NCBI RefSeq assembly: GCF_035556475.1
Contig: NZ_DATMFA010000022.1
Span: 72-64,071, forward strand
DNA from: Paracoccus sp. (in: a-proteobacteria)
Lineage (GTDB): Bacteria > Pseudomonadota > Alphaproteobacteria > Rhodobacterales > Rhodobacteraceae
DNA: 64,000 bases
Reading direction: 5' to 3'
Shown here: positions 1-64,000 of the stretch, one piece after another
Layout: each line of letters begins with the position of its first letter
Position numbering within the stretch: the first letter of the stretch is position 1
The notes under the pieces: model-generated
Told to the model about the DNA's origin: nothing
The model's input: the letters and a program-made list of their open reading frames with translations, nothing else
Database searches by the model: none
Made by a program: the position numbers and the translations under genes

Positions 1-2
1 TT

Positions 3-398
3 CGGCTTGAGGTTTCGACCGATGCGCCGGACACGGATTTCACCGCGAAGCTGGTCGACGTCTATCCGCCCAGCCCGGATTACCCGCGCGGCTATGCGCT
101 GATCATCTCGGACGGGATCTTCCGCCTGCGCTATCGCAAGGGCTGGGACCGGCCCGAGCCGGTCGCGCCGGATGAAGGGATCATGGAGATCGAGATCAAC
201 CCCTTCGCCACGGCGAACCTGTTTGCCAAGGGGCACCGGCTGCGGCTGGACATCTCGTCCTCGAACTATCCGAAATTCGACGTGAACCCGAATACCGGCG
301 CGCCCGAGGGCACCTCGCGCATGACCCGGATCGCCCGGAACCAGGTCCATCTGGGGCAGGGCACCCGGATCGAGCTGATGCGCCTGCCGCAAGGCTGA
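3..398 (+). CDS. CocE/NonD family hydrolase, C-terminal part (5' truncated by window edge)
   Basis: Frame is open from base 3: RLEVSTDAPDTDFTAKLVDVYPP...SDGIFRLRYR...GHRLRLDISSSNYPKFDVNPNTG, typical of the CocE/PepX C-terminal domain. Confidence 0.85.
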   Translation, partial: RLEVSTDAPDTDFTAKLVDVYPPSPDYPRGYALIISDGIFRLRYRKGWDRPEPVAPDEGIMEIEINPFATANLFAKGHRLRLDISSSNYPKFDVNPNTGAPEGTSRMTRIARNQVHLGQGTRIELMRLPQG

Positions 399-468
399 GG
401 CTTTTCGCCCCGCCCGCGACCAGCGTGTCGATGTCGTCGCCGCGTCATGGAGTTCCTTCAAGAATATG

Positions 469-1368
469 TCACGCGGCAGGCCATCCCGGTCCGGTATGTC
501 CTGCGGAGAGGCCGATCGCGGCGAGGATGGTCTGAAAGCTGCGCCGGGCGCGGTCGCTTTCGCGCCGGGCCCGCAGATAGCCGTGGGGGAGTTCCGGCTC
601 GTTGCGATAGCGCACGGGCACGCCCGCCTCGCGCAGCCGCGTGGCGTAAAGCCTGGCGTCGTCGCGCAGGGGGTCTACGTCGGCGCTGATGATGAATGCG
701 GGGGCGCAGCCGCGCAGGTCCGATACCAGCAACGGCGCGGCCATCGGGTCGGTTGGCGGCTCGTCGCCGTGCAGCGCGCGACGATAGACAACAAGGTCGC
801 TGGTCCGCAGCAGCGGTGCCTCGGCGTTCTCGGCATAGGACGGCGCATCGCCCATGCCCCCGAGCCCCGGATAGATCAGCACCTGCGCGAGTGGCGGATG
901 CCCGCCGCGTTCCGAGAGGCACAGCGCCGCCGCCAACAAGCCGCCGGCGCTGTCACCGGCCACGATCCCGGGGCGTGAGATCGCACGCCAGACTGCCTGC
1001 ACATCCGCGAGGGGCGCGGGCCAGCGATGCTCGGGCGCCAGCCGGTAATCCACCGCAATCACCTGCAAGCCGGTGGCATCCGCGATCTCGGCGCAGATAT
1101 CGTCATGACTGTCCAGACCGCCGACCATGAAGCCGCCGCCATGCAGGTAAAGCACGAAGACTTCGGACGGTGCGCCATAAAACCGGCAGGGGACGCCCGC
1201 GACGCGGCGATCCATGACTGCCAGCCCATCGGGGCGCGGGGCGCGGAAGCGGGCGCACATCGCGTCATAGTGGCGGCGATTATCGGCGGCGCTGGCCTGG
1301 TTCGCGTCGGCGGGATAAGCGGCCTCGGTCCGGGCGATGAAATCCAGCACCTGCGGATCGCGGATCAT
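469..1368 (-). CDS. HSL-family alpha/beta hydrolase (esterase), candidate acylcarnitine hydrolase
   Basis: HGGG oxyanion motif, GDSAG nucleophile, DPLRDD and HGY; start MIRDPQV overlaps the upstream stop (ATGA at 1368-1365). Confidence 0.85.
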   Translation of the reverse strand: MIRDPQVLDFIARTEAAYPADANQASAADNRRHYDAMCARFRAPRPDGLAVMDRRVAGVPCRFYGAPSEVFVLYLHGGGFMVGGLDSHDDICAEIADATGLQVIAVDYRLAPEHRWPAPLADVQAVWRAISRPGIVAGDSAGGLLAAALCLSERGGHPPLAQVLIYPGLGGMGDAPSYAENAEAPLLRTSDLVVYRRALHGDEPPTDPMAAPLLVSDLRGCAPAFIISADVDPLRDDARLYATRLREAGVPVRYRNEPELPHGYLRARRESDRARRSFQTILAAIGLSAGHTGPGWPAA

Positions 1369-2963
1369 CGGACACCCTCGGCGATGCGCCGGGTCAGCCA
1401 ATCGGGATCGGGCTGCGGGACCGAGGCCAGAAGCTGCCTCGTATAATCGTGCCGGGGCTGGTCCATCACCGCCGAGCGCGTGCCGCTGTCCATCACCCGT
1501 CCGTTGCGCATGACCACCACCTCATCGGCGATGGCGCGAACGGTTTCGATGTCATGGGTAATGAACATGTAGGACAGCCCCTGTTCGTCCTGCAGCCGGC
1601 TCAGCAGCCTCAGGATGCCTTCGGCCACCAAATGGTCCAGCGCGCTGGTCACCTCGTCGCAGATGATGAAGCGCGGTTCGGCGGCCAAAGCGCGGGCGAT
1701 GCCGATGCGCTGTTTCTGCCCACCCGACAGTTCACCCGGGCGGCGGTCGAGAAAGCGCCTCGGCTCCAGCTCGATCTGGTCCATCAGCTGGTGCAGGCGC
1801 TCGTCCCGGGCGCGGCCGGTCAGGCCCAGATAGAAACCCAGCGGCCGCGACAGGATCTGGCGGATGGTCTGGCGCGGGTTCAGCGCGGTATCGGCCATCT
1901 GGTAGATCATCTGCACCATGCGCAATTGCTCGCGCGAGCGGTCGGCGAGGCGCGGGGGCAGCGGTTGGCCGTCCAGCTCGACCCGACCGGCTCTGGGCGG
2001 CAGCAGGCCGGTGATGACCCGCGCCGTGGTGGATTTGCCCGAGCCGGATTCCCCCACTACCGCCACCGTCGCCCCGCTTGGCACGGCGAAATCGACATCC
2101 TCCAGCACGTTCCGCGTGCCATAGCTTGCCGTCACCCCGGCCACGCGGATCACCGGGCCTCCGCCGGGTAGTTCCCGCGCCGGGCGCCGAAACTCGCGCA
2201 CTGCCCAAAGCGAGCGGGTGTAGTCCTGGGACGGGGCGGACATCATCTCGCGGGTCGGCGCCTCCTCGACCTCGCGGCCGTGGCGCATGACCTTGATGCG
2301 GTCGGCCATCTGCGCGACCACGGCCAGATCGTGGGTGATATAGATCGCGGCGGCTCCGTAGCTTTCCACCGCTTGCCGGATCGCGGCCAGCACGCCGATC
2401 TGCGTGGTCACGTCCAGCGCCGTCGTCGGCTCGTCAAAGACGATCAGATCGGGGCGGCAGGCCATCGCCATGGCGACCATGGCCCGCTGCAACTGCCCGC
2501 CCGAGACCTGATGCGGAAAGCGCAACCCGAACCGGTCGGGCTCGGGCAGCGACATCTGGGCGTAGAGTTCGCGGGCGAGGGCCTCGGCCTCGGACCGCGA
2601 GGCGGTATGGTGGATCTTCGGCCCCTCGCAGAACTGGTCGATCAGCCGCCAGGCCGGATTGAAGCTGGCCGCGGCCGATTGCGCGACATAGGCGACGCGG
2701 CGGCCCCGGAAGGCGGCGCGGCGGGCATCCGGCAAGGCCAGCAGATCGGTGCCGTCGAAACGCACGCTGCCGCCCGCGAAACGCAGCCCCGGCGCGACAT
2801 AGCCCATTGCGGCCAGCCCCAGCGTCGATTTGCCGGCGCCGGATTCGCCGATCAGCCCGACCACCTCGCCCTGGTTCACGGTCAGATCGACCCCGTGCAG
2901 GATCGGGGTCCAGCCGGCCTCGCCCCTCGCCTCGATCTTCAGGTCGCGGATGTCGAGCAGCAT
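1365..2963 (-). CDS. Dipeptide/oligopeptide-family ABC transporter ATP-binding protein (fused double NBD)
   Basis: Two Walker A motifs ([16 protein letters not shown]), two SGGQ signatures, DEPT/DEVT Walker B. Confidence 0.92.
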   Translation of the reverse strand: MLLDIRDLKIEARGEAGWTPILHGVDLTVNQGEVVGLIGESGAGKSTLGLAAMGYVAPGLRFAGGSVRFDGTDLLALPDARRAAFRGRRVAYVAQSAAASFNPAWRLIDQFCEGPKIHHTASRSEAEALARELYAQMSLPEPDRFGLRFPHQVSGGQLQRAMVAMAMACRPDLIVFDEPTTALDVTTQIGVLAAIRQAVESYGAAAIYITHDLAVVAQMADRIKVMRHGREVEEAPTREMMSAPSQDYTRSLWAVREFRRPARELPGGGPVIRVAGVTASYGTRNVLEDVDFAVPSGATVAVVGESGSGKSTTARVITGLLPPRAGRVELDGQPLPPRLADRSREQLRMVQMIYQMADTALNPRQTIRQILSRPLGFYLGLTGRARDERLHQLMDQIELEPRRFLDRRPGELSGGQKQRIGIARALAAEPRFIICDEVTSALDHLVAEGILRLLSRLQDEQGLSYMFITHDIETVRAIADEVVVMRNGRVMDSGTRSAVMDQPRHDYTRQLLASVPQPDPDWLTRRIAEGVR

Positions 2964-2966
2964 GGT

Positions 2967-3788
2967 TTACTCCTTCAGGCCCGAGGCGCGGTGCAAGAGC
3001 CAATCGACCACGAAATTGACCGAGACCGTCAGCAGCGCGATGCAGGCGGCGGGCAGTAGCGGCGTGGAATCGCCGAAGGTGATCAGGGCCGCATTGTCGC
3101 GCACCATGCCGCCCCAGTCGGCCATCGGCGGCGGCAATCCCAGCCCCAGAAAGCTGAGCGCCGAGATGGTCAGGAAGACGAAGCAGAAGCGCAGCCCGAA
3201 CTCGGCGATCAGCGGCGCGGTGATATTGGGCAGAACCTCATGGCGGATGATCCACCATGTGCCTTCGCCGCGCAGCCGGGCGGCCTCGACATAATCCATG
3301 ACCATGATGTTCATTGCCGAGGCCCGGGCCAGCCGGAAGACCCGGGTGGCGTCCAGCACGGCGATGACCATGATCAGGTTCCAGATCCCCGGCCCCAGCG
3401 CCGACAGCGCCAGCAACGTGAAGATCAGCGAGGGCACGGCCATCAGCACATCGACCAGCCGCGATAGCAGCATATCGACCCAGCCGGGCAGCGCCGCGGC
3501 CAGAAGCCCGGCAATCGACCCCAGCAGGAAGGCCAGCAGCGTCGTCAGCAAGGCGACGCCCACGGTATTGCGCGCCCCCCAGATCAGCCGCGACAGCATG
3601 TCCCGGCCCAGATTGTCGGTGCCGAGCAGGTAATCTCCGCCCCATGGCAGGAACTGGTCGCCGACGATCTGCGCCTCGCCATAGGGGGCGATCAGGGGGG
3701 CGAGAATGCCGACCAGCGCATAGGCCACGATGAGGACCAGCCCCAGCAGGGCGGTAGGCGGGATCTGCCGCAGCGAGGCAAGTGTCAT
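2967..3788 (-). CDS. ABC transporter permease (DppC/OppC type)
   Basis: LLGTDNLGRD motif, EAA loop YVEAARLRG, hydrophobic segments. Confidence 0.9.
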   Translation of the reverse strand: MTLASLRQIPPTALLGLVLIVAYALVGILAPLIAPYGEAQIVGDQFLPWGGDYLLGTDNLGRDMLSRLIWGARNTVGVALLTTLLAFLLGSIAGLLAAALPGWVDMLLSRLVDVLMAVPSLIFTLLALSALGPGIWNLIMVIAVLDATRVFRLARASAMNIMVMDYVEAARLRGEGTWWIIRHEVLPNITAPLIAEFGLRFCFVFLTISALSFLGLGLPPPMADWGGMVRDNAALITFGDSTPLLPAACIALLTVSVNFVVDWLLHRASGLKE

Positions 3789-3791
3789 GTC

Positions 3792-4766
3792 TTACCTCGG
3801 ATGCAGCAGGCGCGGATTGGTCGCAATGGCCAGCACATCCGCGATCAGGTTCAGCAACACATAGACCGCCGCGAAGATCAGCGCACAGGCCTGCACCACC
3901 GGCATATCGCGGTTGCTGACGCTGTCCACCATCAGCTGGCCGAGGCCGGGATAGACGAAGACCACCTCGACGATGACGACGCCGGTGATCAGCCAGGCGA
4001 CGTTCAGCGCGATGACGTTGATGATCGGCGCCAGCGCATTGGGCAGCGCGTGCCGGGTAATGATCCGCCAGCGCGACACGCCCTTCAGCCGCGCCATGGC
4101 GATATAGGGCGCGCCCAGCACATTGACCACTGCCGCCCGTGTCATCCGCATCATATGTGCCGTCACGACCAGCACCAGCGTCACGGCGGGCAGGAAGGCC
4201 TTGCCCAGCAGGTCCGCCAGCGAAGGGTTCGCGCCGGGGTCGGCCATCGACGGGAACCAGCCCAGCCGCACCGACAGCCAGAACATCAGGATATAGGCGA
4301 TGAAGAACTCGGGGAACGAAATCGCCGAGAGGCTGATCACGTTCACGCAGCGATCGAACCACGATCCGCGCCACAGCGCCGCCAGCAGGCCAAGGGTCAC
4401 CGCCAGCGGCACCGCGATCACCGCCGCATAGGCGGCAAGGAGCATGGTATTGCCCAGCCGCGCCGCCAGAAGGTCGGCGACCGGGCGGCCATTGGCCAGC
4501 GAGCGGCCGAAATCCCCGGTCAGGATGCCGCCGATCCAGGCGAAATAGCGGGTGATCAGCGGCTGGTCCAAGCCCAGTTCCCGGCGCAGCGCCGCCACGG
4601 TTTCCGTGGTCGCCGACTGGCCCAGGATCTGCTGGGCGATGTCGCCCGGCAGCAGGCTGACCGCCAGAAACACCAGAACCGAGATCACCAGCAGCGTGAA
4701 CAGCCCGATCCCCAGCCGCATCAGGATCATCCGGCGCAGCGGGTGGTCGCGCGGCCCGCCGCTCAT
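3792..4766 (-). CDS. ABC transporter permease (DppB/OppB type)
   Basis: LPGD...LGLDQPL..RY..W..G.LTGDFG.S pattern, ARLKG EAA loop, HALPNAL. Confidence 0.9.
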   Translation of the reverse strand: MSGGPRDHPLRRMILMRLGIGLFTLLVISVLVFLAVSLLPGDIAQQILGQSATTETVAALRRELGLDQPLITRYFAWIGGILTGDFGRSLANGRPVADLLAARLGNTMLLAAYAAVIAVPLAVTLGLLAALWRGSWFDRCVNVISLSAISFPEFFIAYILMFWLSVRLGWFPSMADPGANPSLADLLGKAFLPAVTLVLVVTAHMMRMTRAAVVNVLGAPYIAMARLKGVSRWRIITRHALPNALAPIINVIALNVAWLITGVVIVEVVFVYPGLGQLMVDSVSNRDMPVVQACALIFAAVYVLLNLIADVLAIATNPRLLHPR

Positions 4767-6217
4767 GTCGCGACCTCGCGCGGGCGGATGTCGCGGATGC
4801 CCCTGCCTGCGTGATCGGGATGGGCGCCGGCGTCCTGCGCCGCGATCCGGTCCAGCGCTTGCAGCAGCCCGTCGGGCAAGGGGGTGGCGCGGCCCTGATC
4901 GGTGCTGACATGCATCAGCATGTGTTCGGCGGTGGCGGCCTCGGTGCCGTCCTCGCGCAGGATGGCGTGATGCAGGCGGATGCGCTTGGCGTCATGGCCC
5001 AGCAGCCGGGTTTCGACCATCAGCTGCTCGTTCGCGCCGATCTCGGCCAGATGGCGGATATGGGTCTCGACCGTATAGGCCGAGAAGCCGGCATTGCGAT
5101 AAGCCTCGCCCAGACCGATATGGATCAGGAACGCATCGGTCGCATCGCCGAAGACCTGCAGATAGCGGAATTCGGTCATATGGCCGTTATAGTCCAGCCA
5201 CGAGCCACCGACCCGCGCCCGGTGCAGGCGCAGGGGATAGCCCGAGGGCGCCTCGACCTGACGGGCATAAAGCCGGTTCTCGGCCTCGCGCAGCGTCTTG
5301 CCGGCCCCCCAGTCATTGGCCTTCAGAGCGTGGAAGATGCCGACCAGATTGTCGTCGCGGATACACTCCAGTTCGCGGATGGAATGGGCGCCGGACTGGG
5401 CGTCCGACTGGCTGGCGATGGTGTCGATCAGCGCGTCGTCCAGATCGGGAACATCCATCAGCTTGGTCCAGGGCCATTTCAGCGCCGGACCGAACTGGGC
5501 CAGGAAATGCTTCATCCCGGCCTCGCCGCCGGCGATGCGATAGGTCTCGAATAGGCCCATCTGCGCCCAACGCAACCCGAAGCCAAAGCGGATGATGTCG
5601 TCGATTTCCTCGGTGGTGGCGATGCCGTCCTTGACCAGCCACAGCGCCTCGCGCCAGACCGCTTCCAGCAGGCGGTCGCCGATATGGGCGTCGATCTCGC
5701 GCGCGACGGTGACGGGCTTCATGCCGATCGCCGTCAGGATCGCGCAGGCACGATCCGCCGCCTCGCCGCCGCCCACGACCTCGACCACGGGCAGCAGATA
5801 GACCGGGTTGAAGGGATGCGCGACAAGGATCCGGTCGGGATGCCGCGCGCCCTGCCGCAGTTCCGAGGGCTTGAACCCCGAGGTCGAGGAGCAGATCAGC
5901 GCCGTTTCAGGCGCCGCCGCCGCGATCTCGGCAATGACGCGATGCTTGAGGTCCAGCCGCTCCGGCACGCTTTCCTGGACGAAATCCGCGCCCGTTACGG
6001 CATCGGCGACGGTTTTGGCCCAGATCAGCCGGCCGGGCTCCGGCAGCGGCGCCTGGAACAGCCGGTCATAGGCGCGGCTGGCATTGGCCAGCACCTCGCC
6101 CACGATGCGGGCGGCCTCGGGATGGGGGTCGAAGACATGGACGTCATGCCCGTTCAGGATGAAGCGCGCGATCCAGCCTCCGCCGATCACGCCGCCGCCG
6201 ATTGCCGCGATCTTCAT
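4763..6217 (-). CDS. cdhA: L-carnitine 3-dehydrogenase fused to a C-terminal thioesterase (hot-dog) domain
   Basis: GGGVIG Rossmann motif, QESVPE, SSTSG, AHPFNPVYLLP, GLRWAQMG; C-terminal WLDYNGHMTE thioesterase motif; start at ATGA overlap 6217. Confidence 0.88.
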   Translation of the reverse strand: MKIAAIGGGVIGGGWIARFILNGHDVHVFDPHPEAARIVGEVLANASRAYDRLFQAPLPEPGRLIWAKTVADAVTGADFVQESVPERLDLKHRVIAEIAAAAPETALICSSTSGFKPSELRQGARHPDRILVAHPFNPVYLLPVVEVVGGGEAADRACAILTAIGMKPVTVAREIDAHIGDRLLEAVWREALWLVKDGIATTEEIDDIIRFGFGLRWAQMGLFETYRIAGGEAGMKHFLAQFGPALKWPWTKLMDVPDLDDALIDTIASQSDAQSGAHSIRELECIRDDNLVGIFHALKANDWGAGKTLREAENRLYARQVEAPSGYPLRLHRARVGGSWLDYNGHMTEFRYLQVFGDATDAFLIHIGLGEAYRNAGFSAYTVETHIRHLAEIGANEQLMVETRLLGHDAKRIRLHHAILREDGTEAATAEHMLMHVSTDQGRATPLPDGLLQALDRIAAQDAGAHPDHAGRGIRDIRPREVAT

Positions 6218-7767
6218 GCCGCATACCACCTTTCGACCAGCTTCCAGCCGTCGAAGAAGCGATCCCCCGCCACCTCGCCATGCGCCACCTTGTCGTTATG
6301 CGCATCGACATAATTGACGAAGACCGGGATGATGGTGCCGCCGTCCTGGCTGACCAGCCCCTGCATGTCGGCATAGATCTCGCGGCGCAGATCGTCGTTC
6401 AGCTCGGCCCGGGCCTGCAACAGCAATTCGTTGAAGCGGGCATTGTCCCAATGGCTTTCGTTCCATTCGACGCCGCGCGCATAGACGAGGCTGAACATGT
6501 CGTCCTCGGTCGGGCGGCCGTTCCAGTAGCCGACGCAGAAGGGTTTCTTCAGCCAGACATTGGACCAGTAGCCGTCCTCGGGCTCGCGCTTGACGTTGAT
6601 ATTGATGCCCGCCGCCTTGGCCGATTGCTGGAACAACTGCGCCGCGTCCACCGCCCCGGTAAAGGCCGCGTTCGAGGTCGACAGGTCCACCGAAAGCTCG
6701 CTGAGCCCGGCCTGTTTCAGATAGTGTTTGGCCTTGTCGGGATCGTAGCTGTTCTGCGGCAGGTCGGCCGAGAAATAGCGGTTCGCCGGCGTGATGGGGC
6801 TGTCATTGGCGACCTTGCCATAGCCTCGCAGCACCTTTTCGACGATTTCGTCGCGGTTGATGGCATGTTTCAGCGCCAGCCGGACGTTGACGTCGTTGAA
6901 GGGCGCCGCGTCACAGAACATCGGCATGGTGTAATGCGCGGTTCCCGTCGTCTCGACCATGGTGATCCCGGGCCGGCGCTGCAACAGGTGGATGGTCGAG
7001 AGGTCCGGGCCGTTGATCGCATCGACCTCGCCCGTCATCAGCGCGTTCTGCCGCGCGGTCGGGTCGTTGATGGTCATCAGCGTCACATCGTCGAACCAGG
7101 CGCGGTCCGGCTTCCAGTAGTCGTCGCGCCGCTTCAGGGTGATGCGCACGCCGGGCTCGTGATCGACCAGCGTATAGCCGCCGGTGCCAAGGCCCGATTG
7201 CCAGTCGAGCGAGCCGTCCTCCTTGGCGGGCATGATGATGAAATGATAGTCCGAGGTCAGGAAGGCAAAATCCGCATTGCCGCTTTCCAGTTCGAACACC
7301 ACCACATTGTCGCCATCGGCGCGGATATCCTTGACCTGCGCCAGCGCCCCCTTGGCGCCCGAGACGGAATTCTCGCCCCGGTGATGGTTGAACGAGGCGA
7401 TGACGTCGCGCGCGGTGACCTTGCGCCCGTCGCCGAAAGCGGCATCGCGGATGCGAAAGGTCCAGATGCGCGCCTCGGCATCGGGCTCATAGCTTTCGGC
7501 CAGTTCGGGCACGGCCTGGCCCTTGGCGTCGATCTCGACCAGATTGTTGCAGACTGCCAGCATCGCCGTCACCACCGGGCCGGCGGCAAAGGTCGCCGGG
7601 TCGATGGTGTCCGAGGTGGCGCCACCGGAATGACCGATACGGAACTGTCCGCCCTTTTGCGGCGTGGCCTGCGCCCGCGCCCCGCGCGGCAGGATCAGCC
7701 CTGCCGCAGTGATTCCCGCCGCACCTGCAAGCAGGCCACGACGCGAGATTCCCTTGTGGATGGTCAT
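6214..7767 (-). CDS. Family-5 ABC substrate-binding protein with Tat signal
   Basis: SRRGLL twin-arginine motif, GTGGY, DYWK, WN.S.W.N motifs of DppA-like proteins. Confidence 0.88.
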   Translation of the reverse strand: MTIHKGISRRGLLAGAAGITAAGLILPRGARAQATPQKGGQFRIGHSGGATSDTIDPATFAAGPVVTAMLAVCNNLVEIDAKGQAVPELAESYEPDAEARIWTFRIRDAAFGDGRKVTARDVIASFNHHRGENSVSGAKGALAQVKDIRADGDNVVVFELESGNADFAFLTSDYHFIIMPAKEDGSLDWQSGLGTGGYTLVDHEPGVRITLKRRDDYWKPDRAWFDDVTLMTINDPTARQNALMTGEVDAINGPDLSTIHLLQRRPGITMVETTGTAHYTMPMFCDAAPFNDVNVRLALKHAINRDEIVEKVLRGYGKVANDSPITPANRYFSADLPQNSYDPDKAKHYLKQAGLSELSVDLSTSNAAFTGAVDAAQLFQQSAKAAGININVKREPEDGYWSNVWLKKPFCVGYWNGRPTEDDMFSLVYARGVEWNESHWDNARFNELLLQARAELNDDLRREIYADMQGLVSQDGGTIIPVFVNYVDAHNDKVAHGEVAGDRFFDGWKLVERWYAA

Positions 7768-7802
7768 GACTTTCTTCTCCCCCTATTGTGGCGCCCGTCC
7801 GT

Positions 7803-8690
7803 TTATCGGCGGGTCAGCTTCAGCTTTTCGCGGACCTCGGCCGGGCCGAGGATACGGCATCCCATATTGGTCAGGATCGTCGCGGCGCGTTCGACCAGAT
7901 CGCCGTTGCGGGCCAGGACACCGCGATCCAGCCAGATATTGTCCTCAAGACCCACGCGGACATTACCCCCGGCCAGCACCGCCTGTGCGGCATAGGGTAT
8001 CTGCATCCGCCCGATCGAGAACATGGAATAGACCCAGCCCGGCGGGATGTTGTTGACCATCGCCATCAGGCTGTTCGGGTCGCTGGGCGCGCCGTAGGGA
8101 ATGCCCATGCAAAGCTGGATCATCACCGGATCGTCGATCAGCCCCTCGTCCACCAGCGTCTTAGCCAGCCACAGATGGCCGGTGTCGAAGACCTCGATTT
8201 CCGGGCGCACCCCGGCAGCCTGAATGCGGGCAGCCATGGCGCGCAGGGTGCCGGGCGTGTTGGTCATGACGTAATCGGCCTCGGCGAAATTCATCGTGCC
8301 GCAGTCGAGGGTGCAGATCTCGGGCAAAAGCTCCTCGACATGGACCAGCCGCTCGGTGGCGCCGACGATGTCGGATTGCGGCGACAGCGGCAGCGGCGCC
8401 TCGGCCGAACCCAGCACGATGTCGCCGCCCATGCCAGCCGTCAGGTTCAGCACCACGTCCACATCCGAGGACCGCACCCGTTCCACCACCTCGCGATACA
8501 GCGCCGGATCGCGCGAGGGCGCGCCGGTTTCGGGATCGCGGACATGCACATGCGCGATGGCGGCGCCGGCCCGGGCGGCCTCGATGCAGGCATCGGCGAT
8601 CTGGGCGGGGGTGATCGGCACGAGATGGGATTTCTTGTGGCTCTGCCCCGATCCGGTGACGGCGCACGTGATGAAGACGTCGTGATTCAT
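7803..8690 (-). CDS. cdhC: BKACE (DUF849) 3-dehydrocarnitine cleavage enzyme
   Basis: [15 protein letters not shown] Zn-binding motif, [22 protein letters not shown]; adjacent to carnitine dehydrogenase. Confidence 0.85.
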
Positions 8691-8713
8691 CTGATTCCTC
8701 GGAGAAGTATTCC

Positions 8714-8759
8714 CTTCAGGTTACGAGGATTTGGCTGGCATGATATGCGAATTAGGCCA
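8714..8759 (-). promoter_or_regulatory. Divergent promoter region between cdhC and its regulator, sharing motifs with 13697-13743
   Basis: CTTCAGG...GGCAT..ATGC..ATT(A)GGCCA occurs in both short divergent intergenic regions at 41 vs 42 nt spacing. Confidence 0.45.
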
Positions 8760-8765
8760 TAATAT

Positions 8766-9713
8766 TTGCTTATGCAGTCAATATCGCCGTTTCACCTGAC
8801 TTTCCTGCTGCTCGACGGCTTTTCCAACATGGTGCTGGCCAGCGCGATCGAGCCGTTGCGCGCGGCCCGCGATCTCAGCGGGAAACGGCTGTTTTCATGG
8901 CAGGTCGCCTCGGTCGATGGTGGGCCGGCGGTCAGCTCCTCACGCCTGTCCTTGGGGGTGGATATCCCCCTATCCCGCGTCGGTGCGACGGATGGGCTGA
9001 TCGTGGTCGCGGGCTATGGAGCGCGGGATCATGCCCGGCGCGAGACATTGCAACTGGTGCGTTCCAAGGGGCGTGGCCTTCCGGTGGTTGGCGGGATCGA
9101 CACCGGCGCCTGGCTGCTGGCCGAGGCTGGGCTGCTTGCGGGGCGTCGCGCGTCCATTCATTGGATGGAGGCGCAGGCCATGGCGGAAGCCTTCCCCGAG
9201 GTCGATGTCGTGCAGTCCGAATGGGTCGCCGACGGCAATACCGTGACCTGCGGCGGGGCGCAGGGGGTGCTCTCATGGTCGCTGGATCTGATCGGCCGCC
9301 ACGGTGACGAGGCGCTGCGTTATGACGTTGCCAATATGTTTGGCCGCAGCCAGATGCGGATGCCGGAGAGCGGCAGCAACCGGATGGTGGACCGCGCATT
9401 GCCCCCCGGTCTTCAGCGCGCAGTGCTGGCCATGCGGGAGACCGCGGAAAACCCAAAGCCGCTGGCCGCGATCGCCGCGCGTGCGGCACTGTCGCCGCGC
9501 ACGATGGACCGGCTGTTCCACAAGCATCTGGGCATGGCGGCAGGCGGCTATTATCGCACCATCCGCATGTCCCACGCCCGCGCGCTGGCCATCGAGACGG
9601 GCCATACTCTGGATGAGATCGCGGCGCGCACCGGGTTTTCCTCTGCCACCACGTTGGCCCGTGCCTATCGTGCGAGCTTCGGACAGACCATTCGGGCGAC
9701 TCGGCGCAGCTAG
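8766..9713 (+). CDS. GlxA/CdhR-type AraC family transcriptional regulator
   Basis: N-terminal DJ-1-like domain (IEPLRAA, GIDTGAWLLAEAGLL) plus AraC HTH (LSPRTMDRLF, GFSSATTLARAYRASFG). Confidence 0.88.
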   Translation: MLMQSISPFHLTFLLLDGFSNMVLASAIEPLRAARDLSGKRLFSWQVASVDGGPAVSSSRLSLGVDIPLSRVGATDGLIVVAGYGARDHARRETLQLVRSKGRGLPVVGGIDTGAWLLAEAGLLAGRRASIHWMEAQAMAEAFPEVDVVQSEWVADGNTVTCGGAQGVLSWSLDLIGRHGDEALRYDVANMFGRSQMRMPESGSNRMVDRALPPGLQRAVLAMRETAENPKPLAAIAARAALSPRTMDRLFHKHLGMAAGGYYRTIRMSHARALAIETGHTLDEIAARTGFSSATTLARAYRASFGQTIRATRRS

Positions 9714-10489
9714 CGCCCTTTCCAGACCGGATCACGTTTCTCGGCGAATGCGCGCGCCCCTTCCAGTTGATCCTCGGAACGGTAGAGCCGTTCGACGGTC
9801 TCCAGTTGGCTCTTGGTGATGCGGTTCAGCGCGTCCTGGAACTTCATGTCCTCGGCCTCGCGGACGATTTCCTTGATCGCTGCGAAAACCAGCGGTGGGC
9901 CCGAGGACAGTTCGTCGGCGAGCGCCCGGGCGGCGGCCATCAGCCCGTCGGCGGGGAGGATGCGGTTGATAAGGCCCCAGCGCGCGGCCTCATCGGCATC
10001 CAGCCAGCGTCCGGTCAGCAGCATCTCCATCGCGATGTGATAGGGGATGCGCTTCGGGAGCTTGATCGAGGCCGCGTCGGCGACGGTGCCCGAGCGGATC
10101 TCGGGCAAAGCGAAACGCGCATGTTCAGCGGCGAGGATGATGTCCCCCGACAGCGCCAGTTCCAACCCGCCGCCGCAGCAGATGCCATTCACCGCCACGA
10201 TCACCGGCTTGTTCAGACCGCGCAGCTCCTGCAAGCCGCCAAACCCTCCGACACCATAGTCGCCATCCACTGAATCGCCGCCCGCCGCCGCCTTCAAGTC
10301 CCAGCCGGGGCAGAAAAACTTCTCGCCCGCGGCTGTCAGGATGGCGACGCGCAGGTCGGGGTCATCGCGGAAACGGGTAAAGACCTCGCCCATGATGCGG
10401 CTGGTGGCAAGGTCGATGGCATTGGCCTTGGGCCGGTTCAGAGTGACCTCCAGCACATGACCGCGCGTCTCGGTTCGGATCGGGTTCAT
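9710..10489 (-). CDS. caiD: Crotonobetainyl-CoA hydratase / carnitinyl-CoA dehydratase (crotonase family)
   Basis: NRPKANAID, FFCPGWDLKAAA, GGFGGLQE, GGGLELAL, LPKRIPYHIAME match the CaiD/BcoD type. Confidence 0.85.
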   Translation of the reverse strand: MNPIRTETRGHVLEVTLNRPKANAIDLATSRIMGEVFTRFRDDPDLRVAILTAAGEKFFCPGWDLKAAAGGDSVDGDYGVGGFGGLQELRGLNKPVIVAVNGICCGGGLELALSGDIILAAEHARFALPEIRSGTVADAASIKLPKRIPYHIAMEMLLTGRWLDADEAARWGLINRILPADGLMAAARALADELSSGPPLVFAAIKEIVREAEDMKFQDALNRITKSQLETVERLYRSEDQLEGARAFAEKRDPVWKGR

Positions 10490-12516
10490 GGCAGCTCCCT
10501 TCGGATCAGCGCATCTACGGCGACGGCATCGTGTTCGCGGCAGATGAGCGGGTTGATTTCAATTTCGGTCAGTCCCGGCGTGGTGCGAACATAGTCCTGC
10601 ACCGCCATGACGGCATCGGCGATGGCATCCAGGTTGGCGGGTGGCGCGCCGCGCCAGCCTTGCAGCAGCGGCCAGATTTTCAACCCGCGCAAAATGGCGA
10701 TCACGTCATCGCGCGAGACCGGAAGCAGAGCCGAGGCGCTGTCGCGCAAAAGCTCGGTCAGCACACCGCCGGAACCGATGGTCAGCAGCCAGCCATGCGC
10801 CGGGTCGCGCGTGACGCCGATCAGGATTTCGGCGAGGCCCCCGGTCACCATTTCCTCGATCAGGAAAGATGTCGCGCCCATGCGGCGTGCCGCTGCCCTG
10901 ACCGCCTCGGCATCGTTCAGGCTCAGGACGACGGCGCCAGCCTCGGTCTTATGGGCAAAGCCCTCGCCCTTGAGCGCCACCGGAAAGCCGGGCGCCTCGG
11001 CAGCGGCTTCCTCGGGCGAGGTTACCCGGCGCGAGGCCGGGACGCGCAGACCGTGGGCCGCCAGCTCGGCCTTGGCCTGCGCCTCGGTCATGAGCGCGGG
11101 CAACACCGCCGGATCGGGGGGCAGGGGCCAGACCGGCTCAGGTTTGCCGGGCAGCGGGCTCGCGGCAAGCGCGATGGCGGTCATCGCTTCCGTTATGCCG
11201 CAAAGCGGGGTGATGCCCATGGCGATGCAGCGCCGCGCGACCTCCTCCGGCAGGTTCTCGGGCAGCGAGGCGATCAGCGCCAGCGGCATCGCGGGTGCCG
11301 GGCTGCCGGTCAGGGAGGCATCCATCGCCGCCACCACCTCGTCCCACGCGCCGACCGTGCATCGGTCGGCGCGGGGAAAGTCCAGCACGACGCAGGCCAT
11401 GGCCAATGTCGGGTCGGCGACAGCGCGAAAGCAGGCCGCCATCGCGTCACGGTCACCCCAGACATAGGTGTTATAGTCCAGCGGATTGGAAAGCGCGACC
11501 TTGGGCCCGAGCGCCTGGCGCAGGGCGCATTTCTGGACCGCATTCAGCGCGGGAAACTCCACGCCATGCGCCAGTCCGGCATCGGCCATCAGGCTGGCCT
11601 CTCCGCCCGAACAGGACAAGGACGCGATGCGGCGCGAGGCCAGAGGCCCCGCCACATGCAAGAGCTTCAGCGTTTCCAGCAGGGCCGGCAGGCTGTCGAC
11701 CTGCGCGATCCCCAGTCGGCGCAGCAATGCACGGCCACCCGCATCCGACCCGGCCAGCGAGGCGGTATGCGACACCGTCGCCGTCTGGGCCTGCGCCGAG
11801 GCGCCGACCTTCAGCGCCACGATGCGCTTGCCCAAAGCACGCGCGGTGGCGGCCAGCGCCTCGAAGCCGGGCACATCGCCGATGCCCTCGATATGCAGGC
11901 CAAGCGCGGTGACGCGCGGATCCGCCAGCAGCACCTTTCCGACCTCGGCAAAGCCCAACCGGGCCTGATTGCCCAGGGTAACGACATAGCCGAGCGGCAG
12001 GCCCCGCCGCTGCATGGTCAGGTTGATCGCGATATTCGAGGACTGGGTGATGATGGCGACACCCCGGTCCACGCGCTCGCAGCCATGCTGGTCGGGCCAG
12101 AGCGCAGCACCATCCAGCGCGTTGATGAAACCGTAACAGTTCGGTCCCAGGAACGGCATGTCACCCGCTGCCGCGACGAGGCGCTCCTGCATGGAGGCGC
12201 CATCGGCCAGCTCGGCGGTGGCCTCGCGGAAACCGGCGGCAAAGCAGACCGCGCCGCCTGCCCTCATCGTCGCCAACTCGGTCATCACTGAAATGGAGCT
12301 GTCGCGGTTCACGCCGACAAAGACCGCGTCCGGGGGCGATGGCAGGTCGGCCAGCCGGGCAAAGGCGCGCAGCCCGCCGATTTCGGCCTTGCCGGGGTTG
12401 ACCGGCCAGATCGGCCCATCAAAGCCGATGCGCTGGGAGGCGCTGATGATATTCCCGCACCACCCGCTGCCACCGATGGCGGCGATAGAGCGGGGACGAA
12501 ACAACCGCTCCATCAC
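10486..12516 (-). CDS. Acetate-CoA-ligase family acyl-CoA synthetase (NDP-forming), BcoA/B-like
   Basis: CoA-binding domain, LGPNCYG, SCSGG, NPLDY, HKTEAGAV ATP-grasp; lies between ACAD and caiD. Confidence 0.8.
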   Translation of the reverse strand: MMERLFRPRSIAAIGGSGWCGNIISASQRIGFDGPIWPVNPGKAEIGGLRAFARLADLPSPPDAVFVGVNRDSSISVMTELATMRAGGAVCFAAGFREATAELADGASMQERLVAAAGDMPFLGPNCYGFINALDGAALWPDQHGCERVDRGVAIITQSSNIAINLTMQRRGLPLGYVVTLGNQARLGFAEVGKVLLADPRVTALGLHIEGIGDVPGFEALAATARALGKRIVALKVGASAQAQTATVSHTASLAGSDAGGRALLRRLGIAQVDSLPALLETLKLLHVAGPLASRRIASLSCSGGEASLMADAGLAHGVEFPALNAVQKCALRQALGPKVALSNPLDYNTYVWGDRDAMAACFRAVADPTLAMACVVLDFPRADRCTVGAWDEVVAAMDASLTGSPAPAMPLALIASLPENLPEEVARRCIAMGITPLCGITEAMTAIALAASPLPGKPEPVWPLPPDPAVLPALMTEAQAKAELAAHGLRVPASRRVTSPEEAAAEAPGFPVALKGEGFAHKTEAGAVVLSLNDAEAVRAAARRMGATSFLIEEMVTGGLAEILIGVTRDPAHGWLLTIGSGGVLTELLRDSASALLPVSRDDVIAILRGLKIWPLLQGWRGAPPANLDAIADAVMAVQDYVRTTPGLTEIEINPLICREHDAVAVDALIRRELP

Positions 12517-13673
12517 GCCCCCAAAGGCCGGAACAGCTCGCGCCCGATGATATGGCGCTGGATCTCTGACGTGCCGTCCCAGATCCGCTCGACACGGGCA
12601 TCACGCCAGAAGCGTTCGACAGGGAAATCGTCCATCAGCCCCATGCCGCCATGGATCTGCAGCGTCGCATCGGTGACGCGGGCCAGCATCTCGGATGCAT
12701 AAAGCTTGGCGCTGGCAATCTCGCGGTTCGCGGGCAGGTTCTGGTCCAGCCGCCACGCGCCGGAAAGCGTCAGCCAGTCGGCGGCGTCGATCTCGGTGAT
12801 CATGTCCGCGATCTGGAAGCTGATGCCCTGAAACCGGGCGATGGGCTGGCCGAACTGCTGCCGCTCTGCCGCATAGCTGACGGCATGGTCAAAGCAGCGC
12901 CTCGCCCGCCCGACGCAGAAGGCCGCGACCGTCAATCGCGTGGCATAGAGCCATTCGTTCATCACCGCAAAGCCGCCATCGACCTCGCCCAGCACCTGCG
13001 TATCCGGCAGGCGGCAACCGTCGAAATACAGCGTGTAATTGCGATAGCCGCGATGCGAAACCGAGTTGTAGCCGTCGCGCACCTCGAATCCCGGCGTGCC
13101 GCGATCGACCAGAAAGCAGGTGATGCGCTTTTTCGGTCCCTGCGGCGTGTCGTCCAACCCGGTCGCCACGAAGACAATGAAGAAATCCGCATGTTCCGCA
13201 CCGGAGATGAAGTGTTTCGAGCCATTCACCACCCAGTCGCCGCCATCGCGCACCGCCGTGCATTTCATGCCGCGCACGTCCGAACCCGCGTCAGGCTCGG
13301 TCATGGCCAGCGCGTCCATCCGCTCGCCCCGCACGGTGGGCAGCAGGTAACGTTCGCGCTGCTCGTCCTTGCAGGCCATCAGGATATTCTGCGGCCGGCC
13401 AAAGAAATGCGTCAGCGCCATCGAGCCGCGACCCAGCTCGCGCTCAACCAGCGTCATGCTCAGATGCGACAGGCCGGCGCCACCGACCTCCTCCGGGAAG
13501 TTGCAGGCATAGAAGCCCAGTTCGATGACCTTGCGCTTGATCTCTTCGCCAAGTTCACGCGGCACCTGACCCGTCCGTTCGACCAGCACCTCATGCGGGT
13601 AGATCTCGTTTTCCACGAAACTGCGCACGGTGGAAACGATCATCTGCTGTTCATCGTCCAGCCCGAAATCCAT
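12513..13673 (-). CDS. Acyl-CoA dehydrogenase, BcoC-like (gamma-butyrobetainyl-CoA dehydrogenase)
   Basis: AMTEPDAGSD, NGSKHFIS, RQQFGQPI, QIHGGMG, RIWDGTSEIQ; start trimmed to MDFGLDDEQ. Confidence 0.85.
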   Translation of the reverse strand: MDFGLDDEQQMIVSTVRSFVENEIYPHEVLVERTGQVPRELGEEIKRKVIELGFYACNFPEEVGGAGLSHLSMTLVERELGRGSMALTHFFGRPQNILMACKDEQRERYLLPTVRGERMDALAMTEPDAGSDVRGMKCTAVRDGGDWVVNGSKHFISGAEHADFFIVFVATGLDDTPQGPKKRITCFLVDRGTPGFEVRDGYNSVSHRGYRNYTLYFDGCRLPDTQVLGEVDGGFAVMNEWLYATRLTVAAFCVGRARRCFDHAVSYAAERQQFGQPIARFQGISFQIADMITEIDAADWLTLSGAWRLDQNLPANREIASAKLYASEMLARVTDATLQIHGGMGLMDDFPVERFWRDARVERIWDGTSEIQRHIIGRELFRPLGA

Positions 13674-13696
13674 GAAGAAACCCCTTGTCGATTCGA

Positions 13697-13743
13697 CTTC
13701 AGGATGGAACATCTCGGCGGAGGGCATCATGCAGGATTGGCCA
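13697..13743 (-). promoter_or_regulatory. Divergent promoter region between bcoC-like gene and its regulator
   Basis: Same motif arrangement as 8714-8759. Confidence 0.45.
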
Positions 13744-13749
13744 ATGGTC

Positions 13750-14694
13750 ATGCAGAGTTGGAATGAAAAAGATCCAGCTTGGCAGGTCGACGTGTTGCTC
13801 TTCGACCATTTCTCGAACCATTGTTTGGCCAATGCGATCGAGCCATTGCGCGCCGCCAATACCCTTTCGCGCAAATCGCTGTATCGCTGGCGCTTCCTTG
13901 GTATCGACGGGGCGCCGGTGCAGTCCTCCAGCGGGTTGCCGGTGACGCCCGAGGCCGCATTGCGTCATGTGGACGGCGGTGATTGCCTGATCGTCATGCC
14001 GAGCTACGGCTTTCGTGCCCATGCCTCGGTCGCCTGTCTGCACGCCTTGCGCGCCGCCGCGCGGCGCTACGGCATGCTGGTCGGCATGGATACCGGCGCA
14101 TGGTTGCTGGCCGCAGCCGGCCTTCTGGATGGGCGTCGCGCAACCATCCACTGGGACGAGATCGGCACCCTGGCCGAGACCTTCCCCGAGGTCGAGGTCA
14201 TCTCGGACCGCTTCACCATCGACGGCAACCGGCTGTGCTGCGGCGGCGTGACCACGGCCTTCGACCTCATCCTGCATCTGATCGGCGAACAGCACGGCTC
14301 CATGCTGGCGTTGGAGGTCGCCGCATTGTTCATGCACGGCACCCGAGAGCACGCCAGCCAATACCGCGCCACGCCCGACGCCGCCGTCCATGCCGTGGTG
14401 TCGCTGATGCGTCGCAACATCGAGGCACCCCTGCCGATCCCCGAGATCGCCGCCCGCGCCGGGCTGAGCCGCAAGCGTCTGGAAACATTGTTTCGCGACC
14501 GTCTTCGCATGACCCCGCAGGCCGTCTATCGCGCCATCCGGTTGCGCGAGGCGCGACGGCTGGCTGAATACAGCCGCCAGAGCATCTCGGAGATCGCCAG
14601 CCGTTGCGGATATGACGATGCCACGGCGATGACACGCGCCTTTCGGTCGGAATTCGGATGCACTCCCACTTCGTTGAGAGGGTCGGGATTGTAG
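13750..14694 (+). CDS. Second GlxA-type AraC family regulator
   Basis: FSNHCLANAIEPLRAAN, GMDTGAWLLAAAGLL, AraC HTH; start 13750 or 13744. Confidence 0.87.
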   Translation: MQSWNEKDPAWQVDVLLFDHFSNHCLANAIEPLRAANTLSRKSLYRWRFLGIDGAPVQSSSGLPVTPEAALRHVDGGDCLIVMPSYGFRAHASVACLHALRAAARRYGMLVGMDTGAWLLAAAGLLDGRRATIHWDEIGTLAETFPEVEVISDRFTIDGNRLCCGGVTTAFDLILHLIGEQHGSMLALEVAALFMHGTREHASQYRATPDAAVHAVVSLMRRNIEAPLPIPEIAARAGLSRKRLETLFRDRLRMTPQAVYRAIRLREARRLAEYSRQSISEIASRCGYDDATAMTRAFRSEFGCTPTSLRGSGL

Positions 14695-14702
14695 CGGGGG
14701 TA

Positions 14703-14834
14703 TGGAATTTTCGAGGGCTACCACCGGGATCGGTCACGCGGGCGGCTGGAAAAGCCGCAGCTGGAGGTGGGGTCACGGCCGTCGCCAAGTCCATGCAGAC
14801 CTTTGTTGTCGAGGAGCGCATTGGCGCAATCTGA
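14703..14834 (+). pseudogene. Possible 3' remnant of an unidentified gene
   Basis: Coding-like codons ...GGGVTAVAKSMQTFVVEERIGAI-stop with no credible start; sits between convergent genes. Confidence 0.3.
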
Positions 14835-14894
14835 CCCTACCCTCGAGGGGAGAATGCCGCTCGAGGCCGCCGATGCAGTCCGCACATTACCCGG

Positions 14895-15665
14895 TCAGGG
14901 GTTATGAAACGCGAGCCGACTGGCAAGATCCCGAGCGATCTCGGCGAAATGAGCAGGACCGTGCATCTCGGCCTCGGCCTCGGTCATCGAGATAGCCAGA
15001 CCCGCAGCCACTGCCCCTCCAGCCTCGCGGATCGGCACGCCGACACAGACCATTCCCACCCGGATTTCGCCGCAATCGAGCGCAAAGCCCCGTGCCGCCG
15101 CCTCATCCAACTGCGTCTCGAGGCTTTGGGCGTCAGAGACGCTGGCCGGGGTAAAGGCCTCGGGCCAGGTCGTTGGCAGGATCGCCTGCCGCGCGGCGGT
15201 GGCAAGCGTCGACAGAATCGCCTTGCCTGTGGCCGAGAAAACTGCAGGCACGCGCATGCCGGTGCGAAAGGTGAAGCCGAGTGGCCGCACCGAGTTGCGG
15301 CAGCCGATGTAAACGACATCCGCCTGGTCCAGTACCGAGAGTGTCACCGTATAATCGGCCAGCCGCATATCCTGCGTCATCAGATGGTCGAAGGCGCGGA
15401 CAAGATCATTGCGGCCGAGATAAGCCGCGCTCCATTGCAGCACATGCGGACCGAGAGCAAACCCCCCGGCCTCGACTTGCAATAGCCCGAGCCGCACCAA
15501 GGTTTCGCACAGGCCATGCAGCGTGCTTTTCGCAATCTGGAGGCGTTGCGACAATTCCGACAGGCGTAAGGGCCCCGTCTCCTCCGCCAAAAGGTCAAGC
15601 ACTGCCACCGCACGGCCAAGGGCTGGCACCACAAGCTTCTGACGCGGAGCAGACAGGTTGTCCAT
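14895..15665 (-). CDS. blcR: IclR family regulator, BlcR/AttJ-like (succinic semialdehyde sensor)
   Basis: VPALGRAV HTH start; YTVTLSVLDQADVVYIGCRNSVRPLGFTFRTGMRVPAVFSATGK closely follows my recollection of Agrobacterium BlcR; divergent from an SSADH gene. Confidence 0.75.
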   Translation of the reverse strand: MDNLSAPRQKLVVPALGRAVAVLDLLAEETGPLRLSELSQRLQIAKSTLHGLCETLVRLGLLQVEAGGFALGPHVLQWSAAYLGRNDLVRAFDHLMTQDMRLADYTVTLSVLDQADVVYIGCRNSVRPLGFTFRTGMRVPAVFSATGKAILSTLATAARQAILPTTWPEAFTPASVSDAQSLETQLDEAAARGFALDCGEIRVGMVCVGVPIREAGGAVAAGLAISMTEAEAEMHGPAHFAEIARDLASRLAFHNP

Positions 15666-15773
15666 GACTCGATCCTCGTTCGTCCCGGCTTGTAAGGACA
15701 GGCCTTCGTTTCCGACAGGTGCGACTGGCTCTGACAAGTTGACAGAAGGCGCCAGGCTTTCTAATGTCCCATC

Positions 15774-15809
15774 GTTCGGTATATTGATTACTGTTCATAA
15801 TATCGAACA
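15774..15809. promoter_or_regulatory. Tandem IclR-type operator (two imperfect inverted repeats)
   Basis: GTTCGGTATATTGATT-ACT-GTTCATAATATCGAAC between divergent blcR and gabD. Confidence 0.65.
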
Positions 15810-15879
15810 CAACAGCCTGTCAATGAACTTCTATCGCCGCCACGCCTTTGGCTTCATCCGCTCCAACCGGGAATACACC

Positions 15880-17325
15880 ATGCTTCATCTCGCCGATCCG
15901 TCGCTTCTGCGTTCAGCCTGCCTCGTGAATGGAGAATGGCGGCAAAGCGTGTCGGGCAGATTGATCGATGTCACCAACCCGGCCGATGGATCGGTCGTGG
16001 GGCAAGTGCCTCGCTTTGATCACGATGAGATCGCCGAGGTGATCACGGCCGCCGAGCAGGCGCAGAAACCTTGGGCGGCGCGTACGGCCAAGGACCGCTC
16101 GGGCGTTCTGCGCAGATGGTTCGAGCTGATAGTCGCCAATGCCGAAGATATTGCGCTGATCATGACCTCCGAGCAGGGCAAGCCGCTGGCCGAGGCGCGG
16201 GGCGAGGTGATCTATGCCGCCTCCTTCATCGAGTGGTTTGCCGAAGAGGCCAAGCGCATCTATGGCGAGACCGTTCCCGCGCCGCTGACGAGTCAACGCA
16301 TCACGGTGCTGAAGCAGCCGATTGGCGTCACGGCAGCAATTACGCCGTGGAACTTCCCGGCGGCCATGATCACCCGCAAGGTCGGTCCGGCATTGGCGGC
16401 GGGCTGCACGATGATCGTTCGTCCAGCCGACCTGACGCCACTGACCGCATTGGCGCTTGGCGCGCTGGCCGAGCGGGCTGGGATACCGGCAGGCGTGTTG
16501 CAGATCGTCACGGGATCTTCGACCGGGATCGGCAAGGCACTGACCGAAAGCGATATTGTGCGCAAGCTGTCCTTCACCGGTTCGACCGAGGTGGGCCGGC
16601 TGCTGATGGCGCAATGCGCACCGACGATCAAGAAAGTCAGCCTCGAATTGGGGGGCAACGCGCCCTTCATCGTTTTTGACGATGCCGACCTTGATGCGGC
16701 GGTCGAAGGGGCGATCATCTCGAAATTCCGCAATGCCGGGCAGACTTGCGTCTGCGCCAATCGCTTTCTGGTCCAGGACGGTGTCTACGATGCCTTCGCC
16801 GAGAAGCTGGCCGAGCGCGTTGCGGGTTTGAGAGTCGGAAACGGGATCACGAAGGGCACCGATCTTGGCCCGCTGATCGAGGAAAAGGCGCTGCAGAAAG
16901 TCGAGGATCATATTGCCGATGCGCTGTCGAAAGGGGCAGAGCTGGTGCAAGGGGGCAAGCGTCTGGGCGGGCTCTACATGTCACCTGCCGTCGTGACCGG
17001 GGTGACCCCGGCGATGAAGGTGGCGCAAGAGGAAACCTTTGGGCCGCTGGCCCCTCTGTTCCGCTTCAAGACCGAGGACGAAGCCTTGCGGCTGGCCAAT
17101 GACACTATCTTTGGACTGGCCGCCTATTTCTATACCCGCGACCATGCCCGGGTCATTCGCGTCAGCGAGGGGCTGGAATATGGTATGGTTGGCCATAATA
17201 CCGGCATGATCTCGAATGAGGTGGCTCCGTTCGGCGGGGTCAAACAATCGGGTCTCGGCCGCGAGGGCTCTCACCACGGCATCGAGGACTATCTCGAGAT
17301 CAAATACATCTGCTCGGCAATCTGA
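15880..17325 (+). CDS. gabD: NAD(P)-dependent succinate-semialdehyde dehydrogenase (GabD/BlcA type)
   Basis: ITPWNFPAAMITRK, SFTGSTEVG, LELGGNAP, GQTCVCANR, EETFGP, FGGVKQSGLGREGS. Confidence 0.92.
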   Translation: MLHLADPSLLRSACLVNGEWRQSVSGRLIDVTNPADGSVVGQVPRFDHDEIAEVITAAEQAQKPWAARTAKDRSGVLRRWFELIVANAEDIALIMTSEQGKPLAEARGEVIYAASFIEWFAEEAKRIYGETVPAPLTSQRITVLKQPIGVTAAITPWNFPAAMITRKVGPALAAGCTMIVRPADLTPLTALALGALAERAGIPAGVLQIVTGSSTGIGKALTESDIVRKLSFTGSTEVGRLLMAQCAPTIKKVSLELGGNAPFIVFDDADLDAAVEGAIISKFRNAGQTCVCANRFLVQDGVYDAFAEKLAERVAGLRVGNGITKGTDLGPLIEEKALQKVEDHIADALSKGAELVQGGKRLGGLYMSPAVVTGVTPAMKVAQEETFGPLAPLFRFKTEDEALRLANDTIFGLAAYFYTRDHARVIRVSEGLEYGMVGHNTGMISNEVAPFGGVKQSGLGREGSHHGIEDYLEIKYICSAI

Positions 17326-17391
17326 AACAGCAGATCAGGACCAGGTCTTGGGGAGGCTTCATAAATGGGGCCTCGCCCTGTTTGCGGTCGG

Positions 17392-17516
17392 GGCATCAGT
17401 CGGTTCTGTAAGGAAACGACAAGGGGGTCGAGGCTTTCCCTCACCCGTCCGATCGAGGTGAATACCCCCTCTGGATCGACGCGACGTATCTCAAGATCCG
17501 CCAGAGCGGCCGGATC
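17392..17516 (+). mobile_element. Decayed IS256-family transposase fragment
   Basis: Across frameshifts reads SRFCKE-[I]DKGVEAF-[L]TRPIEGEYP-LWIDATYLKIRQSGRI, the IS256 region around the first catalytic Asp. Confidence 0.75.
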
Positions 17517-17621
17517 ACGGCCACGCTCTTGGATTCCTCGAGATGCTGATGAAACCCGCAGGTCACCTGCAAGGCAGAAGCAGGTGAGTCTCAGAAATCC
17601 CACAATTCGATAGAGCTATTT

Positions 17622-17638
17622 TTCATATTGATAATGAA
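17622..17638. promoter_or_regulatory. Candidate operator upstream of tctB
   Basis: Inverted repeat TTCAT-N7-ATGAA in an AT-rich patch. Confidence 0.35.
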
Positions 17639-17753
17639 GCCTGCTTGAAGTAGAGCCTGCCCTGCTCTTGGAGAAGGAGCTGGTCACTTTCTTGATCTTG
17701 GTCTGCATGACTGCGCCTTCCCCAATGATCTGAAAAGCCTGGGGAGGAGCAAG

Positions 17754-18200
17754 GTGCTAAACGTTCGGTTATCGCAAGATCTGCTTGCAGCACTGATATT
17801 CATTTTGATCGGCAGTTCCGCACTGTGGTTTGGACGGATGCTGGAACCCGGCACTTCGGCCGAGATGGGGCCGGGATATCTGCCCCGCGCCCTCGGCTGG
17901 CTCATTCTCGGTTTTGGCATTATCACAATGCTGCGAAGCGTCTGGATCGCGTCGCCGCGTGTGGGAGGCATCAAGCTGCGTCCGATCCTCGTGGTCATGG
18001 GCGCGGTGGGTCTGTTTGCCTTGCTTGTCGAGCCAGCTGGTTTCATCCCGGCGAGTGTCGCGGTCGTCTTGCTTTCGACCTTCGGGATGGGTCGCCCCTC
18101 GCTGCCATACCTGCTTGGCCAGAGCATCCTGTTGCCGGCTGCGCTGGCGGTCGTCTTTGTGCTGGGCCTGGGCCTGCCCTTCGACCTGTGGTGGTTCTGA
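17754..18200 (+). CDS. tctB: Tripartite tricarboxylate transporter small membrane subunit TctB
   Basis: Four TM segments, MGPGYLP motif, GFIPA; directly upstream of tctA. Confidence 0.85.
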   Translation: MLNVRLSQDLLAALIFILIGSSALWFGRMLEPGTSAEMGPGYLPRALGWLILGFGIITMLRSVWIASPRVGGIKLRPILVVMGAVGLFALLVEPAGFIPASVAVVLLSTFGMGRPSLPYLLGQSILLPAALAVVFVLGLGLPFDLWWF

Positions 18201-18201
18201 C

Positions 18202-19707
18202 ATGATGGACCTGTTGAACAATCTCGCCATCGGGTTCTCCGGCGCGGCCACGCTCGAGAATATCCTTTACGCATTCTGTGGCTGTCTTCTGGGCACGCTG
18301 GTGGGCGTATTGCCGGGCATCGGCGTTGTGCCCACGGTGGCGATGTTGCTGCCCCTGACCTTCGGGATTGATCCGCTTTCGGGCCTGATCATGCTGGCCG
18401 GCATCTATTACGGTGCACAATATGGCGGATCCACCGCGGCAATCCTGGTCCGCATGCCGGGTGAGGCAGGCTCGATCGTGACCGCGATCGACGGCTACGA
18501 GATGGCCCGGAAGGGGCGCGCCGGGGCTGCCTTGTCGATCGCCGCGATTGCGTCGTTCTTTGCCGGGACCGTGGCGACACTGCTGATTGCCGGCTTTGCG
18601 CCTTCGCTCGCGAAGGTCGCCGCGCTGTTTCATTCCGCCGACTATTTCTCGCTGATGGTGCTGGGCCTGACCATGTCCATCGTCCTTGCCCACGGTTCGA
18701 TCTTCAAGGCCATCGCAGTGATGCTGATCGGGTTCCTTTTTGGCTTGGTCGGCATCGACATCAATTCGGGCGAGCAGCGTTTCACCTTCGAGCTGCCCGA
18801 ACTCTGGGAGGGCATCAGCTTTCTTGCCATCTCGATCGGCCTGTTCGGTCTGGTCGAAGTGGTGCGAAATCTGGAATTTCCCGAGCCGACGCTGGGCTCG
18901 ATCAAGACCTCGCTGCGCGACATCTATCCGACGCGTGAGGAGGTGCGGGACGCGGCGCCTGCCGCAGTCCGGGGCACGTTGGTCGGCTCGATCCTTGGCA
19001 TTCTGCCCGGCGGAGGGGCCATCCTCGCTTCGTTTGCGAGCTATACGCTTGAGAAGAAGCTGTCGAAGAATCCGGCCAGCTTCGGCAAGGGCGCACCAGC
19101 CGGGGTTGCAGCGCCCGAGGCCGCCAACAATGCCGGGGCGCAGACAAGCTTCATCCCGTTGCTGACACTGGGGCTGCCGTCAAATCCGATCATGGCATTG
19201 CTGATGGGCGCAATGATGATCCACGGCATCGCGCCCGGCACGGCCGTCATCTCCGACCGACCCGAGCTGTTCTGGGGCCTCGTCGCCTCGATGTGGATCG
19301 GAAATCTGCTGCTGGTCGTGCTGAACCTTCCGCTGGTCGGGCTATGGGTCAAGCTGCTGACGATCTCCTACAAGCTGCTCTTTCCGGCGATCATCATGTT
19401 CTGCCTGATTGGGGTCTATTCCGAGGGTGGCAATGCCCTCCAGATTCTCCTGCTCGGCGCCTTTACCCTGCTGGGCTATCTGCTGTCGCGCTGCAATTGC
19501 GAGCCGGCGCCAATGATCCTTGGCTTTATCCTTGGCCCGATGATGGAGGAGAACCTGCGGCGAGCGCTGACCGTCTCGGAGGGGGATTACTCGATCTTCG
19601 TCACGCGGCCCATCTCGCTCTCGCTTCTGATCATGGCGGTGCTGCTTGTGCTGGCGGTCACGTTGCCGGGCCTGCGCAGGTCGCGCGAAGCGGTCTTCGA
19701 GGAATAG
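18202..19707 (+). CDS. tctA: Tripartite tricarboxylate transporter large membrane subunit TctA
   Basis: GTLVGVLPGIG, YYGAQYGGS, PGEAGS, APEAANNA, LTLGLPS motifs. Confidence 0.93.
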   Translation: MMDLLNNLAIGFSGAATLENILYAFCGCLLGTLVGVLPGIGVVPTVAMLLPLTFGIDPLSGLIMLAGIYYGAQYGGSTAAILVRMPGEAGSIVTAIDGYEMARKGRAGAALSIAAIASFFAGTVATLLIAGFAPSLAKVAALFHSADYFSLMVLGLTMSIVLAHGSIFKAIAVMLIGFLFGLVGIDINSGEQRFTFELPELWEGISFLAISIGLFGLVEVVRNLEFPEPTLGSIKTSLRDIYPTREEVRDAAPAAVRGTLVGSILGILPGGGAILASFASYTLEKKLSKNPASFGKGAPAGVAAPEAANNAGAQTSFIPLLTLGLPSNPIMALLMGAMMIHGIAPGTAVISDRPELFWGLVASMWIGNLLLVVLNLPLVGLWVKLLTISYKLLFPAIIMFCLIGVYSEGGNALQILLLGAFTLLGYLLSRCNCEPAPMILGFILGPMMEENLRRALTVSEGDYSIFVTRPISLSLLIMAVLLVLAVTLPGLRRSREAVFEE

Positions 19708-19786
19708 CGCAAAGGCTTCGTTTTCTGCTCACTATCCTGCCGGGTGCATTCCGGCGGGCCTTCTTCTCAACCCCGGAGTATTAGAA

Positions 19787-20734
19787 ATGGCCAATCTTGT
19801 CGGCATTGCCGCCTTGTCACATTCTCCGTCCTGGGATCTCTCGCGGGATCTGGAGGGTCCAGGCGCAGCCTTCGTCGCGGCGGTCGAACGACTGCGCAAG
19901 TTCAACGGCCAGAAGGTCGACGCAATCGTATTGTTCGGGCCGGATCACTATCGCAACTTCTTCTATGACCAGATGCCGCAATTCTGCATTGGCGTGGAAA
20001 AGCTGGATGGATACGGCGACTATGACAGTCCGGCCGGTCCCCTGCCGGTGCAGCGGGAACTGGGCAAGCATGTGCTTGACCGGCTGATGTCCTCGGGCTT
20101 CGATCCGGCGGTGTCGCTGAACATGTGTGTGGATCATGGCCACACCCAGCCTTATGCAGCGGTCAACCCGGCGCTCGACATTCCGGTCGTGCCGATCATG
20201 ATCAACTGCCAGGGCGGTCCGCGGCCGACCTACCGCCGCGTCATGGATTTCGGCCGCGTGGTCGGCGAAGCAATCCGCTCGTTTCCGGCGGAGATGAATG
20301 TCATCGTCATGGGTTCCGGCGGGCTTTCGCACTTCCTGCCAAAGATGTCTGCCGACGACACGGCTACCCCGGAAAATACCCGCGACTACATCATCAACGG
20401 CCGCGAACGCTCGCGCGAGGTGAATGCCGAGAAGGAGCGCGTTTCGAAGGAACGCCGCGCCGAAAAACGCACGGGCAAGGTTTCCGAAGCGTGGGATGCT
20501 TGGTTTCTGAATCTGGTCGAGACCGGAAACTTCGAGCCGCTGCATCTCATGTCCGATGCCGAAATCGAGGAGGCTGCTGGCAATGGCGCGCATGAGTTGC
20601 GCACCTGGCTGGCCGCGGCCGCGGCCTGGGGCCGCGACATAAGGACCGTGGGCTACGAGGCCGTGCCAACCTGGATCACCGGCATGGGCGTGATCGGCGG
20701 TGGCATCTGCCTGCCGCAAGACAAACAAGGCTGA
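19787..20734 (+). CDS. mhpB: LigB/MhpB-class extradiol dioxygenase (2,3-dihydroxyphenylpropionate 1,2-dioxygenase-like)
   Basis: LSHSP, PDHY..FFYD.MP.FC.GV, VDHG, GSGGLSH, HELRTW match the MhpB layout; 315 aa. Confidence 0.8.
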   Translation: MANLVGIAALSHSPSWDLSRDLEGPGAAFVAAVERLRKFNGQKVDAIVLFGPDHYRNFFYDQMPQFCIGVEKLDGYGDYDSPAGPLPVQRELGKHVLDRLMSSGFDPAVSLNMCVDHGHTQPYAAVNPALDIPVVPIMINCQGGPRPTYRRVMDFGRVVGEAIRSFPAEMNVIVMGSGGLSHFLPKMSADDTATPENTRDYIINGRERSREVNAEKERVSKERRAEKRTGKVSEAWDAWFLNLVETGNFEPLHLMSDAEIEEAAGNGAHELRTWLAAAAAWGRDIRTVGYEAVPTWITGMGVIGGGICLPQDKQG

Positions 20735-20749
20735 ACGCGGAGTATCGCC

Positions 20750-21622
20750 ATGATCGAACAAAACCAGGACTACCGCTCGCTTTGGACAGGGCTGCGCGAA
20801 ACGGCCTTTGAACAGGGCTTCACGCGCGTCAACGGTCTGAATACGCGCTATGCCCATGCCGGCACCCGGGGCAAGCCCGCGATCGTCATGCTGCATGGCA
20901 CCGCGGGCCATTGGGAAGCCTTCTCGTCCAATTTCCGGGCCCATGCCGAGGATTTCGACCTTTATGCGCTGGACATGGTCGGCTGCGGCTTCACTGACAA
21001 GCCGGATCACCCGCTGGAGGTGAAGCATTACATGGCGCATGTGATCGGCTTCATGGACGCCATGGGGCTGGACCGTGCCCATCTGATGGGTTGCTCGCTC
21101 GGGGCATGGATCTCGGCCACCATCGCCTTGCGCCATCCCGAGCGTGTCAACAAGCTGGTTCTGCTTTCGGCTTCGGGCTATTTCTCCTCGGCGGAAAATC
21201 GCGGGCGCATCATCTCGCAGCGGACCAAGGCGGTGGACGATCCCTCATGGGACAACGTCAAGGCGATCTTCAACAAACTCCTCGCAAAAGAGGAAAGCCG
21301 CATCGACGATCTGGTCGCCCACCGCCAGGCCATCTATCGGATGCCCGAGATGAAGCGCGGCATGATCAATATTCTTGCGCTACAGGATCCCGAAATCCGG
21401 GAACGCAATCTGCTGAAGGACGATGATTGGAGGTCGATCACCGCCCCGGCGCTCGTGGTGGGATCGTTGGCAGATGCCGATGAGTATCTGCGCACAGCCC
21501 GGATCGTCTCCAGGCTGATGCCAAACGCGGAATATGTCGAAATGGAAGGGGTTGGCCATTGGCCGCAATTCGAAGATCCCAAGACCTTCAACCAGTTGAG
21601 TCTTGAATTCCTCACCGCCTGA
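20750..21622 (+). CDS. mhpC: Meta-cleavage-product C-C hydrolase (MhpC/HppC-like alpha/beta hydrolase)
   Basis: LHGTAGH, DMVGCGFTDKP, GCSLG nucleophile elbow, GHWPQFE; follows the extradiol dioxygenase. Confidence 0.72.
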   Translation: MIEQNQDYRSLWTGLRETAFEQGFTRVNGLNTRYAHAGTRGKPAIVMLHGTAGHWEAFSSNFRAHAEDFDLYALDMVGCGFTDKPDHPLEVKHYMAHVIGFMDAMGLDRAHLMGCSLGAWISATIALRHPERVNKLVLLSASGYFSSAENRGRIISQRTKAVDDPSWDNVKAIFNKLLAKEESRIDDLVAHRQAIYRMPEMKRGMINILALQDPEIRERNLLKDDDWRSITAPALVVGSLADADEYLRTARIVSRLMPNAEYVEMEGVGHWPQFEDPKTFNQLSLEFLTA

Positions 21623-21632
21623 AGCAATTGGA

Positions 21633-21660
21633 AACGCCCCGTGGAGACCCGCGGGGCGTT
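21633..21660. terminator. Bidirectional hairpin terminator
   Basis: AACGCCCCGTGG-agac-CCGCGGGGCGTT between convergent genes. Confidence 0.75.
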
Positions 21661-21684
21661 CTGCGATGAAGTGGTCGCACCGGC

Positions 21685-22476
21685 TCAAGTCTCGTATTCG
21701 GCCAGTTCGCGCGTGATTGCCTGGACGGCCTGAAGCACCTCGTCAGTCATTTCGGCCAGATTGTTTCCGACAAAACGGAAAGCCGGTCCGCCAAGCGCGA
21801 TGCAGTAGGTCAGGCGACCGCCGGAAAAGATCGGCCCCGCCACACCGCTGACCCCTTCGTCGCGCTCTTCGTTCGAGATTGCGAAACCCTGCTTGCGGAC
21901 GCGCTCCAACTCGCGTTCCAGAAGGGTGGGGTCGGTGATCGTGTTTGGCGTATAGGCGCGCGGGGTGAAGTTGCGGAACATCTCCTTGACCTCGTTCGGC
22001 GGCAGGAATGCCAGCATGACCTTTGCGCCGGCGGTGGCCGGCCAGGGCAGGGTGGTATTGCGCAGATAGGGAATGCGGACATGATGTCGGCAATCGATGC
22101 GGTCCAACGGCACGAGTTCGGGGCCGATCAATTCACGCAGCGAGGTGAATTCGCCGAATTTTTCGGACAGCCGCTCCAGATAGGGGCGGGCAATGCGCAG
22201 CACAGTCGAGTTGCCCTTAGCCACGCGCGCAAGCTCGACGATCTTGGCGGAAAGCTGAAACCCACCCTCGCGGTCCTCGATGATCAGCCCATAATGCTTC
22301 AGGCTGTTGAAATATCGGTAGATCGTCGAGCGGGGCATGTTGAGGTGCTGCGCCAGCGCCGTCGGCGTCCAGACCGGGTGCGCGGCGTCGAAAGCCAGCA
22401 GGATCTCGATAGCGCGATCGGCGGTAGAATTCGCGCTCGTCAACTTGTCCTCACCTCTGAGAGTGCTCGCCATCAT
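21685..22476 (-). CDS. IclR family regulator (pathway regulator, MhpR-like position)
   Basis: STADRAIEIL HTH, PRSTIYR, TAGAKVMLA, GFAISNEERDEGVSGVAGPIF; start could instead be TTG at 22443. Confidence 0.87.
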   Translation of the reverse strand: MMASTLRGEDKLTSANSTADRAIEILLAFDAAHPVWTPTALAQHLNMPRSTIYRYFNSLKHYGLIIEDREGGFQLSAKIVELARVAKGNSTVLRIARPYLERLSEKFGEFTSLRELIGPELVPLDRIDCRHHVRIPYLRNTTLPWPATAGAKVMLAFLPPNEVKEMFRNFTPRAYTPNTITDPTLLERELERVRKQGFAISNEERDEGVSGVAGPIFSGGRLTYCIALGGPAFRFVGNNLAEMTDEVLQAVQAITRELAEYET

Positions 22477-22635
22477 CTTTCCTGTGTCGTATTTCAGCCA
22501 ATGCCATCTCATATTATGAAGAAATTCCGACCGACTTCCAGTGCGTTGTAGCTTTGCCGGCAGAGTTCGTCACAAATCATCTTTATATGATAAGATAGTT
22601 ATCGTATTACGGCCGCAAGATGAGGAGGAAACATC

Positions 22636-23610
22636 TTGTTCCGAAACTTGTGTATTACCCGCCGGACTGTTCTTTCGGCTGGGCTCGGTCTTGCGGTCAT
22701 GGCTGGTGCGGCGATTGCCGGTGATGCCTATCCCGACCGTCCGGTCACTCTGGTCGTTCCCTTTGCCGCTGGGGGGACCACCGACGCCATTGCCCGTCTG
22801 ATCGCCGAAGAATTGCAGACCCGCTGGGGCTCTGCCGTCGTGGTGGAGAACAAGCCGGGCGCTGGCGGAGCCATCGCGACGCAGGCTGTAGCACGTTCGA
22901 AACCCGACGGCACCCAGATCCTGTTCAATGACATCGGCATTGCATTGAATGAAGTGACAATGTCGAAGCGGCCCTACGACCTGTCGAAGGATTTGCGTCC
23001 GATCGTCGCCGCGGGTGAATGGCCGTTGGCGGTCGTCGTCAGCAATTCCACGGGCATCAAAACGCTGCCGGAGTTGGTCGAAGCCACGAAAACCAAGAGC
23101 TTGAGTTTCGGCACTTTCGGGCCGGCGTCCTCTCCGCATCTGGCGGCGGAACTGCTGATGTCGCTGACCGACGCGAAGCTGAAGATCGTGCATTTCAAGG
23201 GCGTTGGCCCGGTCATTCAGGCCCTTGCATCGGACGAGGTCGAGGTCAGCGTCTTTGGCGCGGGCGCCGCGGCTGCCGAAGTGACCAAGGGCACGATGAA
23301 TGTTCTCGCGCTGGACTATCGTTCGCCGCTTATGCCGGATGTGCCCACCTATGCCGAAGCAGGGGTCGAGGGAATGCGCTCGATCGCTTGGTGGGGTCTT
23401 TTCGCGCCCGCTGCCACGCCCGACGACATCGTGGACGAGGTCAATGCCGGCGTGAACGATGCCCTCAAGTCGCAGCGCGTGACCGAGTATCTCGAGAAGA
23501 ACGGCTATACGCCGGTCGGAGGCCGGCCGGAAGCACTTCAGCAACGGGTTGATGAAGCGATCGCTCTTTGGGGGCCGTTGATCGAGAAAGCCGGCATCCG
23601 CACGAACTGA
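22636..23610 (+). CDS. tctC: TTT substrate-binding protein TctC/Bug
   Basis: YPDRPVTLVVPFAAGGTTD, VENKPGAGG, PDVPT..EAG, WWGLFAPAATP; TTG start with GAGGAGG RBS. Confidence 0.9.
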   Translation: MFRNLCITRRTVLSAGLGLAVMAGAAIAGDAYPDRPVTLVVPFAAGGTTDAIARLIAEELQTRWGSAVVVENKPGAGGAIATQAVARSKPDGTQILFNDIGIALNEVTMSKRPYDLSKDLRPIVAAGEWPLAVVVSNSTGIKTLPELVEATKTKSLSFGTFGPASSPHLAAELLMSLTDAKLKIVHFKGVGPVIQALASDEVEVSVFGAGAAAAEVTKGTMNVLALDYRSPLMPDVPTYAEAGVEGMRSIAWWGLFAPAATPDDIVDEVNAGVNDALKSQRVTEYLEKNGYTPVGGRPEALQQRVDEAIALWGPLIEKAGIRTN

Positions 23611-23640
23611 ACGCGCGCGGTCACAAGCTGTGACTGGACG

Positions 23641-23669
23641 GGCCGCCCCTTGGGGCGGCCTTTCTTCTT
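23641..23669 (+). terminator. Intrinsic terminator after tctC
   Basis: GGCCGCCCC-tt-GGGGCGGCC followed by TTTCTTCTT. Confidence 0.75.
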
Positions 23670-23769
23670 GGGTGTCGGTCTTGGACAACAATTACTGTAT
23701 TGCGGTAATAGCATTATCGAAATAGAGACAAGCATATGCTTGGCACTTCCCAGCCGGAGAGAGAACTTG

Positions 23770-25401
23770 ATGACCACATCCTCCCAATTCGATGCCGCTG
23801 TGATCATTGTCGGGGCAGGTCCGGCGGGGACGACGCTGGCCAACCTGCTTGGTGGCTACGGTGTTTCGACCATCGTGCTGGAGCGCGAGCAGGAGATCAT
23901 CGACTATCCGCGCGCCGTCGGGATGGATGATGAGGCGCTTCGCGCCTTCCAGACCGTCGACCTGGCCGAACCGCTATTGCGCGACATGATCCAGAACACG
24001 CTGCTGCGCTATCACCACTCCAACGGCCGGATGTTTGCCGAGGTCGGTCCCAAGGCAAAGCCGTTCGGCTGGCCGCGCCGGAACCTTTTCATCCAGCCGC
24101 TATCCGAGAAAGTGATCCGCAGCGGAATTGACCGGTTTGACCACGTCAAGATTCTGCAGGGCCACGAAGTCATCGGACTCGATCAGAACGAAGATTGTGT
24201 AACGCTGACCGTGAGAACCGCTGACGGCAGCAAGATCATGCGCGCGCCCTATGTGGTGGGATGTGACGGTGGGAAGTCGTTCATCCGCAAAGGCCTCGGC
24301 ATCAAGCTTCTGGGCGATACTCATCCGTGGCGGTGGCTGGTGGTCGATCTGAAGAACGACGACCGCTTCGAGCCCTATTCGGCGATCTATTGCGACCCCA
24401 GGAACCCGTATATCGTGATTGATCTGCCCTACGGTCATCGCCGCTTCGAGTTCCGGTTGCGCCCCGAGGATACGGACGAGAAAATGTCGGATCCCAAGGA
24501 AGTCGACAAGTTGCTGCGCAAGCGCCTTGGCGAAGATGAAAAGCCCGAGGTCATCCGTGCCCGCATCTATACCCATCATTCGCGGATCGCTGAATCCTTC
24601 GGCAAGGGCAGGGTCTTCATCGCCGGAGATGCGGCGCATCTGCAGCCACCTTTTTTCGGCCAGGGTCTGAACTCTGGCCTGCGGGATGTGATGAACCTGT
24701 CGTGGAAGCTCGCTATGGTCACGCAGGGTCAGGCCGGGCCGGTGCTGCTGCAAACCTACGAGCAGGAGCGCAAGCATCATGCCGAAAAGATGGTGAAGTT
24801 CGCGACGGGCATCGGCAAGTTCTATGCACCCTACAGCTATCTGACCGAATATTTCCGCAAGGCCTTCTTCTGGGGCGTTCACCGCTTGCCGTCCCTGCGC
24901 GATTATGTGCTGCAGATGAAATTCAAACCGATGCCCTTCTACGAACGAGGTGTCGTCGATTTCGCCAATGCAGGCGGCAAGGAAAAGGTTGGTCGCATGA
25001 TCAACCAACCCAAGGTTGCCGATGCCGAGGGGCGTGCCATGCTGCTCGACAATGCCATCGGCAAGGGCTTTGCCGTCATTGGCATCAACGAGGATCCGGC
25101 GGCACAACTCTCGGCCATAGACCGCGCGTTCGTGAATTCCATCGGGCGCCTCGTTCAGGTGAACCGCTCGCGGCGCGGCACCGCCGGCTGGCAGGCGAGT
25201 CCCGATACGCTGGTCATAGACGATCTGGATGGTGTCTTCCGCGATATGCTCCTCAAGGCGCCAAAGCAGAGGTTTTTCATCCTGCGCCCGGATCGCTATG
25301 TCTTCGCGATCTGTGACCGCGACGAACTTTCATCATCGGTCGATCGTCTGCGCAAGCAGTTGGGTAGACCGGCGACCTCATTTGAACTGGCAGCGGAGTG
25401 A
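23770..25401 (+). CDS. mhpA: Single-component FAD monooxygenase, MhpA-like (hydroxyphenyl-alkanoate hydroxylase)
   Basis: GAGPAG, PRAVGMDDEALR, FGWPRRN.F.QP, GCDGG.S..R, GDAAH..PPF.GQG.NSG.RD. Confidence 0.82.
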   Translation: MTTSSQFDAAVIIVGAGPAGTTLANLLGGYGVSTIVLEREQEIIDYPRAVGMDDEALRAFQTVDLAEPLLRDMIQNTLLRYHHSNGRMFAEVGPKAKPFGWPRRNLFIQPLSEKVIRSGIDRFDHVKILQGHEVIGLDQNEDCVTLTVRTADGSKIMRAPYVVGCDGGKSFIRKGLGIKLLGDTHPWRWLVVDLKNDDRFEPYSAIYCDPRNPYIVIDLPYGHRRFEFRLRPEDTDEKMSDPKEVDKLLRKRLGEDEKPEVIRARIYTHHSRIAESFGKGRVFIAGDAAHLQPPFFGQGLNSGLRDVMNLSWKLAMVTQGQAGPVLLQTYEQERKHHAEKMVKFATGIGKFYAPYSYLTEYFRKAFFWGVHRLPSLRDYVLQMKFKPMPFYERGVVDFANAGGKEKVGRMINQPKVADAEGRAMLLDNAIGKGFAVIGINEDPAAQLSAIDRAFVNSIGRLVQVNRSRRGTAGWQASPDTLVIDDLDGVFRDMLLKAPKQRFFILRPDRYVFAICDRDELSSSVDRLRKQLGRPATSFELAAE

Positions 25402-25405
25402 TTAC

Positions 25406-26215
25406 ATGGCCGGCATGACCCCTGAAGACCACCAGCGTCTTGGAACTGCGCTTTTCGACGCCGAAAAGTCCGGCGTCCAAATTCCGCTGTTGTCACAAGA
25501 ATTCCCGCAAATGGGTCTGGACGATGCCTATGCGGTCCAGGATCGGGTGCTGGCCGCGCGGGACGCTGCAGGATTGCGGCGCATTGGCTGGAAGGTCGGC
25601 CTGACGTCGCGCGCCATGCAGGAGGCGCTGCAGATCACGTCCCCGGATTCGGGCGTGCTGTATGACGACATGCTATTCGCCAATGGCGCATCCATTCCCG
25701 CGGGCCGCTTCATCCAGCCGCGGGTCGAGGCAGAAATTGCCTTCGTTCTCAAAGAGGATCTGGCAGGCCGAAACCTGACCCGGGCCGACGTGCTCAGGGC
25801 GACAGATTTCGTGACCCCGGCACTGGAGCTGCTCGATACCCGGATCAGGCGCCGGGATGCGGCAACAGGTGCGATCCGCACGGTAATGGACACGATCGCG
25901 GATAACGCCGCGAATGGGGGGCTGGTCCTGGGTTCGGGCCGCTTCGCCGTTGATGAAGCGGATCTGCGTTGGATGGGCTGCATTCTGAAGCGCGACGGCG
26001 TGGTCGAAGAGACAGGCCTTGGGGCCGGGGTTCTCGACGATCCGGTCGCAGGGATCATCTGGCTGGCCGGCCGTATTGCTGATTATGGTCAATGCCTAAG
26101 GGCCGGCGACGTCGTCCTGTCCGGGTCGTTCATTCGGCCGGTCGAAGCCCCGCAGGGCTCAAGGTTCTCGGCCGATTACGGCCCATTCGGAGAGGTGAAT
26201 TGTGAGTTCCTCTGA
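25406..26215 (+). CDS. hpaH: 2-oxo-hept-3-ene-1,7-dioate hydratase
   Basis: GWKVGLTSRAMQ, PDSGVLYDDM, QPRVEAEIAF, IADNAANGG, EETGLGAGVL, LSGSFIRP are HpaH/HpcG-specific. Confidence 0.85.
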   Translation: MAGMTPEDHQRLGTALFDAEKSGVQIPLLSQEFPQMGLDDAYAVQDRVLAARDAAGLRRIGWKVGLTSRAMQEALQITSPDSGVLYDDMLFANGASIPAGRFIQPRVEAEIAFVLKEDLAGRNLTRADVLRATDFVTPALELLDTRIRRRDAATGAIRTVMDTIADNAANGGLVLGSGRFAVDEADLRWMGCILKRDGVVEETGLGAGVLDDPVAGIIWLAGRIADYGQCLRAGDVVLSGSFIRPVEAPQGSRFSADYGPFGEVNCEFL

Positions 26216-26999
26216 TAATCCCGATCGCGCACTGCTTGCCCCCCGTAACGGATTTCGCGATGCGTTGCGCCAGGGCGAGGTCAGGATCGGCTTCTGGCAG
26301 GCGCTGACCTCGACGGAAACGGTCGAGATCAGCTCGCGCGCAGGTTTTGACTGGCTGCTCTTTGATGGCGAACATGCGCCGAATGACATGGCCATGCTGC
26401 GGGACCAGTTGCGCGCAAGCCAGGGCGGCTCGGCGCATCCCATCATTCGGGTCGTATCGGGTGAGCCCTGGATGCTGAAACAGGCGCTTGATATCGGCTT
26501 TCAAACGGTTCTGGTTCCGATGATCAACACGGCCGAGCAGGCCCGGCAGGCTGTCGCCGCCTGCCTTTATCCACCGGAAGGCTGCCGGGGGGTGGGTGCA
26601 GCGCTGGCCCGGGCCTCCGACTTTGGCCGCCGTTCAGGCTATCTTTCCAATGCCAATGACGAGATCTGTATTCTGCTGCAGGTCGAAAGCCGGCAGGCGC
26701 TGGAAAATCTGGACGAGATACTGGCGGTGCCGCGGATTGATGGCATCTTCATCGGTCCGGCGGATCTGTCGGCCGACATGGGCTATCGCGGTCAGGCGAC
26801 CCATCCCGAAATGCGCCGCATCCTGCGCGAGACCACTCGCCGGATCCGCGCGGCCGGCATCGCGCCGGGCATCCTGCTGGGCGCCCCCCAACATGTTGCG
26901 GAAGCCCGCGAGGATGGCGCACAGTTCATCGCGATCGGTTCGGATGTTGGGCTGTTCATGCGGGCGGCCGGCGAACTCGCGGCGCAATATCGGGTCTAA
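26202..26999 (+). CDS. hpaI: 4-hydroxy-2-oxoheptanedioate aldolase (class II pyruvate aldolase)
   Basis: [50 protein letters not shown]. Confidence 0.85.
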
Positions 27000-27179
27000 A
27001 AGCCGGGCATCGGGCGCGACGGAGGCGTTCGCCCAGATGCGCTTCAGATTGGCGCGGCGGTAGCCGCGCCAAGAATATCGGGCCTTGAACACCTTGGCCG
27101 GGTGCGGACACCAAGGCTTCGCCGCGCATCGCTTGAACGGCGTCAACGACCGGCCCGAGCCTTCTGCCTTTGGCGCAGT

Positions 27180-28565
27180 TCAGACGACTGGGGCCGCCTC
27201 GTCCCTGACGGCGCGGGTATCCGGGGCGGGGGATGCCTTTTCGGATTGCCGGGCGGGTGACGCCCCATGTGGGAGGCCATACCGCTCGCGGATGGTTTCG
27301 CCCGGCTTGTAGTGCCGGCGATAGACTCCACGCGACTGGAGGATCGGCACGACCTGATCGACGAAGATGGCGGTGTCCTCGGGGCTGCGGGGTGGCTGCA
27401 CCGTGTAGCCGTCCACCGTTCCATCCGCCCAGAGGTCGATCAACTGGTCCGCAACCTCAGAAGGGGTGCCAAGGACGATGCGATGATGCCCGGCCGAGCG
27501 CCGGGCCGCCTGCCGGGGGGTCAGGTCTTCGTGCCGCAGCAATTCGACCATCCCCAGCAGGAATCCGAGCGCGCCGCCCTGCTCGGGGTCGGGCATCACG
27601 TCATCGGCGCTGAGGACGCGATCGAAGTCGACCTTGGCGGGATCCAGCCCGAACTGGCGCAGGAAGGCCGCGACCAGCTCATCTTCGTTGCGGACGCCGC
27701 TCAGGCGCTCATGCAGGCGCAAAGCGGCCTCGCGGGTCTCGGCGACGAAGGGCACGACGCCGGGCACCAGCAGGATACCCGCCGGATCGCGCCCGTATTC
27801 CGCAGCCTTGTCGAGCAGGCGCTTGCGGAAGGCGAGGCCGGCCTGCCGGGACAGGATATTGGCATAGATGATCTCTCCATGCCGCGCCGCGAAGTCGATC
27901 CCGCTGTCCGAGCCGCCGGCCTGCGCGATGACCGGATGGGTCTGTGGGCTGACCGGGACATTCAGCGGCCCCTTGGCGACGAAGTGATTTCCCGCGAAAT
28001 TCACCGGCTCAGCCTGCCAGCCGGACCAGAAGTTATCGGACGCGCCGGCATCCTTTCCCGGCTTCCAGCTTTGCCAGAGCTGTTTCACCAGATCGAGGAA
28101 TTCCTGCGCGCGCTCATAGCGCTGCTTGCGGGGCGGCAGAGGATCACTGCCGAAATTCGCGGCGACGTCGGGGTTGAAGGAGCTGACCATATTCACGATC
28201 AGCCGCCCCCCGCTCAGCACATCAACGCTCTGGCTGCTGCGGGCAAGGTTATAGGGCGTGTTGTAGGTCGTGGACATGGTCGCGACCAGCCCGATATCGG
28301 GAACCTGCGCCGCCAGATGCGTCAGCAGGATCAGCGGCTCGATCGTGTGAAAGGGGCGGGTGCCAGGGCCTGTGCGCAAGGCCGGATGATCCGAAAGAAA
28401 CAGCGCGTCGAAGCGCCCGCGATGCGCCAGCCGCGCGATCCCGAGGTAAAACTCCGGGTCGTTGACGTCGCGCATCCGGGCCGAGCCATGCGGCCATGCG
28501 CTTTCCAGATAGCCGGTGGTGTTCAGGCCGATATTCAGATGCAACTCGCGCGGGCGGTTCGACAT
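27180..28565 (-). CDS. NtaA/DmoA/DszA-family FMNH2-dependent monooxygenase
   Basis: FDALFLSD, EPLILL, IGLVATMSTTYNTPYNLAR, GPLNVP.SPQ.HPVIAQAGGS. Confidence 0.87.
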   Translation of the reverse strand: MSNRPRELHLNIGLNTTGYLESAWPHGSARMRDVNDPEFYLGIARLAHRGRFDALFLSDHPALRTGPGTRPFHTIEPLILLTHLAAQVPDIGLVATMSTTYNTPYNLARSSQSVDVLSGGRLIVNMVSSFNPDVAANFGSDPLPPRKQRYERAQEFLDLVKQLWQSWKPGKDAGASDNFWSGWQAEPVNFAGNHFVAKGPLNVPVSPQTHPVIAQAGGSDSGIDFAARHGEIIYANILSRQAGLAFRKRLLDKAAEYGRDPAGILLVPGVVPFVAETREAALRLHERLSGVRNEDELVAAFLRQFGLDPAKVDFDRVLSADDVMPDPEQGGALGFLLGMVELLRHEDLTPRQAARRSAGHHRIVLGTPSEVADQLIDLWADGTVDGYTVQPPRSPEDTAIFVDQVVPILQSRGVYRRHYKPGETIRERYGLPHGASPARQSEKASPAPDTRAVRDEAAPVV

Positions 28566-28589
28566 TCTGCTGTCCTTGTGATGATTTCG

Positions 28590-29015
28590 TCAGGCCGGGC
28601 GGAGCATGTTCAGCGCCAGACGGAGGTTCTGCGCCTCGGCCAGCGAGGGATTGCGGCGCATGACCAGACTGCTCCACGCCCGTGCATGTCTTCGGACCGC
28701 CTCGGGCGCGTCGGTCAGGATGACGGTGGGATAGGGCAGCGGCATCAGGGGCAGGCGGCTGCTGTCACCGGGACAGATCAGCACCGCGGCGTTGACGCAA
28801 AGCTCCAGATGCCGCGTGGTCAGGTTCAGCAGCGTCGGAACCCAATGGTTCGTGGCGATGATCGTGGCCCAGGGCAGGGCCTCAAGCAGACGACGCAAAG
28901 GCTCCTTGCGGGGGCGCGTGGGGTCGATGCCATGATCCAGCGGCGCCACGACCCTGTCGCCGGAAAGAAGCACCTGCGCTGCGTCTGCCGCATCAAGGCT
29001 GTGGAAATCAGGCAT
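28590..29015 (-). CDS. Short degenerate RBBP9/YdeN-like alpha/beta protein lacking the catalytic serine
   Basis: AAVLICPGD...LPYPTVIL...ARAWSS resembles the YdeN family, but AHSLG is replaced by ATNHW. Confidence 0.5.
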   Translation of the reverse strand: MPDFHSLDAADAAQVLLSGDRVVAPLDHGIDPTRPRKEPLRRLLEALPWATIIATNHWVPTLLNLTTRHLELCVNAAVLICPGDSSRLPLMPLPYPTVILTDAPEAVRRHARAWSSLVMRRNPSLAEAQNLRLALNMLRPA

Positions 29016-29198
29016 CGTCGTCTCGTAAAAATATGCAGGAAAACTATAGGCATTTGCTGGGCAGGTCTATTTCACAGATCGCGCCGTGACAGCATCCGGC
29101 TTCCCCATATGCGCCCATGAACAGAATGAATTGCCTTATTTTCCGGCTTCCCTACCCGATCCATAGAAGCTGCTGTCCGATCGCTGAGGGCGCGATTA

Positions 29199-29221
29199 AT
29201 GTATATTGCACAAGTAGATTT
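29199..29221. promoter_or_regulatory. Candidate Rrf2 operator 1
   Basis: ATGTATAT-N7-GTAGATTT, 18 nt upstream of the 29239 start. Confidence 0.65.
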
Positions 29222-29238
29222 ATCTTATGGGATGACCG

Positions 29239-30477
29239 ATGCAAAACCCCGTCCGCGCAAACCTGCATGTCGAGGCGAAGGCGCCCCGGCTGGACCAGAT
29301 CCTCGCCTCGCTGCCAGCGCTGGTGGATCGCATCAGGGCCGGTGCGGCGCAAAGGGACCGCGAGCGTATCCTGCCCTTCGAGGCGTTCGACTGGCTCCGG
29401 CAGGCGGGGATAGGAACGCTTCTGGTGCCGAGGGAGCGCGGCGGTCCGGGCGGCAAGCTTGCCGATTATATCGAGGTGATCCGTCAGCTTGGCGAGGGCG
29501 ACAGCAACGTGGCCCATGCGCTGCGCAGCCATTTCAACTTTGCGCAGGCCATCGTGCTGCGCTCGGTCGACCAGCCCGACGATCTGGCCTTTCAGCGATT
29601 GCTGTCCGGCGCGATCTTTGGCGGGGCGCATACCGAGAACCTGACCCGCCATCCCGGCGATATCGGCACCACCCTGACCCGGCAGGGCGATCACTACCGC
29701 CTGAATGGCCGCAAGCATTACGCGACCGGCACGGCATTTGCCGATTTCGCCTCGATCAGCGCGACGGATGAGCAGGGCGAGCTGGTCTTTGCCATGATCC
29801 CGACCGACCGCGAGGGGGTCGAGATTCTGGATGACTGGGACGGCATGGGCCAGCGGCTGACCGCCTCGGGCGGGATCGTCCTGCGTGACGTGCGGGTTGA
29901 GGTCGAGGAGATCGGCCAGCGCGACATCAACAGCTTCATCGGTCGCCACACCTCGACCATGCGGCAGCTGCATCTTGCGGCTTCAGCGGCCGGGGCGGTG
30001 GCGGCGGCGCTGCATGACGGGCGGGACTATGTGCTGAACCACGGGCGCGCGGCGACGCATAGCCATGCGGATTTCGCCCGCGACGACTTCTTCGTGCAGA
30101 AGGTGTTGGGCGATATTGCCGCGCTTTCCTATGGCGTCGATGCCGCGATCCGTGAGGCCGCGCGCGAGCAGGAGGCGGTGGCCGACGCGATCCTGTCCCG
30201 CGCCTCGGATGAGCAGGTCGAGCGGCTGCTGGTGCAGGCCTCGATCAACGGCGCAAGGGCGCAGCTTGTCTCGGGTCAGCTGGCGCTTGAGGCGGCGGGC
30301 CGGATCTTTGAGCTGGGCGGCGGCTCGGCGACCTCGCAGCGGTTCAACCTGGACCGGCATTGGCGCAATATCCGCACGGTCCTGAACCACAACCCGCTGA
30401 ACCACAAGGCGCGGGTCATCGGGGATTATCTGCTGAATGGCACCACGACCCACCTGCTGGAAGGCAAGGTGTTCTGA
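29239..30477 (+). CDS. DszC/SfnB-like flavin-dependent monooxygenase (ACAD fold)
   Basis: LNGRKHYATG, DDWDGMGQRLTASG, NLDRHWRNIRTVLNHNP; no TEP..GSD ACAD motif. Confidence 0.82.
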   Translation: MQNPVRANLHVEAKAPRLDQILASLPALVDRIRAGAAQRDRERILPFEAFDWLRQAGIGTLLVPRERGGPGGKLADYIEVIRQLGEGDSNVAHALRSHFNFAQAIVLRSVDQPDDLAFQRLLSGAIFGGAHTENLTRHPGDIGTTLTRQGDHYRLNGRKHYATGTAFADFASISATDEQGELVFAMIPTDREGVEILDDWDGMGQRLTASGGIVLRDVRVEVEEIGQRDINSFIGRHTSTMRQLHLAASAAGAVAAALHDGRDYVLNHGRAATHSHADFARDDFFVQKVLGDIAALSYGVDAAIREAAREQEAVADAILSRASDEQVERLLVQASINGARAQLVSGQLALEAAGRIFELGGGSATSQRFNLDRHWRNIRTVLNHNPLNHKARVIGDYLLNGTTTHLLEGKVF

Positions 30478-30481
30478 AAAG

Positions 30482-30506
30482 ACGGCCCGCCGGTCTGGCG
30501 GGCCGT
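30482..30506. terminator. Bidirectional hairpin terminator
   Basis: ACGGCCCGCC-ggtct-GGCGGGCCGT flanked by AAAA and TTT. Confidence 0.78.
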
Positions 30507-30513
30507 TTCCGTC

Positions 30514-31560
30514 TTAGCCGCGCGCGCGCAGGAATGCCGGTTCCTGCCCCGAGCCGCGGCTGACGCGACCCTCGATCGGGTGGCTCGGATCGTTGAAGCC
30601 ATGGGTCGAGGCATGGCCGGGCGTGACCAGCCCGTCGACCAGCGCCTCGTCCTCGGCGGTCAGCTTGGTGCCAAGCGCCTCGACATAGCCATCCCAATGC
30701 TCCTCGGTGCGCGGCCCCGCGATGGTCGAGGTGACGAGGCGGTTCTCCAGCACCCAGGCCAGCGCGAATTGCGTGGGCGTCAGGCCCCGCGCGCGGGCAT
30801 GTTCGGCGACCTGATGGGCGATCTGGACCGATTCAGGCCGCCATTCGGTTTCAAGGAGGCGCTTGTCACCGCGACCGGCACGGGTGTCCGCTGCCGGAGC
30901 CTCGCCGGGGACGTATTTCCCGGTCAGGACGCCACGTGCGAGGGGGGAATAGGTGACCGCACCCAGACCGAAGTAACTCGCGGCCGGCAGTTCCTCGCGT
31001 TCCGCCGCGCGGGTGACGATGTTGTAGAGCGGCTGGCTGGCGATGGGGCGGTCGATGCCCAGCTTGTCGGCAAGATGCGCCACCTCGGCGATGCGCCAGG
31101 CACGGAAGTTCGAGACGCCGAAATAGCGCAGCTTACCCTGCTGGATCAGGTCGCCGATGGCGCGCAGCGGCTCCTCCAGCGGGGCGTCGAAAATGGCGCG
31201 GTGGAAATACAGCAGGTCGATATAGTCGGTGTTCAGGCGCTTCAGCTGGCCCTCGACGTTCTGGATGATCCATTTGCGCGACTGCCCGCCAAGGTTCGGC
31301 CCAACGGTCTTGGAGTTGGTGAACTTGGTCGCCACGACCCAATGGTCGCGATGCTTGGCAATGCCCTTGCCCACGGTCGTTTCAGAGGCGCCATCGTGAT
31401 AGACGTCAGCGGTGTCGATGAAGTTGATGCCCTGTTCGCGGGCCTTGTCGATGATGCGGAAGGCCACATCGTCCGGGGTCGGGCCGCCGAACATCATCGT
31501 GCCGAGCGTGATGGGGGAAACTTTCAGGGCGCTGCGTCCCAGATAGCGATATTCGACCAT
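30514..31560 (-). CDS. Aldo/keto reductase
   Basis: YRYLGRSALKVSPITLGTMMFG, IDTADVY, VATKF, YFHR, YSPLARGVLTGKY; start trimmed to MVEY. Confidence 0.9.
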   Translation of the reverse strand: MVEYRYLGRSALKVSPITLGTMMFGGPTPDDVAFRIIDKAREQGINFIDTADVYHDGASETTVGKGIAKHRDHWVVATKFTNSKTVGPNLGGQSRKWIIQNVEGQLKRLNTDYIDLLYFHRAIFDAPLEEPLRAIGDLIQQGKLRYFGVSNFRAWRIAEVAHLADKLGIDRPIASQPLYNIVTRAAEREELPAASYFGLGAVTYSPLARGVLTGKYVPGEAPAADTRAGRGDKRLLETEWRPESVQIAHQVAEHARARGLTPTQFALAWVLENRLVTSTIAGPRTEEHWDGYVEALGTKLTAEDEALVDGLVTPGHASTHGFNDPSHPIEGRVSRGSGQEPAFLRARG

Positions 31561-31745
31561 GATGGTCTCCTGTCCTGGCCCCGAGGGGGCCTTGCTGCGT
31601 GCGTCCTTGCAGCGGTCGCGGGATAGCGAATCTGCTGCGAGAGTGGTGGTCCGCGACCGTTTTCTTTTCCCGGCGGCGGGCGAGATGGAAGAATTCCGGC
31701 GTTCTTGTTCCAAGGCGGCCCGAGCGTCCATTCTGGCGCGCCTAT

Positions 31746-31768
31746 TTGTTGACTAACTTTGTGTATAT
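31746..31768. promoter_or_regulatory. Candidate Rrf2 operator 2
   Basis: TTGTTGAC-N7-GTGTATAT between the divergent AKR and SBP genes. Confidence 0.6.
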
Positions 31769-31839
31769 TGTCAATAAATGTGGCTATCAGATGGCGCGCC
31801 AGAAGCCCGCATCGCAACCTGACAAGCGACGGTAATCAT

Positions 31840-33447
31840 ATGGAATACAGTGAAAATATCTCTCGCCGTGGCATATTGCTCGGCTCTGCCGCGCTGGCTG
31901 CCGGAATGGTTTTCCCCGTGGGTAAAATCCTTGCACAGCAGGGCAAATCCGGCGGCACTGCGGTCATCGCGATCAGCTCGGAGCCGCCGGTGATCTCGGC
32001 CCTTGGCCATACCGCCTATTATACGGTCCTCGTCTCGGCCAAGACGAACGAAGGGCTGCTGACCTATGATTTCGACCTGACGCCCAAGCCGCAGCTGGCG
32101 ACGGAATGGAAGATCAGCGATGACGGCCTGCGCTATGACTTCACCCTGCGGCAGGGGGTCAAATGGCATGACGGCCAGCCCTTCACCGCCAAGGATGTGG
32201 CCTTCTCGATCAATACGATCCGCGAGGTTCACCCGCGCGGCCGCAATACCTTTGCCAATCTCGACCGGATCGAGGTGCAGGACGACCATCACGTCAGCCT
32301 GATCCTGCGCGCCCCCGCGCCCTATCTGATCCGCGCCCTTGCCGCATCGGAAACGCCCATCGTCGCTGCCCATGTCTATGCCGAGGGCAAGCCGCTGGAA
32401 AATCCCGCGCAGAACGCGCCCATCGGCACCGGACCCTACCTTTTCCGCGAATGGGTGCGCGGCAGCCATATCGTCTATGATCGCAACCCGGATTACTGGG
32501 ACGCGCCGAAGCCCGCCATCGACCAACTGGTCATCCGCTTCTTGCCCGACGCCGCCGCACGCACCGCCGCGATCGAATCCGGCGAGGTGCATGTCGCGCC
32601 GGGCGAGCCCATCCCTCTGGCCGATCTGGCGCGGATCGAGCAGAACCCGGAGCTGGGGCTGGAATGGAACGGCTATCAATATGCGAACGGCGTCCGCCGG
32701 GTCGAGTTCAACCTCGACCGCCCGATCTTTCAGGACCGCCGGGTGCGCAAGGCATTCGCCCATGTGATCGACCCGCAGGTTCTGCTGAACCTCACGAATT
32801 ACGGCTATGGCGCGGTGCTGAACGGCCCGATCCACCCGGCGCTGAAGGATTATCACTTCGCCGACCTGCCCCTGCACGAGATCAGCCCCGAGAAGGCCGA
32901 GGCGCTGCTGGATGAGGCGGGCCATCCGCGCGGCGCGGACGGCACGCGCTTCAGCGTCGCCCTCGACTACGTTCCAGGCAACGAGGGCACGCGACGCGGC
33001 GCAGAATATATCCGGCAGGCGCTGCAACAGGTCGGGGTTGATGCGCAGATCCGCGCGCAGGATTTCGCGACCTATACCAAGCGCGTCTATACCGACCGCG
33101 ACTGGGATTTCCTGTATAACGGCATGTCGAACCTGTTCGACCCGCAAGTGGGTGTGCAGCGGCTTTATTGGTCGAAGAACTTCAAGCCCGGCATCCCGTT
33201 CAGCAATGGCGCCCATTACCAGAACGCCGAGGTCGATCGGCTGCTGGAATCCTCGGCCGTGCAGAACGACCATGAGGCCCGGCGTCAGGAATGGCGGCGC
33301 GTGCAGGAGATCCTGCATGAGGACGTGCCGTCGATCTATACCGTGACCAGCCCCGAACACACGGTTTTCAGCCGCAGGCTGGCCGGGCACACGCCCGACG
33401 GCACCGGCCTTTTCGGCAATGCCGCCGATCTGCATTTCGTCGCATGA
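31840..33447 (+). CDS. Family-5 ABC substrate-binding protein (Tat signal), paralog 1
   Basis: SRRGIL, LRQGVKWHDGQPFTAKDVAFS, IGTGPY, YWSKNFKPGIPFSNGAHY. Confidence 0.9.
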   Translation: MEYSENISRRGILLGSAALAAGMVFPVGKILAQQGKSGGTAVIAISSEPPVISALGHTAYYTVLVSAKTNEGLLTYDFDLTPKPQLATEWKISDDGLRYDFTLRQGVKWHDGQPFTAKDVAFSINTIREVHPRGRNTFANLDRIEVQDDHHVSLILRAPAPYLIRALAASETPIVAAHVYAEGKPLENPAQNAPIGTGPYLFREWVRGSHIVYDRNPDYWDAPKPAIDQLVIRFLPDAAARTAAIESGEVHVAPGEPIPLADLARIEQNPELGLEWNGYQYANGVRRVEFNLDRPIFQDRRVRKAFAHVIDPQVLLNLTNYGYGAVLNGPIHPALKDYHFADLPLHEISPEKAEALLDEAGHPRGADGTRFSVALDYVPGNEGTRRGAEYIRQALQQVGVDAQIRAQDFATYTKRVYTDRDWDFLYNGMSNLFDPQVGVQRLYWSKNFKPGIPFSNGAHYQNAEVDRLLESSAVQNDHEARRQEWRRVQEILHEDVPSIYTVTSPEHTVFSRRLAGHTPDGTGLFGNAADLHFVA

Positions 33448-33454
33448 GGTGAAC

Positions 33455-34474
33455 ATGGATACGCTTTGGTATACACGCTGCCCGGTTCCGACTCCGGTAG
33501 GGCTGGCTGTGCAGCTTGGCCTGCTGGATCGCGCCTTTGCGGCCAAGGGGGTCGAGCTTGCCTCGATCATCGACAGCAAGGACCGCAATATCCGGCAAAG
33601 CCATTTCAACCACACCCTGAAATGGTCGTTCCGCCTTGGCGGTAACGTGCCCCCGATCCGCGCCCGGTCCGAGGGGCGGAATACCCGGCTGATCGGCGTC
33701 ACCTGGACCGACGAGTATCAAGCGATCATCGCGCTGCCGGAAAGCGGCATCCGCAGCGCCTCGGATCTGGAAGGGCGCAGGCTGGGCGTCCCGAAACAAC
33801 CCGAGGGTGATGTTTTCGTCGTCGATTTCTGGCGGGCCAGTGCGCTCAAGGCCTTCGATTCCGCCCTGACCATCGCCGGTCTGGCGCGCAGCGAGGTCGA
33901 GCTGGTCGACATCGCCTTCTCGGAGAGCGTGCTGGATAGCCACGAGGCCGACCGCTTCGGCCTTGCCCGCCGCATCCCCTATGGCCCGGAAATCGCGGCG
34001 CTGTTCCGGGGCGAGGTCGATGCGATCTTCGTCAAGGGTGCCTCGGGGATTGCCGCCGCGAACCTTATCGCGGCGCAGGAGGCGGTGTCCTTCGGCTTCC
34101 ATGACGATCCCGCGATCCGCATAAATTCGGGGACGCCGCGCCTCCTGACCGTCGATGCGGCGCTGCTGGACGAACGGCCCGATCTGGCGGCGACCCTGAT
34201 CGGGACCATCCGGCAGGCGGGCGAATGGGCCGCCGCCCATCCCGACGACACCGCCCGCTTTGCCGCCCGTGAAACAGGCGCCAGCGAAGAGCAGATCCAT
34301 GTGGCCCACGGCCCGCGCTTTGCCCAGAGCTTCGGTCTGTCGCTGGAGCCCGAGGCCCTGGCCGCGGTGGAAAGCTACAAGGATTTCCTGCTGGCCGAGG
34401 GTTTCCTTGCCGCCGATTTCAGCATTGCGGATTGGGTGGACCGCCGCGCATGGGATCAGGCGCTGGCCGCCTGA
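33455..34474 (+). CDS. DszB-like arylsulfinate desulfinase homologue 1 (cytoplasmic)
   Basis: DTLWYTRCPVP, SHF, FRLGGNVPP align with DszB Cys27/His60/Arg70/Gly73; no signal peptide. Confidence 0.72.
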   Translation: MDTLWYTRCPVPTPVGLAVQLGLLDRAFAAKGVELASIIDSKDRNIRQSHFNHTLKWSFRLGGNVPPIRARSEGRNTRLIGVTWTDEYQAIIALPESGIRSASDLEGRRLGVPKQPEGDVFVVDFWRASALKAFDSALTIAGLARSEVELVDIAFSESVLDSHEADRFGLARRIPYGPEIAALFRGEVDAIFVKGASGIAAANLIAAQEAVSFGFHDDPAIRINSGTPRLLTVDAALLDERPDLAATLIGTIRQAGEWAAAHPDDTARFAARETGASEEQIHVAHGPRFAQSFGLSLEPEALAAVESYKDFLLAEGFLAADFSIADWVDRRAWDQALAA

Positions 34475-34917
34475 TCCTCGCCCGTAAGCGGACCGCTCAG
34501 CGGGACCGAGCTGCAAAGATCCTGCAGGGTGCGATGCTCCAGAATGGCCAGCATCGCATCGCGCACTTCCAGCATCAGCAAACGGATCTCGCAGGCGCTT
34601 TGCGTCGGGCAATCGTGGCATTTGCGATAGGCGGTCTTGCTGACGCAGGAAATCGGCGCGATCGGCCCGTCGATCACGCGCAGGATCTGGGCCACGCTGA
34701 TCGTGTCGGCCGGCCGGGCAAGGGAATACCCGCCCGAGCGGCCCTTGCGCGTCTGGATCAGACCAGCCTGACGCAAATCGGCAAGGATGGTGTCCAGAAA
34801 CTTCTTGGGAATGCCGTTCGCGTTGGCGATGGCAGTCGACTGCCGCACTTCGCCCGGATCAAGGCGCGCCAGCTCGATAAGCGCCTTGATGCCGTATTTC
34901 CCCTTCATGGTCAGCAT
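34456..34917 (-). CDS. Rrf2 family transcriptional regulator with a four-Cys C-terminal motif
   Basis: MLTMKGKYGIKAL, IPKKFLDTIL, GRSGGYSLARP, CVS..YRKCHDC....C. Confidence 0.9.
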   Translation of the reverse strand: MLTMKGKYGIKALIELARLDPGEVRQSTAIANANGIPKKFLDTILADLRQAGLIQTRKGRSGGYSLARPADTISVAQILRVIDGPIAPISCVSKTAYRKCHDCPTQSACEIRLLMLEVRDAMLAILEHRTLQDLCSSVPLSGPLTGEDQAASA

Positions 34918-34946
34918 GGATGATCCGCGTTTCGCAATGTTCCCCA

Positions 34947-34969
34947 TGCTCTACCATGATGGTGGATAT
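34947..34969. promoter_or_regulatory. Candidate Rrf2 operator 3 (autoregulatory position)
   Basis: TGCTCTAC-N7-GTGGATAT, 30 nt upstream of the rrf2 start. Confidence 0.65.
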
Positions 34970-34986
34970 TACGAAAGCCGGCTGGG

Positions 34987-36189
34987 CTATTGATGCGGCA
35001 AAGGCGGGGGCAGCTTGCCGCTGAGCGCATGCTCTCCGATCTGGGCATATTTCCACCAACTTGCGTCATGCAGGGTATGGACGCGCAGGTTGCGCCAGAG
35101 CCGGTCGAGGCCGAGCGTCCGGTTCGCCGCGCCGGCGCCGCCGAACTCGAAAAGGTCGCTGGCCATGCGCAGCGCAACCTCGCCGCCAAAGGTCTTGGCC
35201 TTGGCGATCTCCAGCGTCGCGCGGCCGATCGCCTCGGCATCGTCGCTGTCGATGACGGCATCCAGCCCACGCGCCCCGTCCTCTTGCAGCAGTTCCGCCG
35301 CCTTCTGGCGGGTTTCCCATTCACCGAAGCGGTAGAGAATATGGGTGTCGTCCAGATAGCTCGCATGGCCGTGGCCGATCGCCTCCGGGGCCAGCCTGCC
35401 GCGCGCCGCAATCAATTCGCGCGCGGCATCAAGCGCGGCGCGGCCCATGCCGATGTCGATGGCGGAATGAACCAGCATGAAGGTCGCCCAAAGCGGCAGG
35501 AAGGGCCCGGCGCCCTCGTGCTTGTGCAGGACGCGGTCGGCAGGCACGCGCACATTGTCGAAGGTGATCGACATGCTGGCCGTGCCCTTTTGCCCGAACA
35601 GATCCCAGTCATGGCCAAAGCTCAGCCCGGCCGCGTCGCGGGGCACGATGGCGAAGGTGAAGCGCTCCTCCTCGTCCGTGGCCGAGACGCGGATCCAGTC
35701 GCCGTTCCAGGCGCCGGTCGTATAGAATTTCTGGCCGCTGAGGACGTAATCGTCGCCGTCCCGAAGGATACGGACATTCGGCAGGCCCACGCCGCGCTGG
35801 CCGCGCTCGACCTGCGCGTTGCCAAAGACCGCGCCCTTCAGCATCAGGTCAAAGACCCATTGCCGCTGTTCGGGGCTGCCAAAGGTGCGCAAGGCGTCGA
35901 TGGTGCCGAAATGGGTCTGGGTTGTCTGGGCCAGCGCGCCATCGGCCTCGGCGACGATCTGGATCATGCGTGACAGCTCGGCATAGCCCAAGCCCGGCCC
36001 GCCATTCGCCTTCGGGATGGTCAGGGTCAGAAGGCCGGTCCGGCCCCAGGCGATGAATTCGCGCCTGAGGTCGTGGTTTTCGGCATCGCGACGCACGGCG
36101 TCCCTTGCCACCTCGGCGGCAAAGGCGCGCGCCGTTTCCAGATAGGTGTCGCGCGTCGGCAGCGGGATGATCGGGGCAAGATGGGTCAT
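34987..36189 (-). CDS. DszC/SfnB-like flavin-dependent monooxygenase
   Basis: LSGQKFYTTG, DWDLFGQKGTAS, GLDRLWRNLRVHTLHD. Confidence 0.82.
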   Translation of the reverse strand: MTHLAPIIPLPTRDTYLETARAFAAEVARDAVRRDAENHDLRREFIAWGRTGLLTLTIPKANGGPGLGYAELSRMIQIVAEADGALAQTTQTHFGTIDALRTFGSPEQRQWVFDLMLKGAVFGNAQVERGQRGVGLPNVRILRDGDDYVLSGQKFYTTGAWNGDWIRVSATDEEERFTFAIVPRDAAGLSFGHDWDLFGQKGTASMSITFDNVRVPADRVLHKHEGAGPFLPLWATFMLVHSAIDIGMGRAALDAARELIAARGRLAPEAIGHGHASYLDDTHILYRFGEWETRQKAAELLQEDGARGLDAVIDSDDAEAIGRATLEIAKAKTFGGEVALRMASDLFEFGGAGAANRTLGLDRLWRNLRVHTLHDASWWKYAQIGEHALSGKLPPPLPHQ

Positions 36190-37184
36190 GCGGCCCGATC
36201 CGCATTCGGCAGGTCGTTCCAGTCGAGCGCCCAGCCCGCGACATCGACATGTTCGGGGATGAGGCCCTGCGCCAGCAGGAAATCCGCCTGATCCTGCAAC
36301 GCGGCCAGACGGTCGACCGTCAGCGAGGGCAGCAGGTTTTCCGGCACGAAGGACTGGAATGCGGCCTCGGCATCCTCGGGCGACTGGCCGGTTTCGCCGG
36401 CAAGGATCGCCCAGAGCCGCGCCCGGTCCTGCGCGATGCGCGCCACCGCGCCTTGAGCGTCGGCAAGGATGCGGCGCACCACCTCGGGCCGGGCGGCGAT
36501 GAAATCGGCATGGAAGGTCAGCGTGCGGGGCGTCCCGTTATTGACCCGCAAGAGCGGATCGGAGAGCTGGTCGATCCGCAGCACCGCGCGATAGCGTCCG
36601 CTGCGCAGCGCCGCGACTCCGGCGGCGCTTTTCAGCCAGACCGCATCGACGTGGCCTTGATCCAGCAGCGCCAGTTCCGCGTCGAAGCTTTCGCCGCCGG
36701 TCTGGCCGGGCAGCACCCCGCGCAGGTCGCGCGCATCGACCAGCGTGACCGCGTCGAGCCCCAGCCCGGCATAGCGCAACGCCTGCTGGATGCCGCGGAC
36801 CGAGGTGATGCGCGACACGTCCAGCCGATGGCCCGAGGAAAGCGGCAGCGCGAAGCGGTGCCCGCCGAGCGACGCGACATCGGTGAATTCGCTGTCCTCG
36901 CGCACGATCACCGCCTGGAATTCGTCCAGCCAGGTGATGCCCAGAAGCCGCGTGTCCGCCCCGTGCGAGCGCGCCCAGATCGCAGGGATATTGCCGCCCT
37001 CGCGCATCAGATTCGCGATGCCATGTTCGAAATGATGACGCCGGATCTCGGGGTCGGGGATGTCCTGAAGCGCCCGCGCGTCAAGGCCGTGGTCGCGCAG
37101 GCCTGCCTGAAGGATCCCCAGCCCGGCGCTGACCCCGGTTGAGGTCGGAGCGGGGCAGCGCGTGTAATGGAAGATGTCGGTCAT
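36186..37184 (-). CDS. DszB-like arylsulfinate desulfinase homologue 2
   Basis: YTRCPAP, HHFEH, MREGGNIPA; ATGA-coupled to the upstream SBP; no signal peptide. Confidence 0.72.
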   Translation of the reverse strand: MTDIFHYTRCPAPTSTGVSAGLGILQAGLRDHGLDARALQDIPDPEIRRHHFEHGIANLMREGGNIPAIWARSHGADTRLLGITWLDEFQAVIVREDSEFTDVASLGGHRFALPLSSGHRLDVSRITSVRGIQQALRYAGLGLDAVTLVDARDLRGVLPGQTGGESFDAELALLDQGHVDAVWLKSAAGVAALRSGRYRAVLRIDQLSDPLLRVNNGTPRTLTFHADFIAARPEVVRRILADAQGAVARIAQDRARLWAILAGETGQSPEDAEAAFQSFVPENLLPSLTVDRLAALQDQADFLLAQGLIPEHVDVAGWALDWNDLPNADRAA

Positions 37185-38767
37185 TGGGTCACCTCGTCCT
37201 TGATCCAGGCATCGGCAAGACTGCCATTGATGCCCTCGGCATCGGTCACGGCATCCTGCACGCGGCCGTTGATGATGGAGAAATTGAAATCCGACAGCAG
37301 GTTGATATCGGGAAGATCCGCGATCACCTGCGTCTGGATCTGGTCCCACAGCGCCTTGCGTTTTGCCGGATCGGTCTCGACCGCGGTGGCCTCCAGCAGC
37401 GCGTCGGTCTGCGGATTGGCGTAATGCGCCCCGTTGGTGAAGGGCACGCCGGGGCGGAAGTTCTTCGACCAATAGAGCCGCTGGACACCGACGGTCGGGT
37501 CGAAGGTATTGGTCATGGAATTGACGGTGAAGGCAAAGTCGCGGTCGGTATAGACGCGCCGGGTATAGGTCGGGAAATCCTGCACCCGAACCTCGATGGC
37601 GATGCCAACCTGCGCCAGTGCCTGTTTGACGTAATCGGCGGTGCGGCGGTCGCCCTCGGTCGCGGGACGGAAATCCAGCGGCAGCGAAAAGCGGATGCCG
37701 TTCGCGCCGCGCGGATAGCCGGCCTCGTCCAGCAGGGCTTCGGCCTTCGCCGGATCGAAGGCATGGTCCGGCAGGCCCTCGGCCCGGAAGGGCGACAGGT
37801 CCGGGCTGATCGGTCCCGAAACGGGCTGGCCATAGCCATACCAGATCACGTTGCGGATGGTGTCGCGGTCAATCGCATGGGCGACAGCCTGACGCACGCG
37901 GAGATCCTTGAAATGCGGCTCGTCCAGATTGAATTCGATCCGCTTCACCCCGGCCTCGAAGATGGTGCCGCGCTCCTCGATGCGGATATGGCGCAGGGCG
38001 CGAACCCGCTCCAGATCGGCCATCGGGATCAGGTTGCCGGTGGTCAGGTCGGCCTCGCCCGTCTCGACCGCGACGGCGCGGGCGGCAGCGTCGGGCAGGA
38101 TGCGAAAGACCACGCCGTCCAGATAGGGCTTGCCCTTGTCCCAGTAATCCGGGTTGCGTTCCAGCCGCAGGAAGCTGCCGCCCTGCAACTCGGCAAAGCG
38201 GAACGGGCCGGTGCCCACGGGCTTCTGGTTCCACGGATTGGTCAGCGGATCGCTGCCCTCGTAAAGATGCCTGGGCAGGATCGGGCTTTCGACGGCGGCG
38301 AGGGCGCGGATCAGATAGGGCGCGGGCCGGGACAGGCGCAGGATCAGGCTGTGATCGTCGGGCGTCTCGATCGCGGTGACATTGGCGAAGGTCGTGCGCC
38401 CGCGCGGGTGATATTCCTTCAGCAGCTGGATCGAGAAAGCCGCATCCGCCGCGGTGAAGGGCTGGCCGTCGTGCCATTTGACCCCCTGCCGGATGTCGAA
38501 GCGGTATTCGAGGCCATCGTCCGACACATGCCAGCCCGTCGCCAGCGCCGGCAGCGGGTTCAGGTCGAAGTCATAGCGCAGCAGGCCCTCGACGATCTTC
38601 GGCCCGGTCGAACGTGAGCCGTCCGGCGACAACGGCACCAGCATCGGCGGTTGCAGGGCAAGCACCTGCGTCAGCGTGCCACCACGCTGCGGAGACTGGG
38701 CAAGGGCGGGCAGGGCCGTAAGGCCAGCCAACACAAGCGGCATGAGCCAGCGGGAGAGTTTCGGCAT
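37181..38767 (-). CDS. Family-5 ABC substrate-binding protein (Sec-type signal), paralog 2
   Basis: IRQGVKWHDGQPFTA, VGTGPF, YWSKNFRPGVPFTNGAHY; start trimmed to MPKLSRW. Confidence 0.9.
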   Translation of the reverse strand: MPKLSRWLMPLVLAGLTALPALAQSPQRGGTLTQVLALQPPMLVPLSPDGSRSTGPKIVEGLLRYDFDLNPLPALATGWHVSDDGLEYRFDIRQGVKWHDGQPFTAADAAFSIQLLKEYHPRGRTTFANVTAIETPDDHSLILRLSRPAPYLIRALAAVESPILPRHLYEGSDPLTNPWNQKPVGTGPFRFAELQGGSFLRLERNPDYWDKGKPYLDGVVFRILPDAAARAVAVETGEADLTTGNLIPMADLERVRALRHIRIEERGTIFEAGVKRIEFNLDEPHFKDLRVRQAVAHAIDRDTIRNVIWYGYGQPVSGPISPDLSPFRAEGLPDHAFDPAKAEALLDEAGYPRGANGIRFSLPLDFRPATEGDRRTADYVKQALAQVGIAIEVRVQDFPTYTRRVYTDRDFAFTVNSMTNTFDPTVGVQRLYWSKNFRPGVPFTNGAHYANPQTDALLEATAVETDPAKRKALWDQIQTQVIADLPDINLLSDFNFSIINGRVQDAVTDAEGINGSLADAWIKDEVTQ

Positions 38768-38786
38768 CAAGGAACCTCGGGGAATG

Positions 38787-39734
38787 TCAGGCCGTGAGGG
38801 GCAGCGGGTGATGGCAGGCGAAGGCATGGGCATCGCCATTCTCGGGGATCAGCGGCTCGACCTTGCGGCACAGGTCGGTGGCATGGGGGCAGCGCGGGTG
38901 GAAACGGCAGCCTCCGGGCAGGTTCTGGACACCGGGCAGATCGCCCGAGAGGGGCGCGACCTCGCGCGGGTTGCCTGCATCGGGCAGAGCGTCGATCAGC
39001 GCGCGGGTATAGGGATGGCGCGGATTGTCCCAGACCTCGCGCGTCGGACCGCTTTCGACGATCCGGCCCAGATACATGACCAGCACGCGGTCGGTGAAAT
39101 AGCGCACCACCGAAAGGTCATGGCTGATGAACAGATAGGACAGCCCGTATTCGCGTTTGAGTTCGGCCAGCAGGTTGATGATCTGGGCCTGAATCGACAG
39201 GTCCAGCGCCGAAACCGGCTCGTCACAGACGATCATCTGCGGGCGCAGGATCAGGGCCCGGGCAATGCCGATGCGCTGGCGCTGACCGCCGCTGAACTCA
39301 TGCGGGTAACGGTCCAGCGCATCCGGGGGCAGGCCGACGCGGCTCACGATCTCTTCGGCGATGCGGTTGCGCTCGGCGCGACTGGCGACGCCGTGGATCT
39401 TCAGCGGCCCGGTCAGGATGCGGCGGATGCTGTGGCGCGGGTTCAGCGATGCGAAGGGATCCTGAAAGATCATCTGCAATTTTCGCCGCACCGGCATCAA
39501 ATCGCGGCCCTGCGCGGTGGTGATCTCGTCCCCGTCCAGCCGGACGCTGCCCTCGTCCGAGGGCACGAGCCGCATCAGCGTCTTGCCCAGCGTGGACTTG
39601 CCGCAGCCGGATTCGCCGACAAGGCCCACCGTCTCGCCCTGTGCGACGGAAAAGCTGACGCCTTCCAGCGCGCGGAAGCGGCCATGCGGCGTGTCATAGG
39701 CGGTGGCGAGGTTCTCAAGCGAAAGCAGCGACAT
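38787..39734 (-). CDS. ABC ATP-binding protein (OppF/DppF)
   Basis: GESGCGKS, FSGGQRQRIGIARAL, CDEPVSALD, C-terminal GCRFHPRC. Confidence 0.92.
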   Translation of the reverse strand: MSLLSLENLATAYDTPHGRFRALEGVSFSVAQGETVGLVGESGCGKSTLGKTLMRLVPSDEGSVRLDGDEITTAQGRDLMPVRRKLQMIFQDPFASLNPRHSIRRILTGPLKIHGVASRAERNRIAEEIVSRVGLPPDALDRYPHEFSGGQRQRIGIARALILRPQMIVCDEPVSALDLSIQAQIINLLAELKREYGLSYLFISHDLSVVRYFTDRVLVMYLGRIVESGPTREVWDNPRHPYTRALIDALPDAGNPREVAPLSGDLPGVQNLPGGCRFHPRCPHATDLCRKVEPLIPENGDAHAFACHHPLPLTA

Positions 39735-40722
39735 GTCTTGCCTCCTCGGTCAGGATGCCGGGAAAATGGCAGGCGACCAGCCGGTCGCCCCGATACGCGA
39801 CGGGAGGGGGCACGACCGCGCCGCAAACCTCGCGCGCGGCGGGGCAACGCGGACGAAACGGGCAGCCCGCCTCTGCGCGGGCCGAGGCGATGGAGCCGGG
39901 GATCTCGGCCAGCGGCGCATCGCGATAGGTCAGCCCCTCGGCATTGCGGGGCGAGGCCGCAAGCAACCCGTGGCTGTAGGGGTGCAGCGGATCGGCGAAA
40001 AGCTGGGCGGGCGTCGCCTCCTCGACATGTAGGCCGGCATACATGACCACGACGCGGTCGGCCCATTGCGAGACGACGCCAAGGTCATGGGTGATCAGCA
40101 CCACGGCCACGTCCAGTTCGCGCCGCAGATTGTCGAGAAGTTGCAGGATCTGCGCCTGAATGGTCACGTCCAGCGCCGTCGTCGCCTCATCCGCGATCAG
40201 GATGCGGGGGCGGCAGGCCACGGCCATCGCGATCATTACGCGCTGGCGCATGCCCCCGGACAATTGGTGCGGATAGTCGTCGATGCGCCGCGCCGCGTCG
40301 GGGATGCGGACGAGGTTCATCAGTTCCCGCACCCGTGCGCGGCGGGCGGCGCGGTCCAGATCCTCATGCGCGATCAGCGTCTCTTCGATCTGGCGGCCGA
40401 TCGTGTGGACCGGGTTCAGCGAGGTCATCGGTTCCTGAAACACCATCGCGATCTGCTTGCCGCGCAAAAGGCGGCGGCGGCGTTCGGGCAAGGCCAGCAT
40501 GTCGACCCGACCCCGCGGCGTGCGGATCAGGATCTGGCCCGAGGCCCTGGCGTTGCGGGGCAGCAGGCCCATCATCGACAGCGCGGTCAGCGATTTGCCC
40601 GAGCCGGATTCGCCCACGATGGCCAGCGTCTCGCGCGGGTTGACGTGAAAGCTCACGCGCTCGACCGGCCGGGCGGGGCCGAAGGCGACGGACAGGTTTT
40701 CGACGGCAAGAACGGCGCTCAC
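39715..40722 (-). CDS. ABC ATP-binding protein (OppD/DppD)
   Basis: [39 protein letters not shown]; GTG start overlaps the permease stop (GTGA). Confidence 0.9.
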
Positions 40723-41708
40723 AGGCGATCCTCCGAAAAGCGGGGGTTCAGGGCGTCGTTCAGGCCGTCGCCGATCAGGTTCAGCGCGAGCACCGTTACG
40801 ACAATGGCAAGGCCGGGCAGGGCGGTCAGATACCAGGCGGTGCGGATCATCTCGCGCCCGCCGCCGATCATCGACCCCCAGGAGACCACATTGGGATCGC
40901 CAAGGCCCATGAAGGACAGCGCCGATTCCATCAGGATCGCCCCCGCGACCATGACCGAACTGGTCACGATGATCGGCGGCAGCGCGTTCGGCAGGATCTC
41001 GCGAAAGATGATATGGCCGTGGCCAAAGCCCAGACTGCGCGCGGCGGTGACGAAGTCGTTCTGGCGCAGGCTGCGGAACTCGGCCCGGGTCAGGCGGGCG
41101 ACGGTGGGCCAGGTGACGATCGCGATTGAAAGCGTGATCGTCGTCGCATTTGGCCCGAGGATCGCGACGAGGACTACGACAAGGACAAAGCTGGGCAAGG
41201 TCTGGAAGATCTCGATCAGGCGCGACAGCACCCGGTCGGTCACGCCGCCGAAATAGCCCGCGAGCGCACCGACGACGATGCCCACGCCCAGCCCCAGCGC
41301 GGTCGCGGCGACGCCGACGTAAAGCGAGATGCGCGCGCCATGGACCAGCCCGGCCAGCACGTCGCGGCCCATGGAATCCGTCCCCAGCGGAAAGGCGGGA
41401 TCCTGTCCGGGCCACAGAAAGGGCCGCCCCACCATCGCCAGCGGATCGCGCGGGAAAAGCAGGGGCGCGGTCAGCGCGCAAATGGCCATCGCCAGCAGCA
41501 CCACGATGCCGAAGATGGCATTCGGATTGCGCAGGAACAGCTTCAGCTCGGCATAGCCCTGTCGCGGCGGCAGGTGTGCCGTGGTCGCGCTGCGGGCGTC
41601 CGGGGCGTGGATATGGCGCCATTCGGGCTGCGGGGCGGGCGACTGGGGCGCGTTGCGCGCGGCGGGGGTCGCCAGCGCCTTGTGAAGCGTGCTGTCGGCG
41701 GGCATCAA
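40719..41708 (-). CDS. ABC permease (OppC/DppC)
   Basis: FPLGTDSMGRD, FVTAARSLG, ILPNALPP. Confidence 0.9.
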   Translation of the reverse strand: MMPADSTLHKALATPAARNAPQSPAPQPEWRHIHAPDARSATTAHLPPRQGYAELKLFLRNPNAIFGIVVLLAMAICALTAPLLFPRDPLAMVGRPFLWPGQDPAFPLGTDSMGRDVLAGLVHGARISLYVGVAATALGLGVGIVVGALAGYFGGVTDRVLSRLIEIFQTLPSFVLVVVLVAILGPNATTITLSIAIVTWPTVARLTRAEFRSLRQNDFVTAARSLGFGHGHIIFREILPNALPPIIVTSSVMVAGAILMESALSFMGLGDPNVVSWGSMIGGGREMIRTAWYLTALPGLAIVVTVLALNLIGDGLNDALNPRFSEDRL

Positions 41709-42691
41709 TTCGCTCCTATCCGGGGGTCGAGGCGGGACTGAAGCAGGTCCACCAGCCCGTTGACCACGATCACGACCAGCGAGGACAGCAGCAGGATTCC
41801 CAGGAGGACGTTGAAATCCCGCGCCATCACCGCCTCGAAGGCCAGCCGTCCAAGGCCGGGCCAGCTGAACACCGTTTCGACTACGACGGCGCCGCCCAGC
41901 ATGTTTCCGAAATGCATCCCCGCCATGGTCGTGACCGGGATCAGCGCGTTGCGCAGGATATGCGAAAGGGTGATCCGCAGCGGCGACAGGCCCTTGGCGC
42001 GCGCGGTGCGGACATAGTCCTGATTGCGGATCTCGAGCATCGCGGCGCGGGTCAGCCGGGCGTAGATCGCGACATAGAACAGCGACAGCGACATCGCGGG
42101 CAGGATCATGTAGCGCGCGTTGTCCAGCACGGCCGCCCAGCCGGTCAGGCTGCTGCCGATGGTGCCCGACCCGCCCGAGGGCAGCCAGCCCAACTTGACC
42201 GAGAACAGCAGGATCAGCATCAGCCCGATCCAGAAGCCGGGGATGGAATAGAAGAGCAGCGACAGGACCGACAGCAGGCGGTCGGGGATGCGGCCGGCGA
42301 AACTGGACATCACCGCGCCAAGCGCGACGCCCAGCACCACGGCCAGCCCCAGCGCCGTCGCCATCAGGATCAGCGTGCCGGGCAGTCGCTGCATGATCAG
42401 GTCAAGCACGGGCATGGCGTAGCGGGGGGAGTGCCCCAGATCGAGCTGCGCGAGATGCAGAAGATAGGTCTTGAGCTGTTCGAGAACGGAGAGGTCCAGC
42501 CCCATACTGCGGCGCAGCGCGGCCATTGTCTCCTCGGTCGCCGATCCCGCCTCGGCCGCGATCACGTCCGCTGCATCACCGGGCGCCAGTTGCAGCAGCA
42601 GGAAGTTCAGCACGACGATGCCCAGCACGGTGGGAATGGCGTGAAGGAAGATGCGCCAGATCTGGCGCGGGACGGATTTTCTTTGCGCCAT
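41705..42691 (-). CDS. ABC permease (OppB/DppB)
   Basis: LAPGDAAD, DYVRTARAKGLS, HILRNAL, ETVFSWPGLG. Confidence 0.92.
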   Translation of the reverse strand: MAQRKSVPRQIWRIFLHAIPTVLGIVVLNFLLLQLAPGDAADVIAAEAGSATEETMAALRRSMGLDLSVLEQLKTYLLHLAQLDLGHSPRYAMPVLDLIMQRLPGTLILMATALGLAVVLGVALGAVMSSFAGRIPDRLLSVLSLLFYSIPGFWIGLMLILLFSVKLGWLPSGGSGTIGSSLTGWAAVLDNARYMILPAMSLSLFYVAIYARLTRAAMLEIRNQDYVRTARAKGLSPLRITLSHILRNALIPVTTMAGMHFGNMLGGAVVVETVFSWPGLGRLAFEAVMARDFNVLLGILLLSSLVVIVVNGLVDLLQSRLDPRIGAN

Positions 42692-42744
42692 GATCGGCCT
42701 CGCTGCGTTTCTGCGGCTGCCCCGTCAACCGGGGATGGGGTTCA

Positions 42745-42767
42745 AAATACACATGAACAGTAGACTA
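42745..42767. promoter_or_regulatory. Candidate Rrf2 operator 4
   Basis: AAATACAC-N7-GTAGACTA, 54 nt upstream of the transporter operon. Confidence 0.65.
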
Positions 42768-43166
42768 TCAAATTGCGCATCGGACAGGTCAGGGGGCGGG
42801 CCTGGCCCGAAACCGCCCGGACGAATGCCCTGATCTGATATGCCCATGCGGCAGAGGTGAGATTTGCGATATGGCCGCAAAGTTTGGATTGTTATTCCCT
42901 GAGAAAAAATGCGCGTGAGGCGCAGATCCTGACGTGGGAGATTCGCATCGCGCGGAACCGTTCGGGCGCGGGGAAAACCTTGCCGATCCACGGCGGGGCA
43001 TCGGCGCGAAGTTGTCATGCTTCGGTCGGGTCAAACAAGGGAAAGACCATCTTTCGAGTATTCGATAACCTGCGCTCATCAGGATTGCCGCACATGCATC
43101 GTGCGGCATCAAGCGCGCCCCGTGCCGGGGAACGCGCCTGTCCTCCCCTTACCGCAGAGAAGATCC

Positions 43167-44759
43167 ATGACCCTTTCCCGACGCCAGTTTCACCAGATCA
43201 TCCTTGCCGCCGGTGCCTATGTGGCGCTGCCCGGCGGCGGCCATGCCGCGACCGAAGGGCCGGTCAGTGGCGGCACGCTGAAGATCGCCTATTTCCCCGA
43301 GCCGTCGCAGCTTGTCGCCATCAACACCAGCGCGGGCGGCGCGCAATTCGTGGGCTCCAAGATCTTCGACGGGCTGCTGACCTATGACTATGACCTGACG
43401 CCCCGACCCAGCCTTGCGCGGGAATGGACGGTGACGCCGGACGGGCTGGAATATGTCTTCCAGCTTCAGCCCGATGCGAAATTCCATGACGGGCAGCCGC
43501 TGACCTCGGCCGATGTGGCCTTTTCGATCCTGCGTCTGAAGGAGGCGCATCCGCGCGGTCGCATCACCTTCGCGCATGTCGAAAGCATCGACAGTTCGGA
43601 CCCGCATGTCGTTCGGATCGAGCTGGCAAAGCCCGCGCCGGCGCTGCTGTCGGCGCTCGCCGCCTCGGAATCGCCGGTCGTTCCCAGGCATGTCTTCGAG
43701 GGGCTGGAACCCGGCCAGAATCCCGGTCCGGGGCAGATCATCGGCAGTGGGCCTTTTGTCCTGAAGGAATGGACCCCCGGCAGCCATATCACGCTGGACC
43801 GCAATGCCGATTACTGGGCCGAGGGGCAGCCGCACCTAGACAGGGTGATCATCCGCCTGATCGGCGATGCCGGGGCGCGGGCGGCGGCGCTTGAGACGGG
43901 CGAGGTCGATATCGGCGAAAACCCCGTCGCGCTCGCCGATATCGAGCGGTTCCGCTCGGTCCCCACCCTCAGGGTCGATGACCGGGTCTATACCTATTCC
44001 GGGCTGCTGAACCAGTTGGTCCTGAATCTGGACACGCCCGAGTTGAAAGAGCTGAAGGTCCGGCAGGCCATAGCCCATGCGATCGACGTGAAGGCGCTGA
44101 TCAACCTCGTGCTTTACGGCTATGCCATCCCTTCGCCGACGCCGATCCCGCCCAGCTTCAAGCAGTTCCACAACCCCGATATCGGCTTTGCGGCTTTCGA
44201 CACCGCGCTGGCCGAAAAGCTGCTGGACGAGGCGGAGTTCCCACGCAAGAAGGATGGCAGCCGGTTCAGGCTGCGGGTGACGACGAACCCGTTCAACGCG
44301 CCGGCCTATTCCGATTTCATCGCGCAATCGCTGATCGCCATCGGGATCGCGGCGGAGATCCAGCGCTTTGATTTCGCGACCTATGTGAAGACCGTCTATA
44401 CCGACCGGGCCTGGGATCTGTCGGTGGAATCGCTCTCTTCGACCTTCGATCCGACGGTTGGCGTCCAGCGTGTCTATTGGAGCAAGAACTTCAAGCTCGG
44501 CTTGCCGTTCTCGAACGCGAGCCATTATGCAAACCCCGAGGTCGACCGCCTGCTGGAGGCCGCCGCGATCGAGCCTGACGTGGAAAAACGCGCGCAATAT
44601 TTCAAGGAATTCCAGCAGATCATCGCGCAGGACTTGCCGGTGATCAATCTGGCCGTGCCGGTGCAGCCCGTGGTCAGCAGCCTGCGCGTTCACGACTATG
44701 CGCCGGGCGCAGCCGGGCTTGGCGGCAACGTCGCCCGCACCTGGATCGGCGAGGTCTGA
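43167..44759 (+). CDS. Family-5 ABC substrate-binding protein (Tat signal), paralog 3
   Basis: SRRQF, KFHDGQPLTSADVAFS, IGSGPF, YWSKNFKLGLPFSNASHY; start trimmed to MTLSRR. Confidence 0.9.
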   Translation: MTLSRRQFHQIILAAGAYVALPGGGHAATEGPVSGGTLKIAYFPEPSQLVAINTSAGGAQFVGSKIFDGLLTYDYDLTPRPSLAREWTVTPDGLEYVFQLQPDAKFHDGQPLTSADVAFSILRLKEAHPRGRITFAHVESIDSSDPHVVRIELAKPAPALLSALAASESPVVPRHVFEGLEPGQNPGPGQIIGSGPFVLKEWTPGSHITLDRNADYWAEGQPHLDRVIIRLIGDAGARAAALETGEVDIGENPVALADIERFRSVPTLRVDDRVYTYSGLLNQLVLNLDTPELKELKVRQAIAHAIDVKALINLVLYGYAIPSPTPIPPSFKQFHNPDIGFAAFDTALAEKLLDEAEFPRKKDGSRFRLRVTTNPFNAPAYSDFIAQSLIAIGIAAEIQRFDFATYVKTVYTDRAWDLSVESLSSTFDPTVGVQRVYWSKNFKLGLPFSNASHYANPEVDRLLEAAAIEPDVEKRAQYFKEFQQIIAQDLPVINLAVPVQPVVSSLRVHDYAPGAAGLGGNVARTWIGEV

Positions 44760-44768
44760 CACCGGACG

Positions 44769-44793
44769 CTGGAATCCCTCGCAGGGGTTCCGG
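44769..44793 (+). terminator. Stem-loop after SBP gene (terminator or mRNA stabiliser)
   Basis: CTGGAATCCCT-cgc-AGGGGTTCCGG. Confidence 0.5.
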
Positions 44794-44878
44794 TGTTCTC
44801 CGCGAGCCGGGCGAAGGGACTTTTCATCACTGTTTTTCAGGGAAATACGCAAACCCGCATCCCTAGACGAGGCAATAA

Positions 44879-44901
44879 TCGTCCATATGATCAGTGTATA
44901 T
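44879..44901. promoter_or_regulatory. Candidate Rrf2 operator 5
   Basis: TCGTCCAT-N7-GTGTATAT, 17 nt upstream of the 44918 start. Confidence 0.65.
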
Positions 44902-44917
44902 TTAAGGGGATAGCAGC

Positions 44918-46276
44918 ATGACCCGCATCGTTTCCAGCTCTGCCCGGATGTCGCTGGGCCTGTTCCTGATGGGGGCGGGGCATCACATTGCGGCTTGGCG
45001 CCTGCCCGACGCACCGCCGGGCGCCGCGACCTCATTCGACCATTACCGCGAGATCGCGAAGGCTGCCGAGGCGGCGAAGTTCGACATGGTCTTTCTGGCC
45101 GACAGCGCCTCGATCCGCGAGTTCGGTCAATCCTCCATCGGATCGGACGAACGCGCCGTGCGGCTGGAGCCGCTGACGCTGCTTTCGGCGCTGAGTGTCG
45201 CGACGGATCGCATCGGCTTGGTCGCCACGGCCTCGACCACTTATAACGAGCCCTTCAACCTCGCGCGGCGCTTCGCCTCGCTCGACCTGCTGAGCGGCGG
45301 GCGCGCGGGCTGGAATCTGGTCACAACCTCGAATGCCGAGGACGGGCCGAACTATTCGCTCGACGCGCATCCGCCCCATGCCGAACGCTATGCCCGCGCC
45401 GAGGAGTTCGAGGAGGTTGTCCGCGGCCTTTGGCACAGTTGGCAGGGGGGCGACGCTTTCCCGATCGACAAGGCGGCCGGGCGGCTCTTCAACCCGGAGA
45501 ACCTCCACCCGCTCGCCCATCGTGGGCGTCATTTCAGCGTGCGGGGGCCGCTGGGGGTTCCGCCCTCGGCGCAGGGGCATCCGGTGATCGTGCAGGCCGG
45601 CGCCTCGGATGCGGGGCGCGAGATCGCGGCGCGCTCCGCCGAGGTGATCTTTGCCGCGCATCAGAATTTCGACGATGCTTTCCAGTTCTATCAGGACGTC
45701 AAGGGCAGGATGGCGCGATACGGCCGCGCGCCCGACAGCCTGCGCATCCTGCCCGGCGTCTCGCCCTATATCGGGCGCACGCGGGCCGAGGCGCAGGCGG
45801 CATTCGACGAATTGCAGGCACTGGTCACGCATGAGGTGGGGTTGAAACTGCTGCAACCCTTTGCCGGCGGGCTGGACCTGCGCGACCATGACCCGGACGG
45901 TCCGCTGCCCGATCTGCCGCCGACGAAGGACGCCATAGGCCGCCAGAAGCTGCTGGTCGATCTGGCGCGGCGCGAGAACCTGACCATCCGCGAGCTTTAC
46001 CTGCATATCGCGGGCGCGCGCGGCCATTGGCAACTGGTCGGCACCGCCTCGGATATTGCTGATGAGTTGGAGCATTATTTCAGGAACGGCGCGGCGGACG
46101 GGTTCAACATCATGCCGCCCGCGCTGCCGCGTTCGCTGGGGCCGATCAGCGAGCTTTTGCTGCCGGAACTGCGCCGGCGGGGGCTTTTCCGCGACGACTA
46201 TACCGGCAGCACCCTGCGCGAGCATTTGGACCTGCCGCGCCCCGATCTGCCCGCATTCCCGCAATCCGCCGCATGA
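44918..46276 (+). CDS. NtaA/DmoA/DszA-family FMNH2-dependent monooxygenase
   Basis: GHHIAAWR, FDMVFLAD, EPLTLLSAL, STTYNEPFNLARRFASLD, GHPVIVQAGAS, ADGFNIMP. Confidence 0.9.
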   Translation: MTRIVSSSARMSLGLFLMGAGHHIAAWRLPDAPPGAATSFDHYREIAKAAEAAKFDMVFLADSASIREFGQSSIGSDERAVRLEPLTLLSALSVATDRIGLVATASTTYNEPFNLARRFASLDLLSGGRAGWNLVTTSNAEDGPNYSLDAHPPHAERYARAEEFEEVVRGLWHSWQGGDAFPIDKAAGRLFNPENLHPLAHRGRHFSVRGPLGVPPSAQGHPVIVQAGASDAGREIAARSAEVIFAAHQNFDDAFQFYQDVKGRMARYGRAPDSLRILPGVSPYIGRTRAEAQAAFDELQALVTHEVGLKLLQPFAGGLDLRDHDPDGPLPDLPPTKDAIGRQKLLVDLARRENLTIRELYLHIAGARGHWQLVGTASDIADELEHYFRNGAADGFNIMPPALPRSLGPISELLLPELRRRGLFRDDYTGSTLREHLDLPRPDLPAFPQSAA

Positions 46277-46285
46277 GGACATGAG

Positions 46286-47647
46286 ATGAGCCGCAAAATC
46301 GCCCTCGGGGCCTTTCTCCATCCCTCCGGCCATCATGTCGCCGCGTGGCGCCACCCCGCTGCGCGGGCCGATGCGGGGATCAATATCCGCAACTATATCC
46401 GGCTGGCGCAACTGGCCGAGGCGGCAAGCTTCGATCTGGTGTTCCTGGCCGACCAGATCGCGGTGCCGTCGTCCAATCTGGACTATGCCAGCCGCACAAC
46501 TCGCGCGACCTATTTCGAGCCGTTGACCTTGATTGCGGCCATCGCGGCGGCGACCCAGCGGATCGGGCTGGTCGCGACGGTCTCGACCAGCTTCAACAGC
46601 CCCTACAACATGGCGCGCTATATCGCGTCGATCGACCATATCTCGGGCGGACGGGCAGGGTGGAACCTTGTCACCTCCGGCTCGGAACTGGAGGGTGAGA
46701 ATTTCGGCCTCGGCGACGATTACCGCCTTCATGCCAATCGCTACCGGCAGGCGGCCGAGTTTGCCGAAGTGGTCCGTGGCCTCTGGGACAGTTTCGAGGC
46801 TGGCGCGGTGGCGGATGACCGCGCCGCCGGGCGCTATCTGGATGAGGGGCGCGTCCATGCCCTGCACCATCGGGGCGAGCATTTCCGGGTGAAAGGGCCA
46901 TTGTCGCAGCCCCGTTCTCCGCAGGGCCAGCCGGTGCTGGTGCAGGCCGGTTCCTCGCCCGCCGGGCGCGATCTGGCGGCGCGCTCGGCCGAGCTGGTCT
47001 TTACCGCGCAGCCCACACTGGCGCAGGCGCAGGAATTCTATGCCGACGTCAAGGCCCGCGCGGTGGCATTCGGCCGCGCGCCCGAGGACATCCTGATCCT
47101 GCCCGGCGTCTTTCCGGTCGTCGGCCGGTCCGATGACGAGGCGCAGGAGAAATTCGCCACGCTGCAAAACCTCATCACCCCCGAGGTTGGGCGCGAATAC
47201 CTGTCGCTGCATCTTGGCGGCATCGACCTCTCCGGCCATTCCGACGACGATCCGGTTCCCGAGGTCGAGGTGGGCGAGCGTGGCCATGTCTCGCGCCCGC
47301 TGTTGCTGCTGCAAAAGGCCCGCAGCCGGAACCTGACGATCCGCGACCTTTATCTGGAAATCGCCGGCGCGCGCGGCCATTGGCAGATCGTCGGCACGCC
47401 CGAAACCATTGCCGATGAGCTTGAGGCCTATTTCACCCAAGGTGGCGCGGACGGCTTCAACATCATGCCGCCCTCACCCACCGGGCTCGACGATTTCATT
47501 GAGCTGGTCCTGCCCGAATTGCGCCGGCGCGGGCTGATCCGCGACCAATACGACGCCCATACCCTGCGCGGCCATCTTGGGCTGAAGATCCCGGCCAACC
47601 GCTTTGCTGCCGCGACCGCCCGGCCGCGCGAACAGGCTTTGGCCTGA
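46286..47647 (+). CDS. NtaA/DmoA/DszA-family FMNH2-dependent monooxygenase (tandem paralog)
   Basis: GHHVAAWRHP, FDLVFLAD, EPLTLIAAI, PQGQPVLVQAGSS, ADGFNIMP. Confidence 0.9.
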   Translation: MSRKIALGAFLHPSGHHVAAWRHPAARADAGINIRNYIRLAQLAEAASFDLVFLADQIAVPSSNLDYASRTTRATYFEPLTLIAAIAAATQRIGLVATVSTSFNSPYNMARYIASIDHISGGRAGWNLVTSGSELEGENFGLGDDYRLHANRYRQAAEFAEVVRGLWDSFEAGAVADDRAAGRYLDEGRVHALHHRGEHFRVKGPLSQPRSPQGQPVLVQAGSSPAGRDLAARSAELVFTAQPTLAQAQEFYADVKARAVAFGRAPEDILILPGVFPVVGRSDDEAQEKFATLQNLITPEVGREYLSLHLGGIDLSGHSDDDPVPEVEVGERGHVSRPLLLLQKARSRNLTIRDLYLEIAGARGHWQIVGTPETIADELEAYFTQGGADGFNIMPPSPTGLDDFIELVLPELRRRGLIRDQYDAHTLRGHLGLKIPANRFAAATARPREQALA

Positions 47648-47671
47648 ACCTTTCAACGACATGAGCATCCT

Positions 47672-48937
47672 ATGGCACAGTTTATCGAAGCCCTTCCCGT
47701 CAGCGCCCGCTATGAGGCTTTTGCCGCGAAGGCCCGGCCCTTTCTGGAGCAGGTTCGCGCCGAGGCGGTCGATCGCGAGGCCAAGCACCGGCTGCTGCAT
47801 CAGGAAGTTGCCGAAGCGATCCGGCTGGGCCTGACCCGGCTTCGCCTGCCCGAGGCGCAAGGCGGGGCAGGTTTCGATCTGGTCGAATTCTTCGCCGCCG
47901 TCATCGAACTGGGCGCGGCTGACCCGAACCTTGCCAATGCGCTGCGTGCCAATGCCGGGATCCTCGAGGATGCGCTGGCGCGGCCCGGCCTTGCATGGAG
48001 CCAGTTGGTCGCGGCCGAGATCGCCTCGGGCAAGCTGGTCGGCAGCGGTGCGTCCGAAATCGGCGGCGCCACCAACCGCAGCTATGAGACGGTGCTGCGC
48101 CCGGATGGCGGCGACTATCGCCTCAGCGGGCGGAAGTTCTATACCACCGGTTCGCTCTATGGCGACTATCTCAACACCTATGCCCTGACGCCCGAAGGCG
48201 CGACGGTCACGCTGATCGTGCCGACCAAGGCCGATGGCGTGACGATCCTTGACGACTGGGATGGCTTTGGCCAGCAATTGACCGCCTCGGGCACCGCGTT
48301 GCTGGAGGATGTGGTGATCCGCCGCGAATGGGTGCGCCCGACTGCGGATCGCTTCCCCCATGCGCATGGTTTCTTCCAGCTTTACCACATCGCGACCATG
48401 GCCGGGATCGCGCGCACCATCGCAGAGGAGGCGACCGATCAGGTGATTGCGCGCAACCGCAGCTATCCCGGCCGCTCGAATGCCGAGCGCAGTGCGGACG
48501 ATCCCCAGATCCAGCAGGTGCTGGGGCGGCTGGCCTCGGTCGCCTATGTCACGCGGGCCGCGACGCTTCAGGCCGCGCGCGGGTTGCAGGACGTCCATGA
48601 CCGCGGCCGGGACGAGGTCGACGCGGAGCGGTTGAACGAACTCAGCGCCATCGCCGAGCTGCATGTCAGCCAGACGGTCACGATCGTGACCGATCTCGTG
48701 CTCGAGGCGGCGACGGTGCTGTTCGACACGCTGGGCGCCTCGGCTGCAAAACGCTCGCACGGGCTGGACCGGCATTGGCGCAATGCCCGCACGCTGGCCT
48801 CGCATAATCCGCGCATCTTCCACGACCGGCTGATCGGGCGCTTTGCCGCCACCGGGGCGATCCCGGATTCCTTCGGACTGCAGGCGCGTCCCATCGCCGG
48901 GCCGGTGCCCGGTCGCCCGCAACTCGTCACTGCATGA
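47672..48937 (+). CDS. DszC/SfnB-like flavin-dependent monooxygenase
   Basis: LSGRKFYTTGSLY, DDWDGFGQQLTASG, GLDRHWRNARTLASHNP. Confidence 0.83.
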   Translation: MAQFIEALPVSARYEAFAAKARPFLEQVRAEAVDREAKHRLLHQEVAEAIRLGLTRLRLPEAQGGAGFDLVEFFAAVIELGAADPNLANALRANAGILEDALARPGLAWSQLVAAEIASGKLVGSGASEIGGATNRSYETVLRPDGGDYRLSGRKFYTTGSLYGDYLNTYALTPEGATVTLIVPTKADGVTILDDWDGFGQQLTASGTALLEDVVIRREWVRPTADRFPHAHGFFQLYHIATMAGIARTIAEEATDQVIARNRSYPGRSNAERSADDPQIQQVLGRLASVAYVTRAATLQAARGLQDVHDRGRDEVDAERLNELSAIAELHVSQTVTIVTDLVLEAATVLFDTLGASAAKRSHGLDRHWRNARTLASHNPRIFHDRLIGRFAATGAIPDSFGLQARPIAGPVPGRPQLVTA

Positions 48938-48944
48938 GGCCGCG

Positions 48945-50123
48945 ATGACCCTGCAATATGCCCCAGAGGCCGCCCGGACGACCCATCTGCCCGGTCCGGC
49001 CGATTTTCCCGACAGTCCGCTGTCCCGCGCCTTGCGCCAACCGACGCTGCTGGGCCTGTTCCTGCCGATTCAGGCCGGAGGCTGGACGGATTCCACGCTG
49101 CCCCGCAGCACCGACTGGCGCTTTGACTATAACCGCGATCTGGTGCTGGAGGCCGAGCGGCAAGGCTTCGATCTGGTCTTTGCGCTCAGCCAGTGGTTGC
49201 CGAAGGGTGGCTATGGCGAGGTGCTGAACGGTCAGGCGCTGGACAGTTTCATCACCACGGCGGCACTGGCGGCGGTGACGCAGCGGATCATGCTGATTTC
49301 CACGATCCATGTCCTCTATGGTCCGTGGCACCCGCTGCATCTGGCGAAATTCGGGGCGACGCTGGACCATATCAGCCGCGGACGCTGGGGCATCAATGTC
49401 GTGACCGGCCACCGCGCCGTCGAGCATGAGATGTTCGGTTGGACGAGGATCGAGCATGACCGGCGCTATGAGCTGGCCGCCGATTTCCTCGATGCGGTCG
49501 GCCAGCTTTGGGCCGCGGATGAAAACTATTCCCATGTCGGCGAGCGCTGGCAGATGAAGGATGCCTTCGTCACGCCGAAGCCGAATTTCGGGCGCCCGAT
49601 TCTGGTCAATGCCACCGGATCCGATGCCGGGCTGGATCTGGCGGCGCGCTATTCGGACATCGTTTTCGTGACCTCACCGGGCGGAGCGGACATCGCCTCG
49701 GCGCTGGAGACCTTGCCGGACCACACGGCCAAGGCCAAGGCGCGCGCCCGCGCCCAGGGGCGCGAAATCCGCACGCTGCTGAACCCGCTGATCGTGGCCC
49801 GCGATACCGAGGCCGAGGCGCTTGCCTATGCCGATGGCATCGTCGCGCATCACGGCGGGCGCAAGCCGATGGGCGCTGGCCGCTTCGACAGCGATGCGCA
49901 GGCCTGGAAAGGGCATATGGCGAAGAACGACCCCTATGCGAAGGTTGGCGGCAATATCTACCTGATCGGAACGCCCGAGCAGATCGTCGAGAATCTGGTC
50001 AGGCTGAAGGCAGCGGGCGTCGATGGCTTCCAGCTGTCCTTCTATGACTTCGCGCCCGACCTCGCCTATTTCGGCGACCGGATCCTGCCGCTGATGAAAG
50101 AGGCCGGATTGCGGCATGGCTAG
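48945..50123 (+). CDS. SfnG/SsuD-like luciferase-class monooxygenase
   Basis: GGW...TDW.FDYN, GPWHPLHLAK..ATLDHIS.GRWG.NVVTG, GTPEQIV. Confidence 0.8.
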   Translation: MTLQYAPEAARTTHLPGPADFPDSPLSRALRQPTLLGLFLPIQAGGWTDSTLPRSTDWRFDYNRDLVLEAERQGFDLVFALSQWLPKGGYGEVLNGQALDSFITTAALAAVTQRIMLISTIHVLYGPWHPLHLAKFGATLDHISRGRWGINVVTGHRAVEHEMFGWTRIEHDRRYELAADFLDAVGQLWAADENYSHVGERWQMKDAFVTPKPNFGRPILVNATGSDAGLDLAARYSDIVFVTSPGGADIASALETLPDHTAKAKARARAQGREIRTLLNPLIVARDTEAEALAYADGIVAHHGGRKPMGAGRFDSDAQAWKGHMAKNDPYAKVGGNIYLIGTPEQIVENLVRLKAAGVDGFQLSFYDFAPDLAYFGDRILPLMKEAGLRHG

Positions 50124-50218
50124 CCGCTTGTCCTGCCCGCAGGCGCGGCTTCAACGATCGCCGTGTTGAACGGCCGCACCGGGGCAATGGGGTCAGTCAG
50201 TATTTGATTTCCAAATTC

Positions 50219-50233
50219 TATCGGCCGCCGATA
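50219..50233. promoter_or_regulatory. Palindrome upstream of the CoA-transferase operon
   Basis: TATCGG-CCG-CCGATA. Confidence 0.3.
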
Positions 50234-50309
50234 TCATACCCGGCTATATTCCCCTGATCCCGCCGCCTGACCTAACCTGTCGGAAACCAGAACCAACAGG
50301 GGTAACGAC

Positions 50310-51512
50310 ATGGGCGCGTTGGACGGCATTACGGTACTCAGCTTCAACCATTTTCTCTCAGGACCGGCCGCGGCGCAGTTCCTTGGCGACATCGGCGCGG
50401 ATGTCATCGCGGTCGAGCCGCTGGGAGGGGCGTTCCAGCGCAACTGGGCCGTCGGCAACCGTTTCGTGGATGAAACCAGCGTCAATCACATGACGACCGG
50501 GCGCAACAAGCGCTCGATCGCGGTGGACCTGAAGTCGCCCGACGGGCTTGCCGCCGTGCGCCGCCTGATCGCGCGCGCCGATGTGGTGATGGAAAATTTC
50601 CGCCCCGGCACTCTGGAGAGGCTGGGCCTGTCCGAGGCCGCGATGCGCGCGATCAACCCGCGTCTGATCTATGCGGCGACCACCGGTTACGGCGGCGACG
50701 GCCCCTATCGCGACCGGCCCGGTCAGGACGTGCTGCTGCAGGCGATGTCCGGCCTTGCGGCCCATACCGGTAGTATGGAAAGCGGCCCGGTCGCCATCGG
50801 AACGGTTCCGATCGACCACCATGCCGCCGCGCTGACCGTGGCGGGGATCCTGGCCGCGCTCTACGAGCGTGAGCGGACCGGCGAGGGCAAGCGCATCGAA
50901 GTCAACATGCTGCAGGCTGCGCTGGACCTGCAGGGGGAATCGATCACCGCATGGATGAATGGCGCGGATCGCAGCGGTCCGCGTGGTCAGGCCGGAATGG
51001 CCAACTGGTTCAGCCCCGCGCCCTACGGAATTTACGCGGTCGCGGACGGTCATCTGATGATCTCGATGTCGAAACCCGCCGATCTGGCCGAGGCGCTGAA
51101 CCTGCCAGAATTGGCGGGGTTCAGCGAAAAAGACGGCTTCGACAGGCGGGCCGAGATTTCCACGCTGGTCGCGGGCGGCATGGCCGTGCTGACTGCGGCA
51201 GAGGCGCAGGAGCGCCTGGCGCAGGCCGGCGTCTGGCACGAATTGGTGCGCGATTACGACAGCCTTCGCGGCAACCCGCAGATCGAGCATCTGGGCGCCT
51301 TCATCGACGCCCGGACGCAGGGCGGCTCGCCCATGACGCTGCTGTCGCATCCGATCCGCTATGACGGCGCGCTGCCGGAGGTGCGGCTGACGCCGCAACC
51401 GCTGGGCGGCCAGACTCGTGAGATCCTGGCTGAGGTCGGGCTGAGCCAGGACGAAATCGACGCGCTGATCACCAGCGGGGCTGTCGCACAAACCGAAAAG
51501 ATGCGGGGCTGA
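50310..51512 (+). CDS. CaiB/BaiF family III CoA transferase
   Basis: GADVIAVEP, RNKRSIAVDLKS, ADVVMENFRPG, RPGQDVLLQAMSG with the catalytic Asp. Confidence 0.9.
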   Translation: MGALDGITVLSFNHFLSGPAAAQFLGDIGADVIAVEPLGGAFQRNWAVGNRFVDETSVNHMTTGRNKRSIAVDLKSPDGLAAVRRLIARADVVMENFRPGTLERLGLSEAAMRAINPRLIYAATTGYGGDGPYRDRPGQDVLLQAMSGLAAHTGSMESGPVAIGTVPIDHHAAALTVAGILAALYERERTGEGKRIEVNMLQAALDLQGESITAWMNGADRSGPRGQAGMANWFSPAPYGIYAVADGHLMISMSKPADLAEALNLPELAGFSEKDGFDRRAEISTLVAGGMAVLTAAEAQERLAQAGVWHELVRDYDSLRGNPQIEHLGAFIDARTQGGSPMTLLSHPIRYDGALPEVRLTPQPLGGQTREILAEVGLSQDEIDALITSGAVAQTEKMRG

Positions 51513-51513
51513 G

Positions 51514-52674
51514 ATGGATTTCGCGATTTCCGATGAAATGAAGATGGTGACCGAGGCGATCGGTCGCTTCGTGCGCGAAAAGGTCCAGCCGCTCGAGCAG
51601 GAGACCGAGGAGAACGCCCGCATTCCTGCCGACAAGCTGGCTGCGGTCCGGGCCGAGGCGCAGTCCCTGGGCTTCTATGCGCTGAACATGTCCGAAGAGG
51701 TCGGCGGCGGCGGCCTTGGCGTGCTCGACATGTGCCTTGTCGAGGAGCAGCTGGGCCAGACGTCGGATGCGCTGATCCGGCGCATCTTCGGGCAGGTTTA
51801 TCCGATGCTGGAACGCTTCGAGGGGCCGCTGCGCGACAAATACCTGTATCCGACCGTCAAGGGCGACAAGATCTGCGCCATGGCGATCACCGAGCCGGGT
51901 GCGGGTTCGGACGCGGCCGCGATCAAGACCAATGCCTGTCTGGACGGCGGCAAATGGGTGCTGAATGGCACCAAGCATTTCATCTCGGACGGGGACATCG
52001 CTGATTACGTCATCGTCATGGCGGTAACGGATGCCGAAAAGCGGGCGCGCGGCGGCATCAGCCTGCTGATCGTCGACAAGGACACGCCCGGCTTCAAGGT
52101 CACGCGCAGCCAGCCGATGATGGGCCATCGCGGCTATGGCCATGCCGAGCTGACATTCGACGATGTCCGCATCCCGAGGGAAAACGTGCTTGGTCCAGTG
52201 GGCGAGGGCTTCAAGGTGATGATGGCCAATGTCGGGGGCATTCGCCTCGGCCATATCGGGGCGCGCGCCGTGGGCATGGCCAGCCGCGTGGTCGAGCTGA
52301 TGCGCCAGTACGCCGCGACACGCCAGCAGTTCGGCCAGCCCATTGGTGACTTCCAGATGATCCAGCAGATGATCGCCGACAGCGCGATGGAGATCTTCGC
52401 CACCCGCATGATGGTGCTGAACACCGCGTGGGAGCAGGACCGGGGCATGGACCCGCGCGACAAGGTCAGCATGGTCAAGGTGCAGGCGTCGGAGATGCTC
52501 GGCCGCGTGGCCGACCGGGGCATTCAGGTCTTTGGCGGCTACGGCTTCACCAAGGAACTGCCGCTGGAGCGGATCTATCGCGATGCCCGCGTCACGCGGA
52601 TCTATGACGGCACCTCCGAGGTGCATCGCATGCTGATCGCCCGCTCGGTCATCAAGCGCGGCCTTGCCCTGTGA
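51514..52674 (+). CDS. Acyl-CoA dehydrogenase
   Basis: AITEPGAGSD, NGTKHFIS, RQQFGQPI, QVFGGYG, RIYDGTSEV. Confidence 0.92.
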   Translation: MDFAISDEMKMVTEAIGRFVREKVQPLEQETEENARIPADKLAAVRAEAQSLGFYALNMSEEVGGGGLGVLDMCLVEEQLGQTSDALIRRIFGQVYPMLERFEGPLRDKYLYPTVKGDKICAMAITEPGAGSDAAAIKTNACLDGGKWVLNGTKHFISDGDIADYVIVMAVTDAEKRARGGISLLIVDKDTPGFKVTRSQPMMGHRGYGHAELTFDDVRIPRENVLGPVGEGFKVMMANVGGIRLGHIGARAVGMASRVVELMRQYAATRQQFGQPIGDFQMIQQMIADSAMEIFATRMMVLNTAWEQDRGMDPRDKVSMVKVQASEMLGRVADRGIQVFGGYGFTKELPLERIYRDARVTRIYDGTSEVHRMLIARSVIKRGLAL

Positions 52675-52685
52675 AGGATCGGAAC

Positions 52686-53090
52686 ATGAGCGAACTTCCC
52701 GCCGTGGGTCAGTCGATGACCTTCCGCAAGACGATGACCGTGGCCGAGCAGGGCTTTTTCACCGGCATCTCGGGTAATATGGGCCGCGCCCATGTGGACC
52801 GCGCATTCGCGCGCAGTCAGGGCCAGCCCGACATGCTGGTCTTTGAACTTGCGGCAGCCGGCCTTTTCTCCACCGCTTTCAGCCGTCTCGCTGGTCCGGG
52901 CTTCCGCCTTGGCGGGATCGAGCTGCGCTTTGCCCGCGCCTTTCCCGTCGGCAGTTCGCTCGAGGCGACGGCGACGGTCGCCGAAAGCGCGGCGGATGGC
53001 GTCCGCTTCGACCTTTCCGCGACGCTCGACGGGATCGAGGTGATCACGGGCAAGGCGCGCCTCGTGCCGCTGGACGCATCCGATGTATGA
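52686..53090 (+). CDS. MaoC-like hot-dog protein with a degenerate hydratase motif
   Basis: SGNMGRAHVD in place of TGDxxPxH; LRFARAFPVG strand; possible GTG start at 52671. Confidence 0.65.
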   Translation: MSELPAVGQSMTFRKTMTVAEQGFFTGISGNMGRAHVDRAFARSQGQPDMLVFELAAAGLFSTAFSRLAGPGFRLGGIELRFARAFPVGSSLEATATVAESAADGVRFDLSATLDGIEVITGKARLVPLDASDV

Positions 53091-53517
53091 CATCCGCAAC
53101 ATCGACGAGTTTTCAGTCGGCGACCGGGTCAGCGTCGCCAAGACCGTGACCGAGGCCGATGGTGCGATGTATATCGCCGCGACCGGCGATTTCGGGCCGG
53201 TCCATGTGGATGAGGGCTATGCCTCGACCACGCGCTTTGGCGAGCGGCTGGCCCCCGGCATCCTTGTCGCGGGGATCTGCACCTCGGTCCTGACGGCTGA
53301 ACTGGTGGGCACGGTCGGCGTCTCGATCCGCGACTGTTTCTGGTTCACCGGCGCGGTCCGCTATGGCGACACGCTGACATTCGAGATCTGGATCTCGGCC
53401 ATCGACCCCGAGAACCGGACCGTCGACTGGCAGGCGAGTGCCCGGAACGAAGAGGGCGTCGAGGTGCTGAAGGCCGATGCCACACTCAAATTTCCAAGAA
53501 AGAAGGTCATCGCATGA
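53083..53517 (+). CDS. MaoC family (R)-specific enoyl-CoA hydratase
   Basis: ATGDFGPVHVD...TRFGERLAPG...FTGAVRYGDTL. Confidence 0.85.
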   Translation: MYDIRNIDEFSVGDRVSVAKTVTEADGAMYIAATGDFGPVHVDEGYASTTRFGERLAPGILVAGICTSVLTAELVGTVGVSIRDCFWFTGAVRYGDTLTFEIWISAIDPENRTVDWQASARNEEGVEVLKADATLKFPRKKVIA

Positions 53518-54443
53518 TTTCCGGCAAGGATCTTGGCGGCATTACCGTCGCAACCGTGCTTCCCTTTCATGAGGACGGCGCCGTCGACTGGGCGGGGTAC
53601 GAGGGCGTGCTGGCCCATTGCGCGCGCCCGGAGACGACGGATTGCGTCTTCGTGAACGGCCATGCCGGCGAGGCAACGGCGCTGACCGCTGAGGAACGCG
53701 CCGAGGTCATCCGCCGCACCCGCGACCATATCGGCAAGGATCGCGTCCTGCTGGCCGGGGTGGTCCCGACCGGCTACCCCGAGGCGATTGCGCAGGCCGA
53801 GGCCGCGCGGGAGGCCGGCGCCGATGTCGCGGTGATCTTCCCGGCCGAAGCGCTTGGCGGCGGCAACGCGAATACGGCCGCAGGCGTAAAGTTTATCGAG
53901 AAGCTGGGTGCGGAGCTGCAAATGCCTCTCTCGATCTTTCAGTTTCCGATCGCTTCGGGCTTTGGCTTCTCGACACCGGTTCTCGCCGAGATGGCCCGGA
54001 TCCCGGAGGTCGTCGCCATCAAGGAAGGCTCGGCCACGCTTCTCGCCTATGACGAGAACCGGCGCGCGGTGAAGGCGGCGGCACCCGATGTTGCCATTCT
54101 GCCCTCGAATTTCCACTGGTTCTTTGCGCAGGTGGCGCTTGGCGGCGATGGCATCCTGTCGGGGCTGGCAAGTCTTGTGCCGGACTTGCTGTCGGATCTT
54201 TGGAAAGCCTCGCAGGACATGGACCTTGGCCGGATGCGCGCGGCGAATGAGCGGCTCTATCCGGTGGTGCGTGCGGTCTACGGTCCTGCGCCCGTGGTCG
54301 ACATGCATACGCGGATGAAGGACGGGTTGCGCCTGATGGGCGTGATCAGGAATTCTGCCCCGCGTCTGCCCTTGCTCAAGCAATCCGATGATGTCGTCGA
54401 GGGCGTCCGCAAGGCGCTGGTCTCGGCAGGTGTGCTGCAATGA
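53514..54443 (+). CDS. DapA/NAL-superfamily class I aldolase, non-canonical (NGHAGE)
   Basis: VLPFHEDG.VD, NGHAGE, IFQF at the Tyr position, AIKEGS Schiff-base Lys. Confidence 0.8.
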   Translation: MISGKDLGGITVATVLPFHEDGAVDWAGYEGVLAHCARPETTDCVFVNGHAGEATALTAEERAEVIRRTRDHIGKDRVLLAGVVPTGYPEAIAQAEAAREAGADVAVIFPAEALGGGNANTAAGVKFIEKLGAELQMPLSIFQFPIASGFGFSTPVLAEMARIPEVVAIKEGSATLLAYDENRRAVKAAAPDVAILPSNFHWFFAQVALGGDGILSGLASLVPDLLSDLWKASQDMDLGRMRAANERLYPVVRAVYGPAPVVDMHTRMKDGLRLMGVIRNSAPRLPLLKQSDDVVEGVRKALVSAGVLQ

Positions 54444-55351
54444 ACGGCGGGCTTTACGCCGCCACGATCTGCACGATGACGTCCGACGGCCAGATCGACG
54501 CGGCGGCGCAGGAGAGGCATTTCGCCGCCGTGATGGCGACGCCGGGTCTGGACGGGCTGCTTCTGAACGGCCATGCGGGTGAGGGCGTTTTCACCTCGCG
54601 CGAGGAACAGGCGCAAATCGTGCGGATCGCGCGTGAGGTTTCGCCGAAGGCGCGCATCCTTGCCGCGGTCAGTTCGGAATCGACCATGCAGGCAGGCAAG
54701 GATGCCGAGGCCGCGCTGCATGCCGGTGCCGATGCGATCATGGTCTTTGCGCCCTTTTCATGGACGCTCGGGGCCGACCCGCGCGCGATCATCGCTCATC
54801 ATCGCGGCATCGCCGAGGTGGCGGGCGCGCCGATCTATCTGTTCCAGGGTTCGGTCGGTTCGGGAAAGCTGGCCTATACCCCTGACGTGCTGCGCGCGCT
54901 TCTCGACATCGAAGCCGTGGCTGGCATCAAGGAAGGCAGTTGGGAAACCCGTGCCTATGAGGTGACGCGTCGGATCACCCGCGCCGCGCGGCCTGATGTC
55001 GCGGTCATGGCTTCGGGGGACGAGCACCTTTATACCTGCTACGTGATCGGCAGCGATGGCAGCGCGGTCAGCCTTGCCGCCGTGGTTCCCGAGCTGATCG
55101 TGGCCCTTGATCGCCATGTCCGCGAAGGCCGCCACGCGCAGGCGCTGGCGATCCATGAGGCACTGTTCGACTTCGCGCGCCTCGTCTATGCCGCCCCCGG
55201 TCACATGGCCGCCGCGCGTCTGAAGGCCTGCCTGGTCGAGCTGGGCCGCATCCCCGACGATGCCTGCCGCGCACCGACCCCGCCGGTGCTGCCCGAAGAA
55301 CGCGCGGCGTTGATGGCCGCCCTGCGTCCCTGTCTGGAGCTTTCGCCGTGA
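54440..55351 (+). CDS. Second DapA/NAL-superfamily protein (NGHAGE)
   Basis: NGHAGE, LFQG, GIKEGS; ATGA-coupled to its paralog. Confidence 0.8.
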   Translation: MNGGLYAATICTMTSDGQIDAAAQERHFAAVMATPGLDGLLLNGHAGEGVFTSREEQAQIVRIAREVSPKARILAAVSSESTMQAGKDAEAALHAGADAIMVFAPFSWTLGADPRAIIAHHRGIAEVAGAPIYLFQGSVGSGKLAYTPDVLRALLDIEAVAGIKEGSWETRAYEVTRRITRAARPDVAVMASGDEHLYTCYVIGSDGSAVSLAAVVPELIVALDRHVREGRHAQALAIHEALFDFARLVYAAPGHMAAARLKACLVELGRIPDDACRAPTPPVLPEERAALMAALRPCLELSP

Positions 55352-55635
55352 CGGAACTGCAATCCCATATTGTCTTCGTCGATGTCGACCCCGAGCACGA
55401 GGCGGCCTTCGACGATTGGTACGACAACGTCCACCTGCCCGAGATCCTTGCTTGCCCCGGCTGGCTGGATGCACGACGCGAGAAATGCCTCGAGGGCGGC
55501 GCGCGACATGTCGCGATCTATACGATCACCGGCCCCGAGGTCTATGAAACGCCCGAGTTCAACGCTATCAAGGGGTTCGGGCCTTTTGCAGACAAGGTTC
55601 GGAACTTTCACCGCATCCGCCTGACGCGAAGCTGA
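55348..55635 (+). CDS. Small dimeric alpha/beta-barrel protein (EthD/DUF4286-like)
   Basis: FDDWYDNVHLPEILACPGW..ARR....RHVAIY. Confidence 0.6.
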   Translation: MTELQSHIVFVDVDPEHEAAFDDWYDNVHLPEILACPGWLDARREKCLEGGARHVAIYTITGPEVYETPEFNAIKGFGPFADKVRNFHRIRLTRS

Positions 55636-55666
55636 GGGGATGCACGCAAGGGAACGCGCGCGGGAC

Positions 55667-56584
55667 ATGCTGAACCTCAGGCAGCTCGAAATTCTGCGCG
55701 CGGTCGTCCAGTACCGCACCACCGTGGGCGCGGCCGAGCAGCTGGGGATGTCCCAGCCCTCGATTTCGAACACCATCCGACATGTCGAGACCTTGCTCGG
55801 GTTTCCGCTGTTCGAGCGGCAGTCGAACCGGCTGATCCCGACCGAGGAGACGATGATCCTCCTCGAGGAATCCGAGCCCCTCTTCCTGCTGCGCGACGCG
55901 GTCAATCAGCGCGCCGCCGACCTGCGCGCGGGACGGATCGGGCGGGTCCGCATCGCCTCGACCGCCGAGATCAGCGAGGCGGTGCTGCCCCGCGCCATCG
56001 CCGACTATGCGCGCCAATATCCCCAGATCCAGATTTCGCTTGAGACCCGACCGCTCGACAGCGTGCTTCAGGTCGTCGAGAACGGCCTGGCGGACGTGGC
56101 CTTCGTCATCTCGGCCTATGACCGGCAGGCGCTTGACTTCGAACTGATCGCGGAACTGCGCGCGGTCTGCATCTGCCCCGAGGGTCATCCTCTGGCGGCG
56201 CTGGCGCAGGTCACGCCGCGCGATCTGGAGGGCCATCCGCTGGTCGGGCCCCGCACTGCGAACCGGGTCGGTATGATGATCGCGGATTGTTTCCACGAAT
56301 GCGGGATGGAATACCGCCCTTCGATCGAAACCCGCTTCATGAACGCGGCCTCGCGCATCGTTGGCGAGGGCTGGGGCGTTGCTGTCGTGGACGAGCTTTC
56401 GGCCCATGTTGCGCTGCGCCCCGGGCTGACAGTTCGTCCCTTCCAGTCGCGGCTGCGCTTCAATCTGGTGGCCGCAACGCTGCGGACCAAGACCCTTTCG
56501 CGCCAGACCCGACGCTTCATGAAAGCTGTATCGGACCGGGTGAAGATGCAACTGGCAGAAATGCACGCTGCCTCGACCCCCTAG
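55667..56584 (+). CDS. LysR family regulator
   Basis: LRQLEILRAV...AAEQLGMSQPSIS...LFERQSNRLIPT; alternative start 55640. Confidence 0.92.
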   Translation: MLNLRQLEILRAVVQYRTTVGAAEQLGMSQPSISNTIRHVETLLGFPLFERQSNRLIPTEETMILLEESEPLFLLRDAVNQRAADLRAGRIGRVRIASTAEISEAVLPRAIADYARQYPQIQISLETRPLDSVLQVVENGLADVAFVISAYDRQALDFELIAELRAVCICPEGHPLAALAQVTPRDLEGHPLVGPRTANRVGMMIADCFHECGMEYRPSIETRFMNAASRIVGEGWGVAVVDELSAHVALRPGLTVRPFQSRLRFNLVAATLRTKTLSRQTRRFMKAVSDRVKMQLAEMHAASTP

Positions 56585-57348
56585 TTGCGCAGGCTGGCGA
56601 CCGCCTGGGCGCCCCCTGCGACCAGCAGGTTCGTGTCATTCGTCGCGACGATCAGCGAGGCGCCGGGTGCATGGCTTGCGACCAGATGCGCCGGCAAGCC
56701 CATGACCCCGAATGCCTTGGCGTGGCGCGCGGCGGCACCGGCGATCCGCCCAAAGGCAGCCAGCACCGCCGGGTGTTCGACCTGTCCTCTCAGCCCCAGA
56801 CCGTCGGCAAGGTCGTTCGTTCCGATGACGAGCATGTCGATCCCGTCGACGGCGGCGATTTCGTCGACCGCCCCCAACCCCGCCGCGCTTTCGATCATTG
56901 CCGCGATGCTGACCTCGCGCCCTGCCTGAACGCAAAAGTCCAGGGCAGGCAGCAGCGCATAGTCGAGTGCCGGCACCGGTCCGGGAATGCTGCGCCCGCC
57001 AAGGGGCGCAAAGCGGCAGGCGCGTACGATCTCGCGCGCTTGGGCCACGCTGTCCACATGCGGCACGATGAGCCCGGTTGCTCCGCAATCGAAGACGCGC
57101 GCGAGGTCGCCCGACCTTGGCCCGCCGACCCGGGCCCACACCGGAAAGCCTGCGGCGATCCCCGCCGCCGCCACCTGCCCGAGTGCATCCATGCCCAGCG
57201 GACCATGTTCCATGTCCACGACGGCAAAGTCGAATCCGGCACCACGCGCCAGCAGAACGGCCTCGGGCCGGCCCAGAATGCAAAAGGCGATGCCAATGCG
57301 CGGCGTATCGGGATTCTGTTTTTGCTCAGCATTTAGGCTGTTGGCCAT
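56581..57348 (-). CDS. HpcH/HpaI-family class II aldolase
   Basis: FDFAVVDMEHGP, GLIVPHV, FAPLGGRS, MIES, IGTNDL. Confidence 0.8.
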   Translation of the reverse strand: MANSLNAEQKQNPDTPRIGIAFCILGRPEAVLLARGAGFDFAVVDMEHGPLGMDALGQVAAAGIAAGFPVWARVGGPRSGDLARVFDCGATGLIVPHVDSVAQAREIVRACRFAPLGGRSIPGPVPALDYALLPALDFCVQAGREVSIAAMIESAAGLGAVDEIAAVDGIDMLVIGTNDLADGLGLRGQVEHPAVLAAFGRIAGAAARHAKAFGVMGLPAHLVASHAPGASLIVATNDTNLLVAGGAQAVASLRN

Positions 57349-57608
57349 TGCGTGTCCAAACCTCGGATTGGGGAACCCAAGGCTAACCCGATTGTCCGGG
57401 GATTATTCGCTGAAAGCGCGCGTTAAATACTTTGTATCAGGATATTTATAGTTGCGTGACTTCTTGAAGCCCTTTTTCCCGATAACCTATGAGCCATGGC
57501 AAAGAGCGCGCAAGCGCCGCAACCCGCCGACAGGTCGAAGGGGAATCAAGGATGGTCCATCCGTCAATTGCAGATACCTGCGTATCAGAAACTGCGCGCA
57601 ATCCATTG

Positions 57609-58106
57609 ATGCGCGTTGCCAATCGGGGACTCTGGATGCTGCGGCGCCTCGTCGACGGCGTCCTTCTGGCGCTGCTTGGCTATATGGCTCTGGCAATCCT
57701 CGCGCAGGTGGTAGGACGTTATTTTTTCAACTATTCGATCGCCTGGAGCGAGGAGACGGCGACCTTCGCACAGGTCTGGCTGACCCTCCTCGGGGCGGGT
57801 GTCGCGATGCGCTATAATCAACATGTCGGCGTGGATTTCCTGATCCTGAAGGCGCCGGTCGGGGTCCAGCGTATCGTCAACGGCGTGGCCTTCCTGCTGG
57901 GGATATGGTTTCTCGGCGTGGTGGTGGTCGGCTCGCTTTCGATGTTGTCGATCGGGCTGATGGTGAAATCGCCCGCATTGCGCCTGCCGATGGCGATTCC
58001 CTATTCGGCCCTGCCGGCGGGATTTGCCTATTTCCTGATCGAATTCGCGATCACTACCCTGCCGCGCGTCCTGCGCCCGGGTGCAACCACAAGCCAGGGG
58101 GACTGA
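57609..58106 (+). CDS. dctQ: TRAP transporter small permease
   Basis: QVVGRY, WSEE, HVGVD, SPAL..PM...Y; start uncertain (57609 or 57552). Confidence 0.85.
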   Translation: MRVANRGLWMLRRLVDGVLLALLGYMALAILAQVVGRYFFNYSIAWSEETATFAQVWLTLLGAGVAMRYNQHVGVDFLILKAPVGVQRIVNGVAFLLGIWFLGVVVVGSLSMLSIGLMVKSPALRLPMAIPYSALPAGFAYFLIEFAITTLPRVLRPGATTSQGD

Positions 58107-58108
58107 TC

Positions 58109-59389
58109 ATGGGCGTCGCACTGTCCGGCTTTCTCGTCCTTCTGGTTTCGGGAATGCCCATTGTCCTCGCGCTCGGCATCGCGGGGTTGATCGCGATCGA
58201 GCTGACCACCGGCGCACCGATTTCGATCGTCGCGCAGCGCATCTATGGCGGGATCAGTTCCTTCACGCTGATGGCGATCCCTTTCTTCGTCGCCTCGGGC
58301 CTGCTGATGGAGGCGGGTGGCATCGCGCGGCGCTTCGTCGCGCTGGCCGAGGCGCTGGTCGGCTGGATCACCGGCAGCCTCTATATGGTCGCGATCGTGA
58401 CCGGGACCGGGCTTGCCGCGATCTCGGGCTCAGGCTCGGCGGATACCGCAGCGATCAGCGCGGTCATGGTCCCCGAAATGAAAAAGCGGCGCTATAATAT
58501 TGATCTTGCCGCCTCGGTCATCGCGGCATCGGGCGCGCTGGCCTCGATCATTCCGCCCTCGATCGTGATGATCGTGATCGCGATCACGTCGAACCAGTCG
58601 ATCGGCGCAATGTTCCTTGGCGGCGTGGTGCCGGGCATGATGGTCATGATCTTCCTGATGGTCGGCTGCTGGCTTTACAGCCGCCGCCAGGGCGAGGTCT
58701 ATCGCGACGCCCGGGCCTTCACGCTGTCCCGGCTGTGGCGCGGCTTCGTCGATGCGGGACCGGGGCTGATGATCCCACTGATCGTGGTCGGCGGCATCGT
58801 CGGCGGCGTCTTCACCGCGACCGAGGCCGCCTGCGTCGCGCTGTTCGCCACGCTGATCATCACCATGCTGATCTATCGCGAGATCAGGCCTTCGGACCTG
58901 CCGCGTATTATGCTGAAGGCGATCAGCCTGTCGGCGACGGTGCTGATCATTGTCGCGACCGCCAGCGTATTTACCTGGGTCATCGCGACGGCCGGCCTGC
59001 CTGCCATGCTGAAAAACTGGCTGACCGGGATCACGCAAAGTCCCTGGGTATTCCTGCTGATCGTCAACCTGCTGCTGCTGGTCGTGGGCATGTTCATGGA
59101 AAGCATCTCGGCCGTGCTGATCCTGCTGCCGATCCTGTCGCCGATTGCGCAAAGCTTCGGAATCGACCCGGTGCATTTCGGGATCATCATATCGCTGAAC
59201 CTGTCGATCGGCCTGATCACGCCCCCCTATGGCATCTGCCTTTACGTCGCAGCCAGCGTTGCCGGCCGGCGGATCGAACAGGTCTCGCGCCAGATCTGGC
59301 TGCCGCTGGGGGCGATGCTGATCGTGCTGGGCCTCGTCACGTATGTGCCGGCGATCTCGCTCTGGTTGCCCGACGCCTTCATTCGCTAG
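58109..59389 (+). CDS. dctM: TRAP transporter large permease
   Basis: LMAIPFF, AISGSGSADTAA, IIPPSIVM, FTATEAA, DPVHFG, ITPPYG. Confidence 0.93.
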   Translation: MGVALSGFLVLLVSGMPIVLALGIAGLIAIELTTGAPISIVAQRIYGGISSFTLMAIPFFVASGLLMEAGGIARRFVALAEALVGWITGSLYMVAIVTGTGLAAISGSGSADTAAISAVMVPEMKKRRYNIDLAASVIAASGALASIIPPSIVMIVIAITSNQSIGAMFLGGVVPGMMVMIFLMVGCWLYSRRQGEVYRDARAFTLSRLWRGFVDAGPGLMIPLIVVGGIVGGVFTATEAACVALFATLIITMLIYREIRPSDLPRIMLKAISLSATVLIIVATASVFTWVIATAGLPAMLKNWLTGITQSPWVFLLIVNLLLLVVGMFMESISAVLILLPILSPIAQSFGIDPVHFGIIISLNLSIGLITPPYGICLYVAASVAGRRIEQVSRQIWLPLGAMLIVLGLVTYVPAISLWLPDAFIR

Positions 59390-59412
59390 CCATAACCAAC
59401 AGGGAACAAGAC

Positions 59413-60372
59413 ATGCTGAATCGACTGTTTGCCTCTGCCGTCCTTCTCGCCATCGTTGCGGGTCCGCTTGCGGCGCAGGAATACAAATTCAAGATCGGCC
59501 ATACCAATGCGTCCGACGAGGTGCAGGACAAAGGCCTGCAGAAGATGCGCGAGCTGCTTGAGGCCAAGACCAACGGCGCGGCGACGCTGGAGATCTTTCC
59601 GGGCGGCCAGCTTGGCGACGAATCCCAGTTGATCGAGGGGGTGATGCTTGGCAGCATCGACATGTCGATGACCTCGAACGCGCTGCTGTCGAACTATGTC
59701 GAGGATTACAAGGTCTTCGACATGCCCTTCCTGTTTCCCAGCATTGGCGAGTTGGGCGGCAAGATCGACGCGAACTGGGATCTGATGGAGGCATCTGCCA
59801 ACAATTCCGGTTTCCAGCTTCTGGGCGTCCATTCCTCGGGGCTGCGCCACCTGATGACCAAAAAGCCGGTCGAGGGCATCGGCGACCTGGCCGGGCTGAA
59901 GATCCGCACCATGCAGAACCCGGTTCATGTCGAGGCCTGGCGCGCCTATGGCGCGAACCCGACGCCGATGTCCTACAACGAGCTTTACGGCGCATTGCAA
60001 TCGGGCGTCGTGGATGGGGCAGAGGCCGCCTCGACCGGCTATGACGGGATGAAGTTCTATGAGGTCGCGCCTGATTTCGCGCAGGTCGGCTGGCTCAACA
60101 TGACCGCGCCGGTGGTGATGCAAAAGGGCGCATTCGACGCGCTGCCCGAAAACATCCAGGCCGCGCTGATGGAGGCAGGCCGGGAAGCCGCGGCATGGGA
60201 GCGCGGCTATGTCGAAGAGCAGGAGCAGCCGCTGATCGACAAGTTCAAGGCCGCCGGTGCGAATGTCACCCAGCCCGACCCAGCCCCGTTCCGCGAGGCG
60301 TCGAAGCCACTTTATGCAAGTCAACTCAGCACGCCCGGCCAGCAGGCGCTGCTGAAGGCCATGACCGAATAA
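59413..60372 (+). CDS. dctP: TRAP substrate-binding protein
   Basis: Signal peptide, IFPGGQLG, DMPFLF, GLKIRTM (carboxylate-binding Arg), ANPTPMSYNELYGALQSGVVDGAE. Confidence 0.92.
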   Translation: MLNRLFASAVLLAIVAGPLAAQEYKFKIGHTNASDEVQDKGLQKMRELLEAKTNGAATLEIFPGGQLGDESQLIEGVMLGSIDMSMTSNALLSNYVEDYKVFDMPFLFPSIGELGGKIDANWDLMEASANNSGFQLLGVHSSGLRHLMTKKPVEGIGDLAGLKIRTMQNPVHVEAWRAYGANPTPMSYNELYGALQSGVVDGAEAASTGYDGMKFYEVAPDFAQVGWLNMTAPVVMQKGAFDALPENIQAALMEAGREAAAWERGYVEEQEQPLIDKFKAAGANVTQPDPAPFREASKPLYASQLSTPGQQALLKAMTE

Positions 60373-60375
60373 GTC

Positions 60376-60407
60376 CGATGCGGCGTCCCGTCAGGGGCGC
60401 CGCATCG
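60376..60407. terminator. Hairpin after dctP
   Basis: CGATGCGGCGTCCC-gtca-GGGGCGCCGCATCG. Confidence 0.65.
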
Positions 60408-60429
60408 CGATGGCCAGGGGGCAGGCATT

Positions 60430-60530
60430 TTTGACACAGCCATCCGCAACGAGACCCTCATCATCGCCTGCGACCGCCACCGCGCCCAGTTCGTCGCGCT
60501 GTCGGCGATATGATTGACATCGGTGCCGAT
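60430..60530 (+). pseudogene. Possible N-terminal remnant of a dihydropyrimidinase/allantoinase-type amidohydrolase
   Basis: FDTAIRNETLIIACDRHRAQ resembles FDTVIRNGT.VTASD..RAD; followed by a stop/frameshift and a MIDIG-like segment. Confidence 0.4.
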
Positions 60531-60588
60531 GCCGATCCGACACTCCCGGATCCGGCGCGACGGCGAAGTTTGCTGCGGAAGTGCGGGC

Positions 60589-61257
60589 CTAGGCGTCAGG
60601 GGCGATCCGCGAGACGAGGTCTTCCATCATCGCCGCGTTCTGCATGCGCAGGATCGCCTCTGCCGCCACGTTGTCATGGCGGCGAAGGGCGTCGATCAGC
60701 AATTGCATCTCCTCGGCCATGACTCGCCTGCGGCCGGTGCCATAGCCATAGCCGCGGCGGAAGGCGAAGATGATGTCCCAGCCGCGCAGAAAGACGCGCA
60801 GCGCCTCGCGGTTGCCGCCGAACTCGACCAGCTTGGCGTTGAAGTCGCGGTTGACGCGGATCGCCTCCAGATCCTCGCCATGGTCCAGATGGTCGCGATA
60901 TTCCTGCGCCAACGCCTCAAGCGCGCGAATACGCTCCAGCGTCAACGTGGCCATGCCGCGCCTGACCGCGCAGATGCGCAGGTCGGTGTTCAGCTCGAAC
61001 AGGTCGGTGATATAGGCGCGGTCCAGCTTGCGGACCGTCGCGCCCCGGTTAGGCTCGATCTGGACCAGCCCTTCACCTTCAAGCTTCCGCAGCGCCTCGC
61101 GCAGGGGCATAGTGGACAGGCCAAGCCGCTGGGCCAGTTCTGCCGTCTTCAGCCGCTCGCCCGGCGCCATCTGCCCCGAAAGGATCGCCTCGCGGATCAG
61201 ACGGGTCGCCTGATCAGCCGAGTTCAGCGCGCTATCGAGCGGCTCGTTCATGATCAC
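60589..61257 (-). CDS. GntR family (FCD) regulator
   Basis: IREAILSG.MAPGERLK...LGLSTMPLREALRKLEGEGLV...PNRGA.V; GTGA-coupled to maoC. Confidence 0.9.
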   Translation of the reverse strand: MIMNEPLDSALNSADQATRLIREAILSGQMAPGERLKTAELAQRLGLSTMPLREALRKLEGEGLVQIEPNRGATVRKLDRAYITDLFELNTDLRICAVRRGMATLTLERIRALEALAQEYRDHLDHGEDLEAIRVNRDFNAKLVEFGGNREALRVFLRGWDIIFAFRRGYGYGTGRRRVMAEEMQLLIDALRRHDNVAAEAILRMQNAAMMEDLVSRIAPDA

Positions 61258-61688
61258 CCCCGCTTCCGAATCAGCGAGACATGCTCGGCGTCGATCACAG
61301 CCTCCTCGCCACGCAGAAGGCGCACGGCCTCGGTGACGACACCGCGCCCCTTGCTTTCGCGCTTGGCGGTGAAATCCATCTTGACATGGATCACGTCACC
61401 CGCAGCCAGCGGCTTCAGGAAGCGGACCTTGTCCCAGCCGAGCGAGGCGATCGAGCTTTCGTCGTAAAGATGTAGTTCGGTCTTCAGCCCCTCCATCAGC
61501 GCCAGACCGTATAGCCCATGAGCGATGATGCCGGGAAACCCGGCATCGCGCGCATAGTCGGCATCGGTGTGGAGGGGATGATGATCCCGCGTCAGACGGC
61601 AGAAGTCGGCGATGTCGGCCTCGGTGATGCGATGGGCGGGCGTGGTGTAGCTGCTCCCGATGTCGACATCCTCATAGAACAGGCTCAT
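61254..61688 (-). CDS. MaoC family dehydratase
   Basis: FYED..IG, ITEADIADF..LTRDHHPLHTD, IIAHG, VRFLKPL..GD.I. Confidence 0.87.
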   Translation of the reverse strand: MSLFYEDVDIGSSYTTPAHRITEADIADFCRLTRDHHPLHTDADYARDAGFPGIIAHGLYGLALMEGLKTELHLYDESSIASLGWDKVRFLKPLAAGDVIHVKMDFTAKRESKGRGVVTEAVRLLRGEEAVIDAEHVSLIRKRG

Positions 61689-62839
61689 GCGTATTGCTTT
61701 CCGACTTGTCGCGCGATGATCATGCGCTGGATCTGGTTTGTGCCTTCATAGATCTGGCTCAGCCGCACGTCACGGAAAAGCCGCTCGACGCGGAACTCGC
61801 GCGAATAGCCATTGCCGCCATGGATCTGCAGCGCGTTGGAAATATGGACCTGCGCCATGTCGGTGGTGAAAAGCTTGGCCTGCGCCGCCTCAAGCGCGAT
61901 GGGCTGACCGGCGTCGTAAAGCCGCGCGGCATGATGGATCAGCAGGCGGGCGGCGGCGATGTCCTTGGCCATGTCGGCGATCATGAACTGGATTGCCTGA
62001 AACTCGAAGATCGGCTTGCCGAACTGTCTGCGCTCATGCGCATAGGCGATCGCGTCCTCCATCGCCGCCTGCGCCATGCCAAGCGCCATCGACGACATCA
62101 TCAGGCGCGAGAAATTGAAGTTCTCCATCGCCATCTTGAAGGCGCCGTTCTCGGGCCCGATCCGGTTCGCGATCGGCACGCGAACCTGGTCGAGGGCGAT
62201 CATGCATTCGGCAAGGCCGTGCATTCCCAACAGTTCCTCGGACTTGCCGCGATGGACGCCGGGGCGGTCGGTCTCGACCAGAATGCAGGAAATCCCCCTG
62301 TGGCCCGCCGCGGGATCAGTCTTGGCAAAGACCATGATCACATCCGCGACCTGCCCGAACGTGACCCATGCCTTCGAGCCCGTGATCACATACTCATCCC
62401 CCTCGCGACGGGCGACGGTATTCATGCTGGCGACGTCCGAGCCATTGTCGGGCTCGGTCACCGCGGTCGCGGGAATCACACTGCCGTCAAGGATGCCGGG
62501 GATCAGGGCCTTGTGCTGGGCGTCGCCGTGATGGTTCAGGAATAGCGCCGCTTCGACCGGGATCGCGAAGGCATTGCCGACCGCGCCCGAGCCGCGCGCG
62601 ATCTCCTCCATCGCGATGCAGGCGGTCAGCGCGTCCATGCCGGCACCGCCGGCCTCCTCGGGCAGCGCCACGCCGAAAAGGCCAAGTTCGGCCAGTGCGA
62701 GATAGGCATCGCGGGGGAAGGCGTTCTCACGGTCGATCCGGGCGGCGATGGGCGCGACGACCTCATCCGAGAGCTTGCGCGCAGTGTCGCGCACCATGCG
62801 CTGCTCGTCACTCAAGAAGTGATCCAAAATAATCTCCAT
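61685..62839 (-). CDS. Acyl-CoA dehydrogenase
   Basis: AVTEPDNGSD, ITGSKAWVT, RRQFGKPI, QIHGGNGYS, IYEGTNQIQ. Confidence 0.92.
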   Translation of the reverse strand: MEIILDHFLSDEQRMVRDTARKLSDEVVAPIAARIDRENAFPRDAYLALAELGLFGVALPEEAGGAGMDALTACIAMEEIARGSGAVGNAFAIPVEAALFLNHHGDAQHKALIPGILDGSVIPATAVTEPDNGSDVASMNTVARREGDEYVITGSKAWVTFGQVADVIMVFAKTDPAAGHRGISCILVETDRPGVHRGKSEELLGMHGLAECMIALDQVRVPIANRIGPENGAFKMAMENFNFSRLMMSSMALGMAQAAMEDAIAYAHERRQFGKPIFEFQAIQFMIADMAKDIAAARLLIHHAARLYDAGQPIALEAAQAKLFTTDMAQVHISNALQIHGGNGYSREFRVERLFRDVRLSQIYEGTNQIQRMIIARQVGKQYA

Positions 62840-62869
62840 CAGGCAATAATTGATCTGTCATATTCGACT

Positions 62870-63235
62870 TCAGGTCGAGGGGATTCCGGCATGGAAGGCG
62901 TCTTCTGGGACGCGGTCCATAAAGTAGATGATGACGTTCTTGGCATCGGTCCCATAGGCCTCGGCTACAGCGGCAGTGATCAGCCGCGCGGCCTCGCCCT
63001 TGGCTTCGGCATCACGTGGGAATGCGTGGATTTTTATGAATATGCGGAAAATTTCGGCGGTTTTGCCGTGTTTTCCTGCATGTCCGTAGGAATAGTCGGG
63101 GGTCGAATTATAATAGCAGGTGACGATTTCAGGCTTGATCGCAAAGGCCTGGCACAGACCATCGGTCATTGAGCGGGTCGCAAGTTCGCGAATTTCCGGG
63201 CTTGGGCCGGAATCGGTGACTTCGATGAAAGGCAT
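62870..63235 (-). CDS. Tautomerase superfamily protein (Pro1, double beta-alpha-beta)
   Basis: MPFIEV N-terminus; 121 aa with two repeats (..K.E.ARLITAAVAEAYG....NV.IYF). Confidence 0.7.
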   Translation of the reverse strand: MPFIEVTDSGPSPEIRELATRSMTDGLCQAFAIKPEIVTCYYNSTPDYSYGHAGKHGKTAEIFRIFIKIHAFPRDAEAKGEAARLITAAVAEAYGTDAKNVIIYFMDRVPEDAFHAGIPST

Positions 63236-63287
63236 GGGGTTATCCGTCCATTGGTCAGTCGATCAGATGTGATCCAACATGTTTCTA

Positions 63288-63309
63288 TTGACACATTATC
63301 TGATCAGAT
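63288..63309. promoter_or_regulatory. TTGACA -35 followed by a perfect 12-bp palindrome (candidate GntR operator)
   Basis: TTGACA at 63288; ATCTGATCAGAT at 63298-63309; partial GATCAGAT copy at 63261. Confidence 0.6.
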
Positions 63310-63359
63310 CAAATCTGAAATCAACCTTGCTGATGTGATCGGGATCCGGGAGTGAAAGA

Positions 63360-64000
63360 ATGAAATTTCGCGGCAGCTATACCGTCTGCGTGACGCCCTT
63401 TGACGGGCAGGGGCAGCTGGATCTGGAGGCTTTGCGCCGCTATGTCGACTGGCAGATCGACGAGGGGGTCCATGGCCTGATCCCCCTTGGCAGCACGGGC
63501 GAATTCCTGTCGCTGACCCGTGACGAGCGCGCGGCCGTGGCCGAGACGACCATCAGGCAGGCCGCAGGCCGGGTACCCGTCCTGATCGGCACTGCCGCCG
63601 AATGGACCGACGAGGCTGTCGCGCTCAGCCGCGAGGCCGAAAGCCTTGGTGCGGATGGCGTGATGCTGGTGCCGCCCTATTACTCCTCGCCGACCGAGGC
63701 GGAACTTCTGGCTCATTTCACCCGCGTGGCCGAGGCGATCTCGATCCCGGTGATGCTCTACAACAACCCGTTCACGGCGAATGTGGATCTGACCGCCCCT
63801 CTGGTCGCGCGCCTCTCGGAGGTCGAGAACATCAGCTACATCAAGGACACGTCCAAGAACGTCCATCGCGTGACCGAGCTTCTGGATCTGTGCAAGGGCC
63901 GTATGACGGTTTTTGCGGGCTATTACCCGTGGGAGAGCTATCTGGCGGGGGCTGAGGGTTACAGTTCGGTCATGTCCAACATCTCGCCCTCGCTTTCGGC
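63360..64000 (+). CDS. DapA-family class I aldolase/lyase (3' truncated by window edge)
   Basis: VTPFD, PLGSTGEF, PYY, LYNNP, YIKDTS; ATG at 63360 is not listed in the ORF track because the stop lies outside the window. Confidence 0.88.
   Translation, partial: MKFRGSYTVCVTPFDGQGQLDLEALRRYVDWQIDEGVHGLIPLGSTGEFLSLTRDERAAVAETTIRQAAGRVPVLIGTAAEWTDEAVALSREAESLGADGVMLVPPYYSSPTEAELLAHFTRVAEAISIPVMLYNNPFTANVDLTAPLVARLSEVENISYIKDTSKNVHRVTELLDLCKGRMTVFAGYYPWESYLAGAEGYSSVMSNISPSLS

Follow-up and report, generated by a model that had tools for sequence, protein, structure and literature searches.

The question raised by this locus is whether an IclR-type regulator gene divergent from a succinate-semialdehyde dehydrogenase (SSADH) gene is what is left of a quorum-quenching blcABC operon, and whether the pair is tied to the aromatic catabolic cluster that lies next to it. 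The first-pass annotation of the window (the whole 64-kb stretch of DNA analysed here) had described a truncated blc locus, co-opted as the last step of aromatic catabolism with the HpaI aldolase of the cluster as the source of succinic semialdehyde (SSA). Based on sequence comparisons, the regulator and SSADH genes appear to be a complete two-gene switch, a form that is common in nature, rather than the remains of a quorum-quenching operon. With a probability of about 0.6, regulator and enzyme make up a self-contained BlcR-family module for SSA oxidation that is induced by its substrate and likely carries out the last step of the adjoining aromatic cluster. The features are listed in Table 1.

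Table 1. Features of the regulator-SSADH locus and of the adjoining aromatic cluster, in window coordinates
Feature	Position	Strand	Remarks
BlcR-family IclR-type repressor gene	14895..15665	minus	256 aa, ATG at 15665; HTH_IclR and IclR_C domains
Promoter-like site for the SSADH gene	15739..15767	plus	TTGACA (15739-15744), 17-nt spacer, TAATGT (15762-15767); own sequence reading
Candidate bipartite operator	15774..15808	none	two 16-bp inverted repeats, 3-nt spacer 15790-15792
Succinate-semialdehyde dehydrogenase gene	15880..17325	plus	481 aa, or 500 aa from the in-frame ATG at 15823
Internal remnant of IS256-family transposase gene	17396..17516	plus	121 bp; blastn similarity
tctB	17754..18200	plus	membrane part of tripartite tricarboxylate-type transporter; Pfam TctB, identical metagenome contigs
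tctA	18202..19707	plus	membrane part of tripartite tricarboxylate-type transporter; Pfam TctA
LigB-type extradiol dioxygenase, MhpB-like	19787..20734	plus	Pfam LigB
Alpha/beta hydrolase, related to meta-cleavage-product C-C hydrolases	20750..21622	plus	Pfam Abhydrolase_1
Second IclR-type regulator	21685..22473	minus	Pfam IclR domains
tctC, solute-binding protein	22699..23610	plus	Pfam TctC; gene call
MhpA-like single-component FAD hydroxylase	23770..25401	plus	NF004831 686.7, above cut-off of 546
HpaH/HpcG-type 2-oxohept-ene-1,7-dioate hydratase	25406..26215	plus	TIGR02312 356.3, above cut-off of 351.5
HpaI/HpcH-type class II aldolase	26202..26999	plus	Pfam HpcH_HpaI

The regulator, the SSADH gene and the operator between them

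The product of the regulator gene has an N-terminal winged HTH and a C-terminal effector domain, PF09339 and PF01614 both scoring above the Pfam cut-offs. The 256-aa form is also predicted by metagenome gene callers; a 280-aa ORF from a TTG start (to 15737) is a mechanical maximum only. The top match in the PDB was 3MQ0 (BlcR; 190 bits, E 3.7e-55), well ahead of the second IclR protein with 78 bits (E 8e-21). Identity to BlcR of Agrobacterium fabrum C58 is 43% across 94% of the length, and when C58 BlcR was searched back against the 64-kb window, a reciprocal comparison proposed in the first-pass annotation, the regulator gene was the sole match. In a neighbour-joining tree (single outgroup, no bootstrap) the BlcR family was split by a long branch from the other IclR-type protein of the window, which is merely 27% identical to the BlcR-like protein. 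Phenylalanine F133, located within the block GFTFRTGMRVPA, aligns with F147 of BlcR and was invariant in the 27 family members compared. Phe147 of BlcR was reportedly found by Pan et al. in 2011 to be important for SSA association and oligomerisation. The nearest match among species-representative genomes is 51% identical, and unassembled contigs from soil metagenomes were the only source of relatives at 60-72% identity. According to a review (PMC5924552), it is SSA, possibly together with GHB, that truly induces the blcABC operon under BlcR repression, and by analogy SSA is the presumed effector of the regulator.

The divergent gene scored 694.9 bits with the SSADH family TIGR01780 (cut-off 646.35), and 767.6 with the NADP-dependent SSADH equivalog NF008415 (PRK11241), which is under the cut-off of 828. 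Its product shares 70% identity with C58 BlcA and 75-78% with regulator-linked SSADHs of Rhodobacterales and Brucellaceae. The top PDB match was 3EK1 (titled aldehyde dehydrogenase), followed by 4V6H and 3JZ4 (titled SSADH (NADP+)). The ALDH motifs ELGGNAP and GQTCVCANR were read in the translation, and the gene is the only SSADH-like ALDH match within the 64-kb window. The likely start is ATG 15880, residue 1 then aligning to residue 1 of C58 BlcA; gene callers picked the in-frame ATG at 15823. No terminator-like site was detected 3' of the stop codon in a sequence scan. The first-pass claims of a BlcR-like IclR-type gene divergent from a BlcA-like SSADH gene were borne out by these results.

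The candidate operator in the spacer reads GTTCGGTATATTGATT (15774-15789), ACT, GTTCATAATATCGAAC (15793-15808) on the plus strand, and GTTCGATATTATGAAC AGT AATCAATATACCGAAC on the minus strand. The first repeat is imperfect and the second, on the SSADH side, has perfect arms; among the listed family sites, the SSADH-side repeat is usually the better kept one. Its sequence is as first written (GTTC-N8-GATT, 3 nt, GTTC-N8-GAAC), the end being corrected from 15809 to 15808. The resemblance to the Agrobacterium operator, put forward in the first-pass annotation, is real, since the C58 blcR-blcA spacer has the same 16-3-16 layout (GTTCAACTAATTGAAC TTG AATCATTAGAGTGAAC). The half-site spacing is identical to that of C58, and 14 of the 16 specified bases fit the family consensus. 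Based on the pattern GTTC-N8-GAAC-N3-GTTC-N8-GAAC and allowing up to two mismatches, one match was identified in 64 kb, compared with 0.01 expected from shuffles. The same layout was present in 63 of 68 divergent regulator/SSADH spacers, with 13-16 of 16 bases fitting against a background median of 9. An exact-repeat search of the spacer found nothing because the exact arms are just 4 bp long.

The operator starts 6 nt past the TAATGT hexamer of the promoter-like site; the promoter scan did not list this site, since its second hexamer fits only three of the six positions. By analogy with BlcR, we infer repression at the SSADH promoter by the regulator, which would bind the 35-bp double inverted repeat as two dimers. 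Transcription of the SSADH gene is predicted to start where the operator begins, so that a bound repressor would block this gene. Accumulating SSA would bind to the effector domain of the repressor, which would then leave the DNA, and the enzyme produced from the freed SSADH gene would turn SSA into succinate.

The locus resembles BlcR (AttJ)/blcABC (attKLM) from the At plasmid of A. fabrum C58 in the divergent arrangement of a repressor gene of IclR type and an SSADH gene, in the operator layout of two 16-bp inverted repeats with GTTC...GAAC arms separated by 3 nt, and in the conserved F147 position. The two loci differ in that the window has neither blcB (GHB dehydrogenase) nor blcC (lactonase), that its regulator and SSADH each belong to a clade other than that of the C58 genes, that the spacer is ~214 bp as compared to 55 bp in C58, and that the neighbourhood is the att region in C58 and an aromatic cluster in the window.

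The adjoining aromatic cluster as a candidate source of SSA

The genes downstream of the IS256 remnant were characterized by homology searches. The calls for tctB and tctA, with their Pfam matches, were found on identical metagenome contigs. The dioxygenase had 8K04 (2,3-dihydroxyphenylpropionate 1,2-dioxygenase, MhpB) as its top PDB match with 159 bits and is 36.5% identical to E. coli MhpB, its scores being under every NCBIfam MhpB cut-off. The top PDB chains for the C-C hydrolase are titled meta-cleavage-product hydrolases (~75-83 bits), and we take them to be CumD, BphD and HsaD. The second IclR-type gene is probably the cluster's own regulator. The hydratase matched PDB 2EB4 (2-oxo-hept-3-ene-1,7-dioate hydratase) with 259 bits, as compared to 128-143 bits for 2-oxopent-4-enoate/2-keto-4-pentenoate hydratases. 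The best NCBIfam family for the aldolase was HpaI, at 317.1 bits and under the cut-off of 368.8. The cluster ends in this HpaH/HpaI pair; the first-pass annotation had already placed HpaI in the cluster. On gene identity the aldolase is the expected source of SSA: as the last enzyme of the cluster it would release pyruvate and SSA, and SSA would be the product of the aromatic cluster. It is therefore most likely that the missing last step is provided by the SSADH module, which would be switched on by the end product.

The upper part of the cluster resembles the E. coli mhp cluster for 3-hydroxyphenylpropionate catabolism (MhpRABCDFE): its hydroxylase is MhpA-like, its LigB-type dioxygenase is MhpB-like, and both clusters also have a C-C hydrolase and a regulator of IclR type. 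The lower pathway differs, being MhpD/E/F in E. coli and HpaH/HpaI in the window. The classical Mhp route yields succinate and not SSA, and no SSADH is needed. The lower part resembles the homoprotocatechuate (4-hydroxyphenylacetate) meta pathway, as found in E. coli (Hpa with Sad) and in the hpa genes of A. baumannii TH, in that a HpaH-type hydratase and a probable HpaI-type aldolase would be followed by SSADH as the terminal enzyme (PMC12718150; PMC3053370). It differs from that pathway in several respects. The hydroxylase and dioxygenase of the window are MhpA/MhpB-like and the latter is not of HpaD type, a C-C hydrolase is present, and a TctABC transporter and a BlcR-type regulator for SSADH occur in addition. 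No homologues of HpaE, HpaF or HpaG were found among the annotated ORFs of the window. MhpA-like flavoproteins have been proposed to act on hydroxyphenylacetates too (MhaA, PMC3053370).

The SSADH module and the aromatic meta-cleavage cluster are one compositional block, in which the genes between the regulator gene and hpaI, both included, have a GC3 of 0.72-0.77 (0.81 in one of them), as opposed to 0.78-0.88 on both flanks. Synteny with a Paracoccus carnitine cluster ends at ~14680, just short of the regulator gene, and the closest DNA relative of the left flank is a Paracoccus plasmid (79%). The upstream cluster (7803-14694), a carnitine/gamma-butyrobetaine cluster in synteny with Paracoccus, was rejected as a source of SSA because it has no SSA-yielding step.

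A version of the aromatic cluster was found on metagenome contig L095, with 76-83% identity for most genes and 61-68% for tctB and tctC. On that contig an SSADH gene of a different lineage, without a regulator, is located directly upstream of tctB. The SSADH gene of the window has the same position and is likewise co-directional with tctB. On the Sphingobium plasmid pTomTYG64a, gabD adjoins hpcG and the aldolase gene, with dioxygenase, hydrolase, IclR and MhpA-like genes nearby. The presence of SSADH in these two other versions argues for a functional link, as does the shared block composition. A further argument is the missing HpaE. This enzyme (CHMS dehydrogenase) was shown to oxidise SSA too, which its authors offered as the explanation for hpa operons without an ssadh gene; the A. 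baumannii TH hpa operon has its own ssadh gene and was called the only reported hpa version with one (PMC12718150).

The same evidence bears on the possibility that the module works on its own in housekeeping or detoxification, dealing with SSA from any source (GABA, GHB, stress), its location being an accident of island assembly. This would agree with the occurrence of the two-gene module in unrelated neighbourhoods in 23 other species, none of them with aromatic genes, and with three contigs (L096, L097 and L098) carrying the aromatic cluster without a nearby SSADH gene. Within the window, the single operator serves only the SSADH gene and the regulator gene, no second site being present in the 64 kb and none ahead of the aromatic genes; the cluster has a regulator of its own; and the IS256 remnant lies between module and cluster. 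Set against these points are the common composition distinct from both flanks, the SSADH genes of the two other cluster versions, the lack of HpaE and the placement of the SSADH gene as on L095, and we consider a stand-alone unit rather unlikely. Genes of the aromatic cluster were found beside none of 80 related regulator loci, and there was no shared synteny with the window; the association is therefore specific to this lineage. No RNA run containing the window sequence was found among the matching soil, leaf and insect metagenome runs, which are tentatively listed as DNA. Functional coupling of the SSADH module to the aromatic cluster, for which the support is comparative, is plausible but unproven. 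Induction of the last step by SSA from HpaI, the co-option first suggested for this locus, is likewise a plausible hypothesis with comparative support.

Two-gene loci in the BlcR family and the IS256 remnant

Among the species-level relatives, 23 loci have the regulator and SSADH only, 18 have in addition the GHB dehydrogenase gene (blcB), and 11 have both blcB and the blcC lactonase gene. The next long ORF was convergent in at least 6 of 17 regulator-SSADH-only loci examined, and the SSADH gene is therefore probably monocistronic there. In the neighbour-joining tree, the lactonase loci were confined to a clade other than that of the window's regulator, no lactonase being found at any locus in the latter; sister clades have regulator, SSADH and blcB. 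All 200 bootstraps (neighbour-joining) grouped the SSADH of the window with the regulator-linked clade of Rhodobacterales/Brucellaceae. The regulator tree agrees with the SSADH tree, and the two genes therefore behave as a single module. Nearest in sequence (regulator 44-51%, SSADH 72-78% identical) are the loci of Rhodobacterales, Brucellaceae and Phyllobacteriaceae, including a Thioclava plasmid, Seohaeicola, Ochrobactrum/Brucella and a Phyllobacterium MAG. These loci have the same two-gene core and operator, with or without blcB, and many are two-gene only; they differ from the window in that none adjoins an aromatic cluster. They are annotated only, and to our knowledge none has been characterized. 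The module falls in a lactonase-free branch of the family in which a regulator and SSADH, with or without GHB dehydrogenase, would be the normal form.

The gap between the SSADH gene and tctB is 428 bp and includes the IS256 sequence, which is ~80% identical to transposase genes on Phaeobacter piscinae plasmids (blastn, E 5e-19) and ~77% identical to Cereibacter IS256-family transposase genes. It has no intact ORF; the translation holds YPLWIDATYLKIRQSGRI, followed by stop codons, and no Pfam match was obtained for the 42-aa translation. The sequence is a remnant and not an element, with no intact DDE transposase gene or terminal inverted repeats. Homologues of blcB (iron-containing GHB dehydrogenase) and blcC/attM (metallo-beta-lactamase-fold lactonase) were searched for by tblastn with E values up to 1, and none was identified in the 64-kb window. 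The IS256 scar downstream of the SSADH gene and the absence of blcB and blcC, both part of the first-pass annotation, were thereby confirmed.

The conclusion drawn there from these two facts, that an IS256 event removed blcB and blcC from a blcABC-type operon and left the sensor and SSADH behind, is improbable. The remnant does lie exactly where blcB follows blcA at other loci, sister clades carry regulator, SSADH and blcB, and a regulator with 60% identity on metagenome contig L092 faces a blcB-like gene. Against this, the two-gene form is common and is followed by a convergent ORF in at least 6 of the 17 loci described above, and the lactonase occurs in none of the loci of the window's clade. 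The remnant itself has no blcB or blcC debris flanking it. The sequence downstream of it is syntenic with contig L095, where another SSADH gene precedes tctB, so that the junction at which the IS lies is occupied in a related aromatic cluster by an SSADH gene from another lineage. The description as a truncated blc locus, or as a cut-down quorum-quenching operon, is not supported on these grounds, though a blcB-type gene may have been lost at the locus.

It is similarly improbable that the regulator senses another molecule (GHB, another semialdehyde or an aromatic intermediate) or that the physiological substrate of the SSADH is a different omega-semialdehyde (for example glutarate semialdehyde, if the side chain of the starting substrate is longer): the regulator is just 43% identical to BlcR, some assays are reported to show a response of BlcR itself to GHB and GBL (PMC5924552; PMC6402643), and MhpA/MhpB-like upper enzymes are compatible with various cluster substrates and hence various aldehyde products, but the partner gene is SSADH throughout the family, the enzyme exceeds the SSADH subfamily cut-off, and the hydratase fits the C7-dioate enzyme far better than the C5 enzymes.

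Implications for the BlcR family and for aromatic catabolism

A more speculative proposal, which we regard as doubtful at present, concerns the aromatic cluster itself. It could encode a variant of the homoprotocatechuate-type meta pathway that has not been described before, with a hydrolytic step that releases formate; the MhpB-like dioxygenase and the C-C hydrolase would feed HpaH/HpaI directly and bypass HpaE, HpaF and HpaG. Since HpaE is also able to act as an SSADH (PMC12718150), a pathway without it would need a dedicated SSADH. Such an enzyme would have been recruited at least twice independently, as a gabD-type gene on L095 and the Sphingobium plasmid, and in the window as a mobile BlcR-SSADH cassette with end-product induction, the IS256 remnant marking the join.

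The pair of the window joins a kind of module that is already known from the BlcR family. The conserved core of this family would consist of a repressor that senses SSA, a single 16-3-16 operator and an SSADH, spread across Alpha-, Beta- and Gammaproteobacteria, and the famous lactonase of Agrobacterium would be a clade-specific add-on. The consensus operator and its natural variants could be used in annotation pipelines and by biosensor builders. If the coupling to the aromatic cluster is true, the locus would represent a portable sensor-enzyme cassette which completes a catabolic island, and it would bear on the puzzling lack of an ssadh gene in most hpa operons (PMC12718150).

Regulator, SSADH gene and operator

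In a search of all solved structures, the product of the IclR-type gene was closest to Agrobacterium BlcR (3MQ0; E 3.7e-55, 190 bits, 240 residues), the second-best IclR protein scoring 78 bits, which agrees with the BlcR-like IclR regulator of the first-pass annotation. The same 256-aa product was given by metagenome gene callers on identical contigs. Based on tblastn against plasmids, it is 43.4% identical to annotated blcR genes and 49.4% identical to an unnamed IclR gene on Thioclava plasmids. We place it in the BlcR family with a probability of roughly 0.9. The block round BlcR Phe147, a residue which reportedly has a role in binding succinic semialdehyde (SSA), is kept (GFTFRTGMRVPA), and the equivalent position, F133, is invariant in a 27-member alignment. 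The blcABC operon is repressed by BlcR, with GBL, GHB and SSA as inducers, of which SSA, perhaps together with GHB, is the true one (PMC5924552, review). By analogy, SSA is probably the effector here too.

Read from ATG 15880, the SSADH matches the start of Agrobacterium BlcA residue for residue; gene callers put the start at an in-frame ATG, 15823. The assignment as an SSADH divergent from the IclR gene was upheld by a score above the curated subfamily threshold (TIGR01780; 694.9 bits versus a cut-off of 646.35). The best solved relatives were 3EK1, titled only "aldehyde dehydrogenase", and chains titled succinate-semialdehyde dehydrogenase.

Features of the regulator-SSADH locus (window coordinates)
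Feature	Position	Strand	Description
IclR-type regulator gene	14895-15665	minus	ATG at 15665, 256 aa; Pfam HTH_IclR and IclR_C
Predicted double-repeat operator	15774-15808	plus-strand reading	GTTCGGTATATTGATT ACT GTTCATAATATCGAAC; between regulator and SSADH genes
Aldehyde dehydrogenase (SSADH) gene	15880-17325	plus	ATG at 15880, 481 aa; divergent from regulator
IS256-family transposase remnant	17396-17516		downstream of SSADH gene; about 80% identical to internal part of transposase genes, E 5e-19

Allowing up to two mismatches, the pattern GTTC-N8-GAAC-N3-GTTC-N8-GAAC was matched once in the 64-kb window (0.01 expected from shuffles), and the operator of two inverted repeats proposed earlier stands as written; no second operator site was found in the window. 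The C58 blcR-blcA spacer, read directly with the SSADH gene on the left, contains GTTCAACTAATTGAAC TTG AATCATTAGAGTGAAC, and the window spacer in the same orientation contains GTTCGATATTATGAAC AGT AATCAATATACCGAAC, both consisting of a 16-bp repeat, 3 nt and a 16-bp repeat. A genome scan with the family alignment gave 80 species-level loci; counting plasmid and metagenome loci too, the regulator was divergent from an SSADH gene in 68 loci, and in 63 of these the best spacer site matched 13-16 of the 16 specified bases (median 9/16 in random 200-nt windows). Among the sites listed, the better-kept repeat was usually the SSADH-side one, as in the window. By sequence comparison, the predicted operator is real and family-wide.

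Our own reading of the sequence gave a promoter-like site on the plus strand, TTGACA (15739-15744)-17 nt-TAATGT (15762-15767), which is absent from the list of a stricter promoter scan. The operator starts 6 nt past its end, so bound repressor would cover the transcription start. When SSA is lacking, the repressor would occupy both repeats, as two dimers forming a tetramer if it behaves like BlcR, and block the predicted SSADH promoter; it may also act on its own gene. SSA, from the adjoining HpaI step or any other source, would bind the effector domain and release the repressor, and the SSADH would oxidise it to succinate.

The aromatic cluster and its surroundings

The adjoining cluster encodes TctB, TctA, a LigB-type MhpB-like dioxygenase, a C-C hydrolase, its own IclR regulator, TctC, an MhpA-like hydroxylase, a hydratase above the HpaH equivalog cut-off and, last, an aldolase that scores best against the HpaI family, though below its cut-off. 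HpaE, HpaF and HpaG are absent from it. The hydratase is far closer to 2-oxo-hept-3-ene-1,7-dioate hydratase than to C5 hydratases. Judged from reaction chemistry, the dioxygenase and hydrolase could convert a homoprotocatechuate-type catechol to the HpaH substrate and formate, and the hybrid cluster may lead to 2-hydroxyhepta-2,4-diene-1,7-dioate by a hydrolytic route not described before. An HpaI-type aldolase yields pyruvate and SSA, with SSADH as the last step (PMC12718150; PMC3053370). A flavoprotein similar to the MhpA-like one was proposed to act on 3-hydroxyphenylacetate (PMC3053370), so the label does not fix the substrate. The hybrid of Mhp-like upper and HpaH-HpaI lower parts (17754-26999) recurs on soil metagenome contigs L094-L098. 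The sequence separating tctB from the IS256 remnant includes an AT-rich patch (17590-17650), in which the promoter-like TCGATA-17-GATAAT (17607-17635) could drive transcription of tctBA and of the dioxygenase and hydrolase genes. A scan from the SSADH stop to tctB gave no terminator-like site, making read-through from SSADH possible.

To the left (838-14680) lies a carnitine/gamma-butyrobetaine cluster syntenic with Paracoccus methylovorus plasmid p1 (about 79% DNA identity), the synteny ending at about 14680, just short of the regulator gene. GC3 is 0.72-0.77 (one gene 0.81) from the regulator through hpaI (14895-26999) and 0.78-0.88 in flanking genes on both sides; this lower GC3 suggests that the pair was imported together with the aromatic cluster as a single block. 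The sequence is carried only by soil metagenome DNA runs. The carnitine catabolic cluster is complete at 838-14694, with a peptide-type ABC transporter, carnitine 3-dehydrogenase fused to thioesterase, a BKACE dehydrocarnitine-cleavage-type enzyme, ADP-forming acyl-CoA ligase, acyl-CoA dehydrogenase, carnitinyl-CoA dehydratase and two GlxA/GbdR-like regulators. To the right, the gene content of 27180-50123 suggests scavenging of organosulfur or similar compounds: four luciferase-like monooxygenases and three SfnB/DszC-like acyl-CoA-dehydrogenase-fold proteins are densely set there, with an Rrf2 regulator, an aldo-keto reductase and several family-5 solute-binding/ABC transporter genes. Further on (53301-59389 and 63339-64000), genes for a LysR regulator, a TRAP transporter (DctQ/DctM) and three DHDPS-family proteins accompany the window's second HpcH/HpaI-family aldolase gene, on the minus strand at 56581-57402; they probably form a pathway of their own, for a sugar acid or keto acid.

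When metagenomes were scanned with the dioxygenase, other contigs proved to carry this cluster too, most of its proteins being 76-83% identical and those of tctB and tctC 61-68%. On one of these contigs, L095, tctB is again directly preceded by an SSADH gene, 65% identical to that of the window; neither a BlcR-like neighbour nor an operator-like site was found for it, and DNA homology resumes only at tctB. On the other side of this gene, the translation of L095 5147-5700 (minus) looks DJ-1/PfpI-type, not a regulator. No SSADH was found near the cluster on L096-L098. Sphingobium plasmid pTomTYG64a carries a looser form, in which gabD adjoins the hydratase and aldolase, near dioxygenase, hydrolase, IclR and MhpA-like genes. 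The window SSADH falls inside a regulator-linked Rhodobacterales/Brucellaceae group that excludes C58 (200/200 bootstraps); those of L095 and Sphingobium group together (153/200) outside it, so the aromatic pathway acquired an SSADH on more than one occasion. The window has the BlcR-type cassette in this place and the IS256 remnant where the two meet.

The chances that the module is functionally coupled to the aromatic pathway appear about even. The main rival is a general SSA detoxification module lying beside the cluster by accident; in its favour, every other such module lies in an unrelated context and some aromatic clusters have no SSADH. Alternatively, the regulator might sense a different effector, or the enzyme use a different aldehyde.

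Composition of the BlcR-family loci

Homologues of BlcA, BlcB and BlcC were mapped in every regulator locus. All three accompany the regulator in 11 loci (including C58, Azorhizobium, Martelella, Poseidonocella and several Enterobacteriaceae), A and B in 18, and A only in 23, the last class requiring at least 1.5 kb read past A and absence of B and C within 10 kb. Among 17 regulator and A loci examined, at least 6 have a convergent ORF as the next long one, and there the SSADH gene is therefore probably monocistronic. Trees were distance-based. In the neighbour-joining regulator tree all A-B-C loci group with C58 in one clade and the window regulator lies outside, next to soil-metagenome relatives (60-72% identity) and, further out, a Phyllobacterium MAG, a Paenochrobactrum MAG and Rhodobacterales. 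No lactonase was found at any locus of its clade. The SSADH tree mirrors the regulator tree, indicating that regulator and enzyme travel as a unit. Sequence searches kept BlcR as the closest solved protein, and the trees placed the C58 genes in a different clade.

The first-pass annotation had read the pair as a blc locus truncated at an IS256 scar. The scar is present, as a 121-bp remnant interrupted by stop codons, and truncation by it is weakly suggested for blcB only, sister loci carrying a blcB-type gene that, on metagenome contig L092, the regulator (60% identical) faces. Given the many A-only loci and a clade devoid of lactonase throughout, the sequences argue against a truncated blcABC, and a quorum-quenching lactonase is very unlikely to have been lost. 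The locus is a new BlcR-family member in minimal form.

Partner genes in the family are shuffled modularly, and in some members the target seems to be a lactonase, with no SSADH. The regulator is near a lactonase, with SSADH not found, in loci L021, L023, L025, L027 and L065; it occurs with blcB-blcC and without blcA in L064 and L075; and SSADH and blcB lie upstream of it on the same strand in L003, L036, L041, L043, L058 and L063. Which effector is sensed by the members near a lactonase without SSADH is a question these loci raise. That the operator is shared across the family and that blcA, blcB and blcC are distributed as modules is useful, not surprising; a minimal BlcR module adjoining an aromatic cluster predicted to yield SSA is an unusual placement.

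Follow-up and report, generated by a model that had tools for sequence, protein, structure and literature searches.

A conserved hybrid of mhp- and hpa-type genes in Paracoccus that probably shortens the breakdown of hydroxyphenylacetate-type plant acids

The locus described here raises the question of which aromatic acid is degraded, and by what reactions, when a hydroxylase and a ring-cleavage dioxygenase related to those of the E. coli mhp pathway are encoded together with a hydratase and an aldolase of the hpa type. The genes occupy positions 14895-26999 of a 64,000-nucleotide stretch of Paracoccus sp. DNA (the window) and comprise, in order, iclR, gabD and tctBA, genes for a LigB-type dioxygenase and for an alpha/beta hydrolase, another iclR, tctC, and genes for an MhpA-like hydroxylase, HpaH and an HpaI-like aldolase; transporter, dioxygenase and hydrolase genes are thus followed by a regulator, by tctC and then by hydroxylase, hydratase and aldolase. 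The original prediction was that MhpA/B/C here feed HpaH and HpaI through a hydrolytic shortcut, and the cluster does probably shorten the textbook breakdown of hydroxyphenylacetate-type plant acids. Every component named in that prediction was located in the window by open reading frame calls and Pfam and NCBIfam profiles. The span it gave, 17754-26999, covers tctB to hpaI, but the succinate-semialdehyde dehydrogenase (SSADH) gene and the iclR gene divergent from it fall just outside, and the gene order A-B-C that it implied is not the real one, the dioxygenase and hydrolase genes lying upstream of that for the hydroxylase.

The single-component FAD aromatic hydroxylase (23770-25401, plus strand) is MhpA-like by model NF004831 (687 against a cutoff of 546), has GAGPAG and GDAAH motifs and shares 40% identity with E. 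coli MhpA, but on the E. coli-type MhpA model NF004827 it scores 461, under the cutoff of 966. The class III (LigB-type) extradiol dioxygenase (19787-20734, plus strand; PF02900) is distantly MhpB-like, with 36% identity to E. coli MhpB, 159 bits to 8K04 and a score of 197 on the best NCBIfam MhpB model, under its cutoff of 291; Asp116-His117 and His182 align with the catalytic Asp114-His115 and His179 of MhpB. No match of this protein to the HpaD_Fe model was obtained in a profile search, and among known enzymes it is nearest to MhpB, not HpaD. Adjoining its gene, as in all the loci compared, is one for an alpha/beta-fold hydrolase (20750-21622, plus strand), presumed to be a meta-cleavage-product (MCP) C-C hydrolase of an atypical subfamily. 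Its best-scoring PDB entries, at no more than 66-83 bits, are CumD, HsaD, CarC and DxnB2, all MCP hydrolases. Ser116 in a GCSLG motif, His270-Trp271 and a lid Arg192 are present, but the Asn-Ser pair and the Gly-rich GGPG loop of canonical C-C hydrolases are not, Cys or Val occupying the position of the Asn in this subfamily. With these motifs and 24% identity to E. coli MhpC, identification of the protein as MhpC is unsupported; at such identities to the three E. coli enzymes the label MhpABC was overstated, although the other two are nearest to MhpA and MhpB. A fusion of a VOC dioxygenase with a hydrolase of the window type (P0162) was found. As the version of the cluster in Actinobacteria has a canonical MCP hydrolase, the enzyme most likely hydrolyses a C-C bond of a ring-fission product.

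The hydratase (25406-26215, plus strand) is assigned as an HpaH-type 2-oxo-hept-4-ene-1,7-dioate hydratase by TIGR02312, with a slight margin (357.3 against a cutoff of 351.5). It scores 206 and 168 on the NCBIfam DmpE and MhpD models, retains the metal-binding Glu-x-Glu and the Glu of PALEL, and is of the HpaH rather than the MhpD kind, being clearly nearer to HpcG (2EB4, 258 bits) than to MhpD (128 bits). The end of its gene overlaps by 14 bases the start of that for an HpcH/HpaI-family class II pyruvate aldolase (26202-26999, plus strand), in which the motifs GEHAP, IIRV, QVES and GPADL were found; this protein scores 317 on TIGR02311, under the cutoff of 368.8, and is comparably close to YfaU (267 bits) and HpaI (255 bits). 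A second gene of the HpcH/HpaI family, at 56581-57348, lies in an unrelated sugar-acid-like context. When E. coli queries were used in tblastn, neither MhpE nor MhpF had a match in the window and the sole match to MhpD was the HpaH gene. Pfam domains listed for the remainder of the window gave no sign of HpaB, a flavin reductase, CHMI, another LigB or a protein of HpaG type, and no HpaB/C/D/E/F/G domains were found within it. The absence of mhpD/E/F and hpaB/C/D/E/F/G from the window, as originally noted, was borne out, apart from the match of the MhpD query to the HpaH gene.

The gabD-type gene (15880-17325, plus strand) encodes an NADP-dependent SSADH by TIGR01780 (695 against a cutoff of 646); its product scores 768 on NF008415 and aligns at 804 bits with a Brucella aldehyde dehydrogenase (ALDH; 3EK1) and at 693 bits with E. 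coli GabD (3JZ4). Since it is 78% identical to the Brucella chromosomal ALDH, it may be a housekeeping gene, and it is absent from one close relative (L015). A GabD-type ALDH is nevertheless linked in six of the nine complete clusters, in positions that vary: it may lie upstream, either on the same strand or divergent, follow hpaI immediately, or share a minus-strand operon with hpaH and hpaI. Linkage of an SSADH-type gene to hpaI has recurred in independent arrangements in two phyla. The type of ALDH tracks the cluster variant, being SSADH-like here and StyD/BADH-like in sphingomonads, which would be expected if the aldehyde bears the ring substituent and unexpected if it were always acetaldehyde. 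Glutarate semialdehyde is also oxidised by GabD-type enzymes, so that C7 and C8 substrates are indistinguishable on this evidence.

The order tctBA-ligB-hyd-iclR-tctC-mhpA-hpaH-hpaI is shared with Chelativorans composti, Aquamicrobium zhengzhouense and metagenome-assembled genomes of Rhizobiaceae and Proteobacteria, at 72-89% identity per protein, and the genes neighbouring the block differ in each of these genomes; in the window they are carnitine-type and organosulfur genes. Because this block recurs in several genomes between differing flanks, the arrangement is not due to chance, and from iclR1/gabD to hpaI it is, to judge from these comparisons, a self-contained and horizontally mobile unit. 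A rebuilt version occurs in the Actinobacteria Arthrobacter, Nocardia and Streptomyces, the set in Arthrobacter ginsengisoli and Nocardia higoensis consisting of an ABC transporter, an MhpA-like hydroxylase, LigB, the canonical MCP hydrolase, IclR, HpaH, HpaI and an SSADH-like ALDH. Across 45 loci bearing this dioxygenase clade, an HpaH-like gene was present in 24 and an HpaI-like gene in 16, and MhpE or MhpF in none. The predicted mosaic is accordingly a real unit, conserved between unrelated flanks and rebuilt in a second phylum.

Gene content, family assignments and catalytic residues were analysed directly, as were the mobility of the unit, the extent to which it is conserved and its systematic association with HpaH/HpaI and with genes of SSADH type. 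On this basis the proposed route would begin with import of the acid by TctABC and hydroxylation by the flavin enzyme, at what we infer to be the position ortho to the phenolic hydroxyl, to give homoprotocatechuate. Extradiol opening by the dioxygenase, presumably at the bond that yields 5-carboxymethyl-2-hydroxymuconic semialdehyde (CHMS), would be followed by C5-C6 cleavage by the hydrolase, giving 2-hydroxyhepta-2,4-diene-1,7-dioate directly with probable release of formate and bypassing HpaE, HpaF and HpaG. HpaH would hydrate this product, the aldolase would form pyruvate and succinate semialdehyde, and GabD would oxidise the latter to succinate. C5-C6 hydrolysis of CHMS yields exactly the dienol of the HpaH pathway, and such hydrolysis has parallels in XylF/DmpD of the catechol pathway and ThnD-E-F-G of the tetralin pathway. 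The 2-hydroxymuconic semialdehyde hydrolase XylF/DmpD performs the chemistry proposed here, giving formate and a dienol for a hydratase, with dehydrogenase, tautomerase and decarboxylase bypassed; the substrate here would, however, bear a 5-carboxymethyl group, the hydrolase differs in the Asn-Ser and Gly-rich loop features, and hydratase and aldolase are of Hpa and not XylJ/XylK type. The tetralin sequence of Sphingopyxis granuli TFA, in which an MCP hydrolase (ThnD) is followed by an HpaH-like hydratase of a dicarboxylic dienoate (ThnE), an HpaI-like class II aldolase (ThnF) and a non-acylating semialdehyde dehydrogenase (ThnG), parallels the cluster by literature description rather than by sequence; its upper part pairs a Rieske dioxygenase with one of type I, its hydrolase acts on a fused ring, which opens with no fragment released, and the aldehyde is pimelic semialdehyde.

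The hpa/hpc homoprotocatechuate pathway (E. coli W and C; Allorhizobium vitis Av-GC4) has the same lower part, with HpaH, an aldolase of the HpaI family and oxidation of succinate semialdehyde, but the window cluster has neither two-component HpaBC nor an HpaD-type dioxygenase, a hydrolase stands in place of HpaE (CHMS dehydrogenase), HpaF (isomerase) and HpaG (decarboxylase/isomerase), and regulators are IclR-type rather than the MarR-type HpaR. The SSADH gene clusters with hpaH and hpaI as it does in the experimentally backed canonical 4-hydroxyphenylacetate (4-HPA) cluster of A. vitis, where it is embedded beside hpaG-H-I. This precedent, the conserved hybrid, the HpaH-like hydratase, the SSADH linkage and the lack of MhpE/F together favour a logic in which the hydrolase would supply a dicarboxylic dienoate to HpaH and HpaI, with pyruvate and succinate semialdehyde as products. 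The shortcut originally predicted is partly supported: it is strengthened by these findings and weakened by the loss of the MhpC assignment, by a dioxygenase nearest to MhpB and by the HcaE-like Rieske dioxygenases that adjoin relatives of the dioxygenase-hydrolase pair. As to substrate, the unit may tentatively be assigned to a hydroxyphenyl-alkanoic acid, likeliest 4- or 3-hydroxyphenylacetate, degraded via homoprotocatechuate and the hydrolytic bypass, homoprotocatechuate being, with the same reserve, the simplest fit. Counting against homoprotocatechuate are enzymes nearest to MhpA and MhpB, the lack of a match to HpaD_Fe, the marginal HpaH, an aldolase close to YfaU, a hydrolase missing two MCP hallmarks, and a gabD that is possibly housekeeping and missing in L015. 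In Arthrobacter the known pathway for 4-HPA is the canonical hpaBC/hpc one, which tells against the 4-HPA shortcut. No published description of this hydrolytic route was found in the literature.

Ordinary catabolism of 3-hydroxyphenylpropionate (3-HPP), melilotate or 3-hydroxycinnamate, with HpaH and HpaI types standing in for MhpD and MhpE, is unlikely but has to be taken seriously. Hydroxylation would give 2,3-dihydroxyphenylpropionate, the MhpB-like dioxygenase would cut beside the side chain and the hydrolase would release succinate and 2-hydroxypentadienoate, the latter going on to pyruvate and acetaldehyde, with gabD incidental or serving another aldehyde. The best-characterised relatives of hydroxylase and dioxygenase are, after all, MhpA and MhpB, and several features of the cluster recur in E. 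coli mhp (MhpA-F): there too the FAD hydroxylase is single-component, the extradiol dioxygenase is LigB-type and relies on the same Asp-His and His for catalysis, an alpha/beta hydrolase is encoded beside it, the hydratase belongs to the FAH superfamily and the regulator, MhpR, is of IclR type. HpaI-type aldolases also accept 4-hydroxy-2-oxopentanoate. Elsewhere, relatives of the dioxygenase-hydrolase pair adjoin HcaE-like Rieske dioxygenases and a dihydrodiol dehydrogenase, recalling the hca/mhp convergence of E. coli, in which such enzymes feed in a 3-substituted catechol; and a Polaromonas locus, where a window-type hydrolase (54% identity) occurs with TctC, an MhpA-like hydroxylase and a small dioxygenase of VOC type, resembles hcdABC in its arrangement of genes. 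Set against the mhp parallel are the dioxygenase and hydrolase that fall under curated cutoffs, the HpaH-type hydratase clearly closer to HpcG than MhpD, the HpcH/HpaI-type aldolase, the absence of MhpE and MhpF here and in all 45 loci, a hydrolase unlike MhpC, and a linked SSADH gene, repeatedly co-operonic with hpaI, that would have no role if the products were succinate and acetaldehyde; the change of ALDH type with cluster variant points the same way.

Carboxyalkyl-bearing dienoates are equally well accommodated by a C8 homologue, phloretate (3-(4-hydroxyphenyl)propionate) or dihydrocaffeate, for which the same hydrolytic logic would lead from 3,4-dihydroxyphenylpropionate through 2-hydroxyocta-2,4-diene-1,8-dioate to pyruvate and glutarate semialdehyde, oxidised by a GabD/DavD-type enzyme. 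This is improbable: while GabD-family enzymes do act on that aldehyde, annotation of the hydroxylase family refers to phenylpropionates, the HpaH score is marginal and some related loci have a CoA-transferase resembling succinate-glutarate CoA-transferase, the unit itself holds no glutarate-handling gene, the upstream acyl-CoA genes belong to the carnitine-type cluster, bona fide SSADHs are the nearest relatives of the ALDH and the proven precedent for gabD-hpaHI linkage is a 4-HPA cluster. Quite improbable as substrate is a different aromatic acid, bearing additional hydroxyl groups or other substituents, with the hydrolase tuned to an unusual ring-fission product, whether by hcd-like ipso-hydroxylation to a trihydroxyphenyl acid or from a fused-ring phenolic acid as in the tetralin pathway. 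The atypical hydrolase would suit it, as would the joining of the dioxygenase-hydrolase pair to many upper modules (Rieske, ipf-like, CoA/itaconate-like). In hcdABC of Pseudomonas mandelii 7HK4, for 7-hydroxycoumarin and 3-(2,4-dihydroxyphenyl)propionate, a class A flavin hydroxylase and an extradiol dioxygenase likewise accompany an atypical hydrolase, HcdC, which acts on 6-oxonona-dienedioate and is described as highly specific and unlike known MCP hydrolases; the likeness drawn here is one of published description. HcdB is, however, VOC-type and not LigB-type, and none of HpaH, HpaI and SSADH, all present in the window cluster, is reported with hcdABC, whose type of product, acetylpyruvate, would call for a hydrolase and not HpaH and HpaI. 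Fused rings would yield semialdehydes of C6 or longer, which are not GabD substrates, and the conserved unit holds no extra enzymes for such compounds.

Uptake by the window cluster would depend on a tripartite tricarboxylate-type (TTT) transporter, rather than MhpT as in E. coli, of which the small membrane subunit (tctB, 17754-18200), the large permease (tctA, 18202-19707) and the periplasmic binding protein (tctC, 22636-23610) are all on the plus strand and recognised by the corresponding Pfam families. The operons may well be controlled by the two IclR-family regulators on the minus strand, iclR1 (14895-15665; 256 residues, Pfam HTH_IclR and IclR_C), divergent from gabD, and the PcaR/PobR-like iclR2 (21685-22473; TIGR02431, 125 bits, and Pfam), divergent from tctC, the position of which is kept in four related loci (L011, L012, L014 and L015). 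Downstream of tctC a terminator-like GC-rich hairpin (23640-23661, plus strand), with a stem of nine pairs, eight of them GC, followed by a T-rich tail, sets this gene apart from the hydroxylase operon.

The aromatic unit was mapped from an ORF listing annotated with NCBIfam and Pfam, and the map bears out the gene inventory of the original prediction. An IclR regulator gene, iclR1 (14895-15665, minus strand), and the gene for a gabD-type succinate-semialdehyde dehydrogenase (SSADH; 15880-17325, plus strand) are followed on the plus strand by tctB (17754-18200), tctA (18202-19707) and genes for a LigB-type extradiol dioxygenase (ligB, 19787-20734) and an alpha/beta hydrolase (hyd, 20750-21622). 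Beyond a second IclR gene on the minus strand (iclR2, 21685-22473) lie, again on the plus strand, tctC (22636-23610) and genes for an MhpA-like FAD monooxygenase (23770-25401), an HpaH hydratase (25406-26215) and an HpcH/HpaI-family aldolase (26202-26999). The span of 17754-26999 predicted for the pathway does run from tctB to hpaI but leaves out the SSADH gene, which lies with its own iclR just upstream, and the order of the genes is not the MhpA-B-C that had been implied. The TTT transporter is complete within the unit, TctA, TctB and TctC each being matched by Pfam on a separate gene. The mhpA, hpaH and hpaI genes are spaced by 4 bases or overlap, and since a strong terminator-like hairpin (23640-23661) follows tctC at its 3' side, the likely transcription units are gabD, tctBA-ligB-hyd, iclR2, tctC and mhpA-hpaH-hpaI. 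The GC content of the window is 60-68%. The contig could be traced to soil metagenomes, as a 78-kb sequence in ERZ27256359 and again in soil samples from JGI and the SRA, and the sequencing runs with the locus were all of soil-metagenome DNA, with no RNA runs among them.

Each of the four promoter regions of the unit, that of gabD included, has half-sites resembling TTCGATA, a type of sequence to which IclR regulators of the PcaR/PobR class bind, and these putative operators hint that gabD might belong to the regulon of the unit. They make up four of the seven matches to WATTCGATAW (one mismatch) in the window, a pattern set after the sites had been seen, and the total of seven is not above chance, at least seven having been obtained in 15 of 100 shuffles. 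The half-site between iclR2 and tctC is the only one clearly conserved in a relative.

The upper enzymes are 24-40% identical to those of the E. coli mhp pathway. The hydroxylase is 40% identical to E. coli MhpA and scored 687 with the NCBIfam sub-model NF004831 (cutoff 546), but only 461 with the model for E. coli-type MhpA, NF004827 (cutoff 966); MhpA-like proteins of other specificity have been described, such as MhaA, a 3-hydroxyphenylacetate (3-HPA) 6-hydroxylase. The dioxygenase matches PF02900 and has the class III (LigB) fold, with a catalytic Asp-His and His that align with Asp114, His115 and His179 of MhpB, and His12, His54, Asp116, His117, His182 and Glu270 are invariant in 34 members of its clade. 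That clade, automatically annotated in the source records as MhpB or "DODA-type", is a separate one whose members are 44-57% identical to one another. The window enzyme is 36% identical to E. coli MhpB and lies below the cutoff of every MhpB model, the best giving 197 bits where 291 are required, so that by curated criteria it would not be an orthologue of this 2,3-dihydroxyphenylpropionate 1,2-dioxygenase.

The label MhpC, which had been attached to the hydrolase, could not be upheld. The protein is 24% identical to MhpC, which is absent from its PDB matches at E<=1e-10, it has GCSLG in place of the GNSMG motif, and the GSGPG loop of MhpC is missing. Its best PDB matches (66-83 bits) are nevertheless all hydrolases of meta-cleavage products (MCPs), namely CumD, HsaD, CarC and DxnB2, and the residues typical of such enzymes, a Ser-Asp-His triad with a His-Trp pair and a lid Arg for binding of the dienoate, are kept across its family: Ser116, the Asp of an LADAD segment, His270-Trp271 and the lid residue Arg192. 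What differs is the residue before the nucleophile, Cys115-Ser116 standing in place of the canonical Asn-Ser (Val-Ser in the proteobacterial relatives), and the segment HGTAGHWE replaces the Gly-rich HG(G/S)GPG loop. The hydrolase gene adjoins the dioxygenase gene in 43 of 45 loci, and in a metagenomic protein of 482 amino acids (P0162) a VOC domain (type I extradiol dioxygenase) is naturally fused to a window-type hydrolase, 58% identical to that of the window. This gene context, the fusion included, suggests that the window protein is an atypical C-C hydrolase acting on a ring-fission product.

The hydratase is of the HpaH type: it passes the HpaH model TIGR02312 by a small margin (357.3; cutoff 351.5), gives 258 bits with HpcG (2EB4) against 128 bits with MhpD, and keeps the metal-binding glutamates. 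The aldolase keeps the family motifs and is a class II enzyme of the HpcH/HpaI family, equally near YfaU (267 bits) and HpaI (255 bits); with its best model, TIGR02311, it scored 317, below the cutoff of 368.8. The aldehyde dehydrogenase, a bona fide GabD-type SSADH, scored 695 with TIGR01780 (cutoff 646) and only 422 with the HpaE model, and matched E. coli GabD with 693 bits and 4V6H with 694. A tblastn search of the window with the E. coli K-12 Mhp proteins found no MhpE or MhpF, and the sole homologue of MhpD was the HpaH gene itself (35% identity); Pfam annotation of all the remaining genes found no member of the HpaB, HpaC, HpaD, HpaE, HpaF or HpaG families. The absence from the window of mhpD/E/F and of hpaB/C/D/E/F/G, on which the prediction had relied, is thus confirmed. 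Judged from sequence, the unit falls outside the mhp pathway because none of its genes qualifies as MhpB, MhpC or MhpD/E/F, and outside the canonical hpa pathway because HpaBC and HpaD-G are absent. It is rather like a fusion in which the upper part of mhp is joined, by way of a hydrolytic step as in catechol degradation (XylF/DmpD), to the lower part of hpa, and the order of its steps matches the ThnD-E-F-G sequence of tetralin degradation.

Genomes were scanned with aligned sequences of the dioxygenase clade, which yielded 41 loci; the window proteins were mapped onto these, and the genes neighbouring them were clustered. The block tctBA-ligB-hyd-iclR-tctC-mhpA-hpaH-hpaI recurs in Chelativorans composti, Aquamicrobium zhengzhouense, a Rhizobiaceae MAG and a Proteobacteria MAG, with proteins 72-89% identical and flanks that are wholly different (FtsZ, an RTX protein, peptide ABC transporters, a histone-deacetylase-like protein). 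The presence of the same block between different flanks points to a mobile, self-sufficient unit. A gabD gene adjoins four of the five complete proteobacterial copies in a variable position: it precedes the block on the same strand in the window and in one other locus (L012), precedes it in divergent orientation in L011, and immediately follows hpaI in A. zhengzhouense. Arthrobacter, Nocardia and Streptomyces carry a rebuilt version that keeps the MhpA-like hydroxylase (46-50% identity), LigB (43-48%), HpaH and HpaI, and in which an ABC transporter replaces TctABC and an MCP hydrolase with the canonical motifs GNSLGG and HGSGxGVSA replaces the atypical one; two actinobacterial genomes have an SSADH-like aldehyde dehydrogenase gene in one operon with hpaI. 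A count of genes within 10 kb was made for 45 loci with this dioxygenase clade; an HpaH-like gene was present in 24 and an HpaI-like gene in 16, and a homologue of MhpE or MhpF in none.

Several loci depart from this pattern. The ligB orthologue of A. zhengzhouense cd-1 has an in-frame TAG at codon 121 (L014:10361-10363), a position at which Gln (CAG) is almost invariant in all the relatives; the stop is due either to a nonsense mutation or to an error in sequencing, and the strain may lack a working pathway. Aminobacter sp. J41 has a truncated copy consisting of tctB-tctA-ligB-hyd, with unrelated genes in place of the iclR-tctC-mhpA-hpaH-hpaI half. On a 601-kb metagenomic contig (L009) frameshifts, possibly errors of long-read assembly, break both the MhpA-like gene (6314-8147) and the TctA gene (12385-13987) into two ORFs. 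Three Arthrobacter loci (L042:12709-13596, L044 and L047), which have no HpaI-like gene nearby, carry a DapA/DHDPS-family gene directly after the IclR gene of the cluster, and its product may take the place of HpaI as a class I aldolase. Five sphingomonad loci (L006, L030, L035, L036 and L041) have an itaconate/methylsuccinate-like module before the dioxygenase-hydrolase pair (acyl-CoA dehydrogenase, family III CoA-transferase, MaoC-type hydratase and CitE/RipC-like lyase) and a non-SSADH aldehyde dehydrogenase and an MhpA-like hydroxylase after it, which suggests a branched-chain aryl acid as substrate. In a Polaromonas locus (L059:7789-11863) a window-type hydrolase of 54% identity is encoded together with a small VOC dioxygenase, an MhpA-like hydroxylase and TctC beside an IclR gene, an arrangement that recalls hcdABC of Pseudomonas mandelii; a search with its VOC dioxygenase gave no named HcdB.

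Two schemes are compatible with the gene set. That ring cleavage is followed by C-C hydrolysis is argued by the actinobacterial version, because its hydrolase is canonical. In scheme A the ring of a 4-substituted catechol would be opened to give a 5-substituted 2-hydroxymuconic semialdehyde, from which the hydrolase would remove formate, and the substituent would end up in the aldehyde after the HpaH and HpaI steps. Where the substituent is carboxymethyl, homoprotocatechuate would be converted via 5-carboxymethyl-2-hydroxymuconic semialdehyde (CHMS), 2-hydroxyhepta-2,4-diene-1,7-dioate (HHDD) and HHED to pyruvate and succinate semialdehyde, the latter being oxidised to succinate; this form of the scheme is the one tentatively preferred here. 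The lack of the HpaG isomerase would in principle be no obstacle to it, because HpcG-type hydratase itself ketonises the dienol. In scheme B, which is mhp-like, a 3-substituted catechol would be cleaved beside the side chain and the hydrolase would free the side chain in the form of a diacid (succinate), alongside 2-hydroxypentadienoate, HpaH and HpaI merely replacing MhpD and MhpE. The resemblance of the upper enzymes to MhpA and MhpB, and not to HpaD, speaks for scheme B, as does the known promiscuity of HpaI-type aldolases. Other members of the pair adjoin HcaE-like Rieske dioxygenases and a dihydrodiol dehydrogenase, mirroring the convergence of hca and mhp on 2,3-dihydroxyphenylpropionate, and the hcdABC-like arrangement of Polaromonas includes a window-type hydrolase.

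Scheme B is considered rather unlikely, and the SSADH-type genes linked to hpaI would have no role in it. Recruitment of such genes next to hpaI has occurred repeatedly and independently and so favours scheme A, to which the HpaH-type hydratase also conforms. The aldehyde dehydrogenase moreover varies with the cluster, being SSADH-like in the window and StyD/BADH-like in the sphingomonads, where it sits with the CoA-transferase, acyl-CoA dehydrogenase, MaoC hydratase and CitE-like lyase module; this would be expected under scheme A, since there the aldehyde differs among variants, but not if it were always acetaldehyde. The canonical 4-HPA cluster of Allorhizobium vitis, which is experimentally supported, has an SSADH gene beside hpaG-H-I, so that in Rhizobiales gabD-hpaHI linkage is already known to mark the formation of succinate semialdehyde. 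In two loci (L032 and L045) the dioxygenase-hydrolase pair follows ipf-like genes (Rieske dioxygenase, thiolase-like protein, DUF35); the ipf genes act in ibuprofen degradation and lead to a 4-substituted catechol. The ibuprofen lower pathway is dehydrogenative and uses a type I dioxygenase. GabD-type enzymes oxidise glutarate semialdehyde too, which would accommodate a C8 variant of scheme A with phloretate or dihydrocaffeate as substrate, an improbable one in our estimate, and some other substrate or route is about as improbable. The logic of the original prediction, hydrolase to HpaH/HpaI to SSADH, is therefore backed by comparative genomics, and of its "MhpABC" labels those of MhpB and MhpC are not supported.

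In its textbook form the homoprotocatechuate route, by which tyrosine, tyramine and phenylacetic acids of plant and gut origin are degraded, proceeds solely by dehydrogenation (HpaE/F/G), and to our knowledge a parallel hydrolytic branch is known only for the catechol pathway. No description of a hydrolytic homoprotocatechuate route, CHMS hydrolase included, or of this type of cluster was found in the literature, nor were growth phenotypes of the carrier species. For 4-HPA, the canonical genes are used by Arthrobacter sp. Rue61a and by Allorhizobium vitis. It is possible, if doubtful, that the unit is the first example of a formate-releasing hydrolytic homoprotocatechuate branch, converting hydroxyphenylacetates to pyruvate and succinate by means of five enzymes and GabD instead of nine, employing a hitherto unrecognised subfamily of C-C hydrolases without the canonical Asn-Ser and Gly-rich loop, and dispersed as a mobile unit among Alphaproteobacteria and, rebuilt, among Actinobacteria. 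Such a conserved shortcut would fill a gap in the homoprotocatechuate pathway, would explain many genes of soil Alphaproteobacteria and Actinobacteria that automatic annotation names mhpA, mhpB and mhpC, and would constitute a compact NAD-independent module (five enzymes and a transporter) for turning lignin- or tyrosine-derived aromatics into pyruvate and succinate. Current ideas on what the conserved Asn does in C-C hydrolases would likewise be put to the test by the atypical enzyme. Were the substrate 3-(3-hydroxyphenyl)propionate, the unit would represent merely a non-orthologous replacement of MhpD/E.

No formate-handling gene was present in the unit, and neither flank is aromatic in character. 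The upstream flank (4763-14694) comprises genes for an L-carnitine dehydrogenase-like 3HCDH+4HBT protein (4763-6229), a BKACE protein (7803-8690), a GlxA/DJ-1-type AraC regulator (8766-9713), an enoyl-CoA hydratase (9710-10489), an ADP-forming acyl-CoA synthetase (10486-12516), an acyl-CoA dehydrogenase (12513-13673) and a second GlxA/DJ-1-type AraC regulator (13729-14694), and by its gene content is a carnitine/gamma-butyrobetaine-type cluster unrelated to the aromatic unit. The synthetase and dehydrogenase (10486-13673) were considered as glutarate handlers, which would favour a C8 substrate, and were assigned to this cluster instead. Downstream, the region 27180-50100 is dense in luciferase-like flavin monooxygenases, DszC-like proteins of the acyl-CoA dehydrogenase fold, family-5 solute-binding proteins and peptide-type ABC transporters, with an Rrf2 regulator, and looks like one for organosulfur scavenging. 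A second HpcH/HpaI-family aldolase gene (56581-57348, minus strand), without an NCBIfam match, lies further on among genes for a LysR regulator, two DHDPS-family proteins, MaoC-like proteins and a TRAP transporter (53514-59400), which probably form a separate organic-acid or sugar-acid pathway.

Follow-up and report, generated by a model that had tools for sequence, protein, structure and literature searches.

As shown in Table 1, a cluster of 19 genes occupies 23 kb (27180-50123) of the 64,000-nt stretch of DNA analysed here (the window), which comes from a Paracoccus-like soil bacterium. Gene calls relied on GC3 frame bias and classification on Pfam and NCBIfam, and every part listed in a preliminary description of this DNA was found in its place with these models. 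A 141-residue orphan ORF, unk141, was missing from that list. The edges of the cluster are sharp. An mhpA/HpcH aromatic-catabolism cluster is the left neighbour, genes for a CoA-transferase, an ACAD and a MaoC protein form the right-hand flank, and a signature of Cys/Met depletion begins exactly at 27180 and ends exactly at 50123. The whole window was found only in soil-metagenome DNA runs.

Table 1. Genes and sequence elements of the cluster (positions in the window).
Feature	Position	Strand	Assignment
A1	27180-28565	-	NtaA/DmoA-family FMN-dependent monooxygenase, EmoA-like; TIGR03860, 356 bits
unk141	28590-29015	-	orphan ORF, 141 aa, 24 nt upstream of A1, same operon
TGTATATT, degenerate	29029-29037	-
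TGTATATT	29200-29207	+
C1	29239-30477	+	SfnB/DszC-like ACAD-fold flavin monooxygenase; TIGR04022
Hairpin AAAGACGGCCCGCCGGTCTGGCGGGCCGTTTC	30478-30513	.	GC-rich, between convergent C1 and AKR genes
AKR	30514-31560	-	aldo-keto reductase; PF00248, 218 bits
TGTATATT	31749-31775	+	candidate shared cis element inside TTGAC-N16-GTCAA palindrome upstream of SBP1
SBP1	31840-33447	+	periplasmic family-5 (Opp/Dpp-type) binding protein, Tat-like signal; PF00496, 293 bits
B1	33455-34474	+	cytoplasmic DszB-like predicted desulfinase; best PDB match DszB 2DE2
Rrf2	34456-34917	-	Rrf2-family regulator, CymR-like, Cys-rich insertion; TIGR00738
C2	34987-36189	-	SfnB/DszC/MsuC-like ACAD-fold flavin monooxygenase; TIGR04022
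B2	36186-37184	-	second cytoplasmic DszB-like predicted desulfinase; DszB 2DE2
SBP2	37181-38767	-	periplasmic family-5 binding protein, Sec signal; PF00496, 299 bits
OppF-OppD-OppC-OppB	38787-42691	-	single ABC translocon; Pfam and NCBIfam
TGTATATT, degenerate	42743-42751	-
SBP3	43167-44759	+	periplasmic family-5 binding protein, Tat-like signal; PF00496, 276 bits
TGTATATT	44895-44902	+
A2	44918-46276	+	NtaA/DmoA-family luciferase-like monooxygenase (LLM), tandem with A3; TIGR03860, 533 bits
A3	46286-47647	+	NtaA/DmoA-family LLM, tandem with A2; TIGR03860, 533 bits
C3	47672-48937	+	divergent SfnB/DszC-like ACAD-fold monooxygenase; TIGR04022
G	48945-50123	+	SfnG/RutA-like LLM; TIGR04021, 198 bits (below 383)

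The layout in cassettes of binding protein plus enzymes was also confirmed: SBP1 and B1 are 7 nt apart, SBP2, B2 and C2 overlap by 4 nt each, and A2-A3-C3-G follow SBP3 after 158 nt. The hairpin between C1 and AKR is likely a bidirectional terminator. The claimed lack of ssuABCD and tauABCD holds within the window as far as SsuD and TauD are concerned: NCBIfam detected neither equivalog there, and the LLMs scored 36-88 bits against the SsuD cut-off of 518. The enzymes had been called multiplied, and several paralogues do exist, but their identities of 31-53% speak against recent duplication. Paralogues of this age indicate that the cluster was enlarged by accretion of modules. unk141 matched no Pfam or NCBIfam model; it has only three close relatives, each in the same cluster context, and 11 representatives among 1.84 billion proteins (AF2 pLDDT 60).

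The cluster encodes 13 soluble enzymes and binding proteins; all of them contain 0-1.53% Cys+Met, against a minimum of 2.08% and a median of 3.9% for window genes outside it; with all 19 genes counted, the difference gave p = 2.9e-5 (Mann-Whitney). The content is 1.08% in A1, 0.73% in C1, 0.24% in C3, 0.57% in AKR and 0.56% in SBP1, and SBP3 has no internal Met. Cys is absent from 11 of the 13 proteins (A1-A3, G, C1-C3, AKR and SBP1-SBP3), while B1 and B2 have one each, aligned to Cys27 of DszB. Members of the same families encoded elsewhere in the window served as controls and had normal contents, namely 2.3% Cys+Met in another SBP_bac_5 protein and 5.5-6.5% in three ordinary ACADs. OppBCDF (3.0-4.5%) and unk141 (3.55%) are not depleted. 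The same sulfur-sparing signature is seen in the sulfur-starvation-induced oxygenases of Gordonia, with 0.88-1.33% Cys+Met compared to a proteome mean of 3.01% (PMC7661421).

The locus is real and well bounded, and it is an expanded version of a cluster type that is widespread but biochemically uncharacterised. Many soil Proteobacteria share its core, made up of Opp, family-5 binding protein, DszB-like protein, AKR, SfnB-like protein and NtaA-type monooxygenase. In 61 species, genes no more than 10 kb from a DszB-like gene included OppDF in 51, OppBC in 41, AKR and SBP5 in 40 each, SfnB-like genes in 38, NtaA-type LLMs in 33 and a flavin reductase in 12. Sulfur genes adjoin related loci elsewhere, namely a sulfatase in one and cysE with rhodanese in another. 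The orthologous cluster of Sinorhizobium meliloti, sma2073-sma2103, adjoins genes encoding a sulfate-binding protein and an enzyme of the sulfite-oxidase type, and SMa2103 has been listed with sulfite-oxidising enzymes (PMC3511301). A1 is orthologous to sma2101 and B1 to sma2087 (62% identity each), OppBCDF are 63-74% identical to sma2079-sma2085, AKR has its counterpart in sma2077, and the gene occupying the sma2073 position (L003 1093-2316) is matched by C1 (56%). AKR is 72-77% identical to the AKRs of Rhizobiaceae and Sphingobium clusters.

In S. meliloti without pSymB, sma2077-sma2101 were up by log2 5.5-7.3 (about 100-fold). Both promoters of the cluster responded to deletion B180 only, a 234-kb interval containing the sulfate importer cysA2-cysP2-smb21132-smb21133 and nodP2Q2. 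The asfAB operon was co-induced and cysI, cysH and cysD were mildly up; the neighbouring cysP1/cysA1 were not induced (log2 about 0.5). The authors of the expression data did not ascribe the B180 effect to sulfur, and induction could alternatively result from loss of a regulator within the interval. We consider that the locus probably serves sulfate-starvation-induced scavenging of sulfur from imported polar organosulfur compounds, through at least three modules sharing one Opp-type translocon. A sulfur-scavenging toolkit had been proposed before, and that proposal draws indirect support from the Cys/Met depletion, the lone catalytic Cys of the DszB-like proteins, the synteny with sulfur genes, and the induction of the S. 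meliloti orthologue with asfAB when the sulfate importer is deleted.

B1 aligned with DszB (2DE2) over its full length at E 3e-19 and 30% identity; Cys27, His60, Arg70 and Gly73 of DszB were all aligned, and the sole Cys of B1 is at the catalytic position. B2 matched 2DE2 at E 8e-9 in a sequence search of solved structures, and DszB was the top fold match (E 7e-21, TMq 0.76) of its AF2 model (pLDDT 90.5). The single Cys of B2 lies within YTRCPA. B1 and B2 share 33% identity, and no signal peptide was detected in either. Diverse DszB-like homologues all retain the Cys, His, Arg and Gly-Gly, and 219 of 240 have exactly one Cys, always within (Y/F)TRC(P/G). The family is widespread, and automatic annotation mostly calls its members transporter binding proteins.

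SsuD and MsuD release sulfite directly from sulfonates. A sulfur-starvation locus could also work with the DszB-like proteins as SsuA-fold cytoplasmic binding or carrier proteins, or as hydrolases for another sulfur group, and with the LLMs releasing sulfite after MsuC-type conversion of sulfinate to sulfonate. DszB and SsuA have the same fold, SsuA was second to DszB among the fold matches of B2 (E 9e-18) and also appeared in its sequence search, and B1 and B2 are only 23-30% identical to DszB. The structure closest to C2 is methanesulfinate monooxygenase (MsuC, 6U76, 135 bits; DszC, 125 bits), as such a sulfonate route would have it. However, the LLMs do not reach SsuD/MsuD-type models, and B1 and B2, which lack any other Cys, keep the one aligned with Cys27; that position is invariant, as are the His, Arg and Gly-Gly. 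A passive binding role gives no reason for such retention, and we regard this arrangement as unlikely.

Returning to sulfur scavenging by predicted desulfinases, the characterised relatives nearest to the cluster oxygenases, MsuC, DszC, TdsC, SfnG, YtnJ and DszA, are sulfur enzymes. A1-A3 exceed the TIGR03860 (NtaA/DmoA-family) cut-off of 279.7 bits. A2 and A3 are 53% identical and closest to 7E36_B, 3SDO and YtnJ/MoxC (315-357 bits), with DszA (5TLC) at 287-295 bits; DszA ranks sixth among the solved relatives of both and fifth among those of A1. The closest structures to G are dimethylsulfone monooxygenase 8T0U (161 bits) and RutA (120 bits), and that to C3 is TdsC 5XB8 (91 bits). C1, C2 and C3 reach 283, 340 and 220 bits with TIGR04022 (cut-off 431), and DszC equivalog scores in the cluster are 94-171 bits, C1 having the 171, against a cut-off of 850. 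Since SfnB, SfnG and DszC equivalog scores are all below cut-off, specific activities are not transferable. Judged by these scores, the cluster enzymes are not true Dsz orthologues; the term 4S-like, used previously, holds for superfamilies and not for orthology. No flavin reductase was detected anywhere in the window with Pfam or NCBIfam, a lack that the preliminary description did not mention, and the one required by all seven flavin-dependent monooxygenases sits outside the cluster.

A1 had been described as DszA-type. It is a member of the NtaA family, but its nearest relative is the C-N cleaving EDTA monooxygenase EmoA (5DQP, 324 bits; runner-up, 207 bits), and in the EDTA degrader BNC1 EmoA stands alongside an Opp/Dpp-type ABC importer. 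With A1, A2 and A3 all of the NtaA/DmoA family, the locus might break down S-free aminopolycarboxylate, opine or peptide-like compounds for carbon or nitrogen by C-N cleavage, its likeness to sulfur loci being superficial. This is very improbable: Cys and Met are purged from every soluble component including A1, and the locus contains two DszB-like and three SfnB/DszC-like genes, with neither an EmoB-type reductase nor an iminodiacetate oxidase. The co-induction of the S. meliloti cluster with asfAB also stands against it, as does the induction by sulfate starvation of Gordonia genes annotated as NTA-monooxygenase (PMC7661421). We assign A1 to sulfur metabolism because it is Cys/Met-depleted itself and because, in S. 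meliloti and Sphingobium, its orthologue shows conserved linkage to DszB-like genes.

SBP1 has the signal SRRGILLGSAALAAG, and its closest solved binding proteins score at most 166 bits. SBP2 is 50% identical to SBP1, and SBP3 is 44-45% identical to both. The translocon consists of two ATPases with oligo_HPY tails and two permeases. An Opp-type importer supplied by three periplasmic binding proteins favours polar substrates and makes hydrophobic S-heterocycles unlikely. Thus imported organosulfur compounds are retained from the earlier substrate proposal and hydrophobic S-heterocycles are not; dibenzothiophene is probably not a substrate. The known substrate of DszB, 2'-hydroxybiphenyl-2-sulfinate, is an aryl sulfinate, a point against the scavenging reading, in which B1 and B2 might have to act on aliphatic or peptide-like sulfinates. 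A true 4S pathway for dibenzothiophene or benzothiophene is the least probable of all, although its three enzyme superfamilies are represented and both B1 and B2 match DszB best among solved structures, given the low DszC scores and DszA ranks, the lack of a contiguous dszABC operon, the hydrophilic ligands implied by the importer, the soil alphaproteobacterial host, and the location of orthologues on rhizobial symbiotic plasmids.

In the scavenging route that we favour, SBP1-SBP3 would each bind a different, related ligand and pass it to OppBCDF. C1-C3 would then oxygenate the sulfur in the cytoplasm, for example from thioether to sulfoxide to sulfone, or from sulfinate to sulfonate. A1-A3 and G would hydroxylate the S-adjacent carbon, and breakage of the C-S bond would yield an aldehyde and a sulfinate. 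B1 and B2 would use their single Cys to convert the sulfinate to sulfite for cysteine synthesis, the aldehyde by-product would be reduced by AKR, and reduced flavin would be supplied by an unlinked reductase.

The Rrf2 regulator scored 115 bits with TIGR00738 (cut-off 73) and 77 bits with the CymR equivalog (cut-off 195), and its nearest structure is CymR 2Y75. CymR is a repressor of cysteine metabolism; unlike CymR, the regulator contains a C-X8-C-X2-C-X5-C segment. Of 61 loci with DszB-like genes, 15 have an Rrf2 gene at most 10 kb away. In S. meliloti, deletion B179, covering the pSymB region with the best Rrf2 homologue, gave no derepression, which weakens the case for the regulator. From its adjacency, the CymR-like protein, possibly carrying an Fe-S cluster, may tune expression, perhaps via the TGTATATT elements. 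Three exact matches were found against 0.05 expected, a number reached in none of 100 shuffles. The element was not found in Rhizobiaceae loci. Each copy sits in a promoter region of the cluster, on the same strand as the gene downstream, and footprinting against P. laeviglucosivorans and one metagenome contig shows the copies as invariant islands.

With a G+C content of about 65% in the window, gene calling relied on the GC bias of third codon positions; the genes were classified with Pfam and NCBIfam. The 19 genes of the sulfur cluster form six transcription units, distributed over the two strands, and every gene listed in the preliminary description was found in its place. They encode three luciferase-like monooxygenases (LLMs) of the NtaA/DmoA family (A1-A3), an SfnG/RutA-like LLM (G), three SfnB/DszC-like monooxygenases of the ACAD fold (C1-C3), two DszB-like proteins (B1 and B2), an aldo-keto reductase (AKR), the translocon OppBCDF, three family-5 binding proteins (SBP1-SBP3) and an Rrf2 regulator. 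Two further features were noted. One was unk141, a 141-aa orphan ORF with good coding statistics, located 24 nt upstream of the EmoA-like A1 gene in the same operon. It had no family match, only about 10 representatives turned up in a set of 1.84 billion proteins, and its structure model was of low confidence. The other was the missing flavin reductase: none was encoded across the 64-kb window, though seven cluster enzymes are two-component flavin monooxygenases.

Features of the sulfur cluster and its surroundings in the window
Feature	Position	Strand	Content
Sulfur cluster	27180-50123	both	19 genes, six transcription units
Transcription unit 1		-	unk141, A1
Transcription unit 2		+	C1; GC-rich hairpin at the end
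Transcription unit 3		-	AKR
Transcription unit 4		+	SBP1, B1
Transcription unit 5		-	OppB, OppC, OppD, OppF, SBP2, B2, C2; 69-nt gap; Rrf2
Transcription unit 6		+	SBP3; 158 nt; A2, A3, C3, G
unk141	28590-29015	-	orphan ORF
Rrf2 regulator	34456-34917	-	CymR-like regulator
SBP2-B2-C2 cassette	34987-38767	-	binding protein plus enzymes
TGTATATT element	29200-29207	+	exact copy
TGTATATT element	31749-31775	+	exact copy
TGTATATT element	44895-44902	+	exact copy
TGTATATT element	29029-29037	-	looser copy
TGTATATT element	42743-42751	-	looser copy
CoA-transferase	50310		right flank
ACAD	51514		right flank
Second Opp/Dpp-type ABC system	1365-9713		with BKACE
Aromatic-acid catabolic cluster	17754-26999		with TctABC

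Sulfur amino acids were counted as Cys plus non-initiator Met. The 13 soluble enzymes and binding proteins of the cluster contained 0-1.53% Cys+Met, and the 32 genes outside the cluster 2.08-6.48% (median 3.9%), so that the two ranges did not overlap; with all 19 cluster genes included, the Mann-Whitney p value was 2.9e-5. In the same window an unrelated SBP_bac_5 protein had 2.3%, and three ordinary ACADs had 5.5-6.5%. Eleven of the 13 soluble proteins lacked Cys entirely, B1 and B2 had one each, aligned to Cys27 of DszB, and SBP3 had neither Cys nor internal Met. The low-abundance components OppBCDF, Rrf2 and unk141 were not depleted; unk141, with 2 Cys and 3 Met, differs in this from its neighbours. 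The depletion started and stopped at precisely 27180 and 50123, the limits that had been proposed for the cluster. In Gordonia, oxygenases induced by sulfur limitation average 0.88-1.33% sulfur amino acids against 3.01% in the proteome and 3.5-4.4% in repressed oxygenases (PMC7661421). The 13 soluble cluster proteins thus carry the Cys/Met depletion of sulfate-starvation-induced (SSI) proteins. This depletion is the strongest new evidence for a sulfur-scavenging role, and the composition implies that the role is sulfur-limited, similar to that of dsz.

The monooxygenases were assigned to families, and none to a characterised enzyme. The NtaA/DmoA family model TIGR03860 (cut-off 279.7 bits) was passed by A1 (356 bits), A2 (533) and A3 (533). 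The solved relatives closest to A2 and A3 were 7E36_B, 3SDO and the YtnJ/MoxC entries (315-357 bits; 315-343 bits for YtnJ), the last being B. subtilis CmoJ. DszA/BdsA (5TLC) ranked only sixth for these two proteins, at 287-295 bits against 343-357 for the top match, and fifth for A1, whose nearest solved relative was the EDTA monooxygenase EmoA (324 bits; the next match, 207). C1, C2 and C3 scored 283, 340 and 220 bits with the SfnB equivalog TIGR04022, which was the top model but has a cut-off of 430.9 bits, so the three are related to SfnB without being its equivalogs. Their scores with the DszC equivalog NF043015 (171, 151 and 94) were likewise below the cut-off of 850 bits, and their nearest structures were the methanesulfinate monooxygenase MsuC, DszC and TdsC. 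G scored 198 bits with the SfnG equivalog TIGR04021 (cut-off 383); its nearest solved structure was the dimethylsulfone monooxygenase SfnG (8T0U, 161 bits), followed by RutA. Labels such as DszA/C-type and SfnG-type therefore hold at the level of the superfamily, and none of these proteins is orthologous to a characterised enzyme. Identities between paralogues were 31-32% for the C proteins, 33% for B1 and B2, 53% for A2 and A3, and 44-50% for the binding proteins. Several copies of each enzyme type are indeed present, as first described, but at 31-53% identity the multiplied enzymes are not recent duplicates. The paralogues are old, which indicates that the cluster grew by the addition of diverged modules.

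B1 and B2 gave only weak matches in Pfam and NCBIfam, all to NMT1/SsuA models, which is presumably why their relatives are mostly annotated as "ABC transporter substrate-binding protein". In the PDB, however, DszB was the top match of both, for B1 over the full length (E 3e-19, 30% identity) and for B2 with E 8e-9. A Cys of each query aligned to DszB Cys27, and the entry of the C27S mutant (2DE3, titled as the C27S substrate complex) scored lower. The positions of His60, Arg70 and Gly73 were also kept in both; the roles of these residues are known from the DszB structure. For the confident model of B2 (pLDDT 90.5), DszB ranked first among the fold matches (E 7e-21, TMq 0.76), with SsuA binding proteins close behind; DszB and these proteins have a common fold. 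B1 and B2 lacked a signal peptide, whereas SBP1-SBP3 carried Tat- or Sec-type signals. Judged by sequence and by the B2 fold model, both proteins are cytoplasmic, have the SsuA-like fold and possess the Cys27/His60/Arg70 site of a DszB-type desulfinase. They are members of the DszB family rather than orthologues, because identity is only 23-30%.

The signature extends across the family. The Cys, His and Arg residues were invariant, and 219 of 240 DszB-like homologues had exactly one Cys, always in (Y/F)TRC(P/G); the median Cys+Met content of the 240 was 0.58%. PGAP labels them "ABC transporter substrate-binding protein" on at least the records examined, and IMG records usually do the same. As the proteins have no signal peptide and retain the catalytic residues of DszB, this looks like a systematic misannotation in hundreds of genomes, for which the single-Cys (Y/F)TRC(P/G) motif together with a missing signal peptide gives a simple rule of correction.

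A scan of representative genomes yielded at least 538 loci of the DszB-like family. Genes within 10 kb of the DszB-like gene were counted in 61 fetched loci of at least 18 kb. The most frequent neighbours were OppDF (51/61), OppBC (41/61), AKR and SBP5 (40/61 each), SfnB-like genes (38/61) and NtaA-type LLMs (33/61), followed by a second DszB-like gene (22/61), SfnG-like LLMs (19/61), Rrf2 (15/61) and flavin reductase (12/61); genes of the aromatic-hydroxylase type occurred at nine of the 61 related loci. The closest orthologue set, from Rhizobiaceae and Sphingobium (at least 59% identity), kept OppBCDF, a binding protein, the DszB-like protein, the AKR and the C1-type gene. Among the soluble proteins of the module, the AKR, itself sulfur-purged, is the best conserved (72-77%). 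In Paracoccus laeviglucosivorans a collinear cluster with 86-94% protein identity lacked the SBP2-B2-C2 cassette, with Rrf2 abutting OppF, and a complete version was found on a 157-kb soil-metagenome contig, adjoining a sulfatase. The cassette is thus a presence/absence polymorphism of a whole binding-protein-plus-enzyme module. Genes of the B2 type were also found in A. rhizogenes, where a family-5 binding protein is the partner and cysE and a rhodanese gene are neighbours, and in an actinomycete, with flavin reductase, Ssu-type transporter, AKR, LLM and ACAD-fold genes. Distant DszB-like genes (about 40-45%) of Massilia, Sphingomonas and Pseudomonas formed three-paralogue arrays without Opp, AKR or SfnB partners, which suggests that the enzyme family is deployed differently there.

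The orthologous cluster of S. meliloti lies on pSymA, where the match to B1 begins at nt 1,176,718. The published operon table places sma2087-sma2101 at 1,176,700-1,184,137, divergent from sma2085-sma2077, and annotates sma2087 and sma2093 as "Desulfurization enzyme" and sma2101 as "Nitrilotriacetate monooxygenase component A" (PMC5940162). The gene sma2103 encodes a paralogue of SorT (sulfite dehydrogenase), grouped with sulfite-oxidising enzymes, and is induced by taurine, a sulfite-generating compound (PMC3511301). OppBCDF of this core are 63-74% identical to the proteins described here, the AKR 76%, the DszB-like protein and the A1-type LLM 62%, the C1-type protein 56% and the binding protein 48%, and both clusters have divergent promoters. 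In contrast, NmrA-type and FAD_binding_3 (aromatic-hydroxylase-type) genes and the adjoining sulfite-oxidase-type gene are found only in S. meliloti; neither the A2-A3-C3-G operon nor the C2-B2-SBP2 cassette is present there, and no Rrf2 gene is linked.

RNA-seq of RmP3497, which we take to be a strain without pSymB, showed the block up by log2 6.5-7.3, sma2101 by 5.5 and sma2103 by 3.3 (PMC5940162). Both promoter fusions responded to only one of 11 pSymB deletions in M9-sucrose medium, namely B180 (nt 635,940-869,642), an effect that its authors left unexplained (PMC5940162). According to the operon table, B180 includes the sulfate importer cysA2-cysP2-smb21132-smb21133 at 769,048-772,920 and nodP2Q2 at 786,641-792,994 (PMC5940162); tblastn against pSymB confirmed a CysP paralogue at 772,281-772,916. 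A chromosomal operon containing asfA and asfB was co-induced in B180, cysI, cysH and cysD rose mildly, and cysP1/cysA1, which adjoins the S. meliloti cluster, was not induced (PMC5940162). Thus sma2077-sma2101 were derepressed about 100-fold, alongside asfAB, in a deletion that removes a sulfate importer. The genes asfA and asfB are arylsulfonate-utilisation genes of the sulfate-starvation regulon of Pseudomonas putida. Because B180 holds the importer and nodP2Q2, the derepression suggests a sulfur-starvation response; the simplest reading, which is ours and not that of the authors, is that B180 limits sulfate uptake and that the orthologous cluster answers sulfur limitation. Two caveats apply to this reading: cysP1/cysA1 stayed uninduced, and a regulator may have been lost with the 234-kb B180 interval. 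The best pSymB homologue of the Rrf2 regulator is at nt 1,230,342, inside B179 and not B180. The B180 data are therefore no direct test of an Rrf2 repressor, and the B179 deletion, which carries away this best homologue, did not derepress the cluster.

In the window, the Rrf2 regulator may control the cluster, a role suggested only by its adjacency. Its closest solved relative was CymR, the repressor of cysteine metabolism in Firmicutes. It passed the Rrf2 superfamily model (115 bits against 73) and scored 77 bits with the CymR equivalog NF047409, below the cut-off of 195. A C-X8-C-X2-C-X5-C insertion, located where CymR has a gap, suggests a putative Fe-S site; the protein would then be an Fe-S cluster sensor, unlike CymR.

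Three exact copies of the 8-mer TGTATATT were found in the 64 kb, where 0.05 would be expected; none of 100 shuffles reached three. Each exact copy was located just upstream of a cluster operon on the same strand as the operon, and looser copies preceded the other two operons. Each of the five promoter-proximal regions of the cluster thus has this AT-rich element upstream, and the rest of the 64 kb has none. In comparison with P. laeviglucosivorans the copies lay in invariant islands of otherwise diverged intergenic DNA, one of them a 39-nt block with a TTGAC-N16-GTCAA palindrome. The element could be the operator of the Rrf2 regulator. It may instead be a shared -10-like promoter element, as the copy at OppB falls on a predicted TTGATA-16-TATTTT promoter. 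The idea of an operator conserved between taxa was dismissed: the element was missing from all Rhizobiaceae loci, and it is thus specific to the Paracoccus lineage.

Among characterised systems, Rhodococcus dszABC draws on the same three enzyme superfamilies as the cluster: S-oxygenases of the ACAD fold, LLMs of the NtaA/DszA type and DszB-fold desulfinases that have a Cys-His-Arg site. In both the flavin reductase is unlinked, in dsz as dszD. Sulfate, Cys and Met repress dsz (PMC9426449). The cluster differs in that identity to DszB is only 23-30%, scores with the DszC equivalog are far below the cut-off and the A-type enzymes have nearer relatives than DszA; its components occupy six units on both strands instead of forming a contiguous dszA-dszB-dszC operon, and they are accompanied by an Opp-type importer, three binding proteins, an AKR and an Rrf2 regulator, none of which belongs to dsz. 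The Pseudomonas sfn/msu systems for dimethylsulfone and methanesulfinate use (SfnB, SfnG, MsuC, MsuD) include some of the closest characterised relatives of C1-C3 and G, and they too employ two-component flavin monooxygenases as part of the sulfate-starvation response. However, the SfnB and SfnG cut-offs are unmet here, and MsuD and SsuD are missing. Dimethylsulfone is not known to require an Opp importer, nor are sfn/msu systems known to include a DszB-like enzyme. The CymR-controlled YtnJ/CmoJ operon of Bacillus subtilis serves S-alkylcysteine utilisation; there, as here, an ABC importer is encoded with C-S cleaving monooxygenases, and the Rrf2 regulator here is related to CymR. The transporter family differs, the acetyltransferase and deacetylase steps are missing here, and the Bacillus operon is not known to contain DszB-like or SfnB-like enzymes.

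A chelator system of the EDTA/NTA kind (EmoA/EmoB, NtaA/NtaB) would account for A1, which is closest to EmoA, and for the importer, since EmoA is likewise paired with an Opp/Dpp-type importer. Against it, no FMN_red or Flavin_Reduct domain and no iminodiacetate oxidase was found in the window, which leaves both the EmoB/NtaB-type partner reductase and the downstream amine-oxidising step missing. A1 is moreover Cys/Met-purged and syntenic with DszB-like genes, in a context of sulfur metabolism rather than chelator catabolism, and an A1-type LLM occurs often in the Rhizobiaceae/Sphingobium orthologue set. This recurrence indicates that the EmoA-like A1 is a conserved part of the sulfur module and not a stray chelator gene.

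For the sulfur module, a mechanism follows from the chemistry of the families. Import would be by an Opp/Dpp-type system, for which two permeases, two oligo_HPY ATPases and SBP_bac_5 proteins were found, one translocon being served by three receptors with signal peptides. The C-type enzymes would oxygenate sulfur, as do DszC and MsuC; the NtaA/DmoA/SfnG-type LLMs would hydroxylate the carbon beside the heteroatom, the bond breaking to give an aldehyde and a thiol, sulfinate or amine; the DszB-type step would hydrolyse the sulfinate to sulfite; and the AKR, whose conservation and sulfur-purged composition fit this, would remove the aldehyde. That one translocon is served by three diverged receptors, and that each enzyme type occurs in three diverged copies, would fit several related substrates. 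Solved relatives of the binding proteins were uninformative on the ligand, all scoring at most 166 bits and being mixed binders (heme/glutathione, dipeptide, nickel, opine). The importer context argues for polar substrates, and dibenzothiophene is unlikely. The aromatic-hydroxylase-type neighbours, the co-induction of asfAB and the aryl-sulfinate substrate of DszB together hint at aromatic or otherwise activated sulfinates as possible substrates.

It is possible, although we lean somewhat against it, that DszB-like proteins form a widespread natural "4S-type" route which frees sulfite from activated sulfinates of Opp-imported polar organosulfur compounds. Such a route may operate in soil Proteobacteria, cyanobacteria and actinomycetes on aryl, heteroaryl or otherwise activated sulfinates, and its sources may include humic-bound aromatic sulfur, S-aryl/S-alkyl amino-acid or peptide conjugates and thiohistidine-type compounds. 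If so, industrial dibenzothiophene desulfurisation would be a specialised offshoot of an older physiological pathway, and the present cluster, whose genes encode two desulfinases, seven monooxygenases and three receptors, would be a hub of the route for multiple substrates.

Sulfate-starvation clusters rich in LLM and ACAD-fold monooxygenases are an already known kind, and the S. meliloti copy has been labelled "desulfurization enzyme" for years. No direct description of DszB-like proteins in proteobacterial sulfur regulons was found in the searched literature. Three points appear to be new to that literature: that DszB-like desulfinases occur in conserved association with an Opp-type importer and an AKR, the single-cysteine signature throughout their family, and the sulfur link of the S. 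meliloti operons. The cluster of the window is an unusually large, three-module version, and the functions proposed for it are computational or orthologue-based. In aerobic soils, sulfur is mostly bonded to carbon or present as esters and not as sulfate, and we know of only a few bacterial routes freeing soil organosulfur that are understood biochemically (ssu, tau, msu/sfn, ats, dsz). Clusters with an Opp importer and DszB-like, SfnB-like, NtaA-like and AKR proteins are common among bacteria of soil and rhizosphere, and symbiotic plasmids of rhizobia also carry them. The imported compound, once shown, would point to a soil sulfur pool newly recognised as bioavailable. DszB would thereby gain a natural role in physiology, and new desulfinases would become available, DszB being the rate-limiting step in biodesulfurisation.

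No near-identical plasmid was found in PLSDB (best match, 20% coverage at 74% identity), matching sequencing runs were solely soil and mosquito metagenome DNA runs, and the window had zero Rfam matches to riboswitches or other known RNAs. The flanks encode ordinary carbon catabolism: to the left lie an mhpA/LigB/HpcH aromatic cluster and a Tct transporter, to the right genes for CoA-transferase, ACAD, MaoC and DHDPS. The CoA-transferase and ACAD genes of the right flank were considered as an Act/Acd pathway for 3-sulfinopropionate and rejected: the ACAD scored 218 bits with the desulfinase model against a cut-off of 600, its best matches were ordinary ACADs, and neither protein was Cys/Met-depleted. 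Elsewhere in the window, a second, unrelated Opp/Dpp-type ABC system of normal Cys/Met content was encoded with a beta-keto acid cleavage enzyme (BKACE), a 3-hydroxyacyl-CoA dehydrogenase-thioesterase fusion and a DJ-1/AraC regulator, a gene set that resembles carnitine (dehydrocarnitine) catabolism loci. The aromatic-acid cluster comprised TctABC, a LigB-type extradiol dioxygenase, a meta-cleavage hydrolase, an IclR regulator, an HpaI-type aldolase and an MhpA-type 3-(3-hydroxyphenyl)propionate hydroxylase (687 bits against a cut-off of 546). Its G+C content of about 0.60 was lower than that of the sulfur cluster (0.64-0.68).
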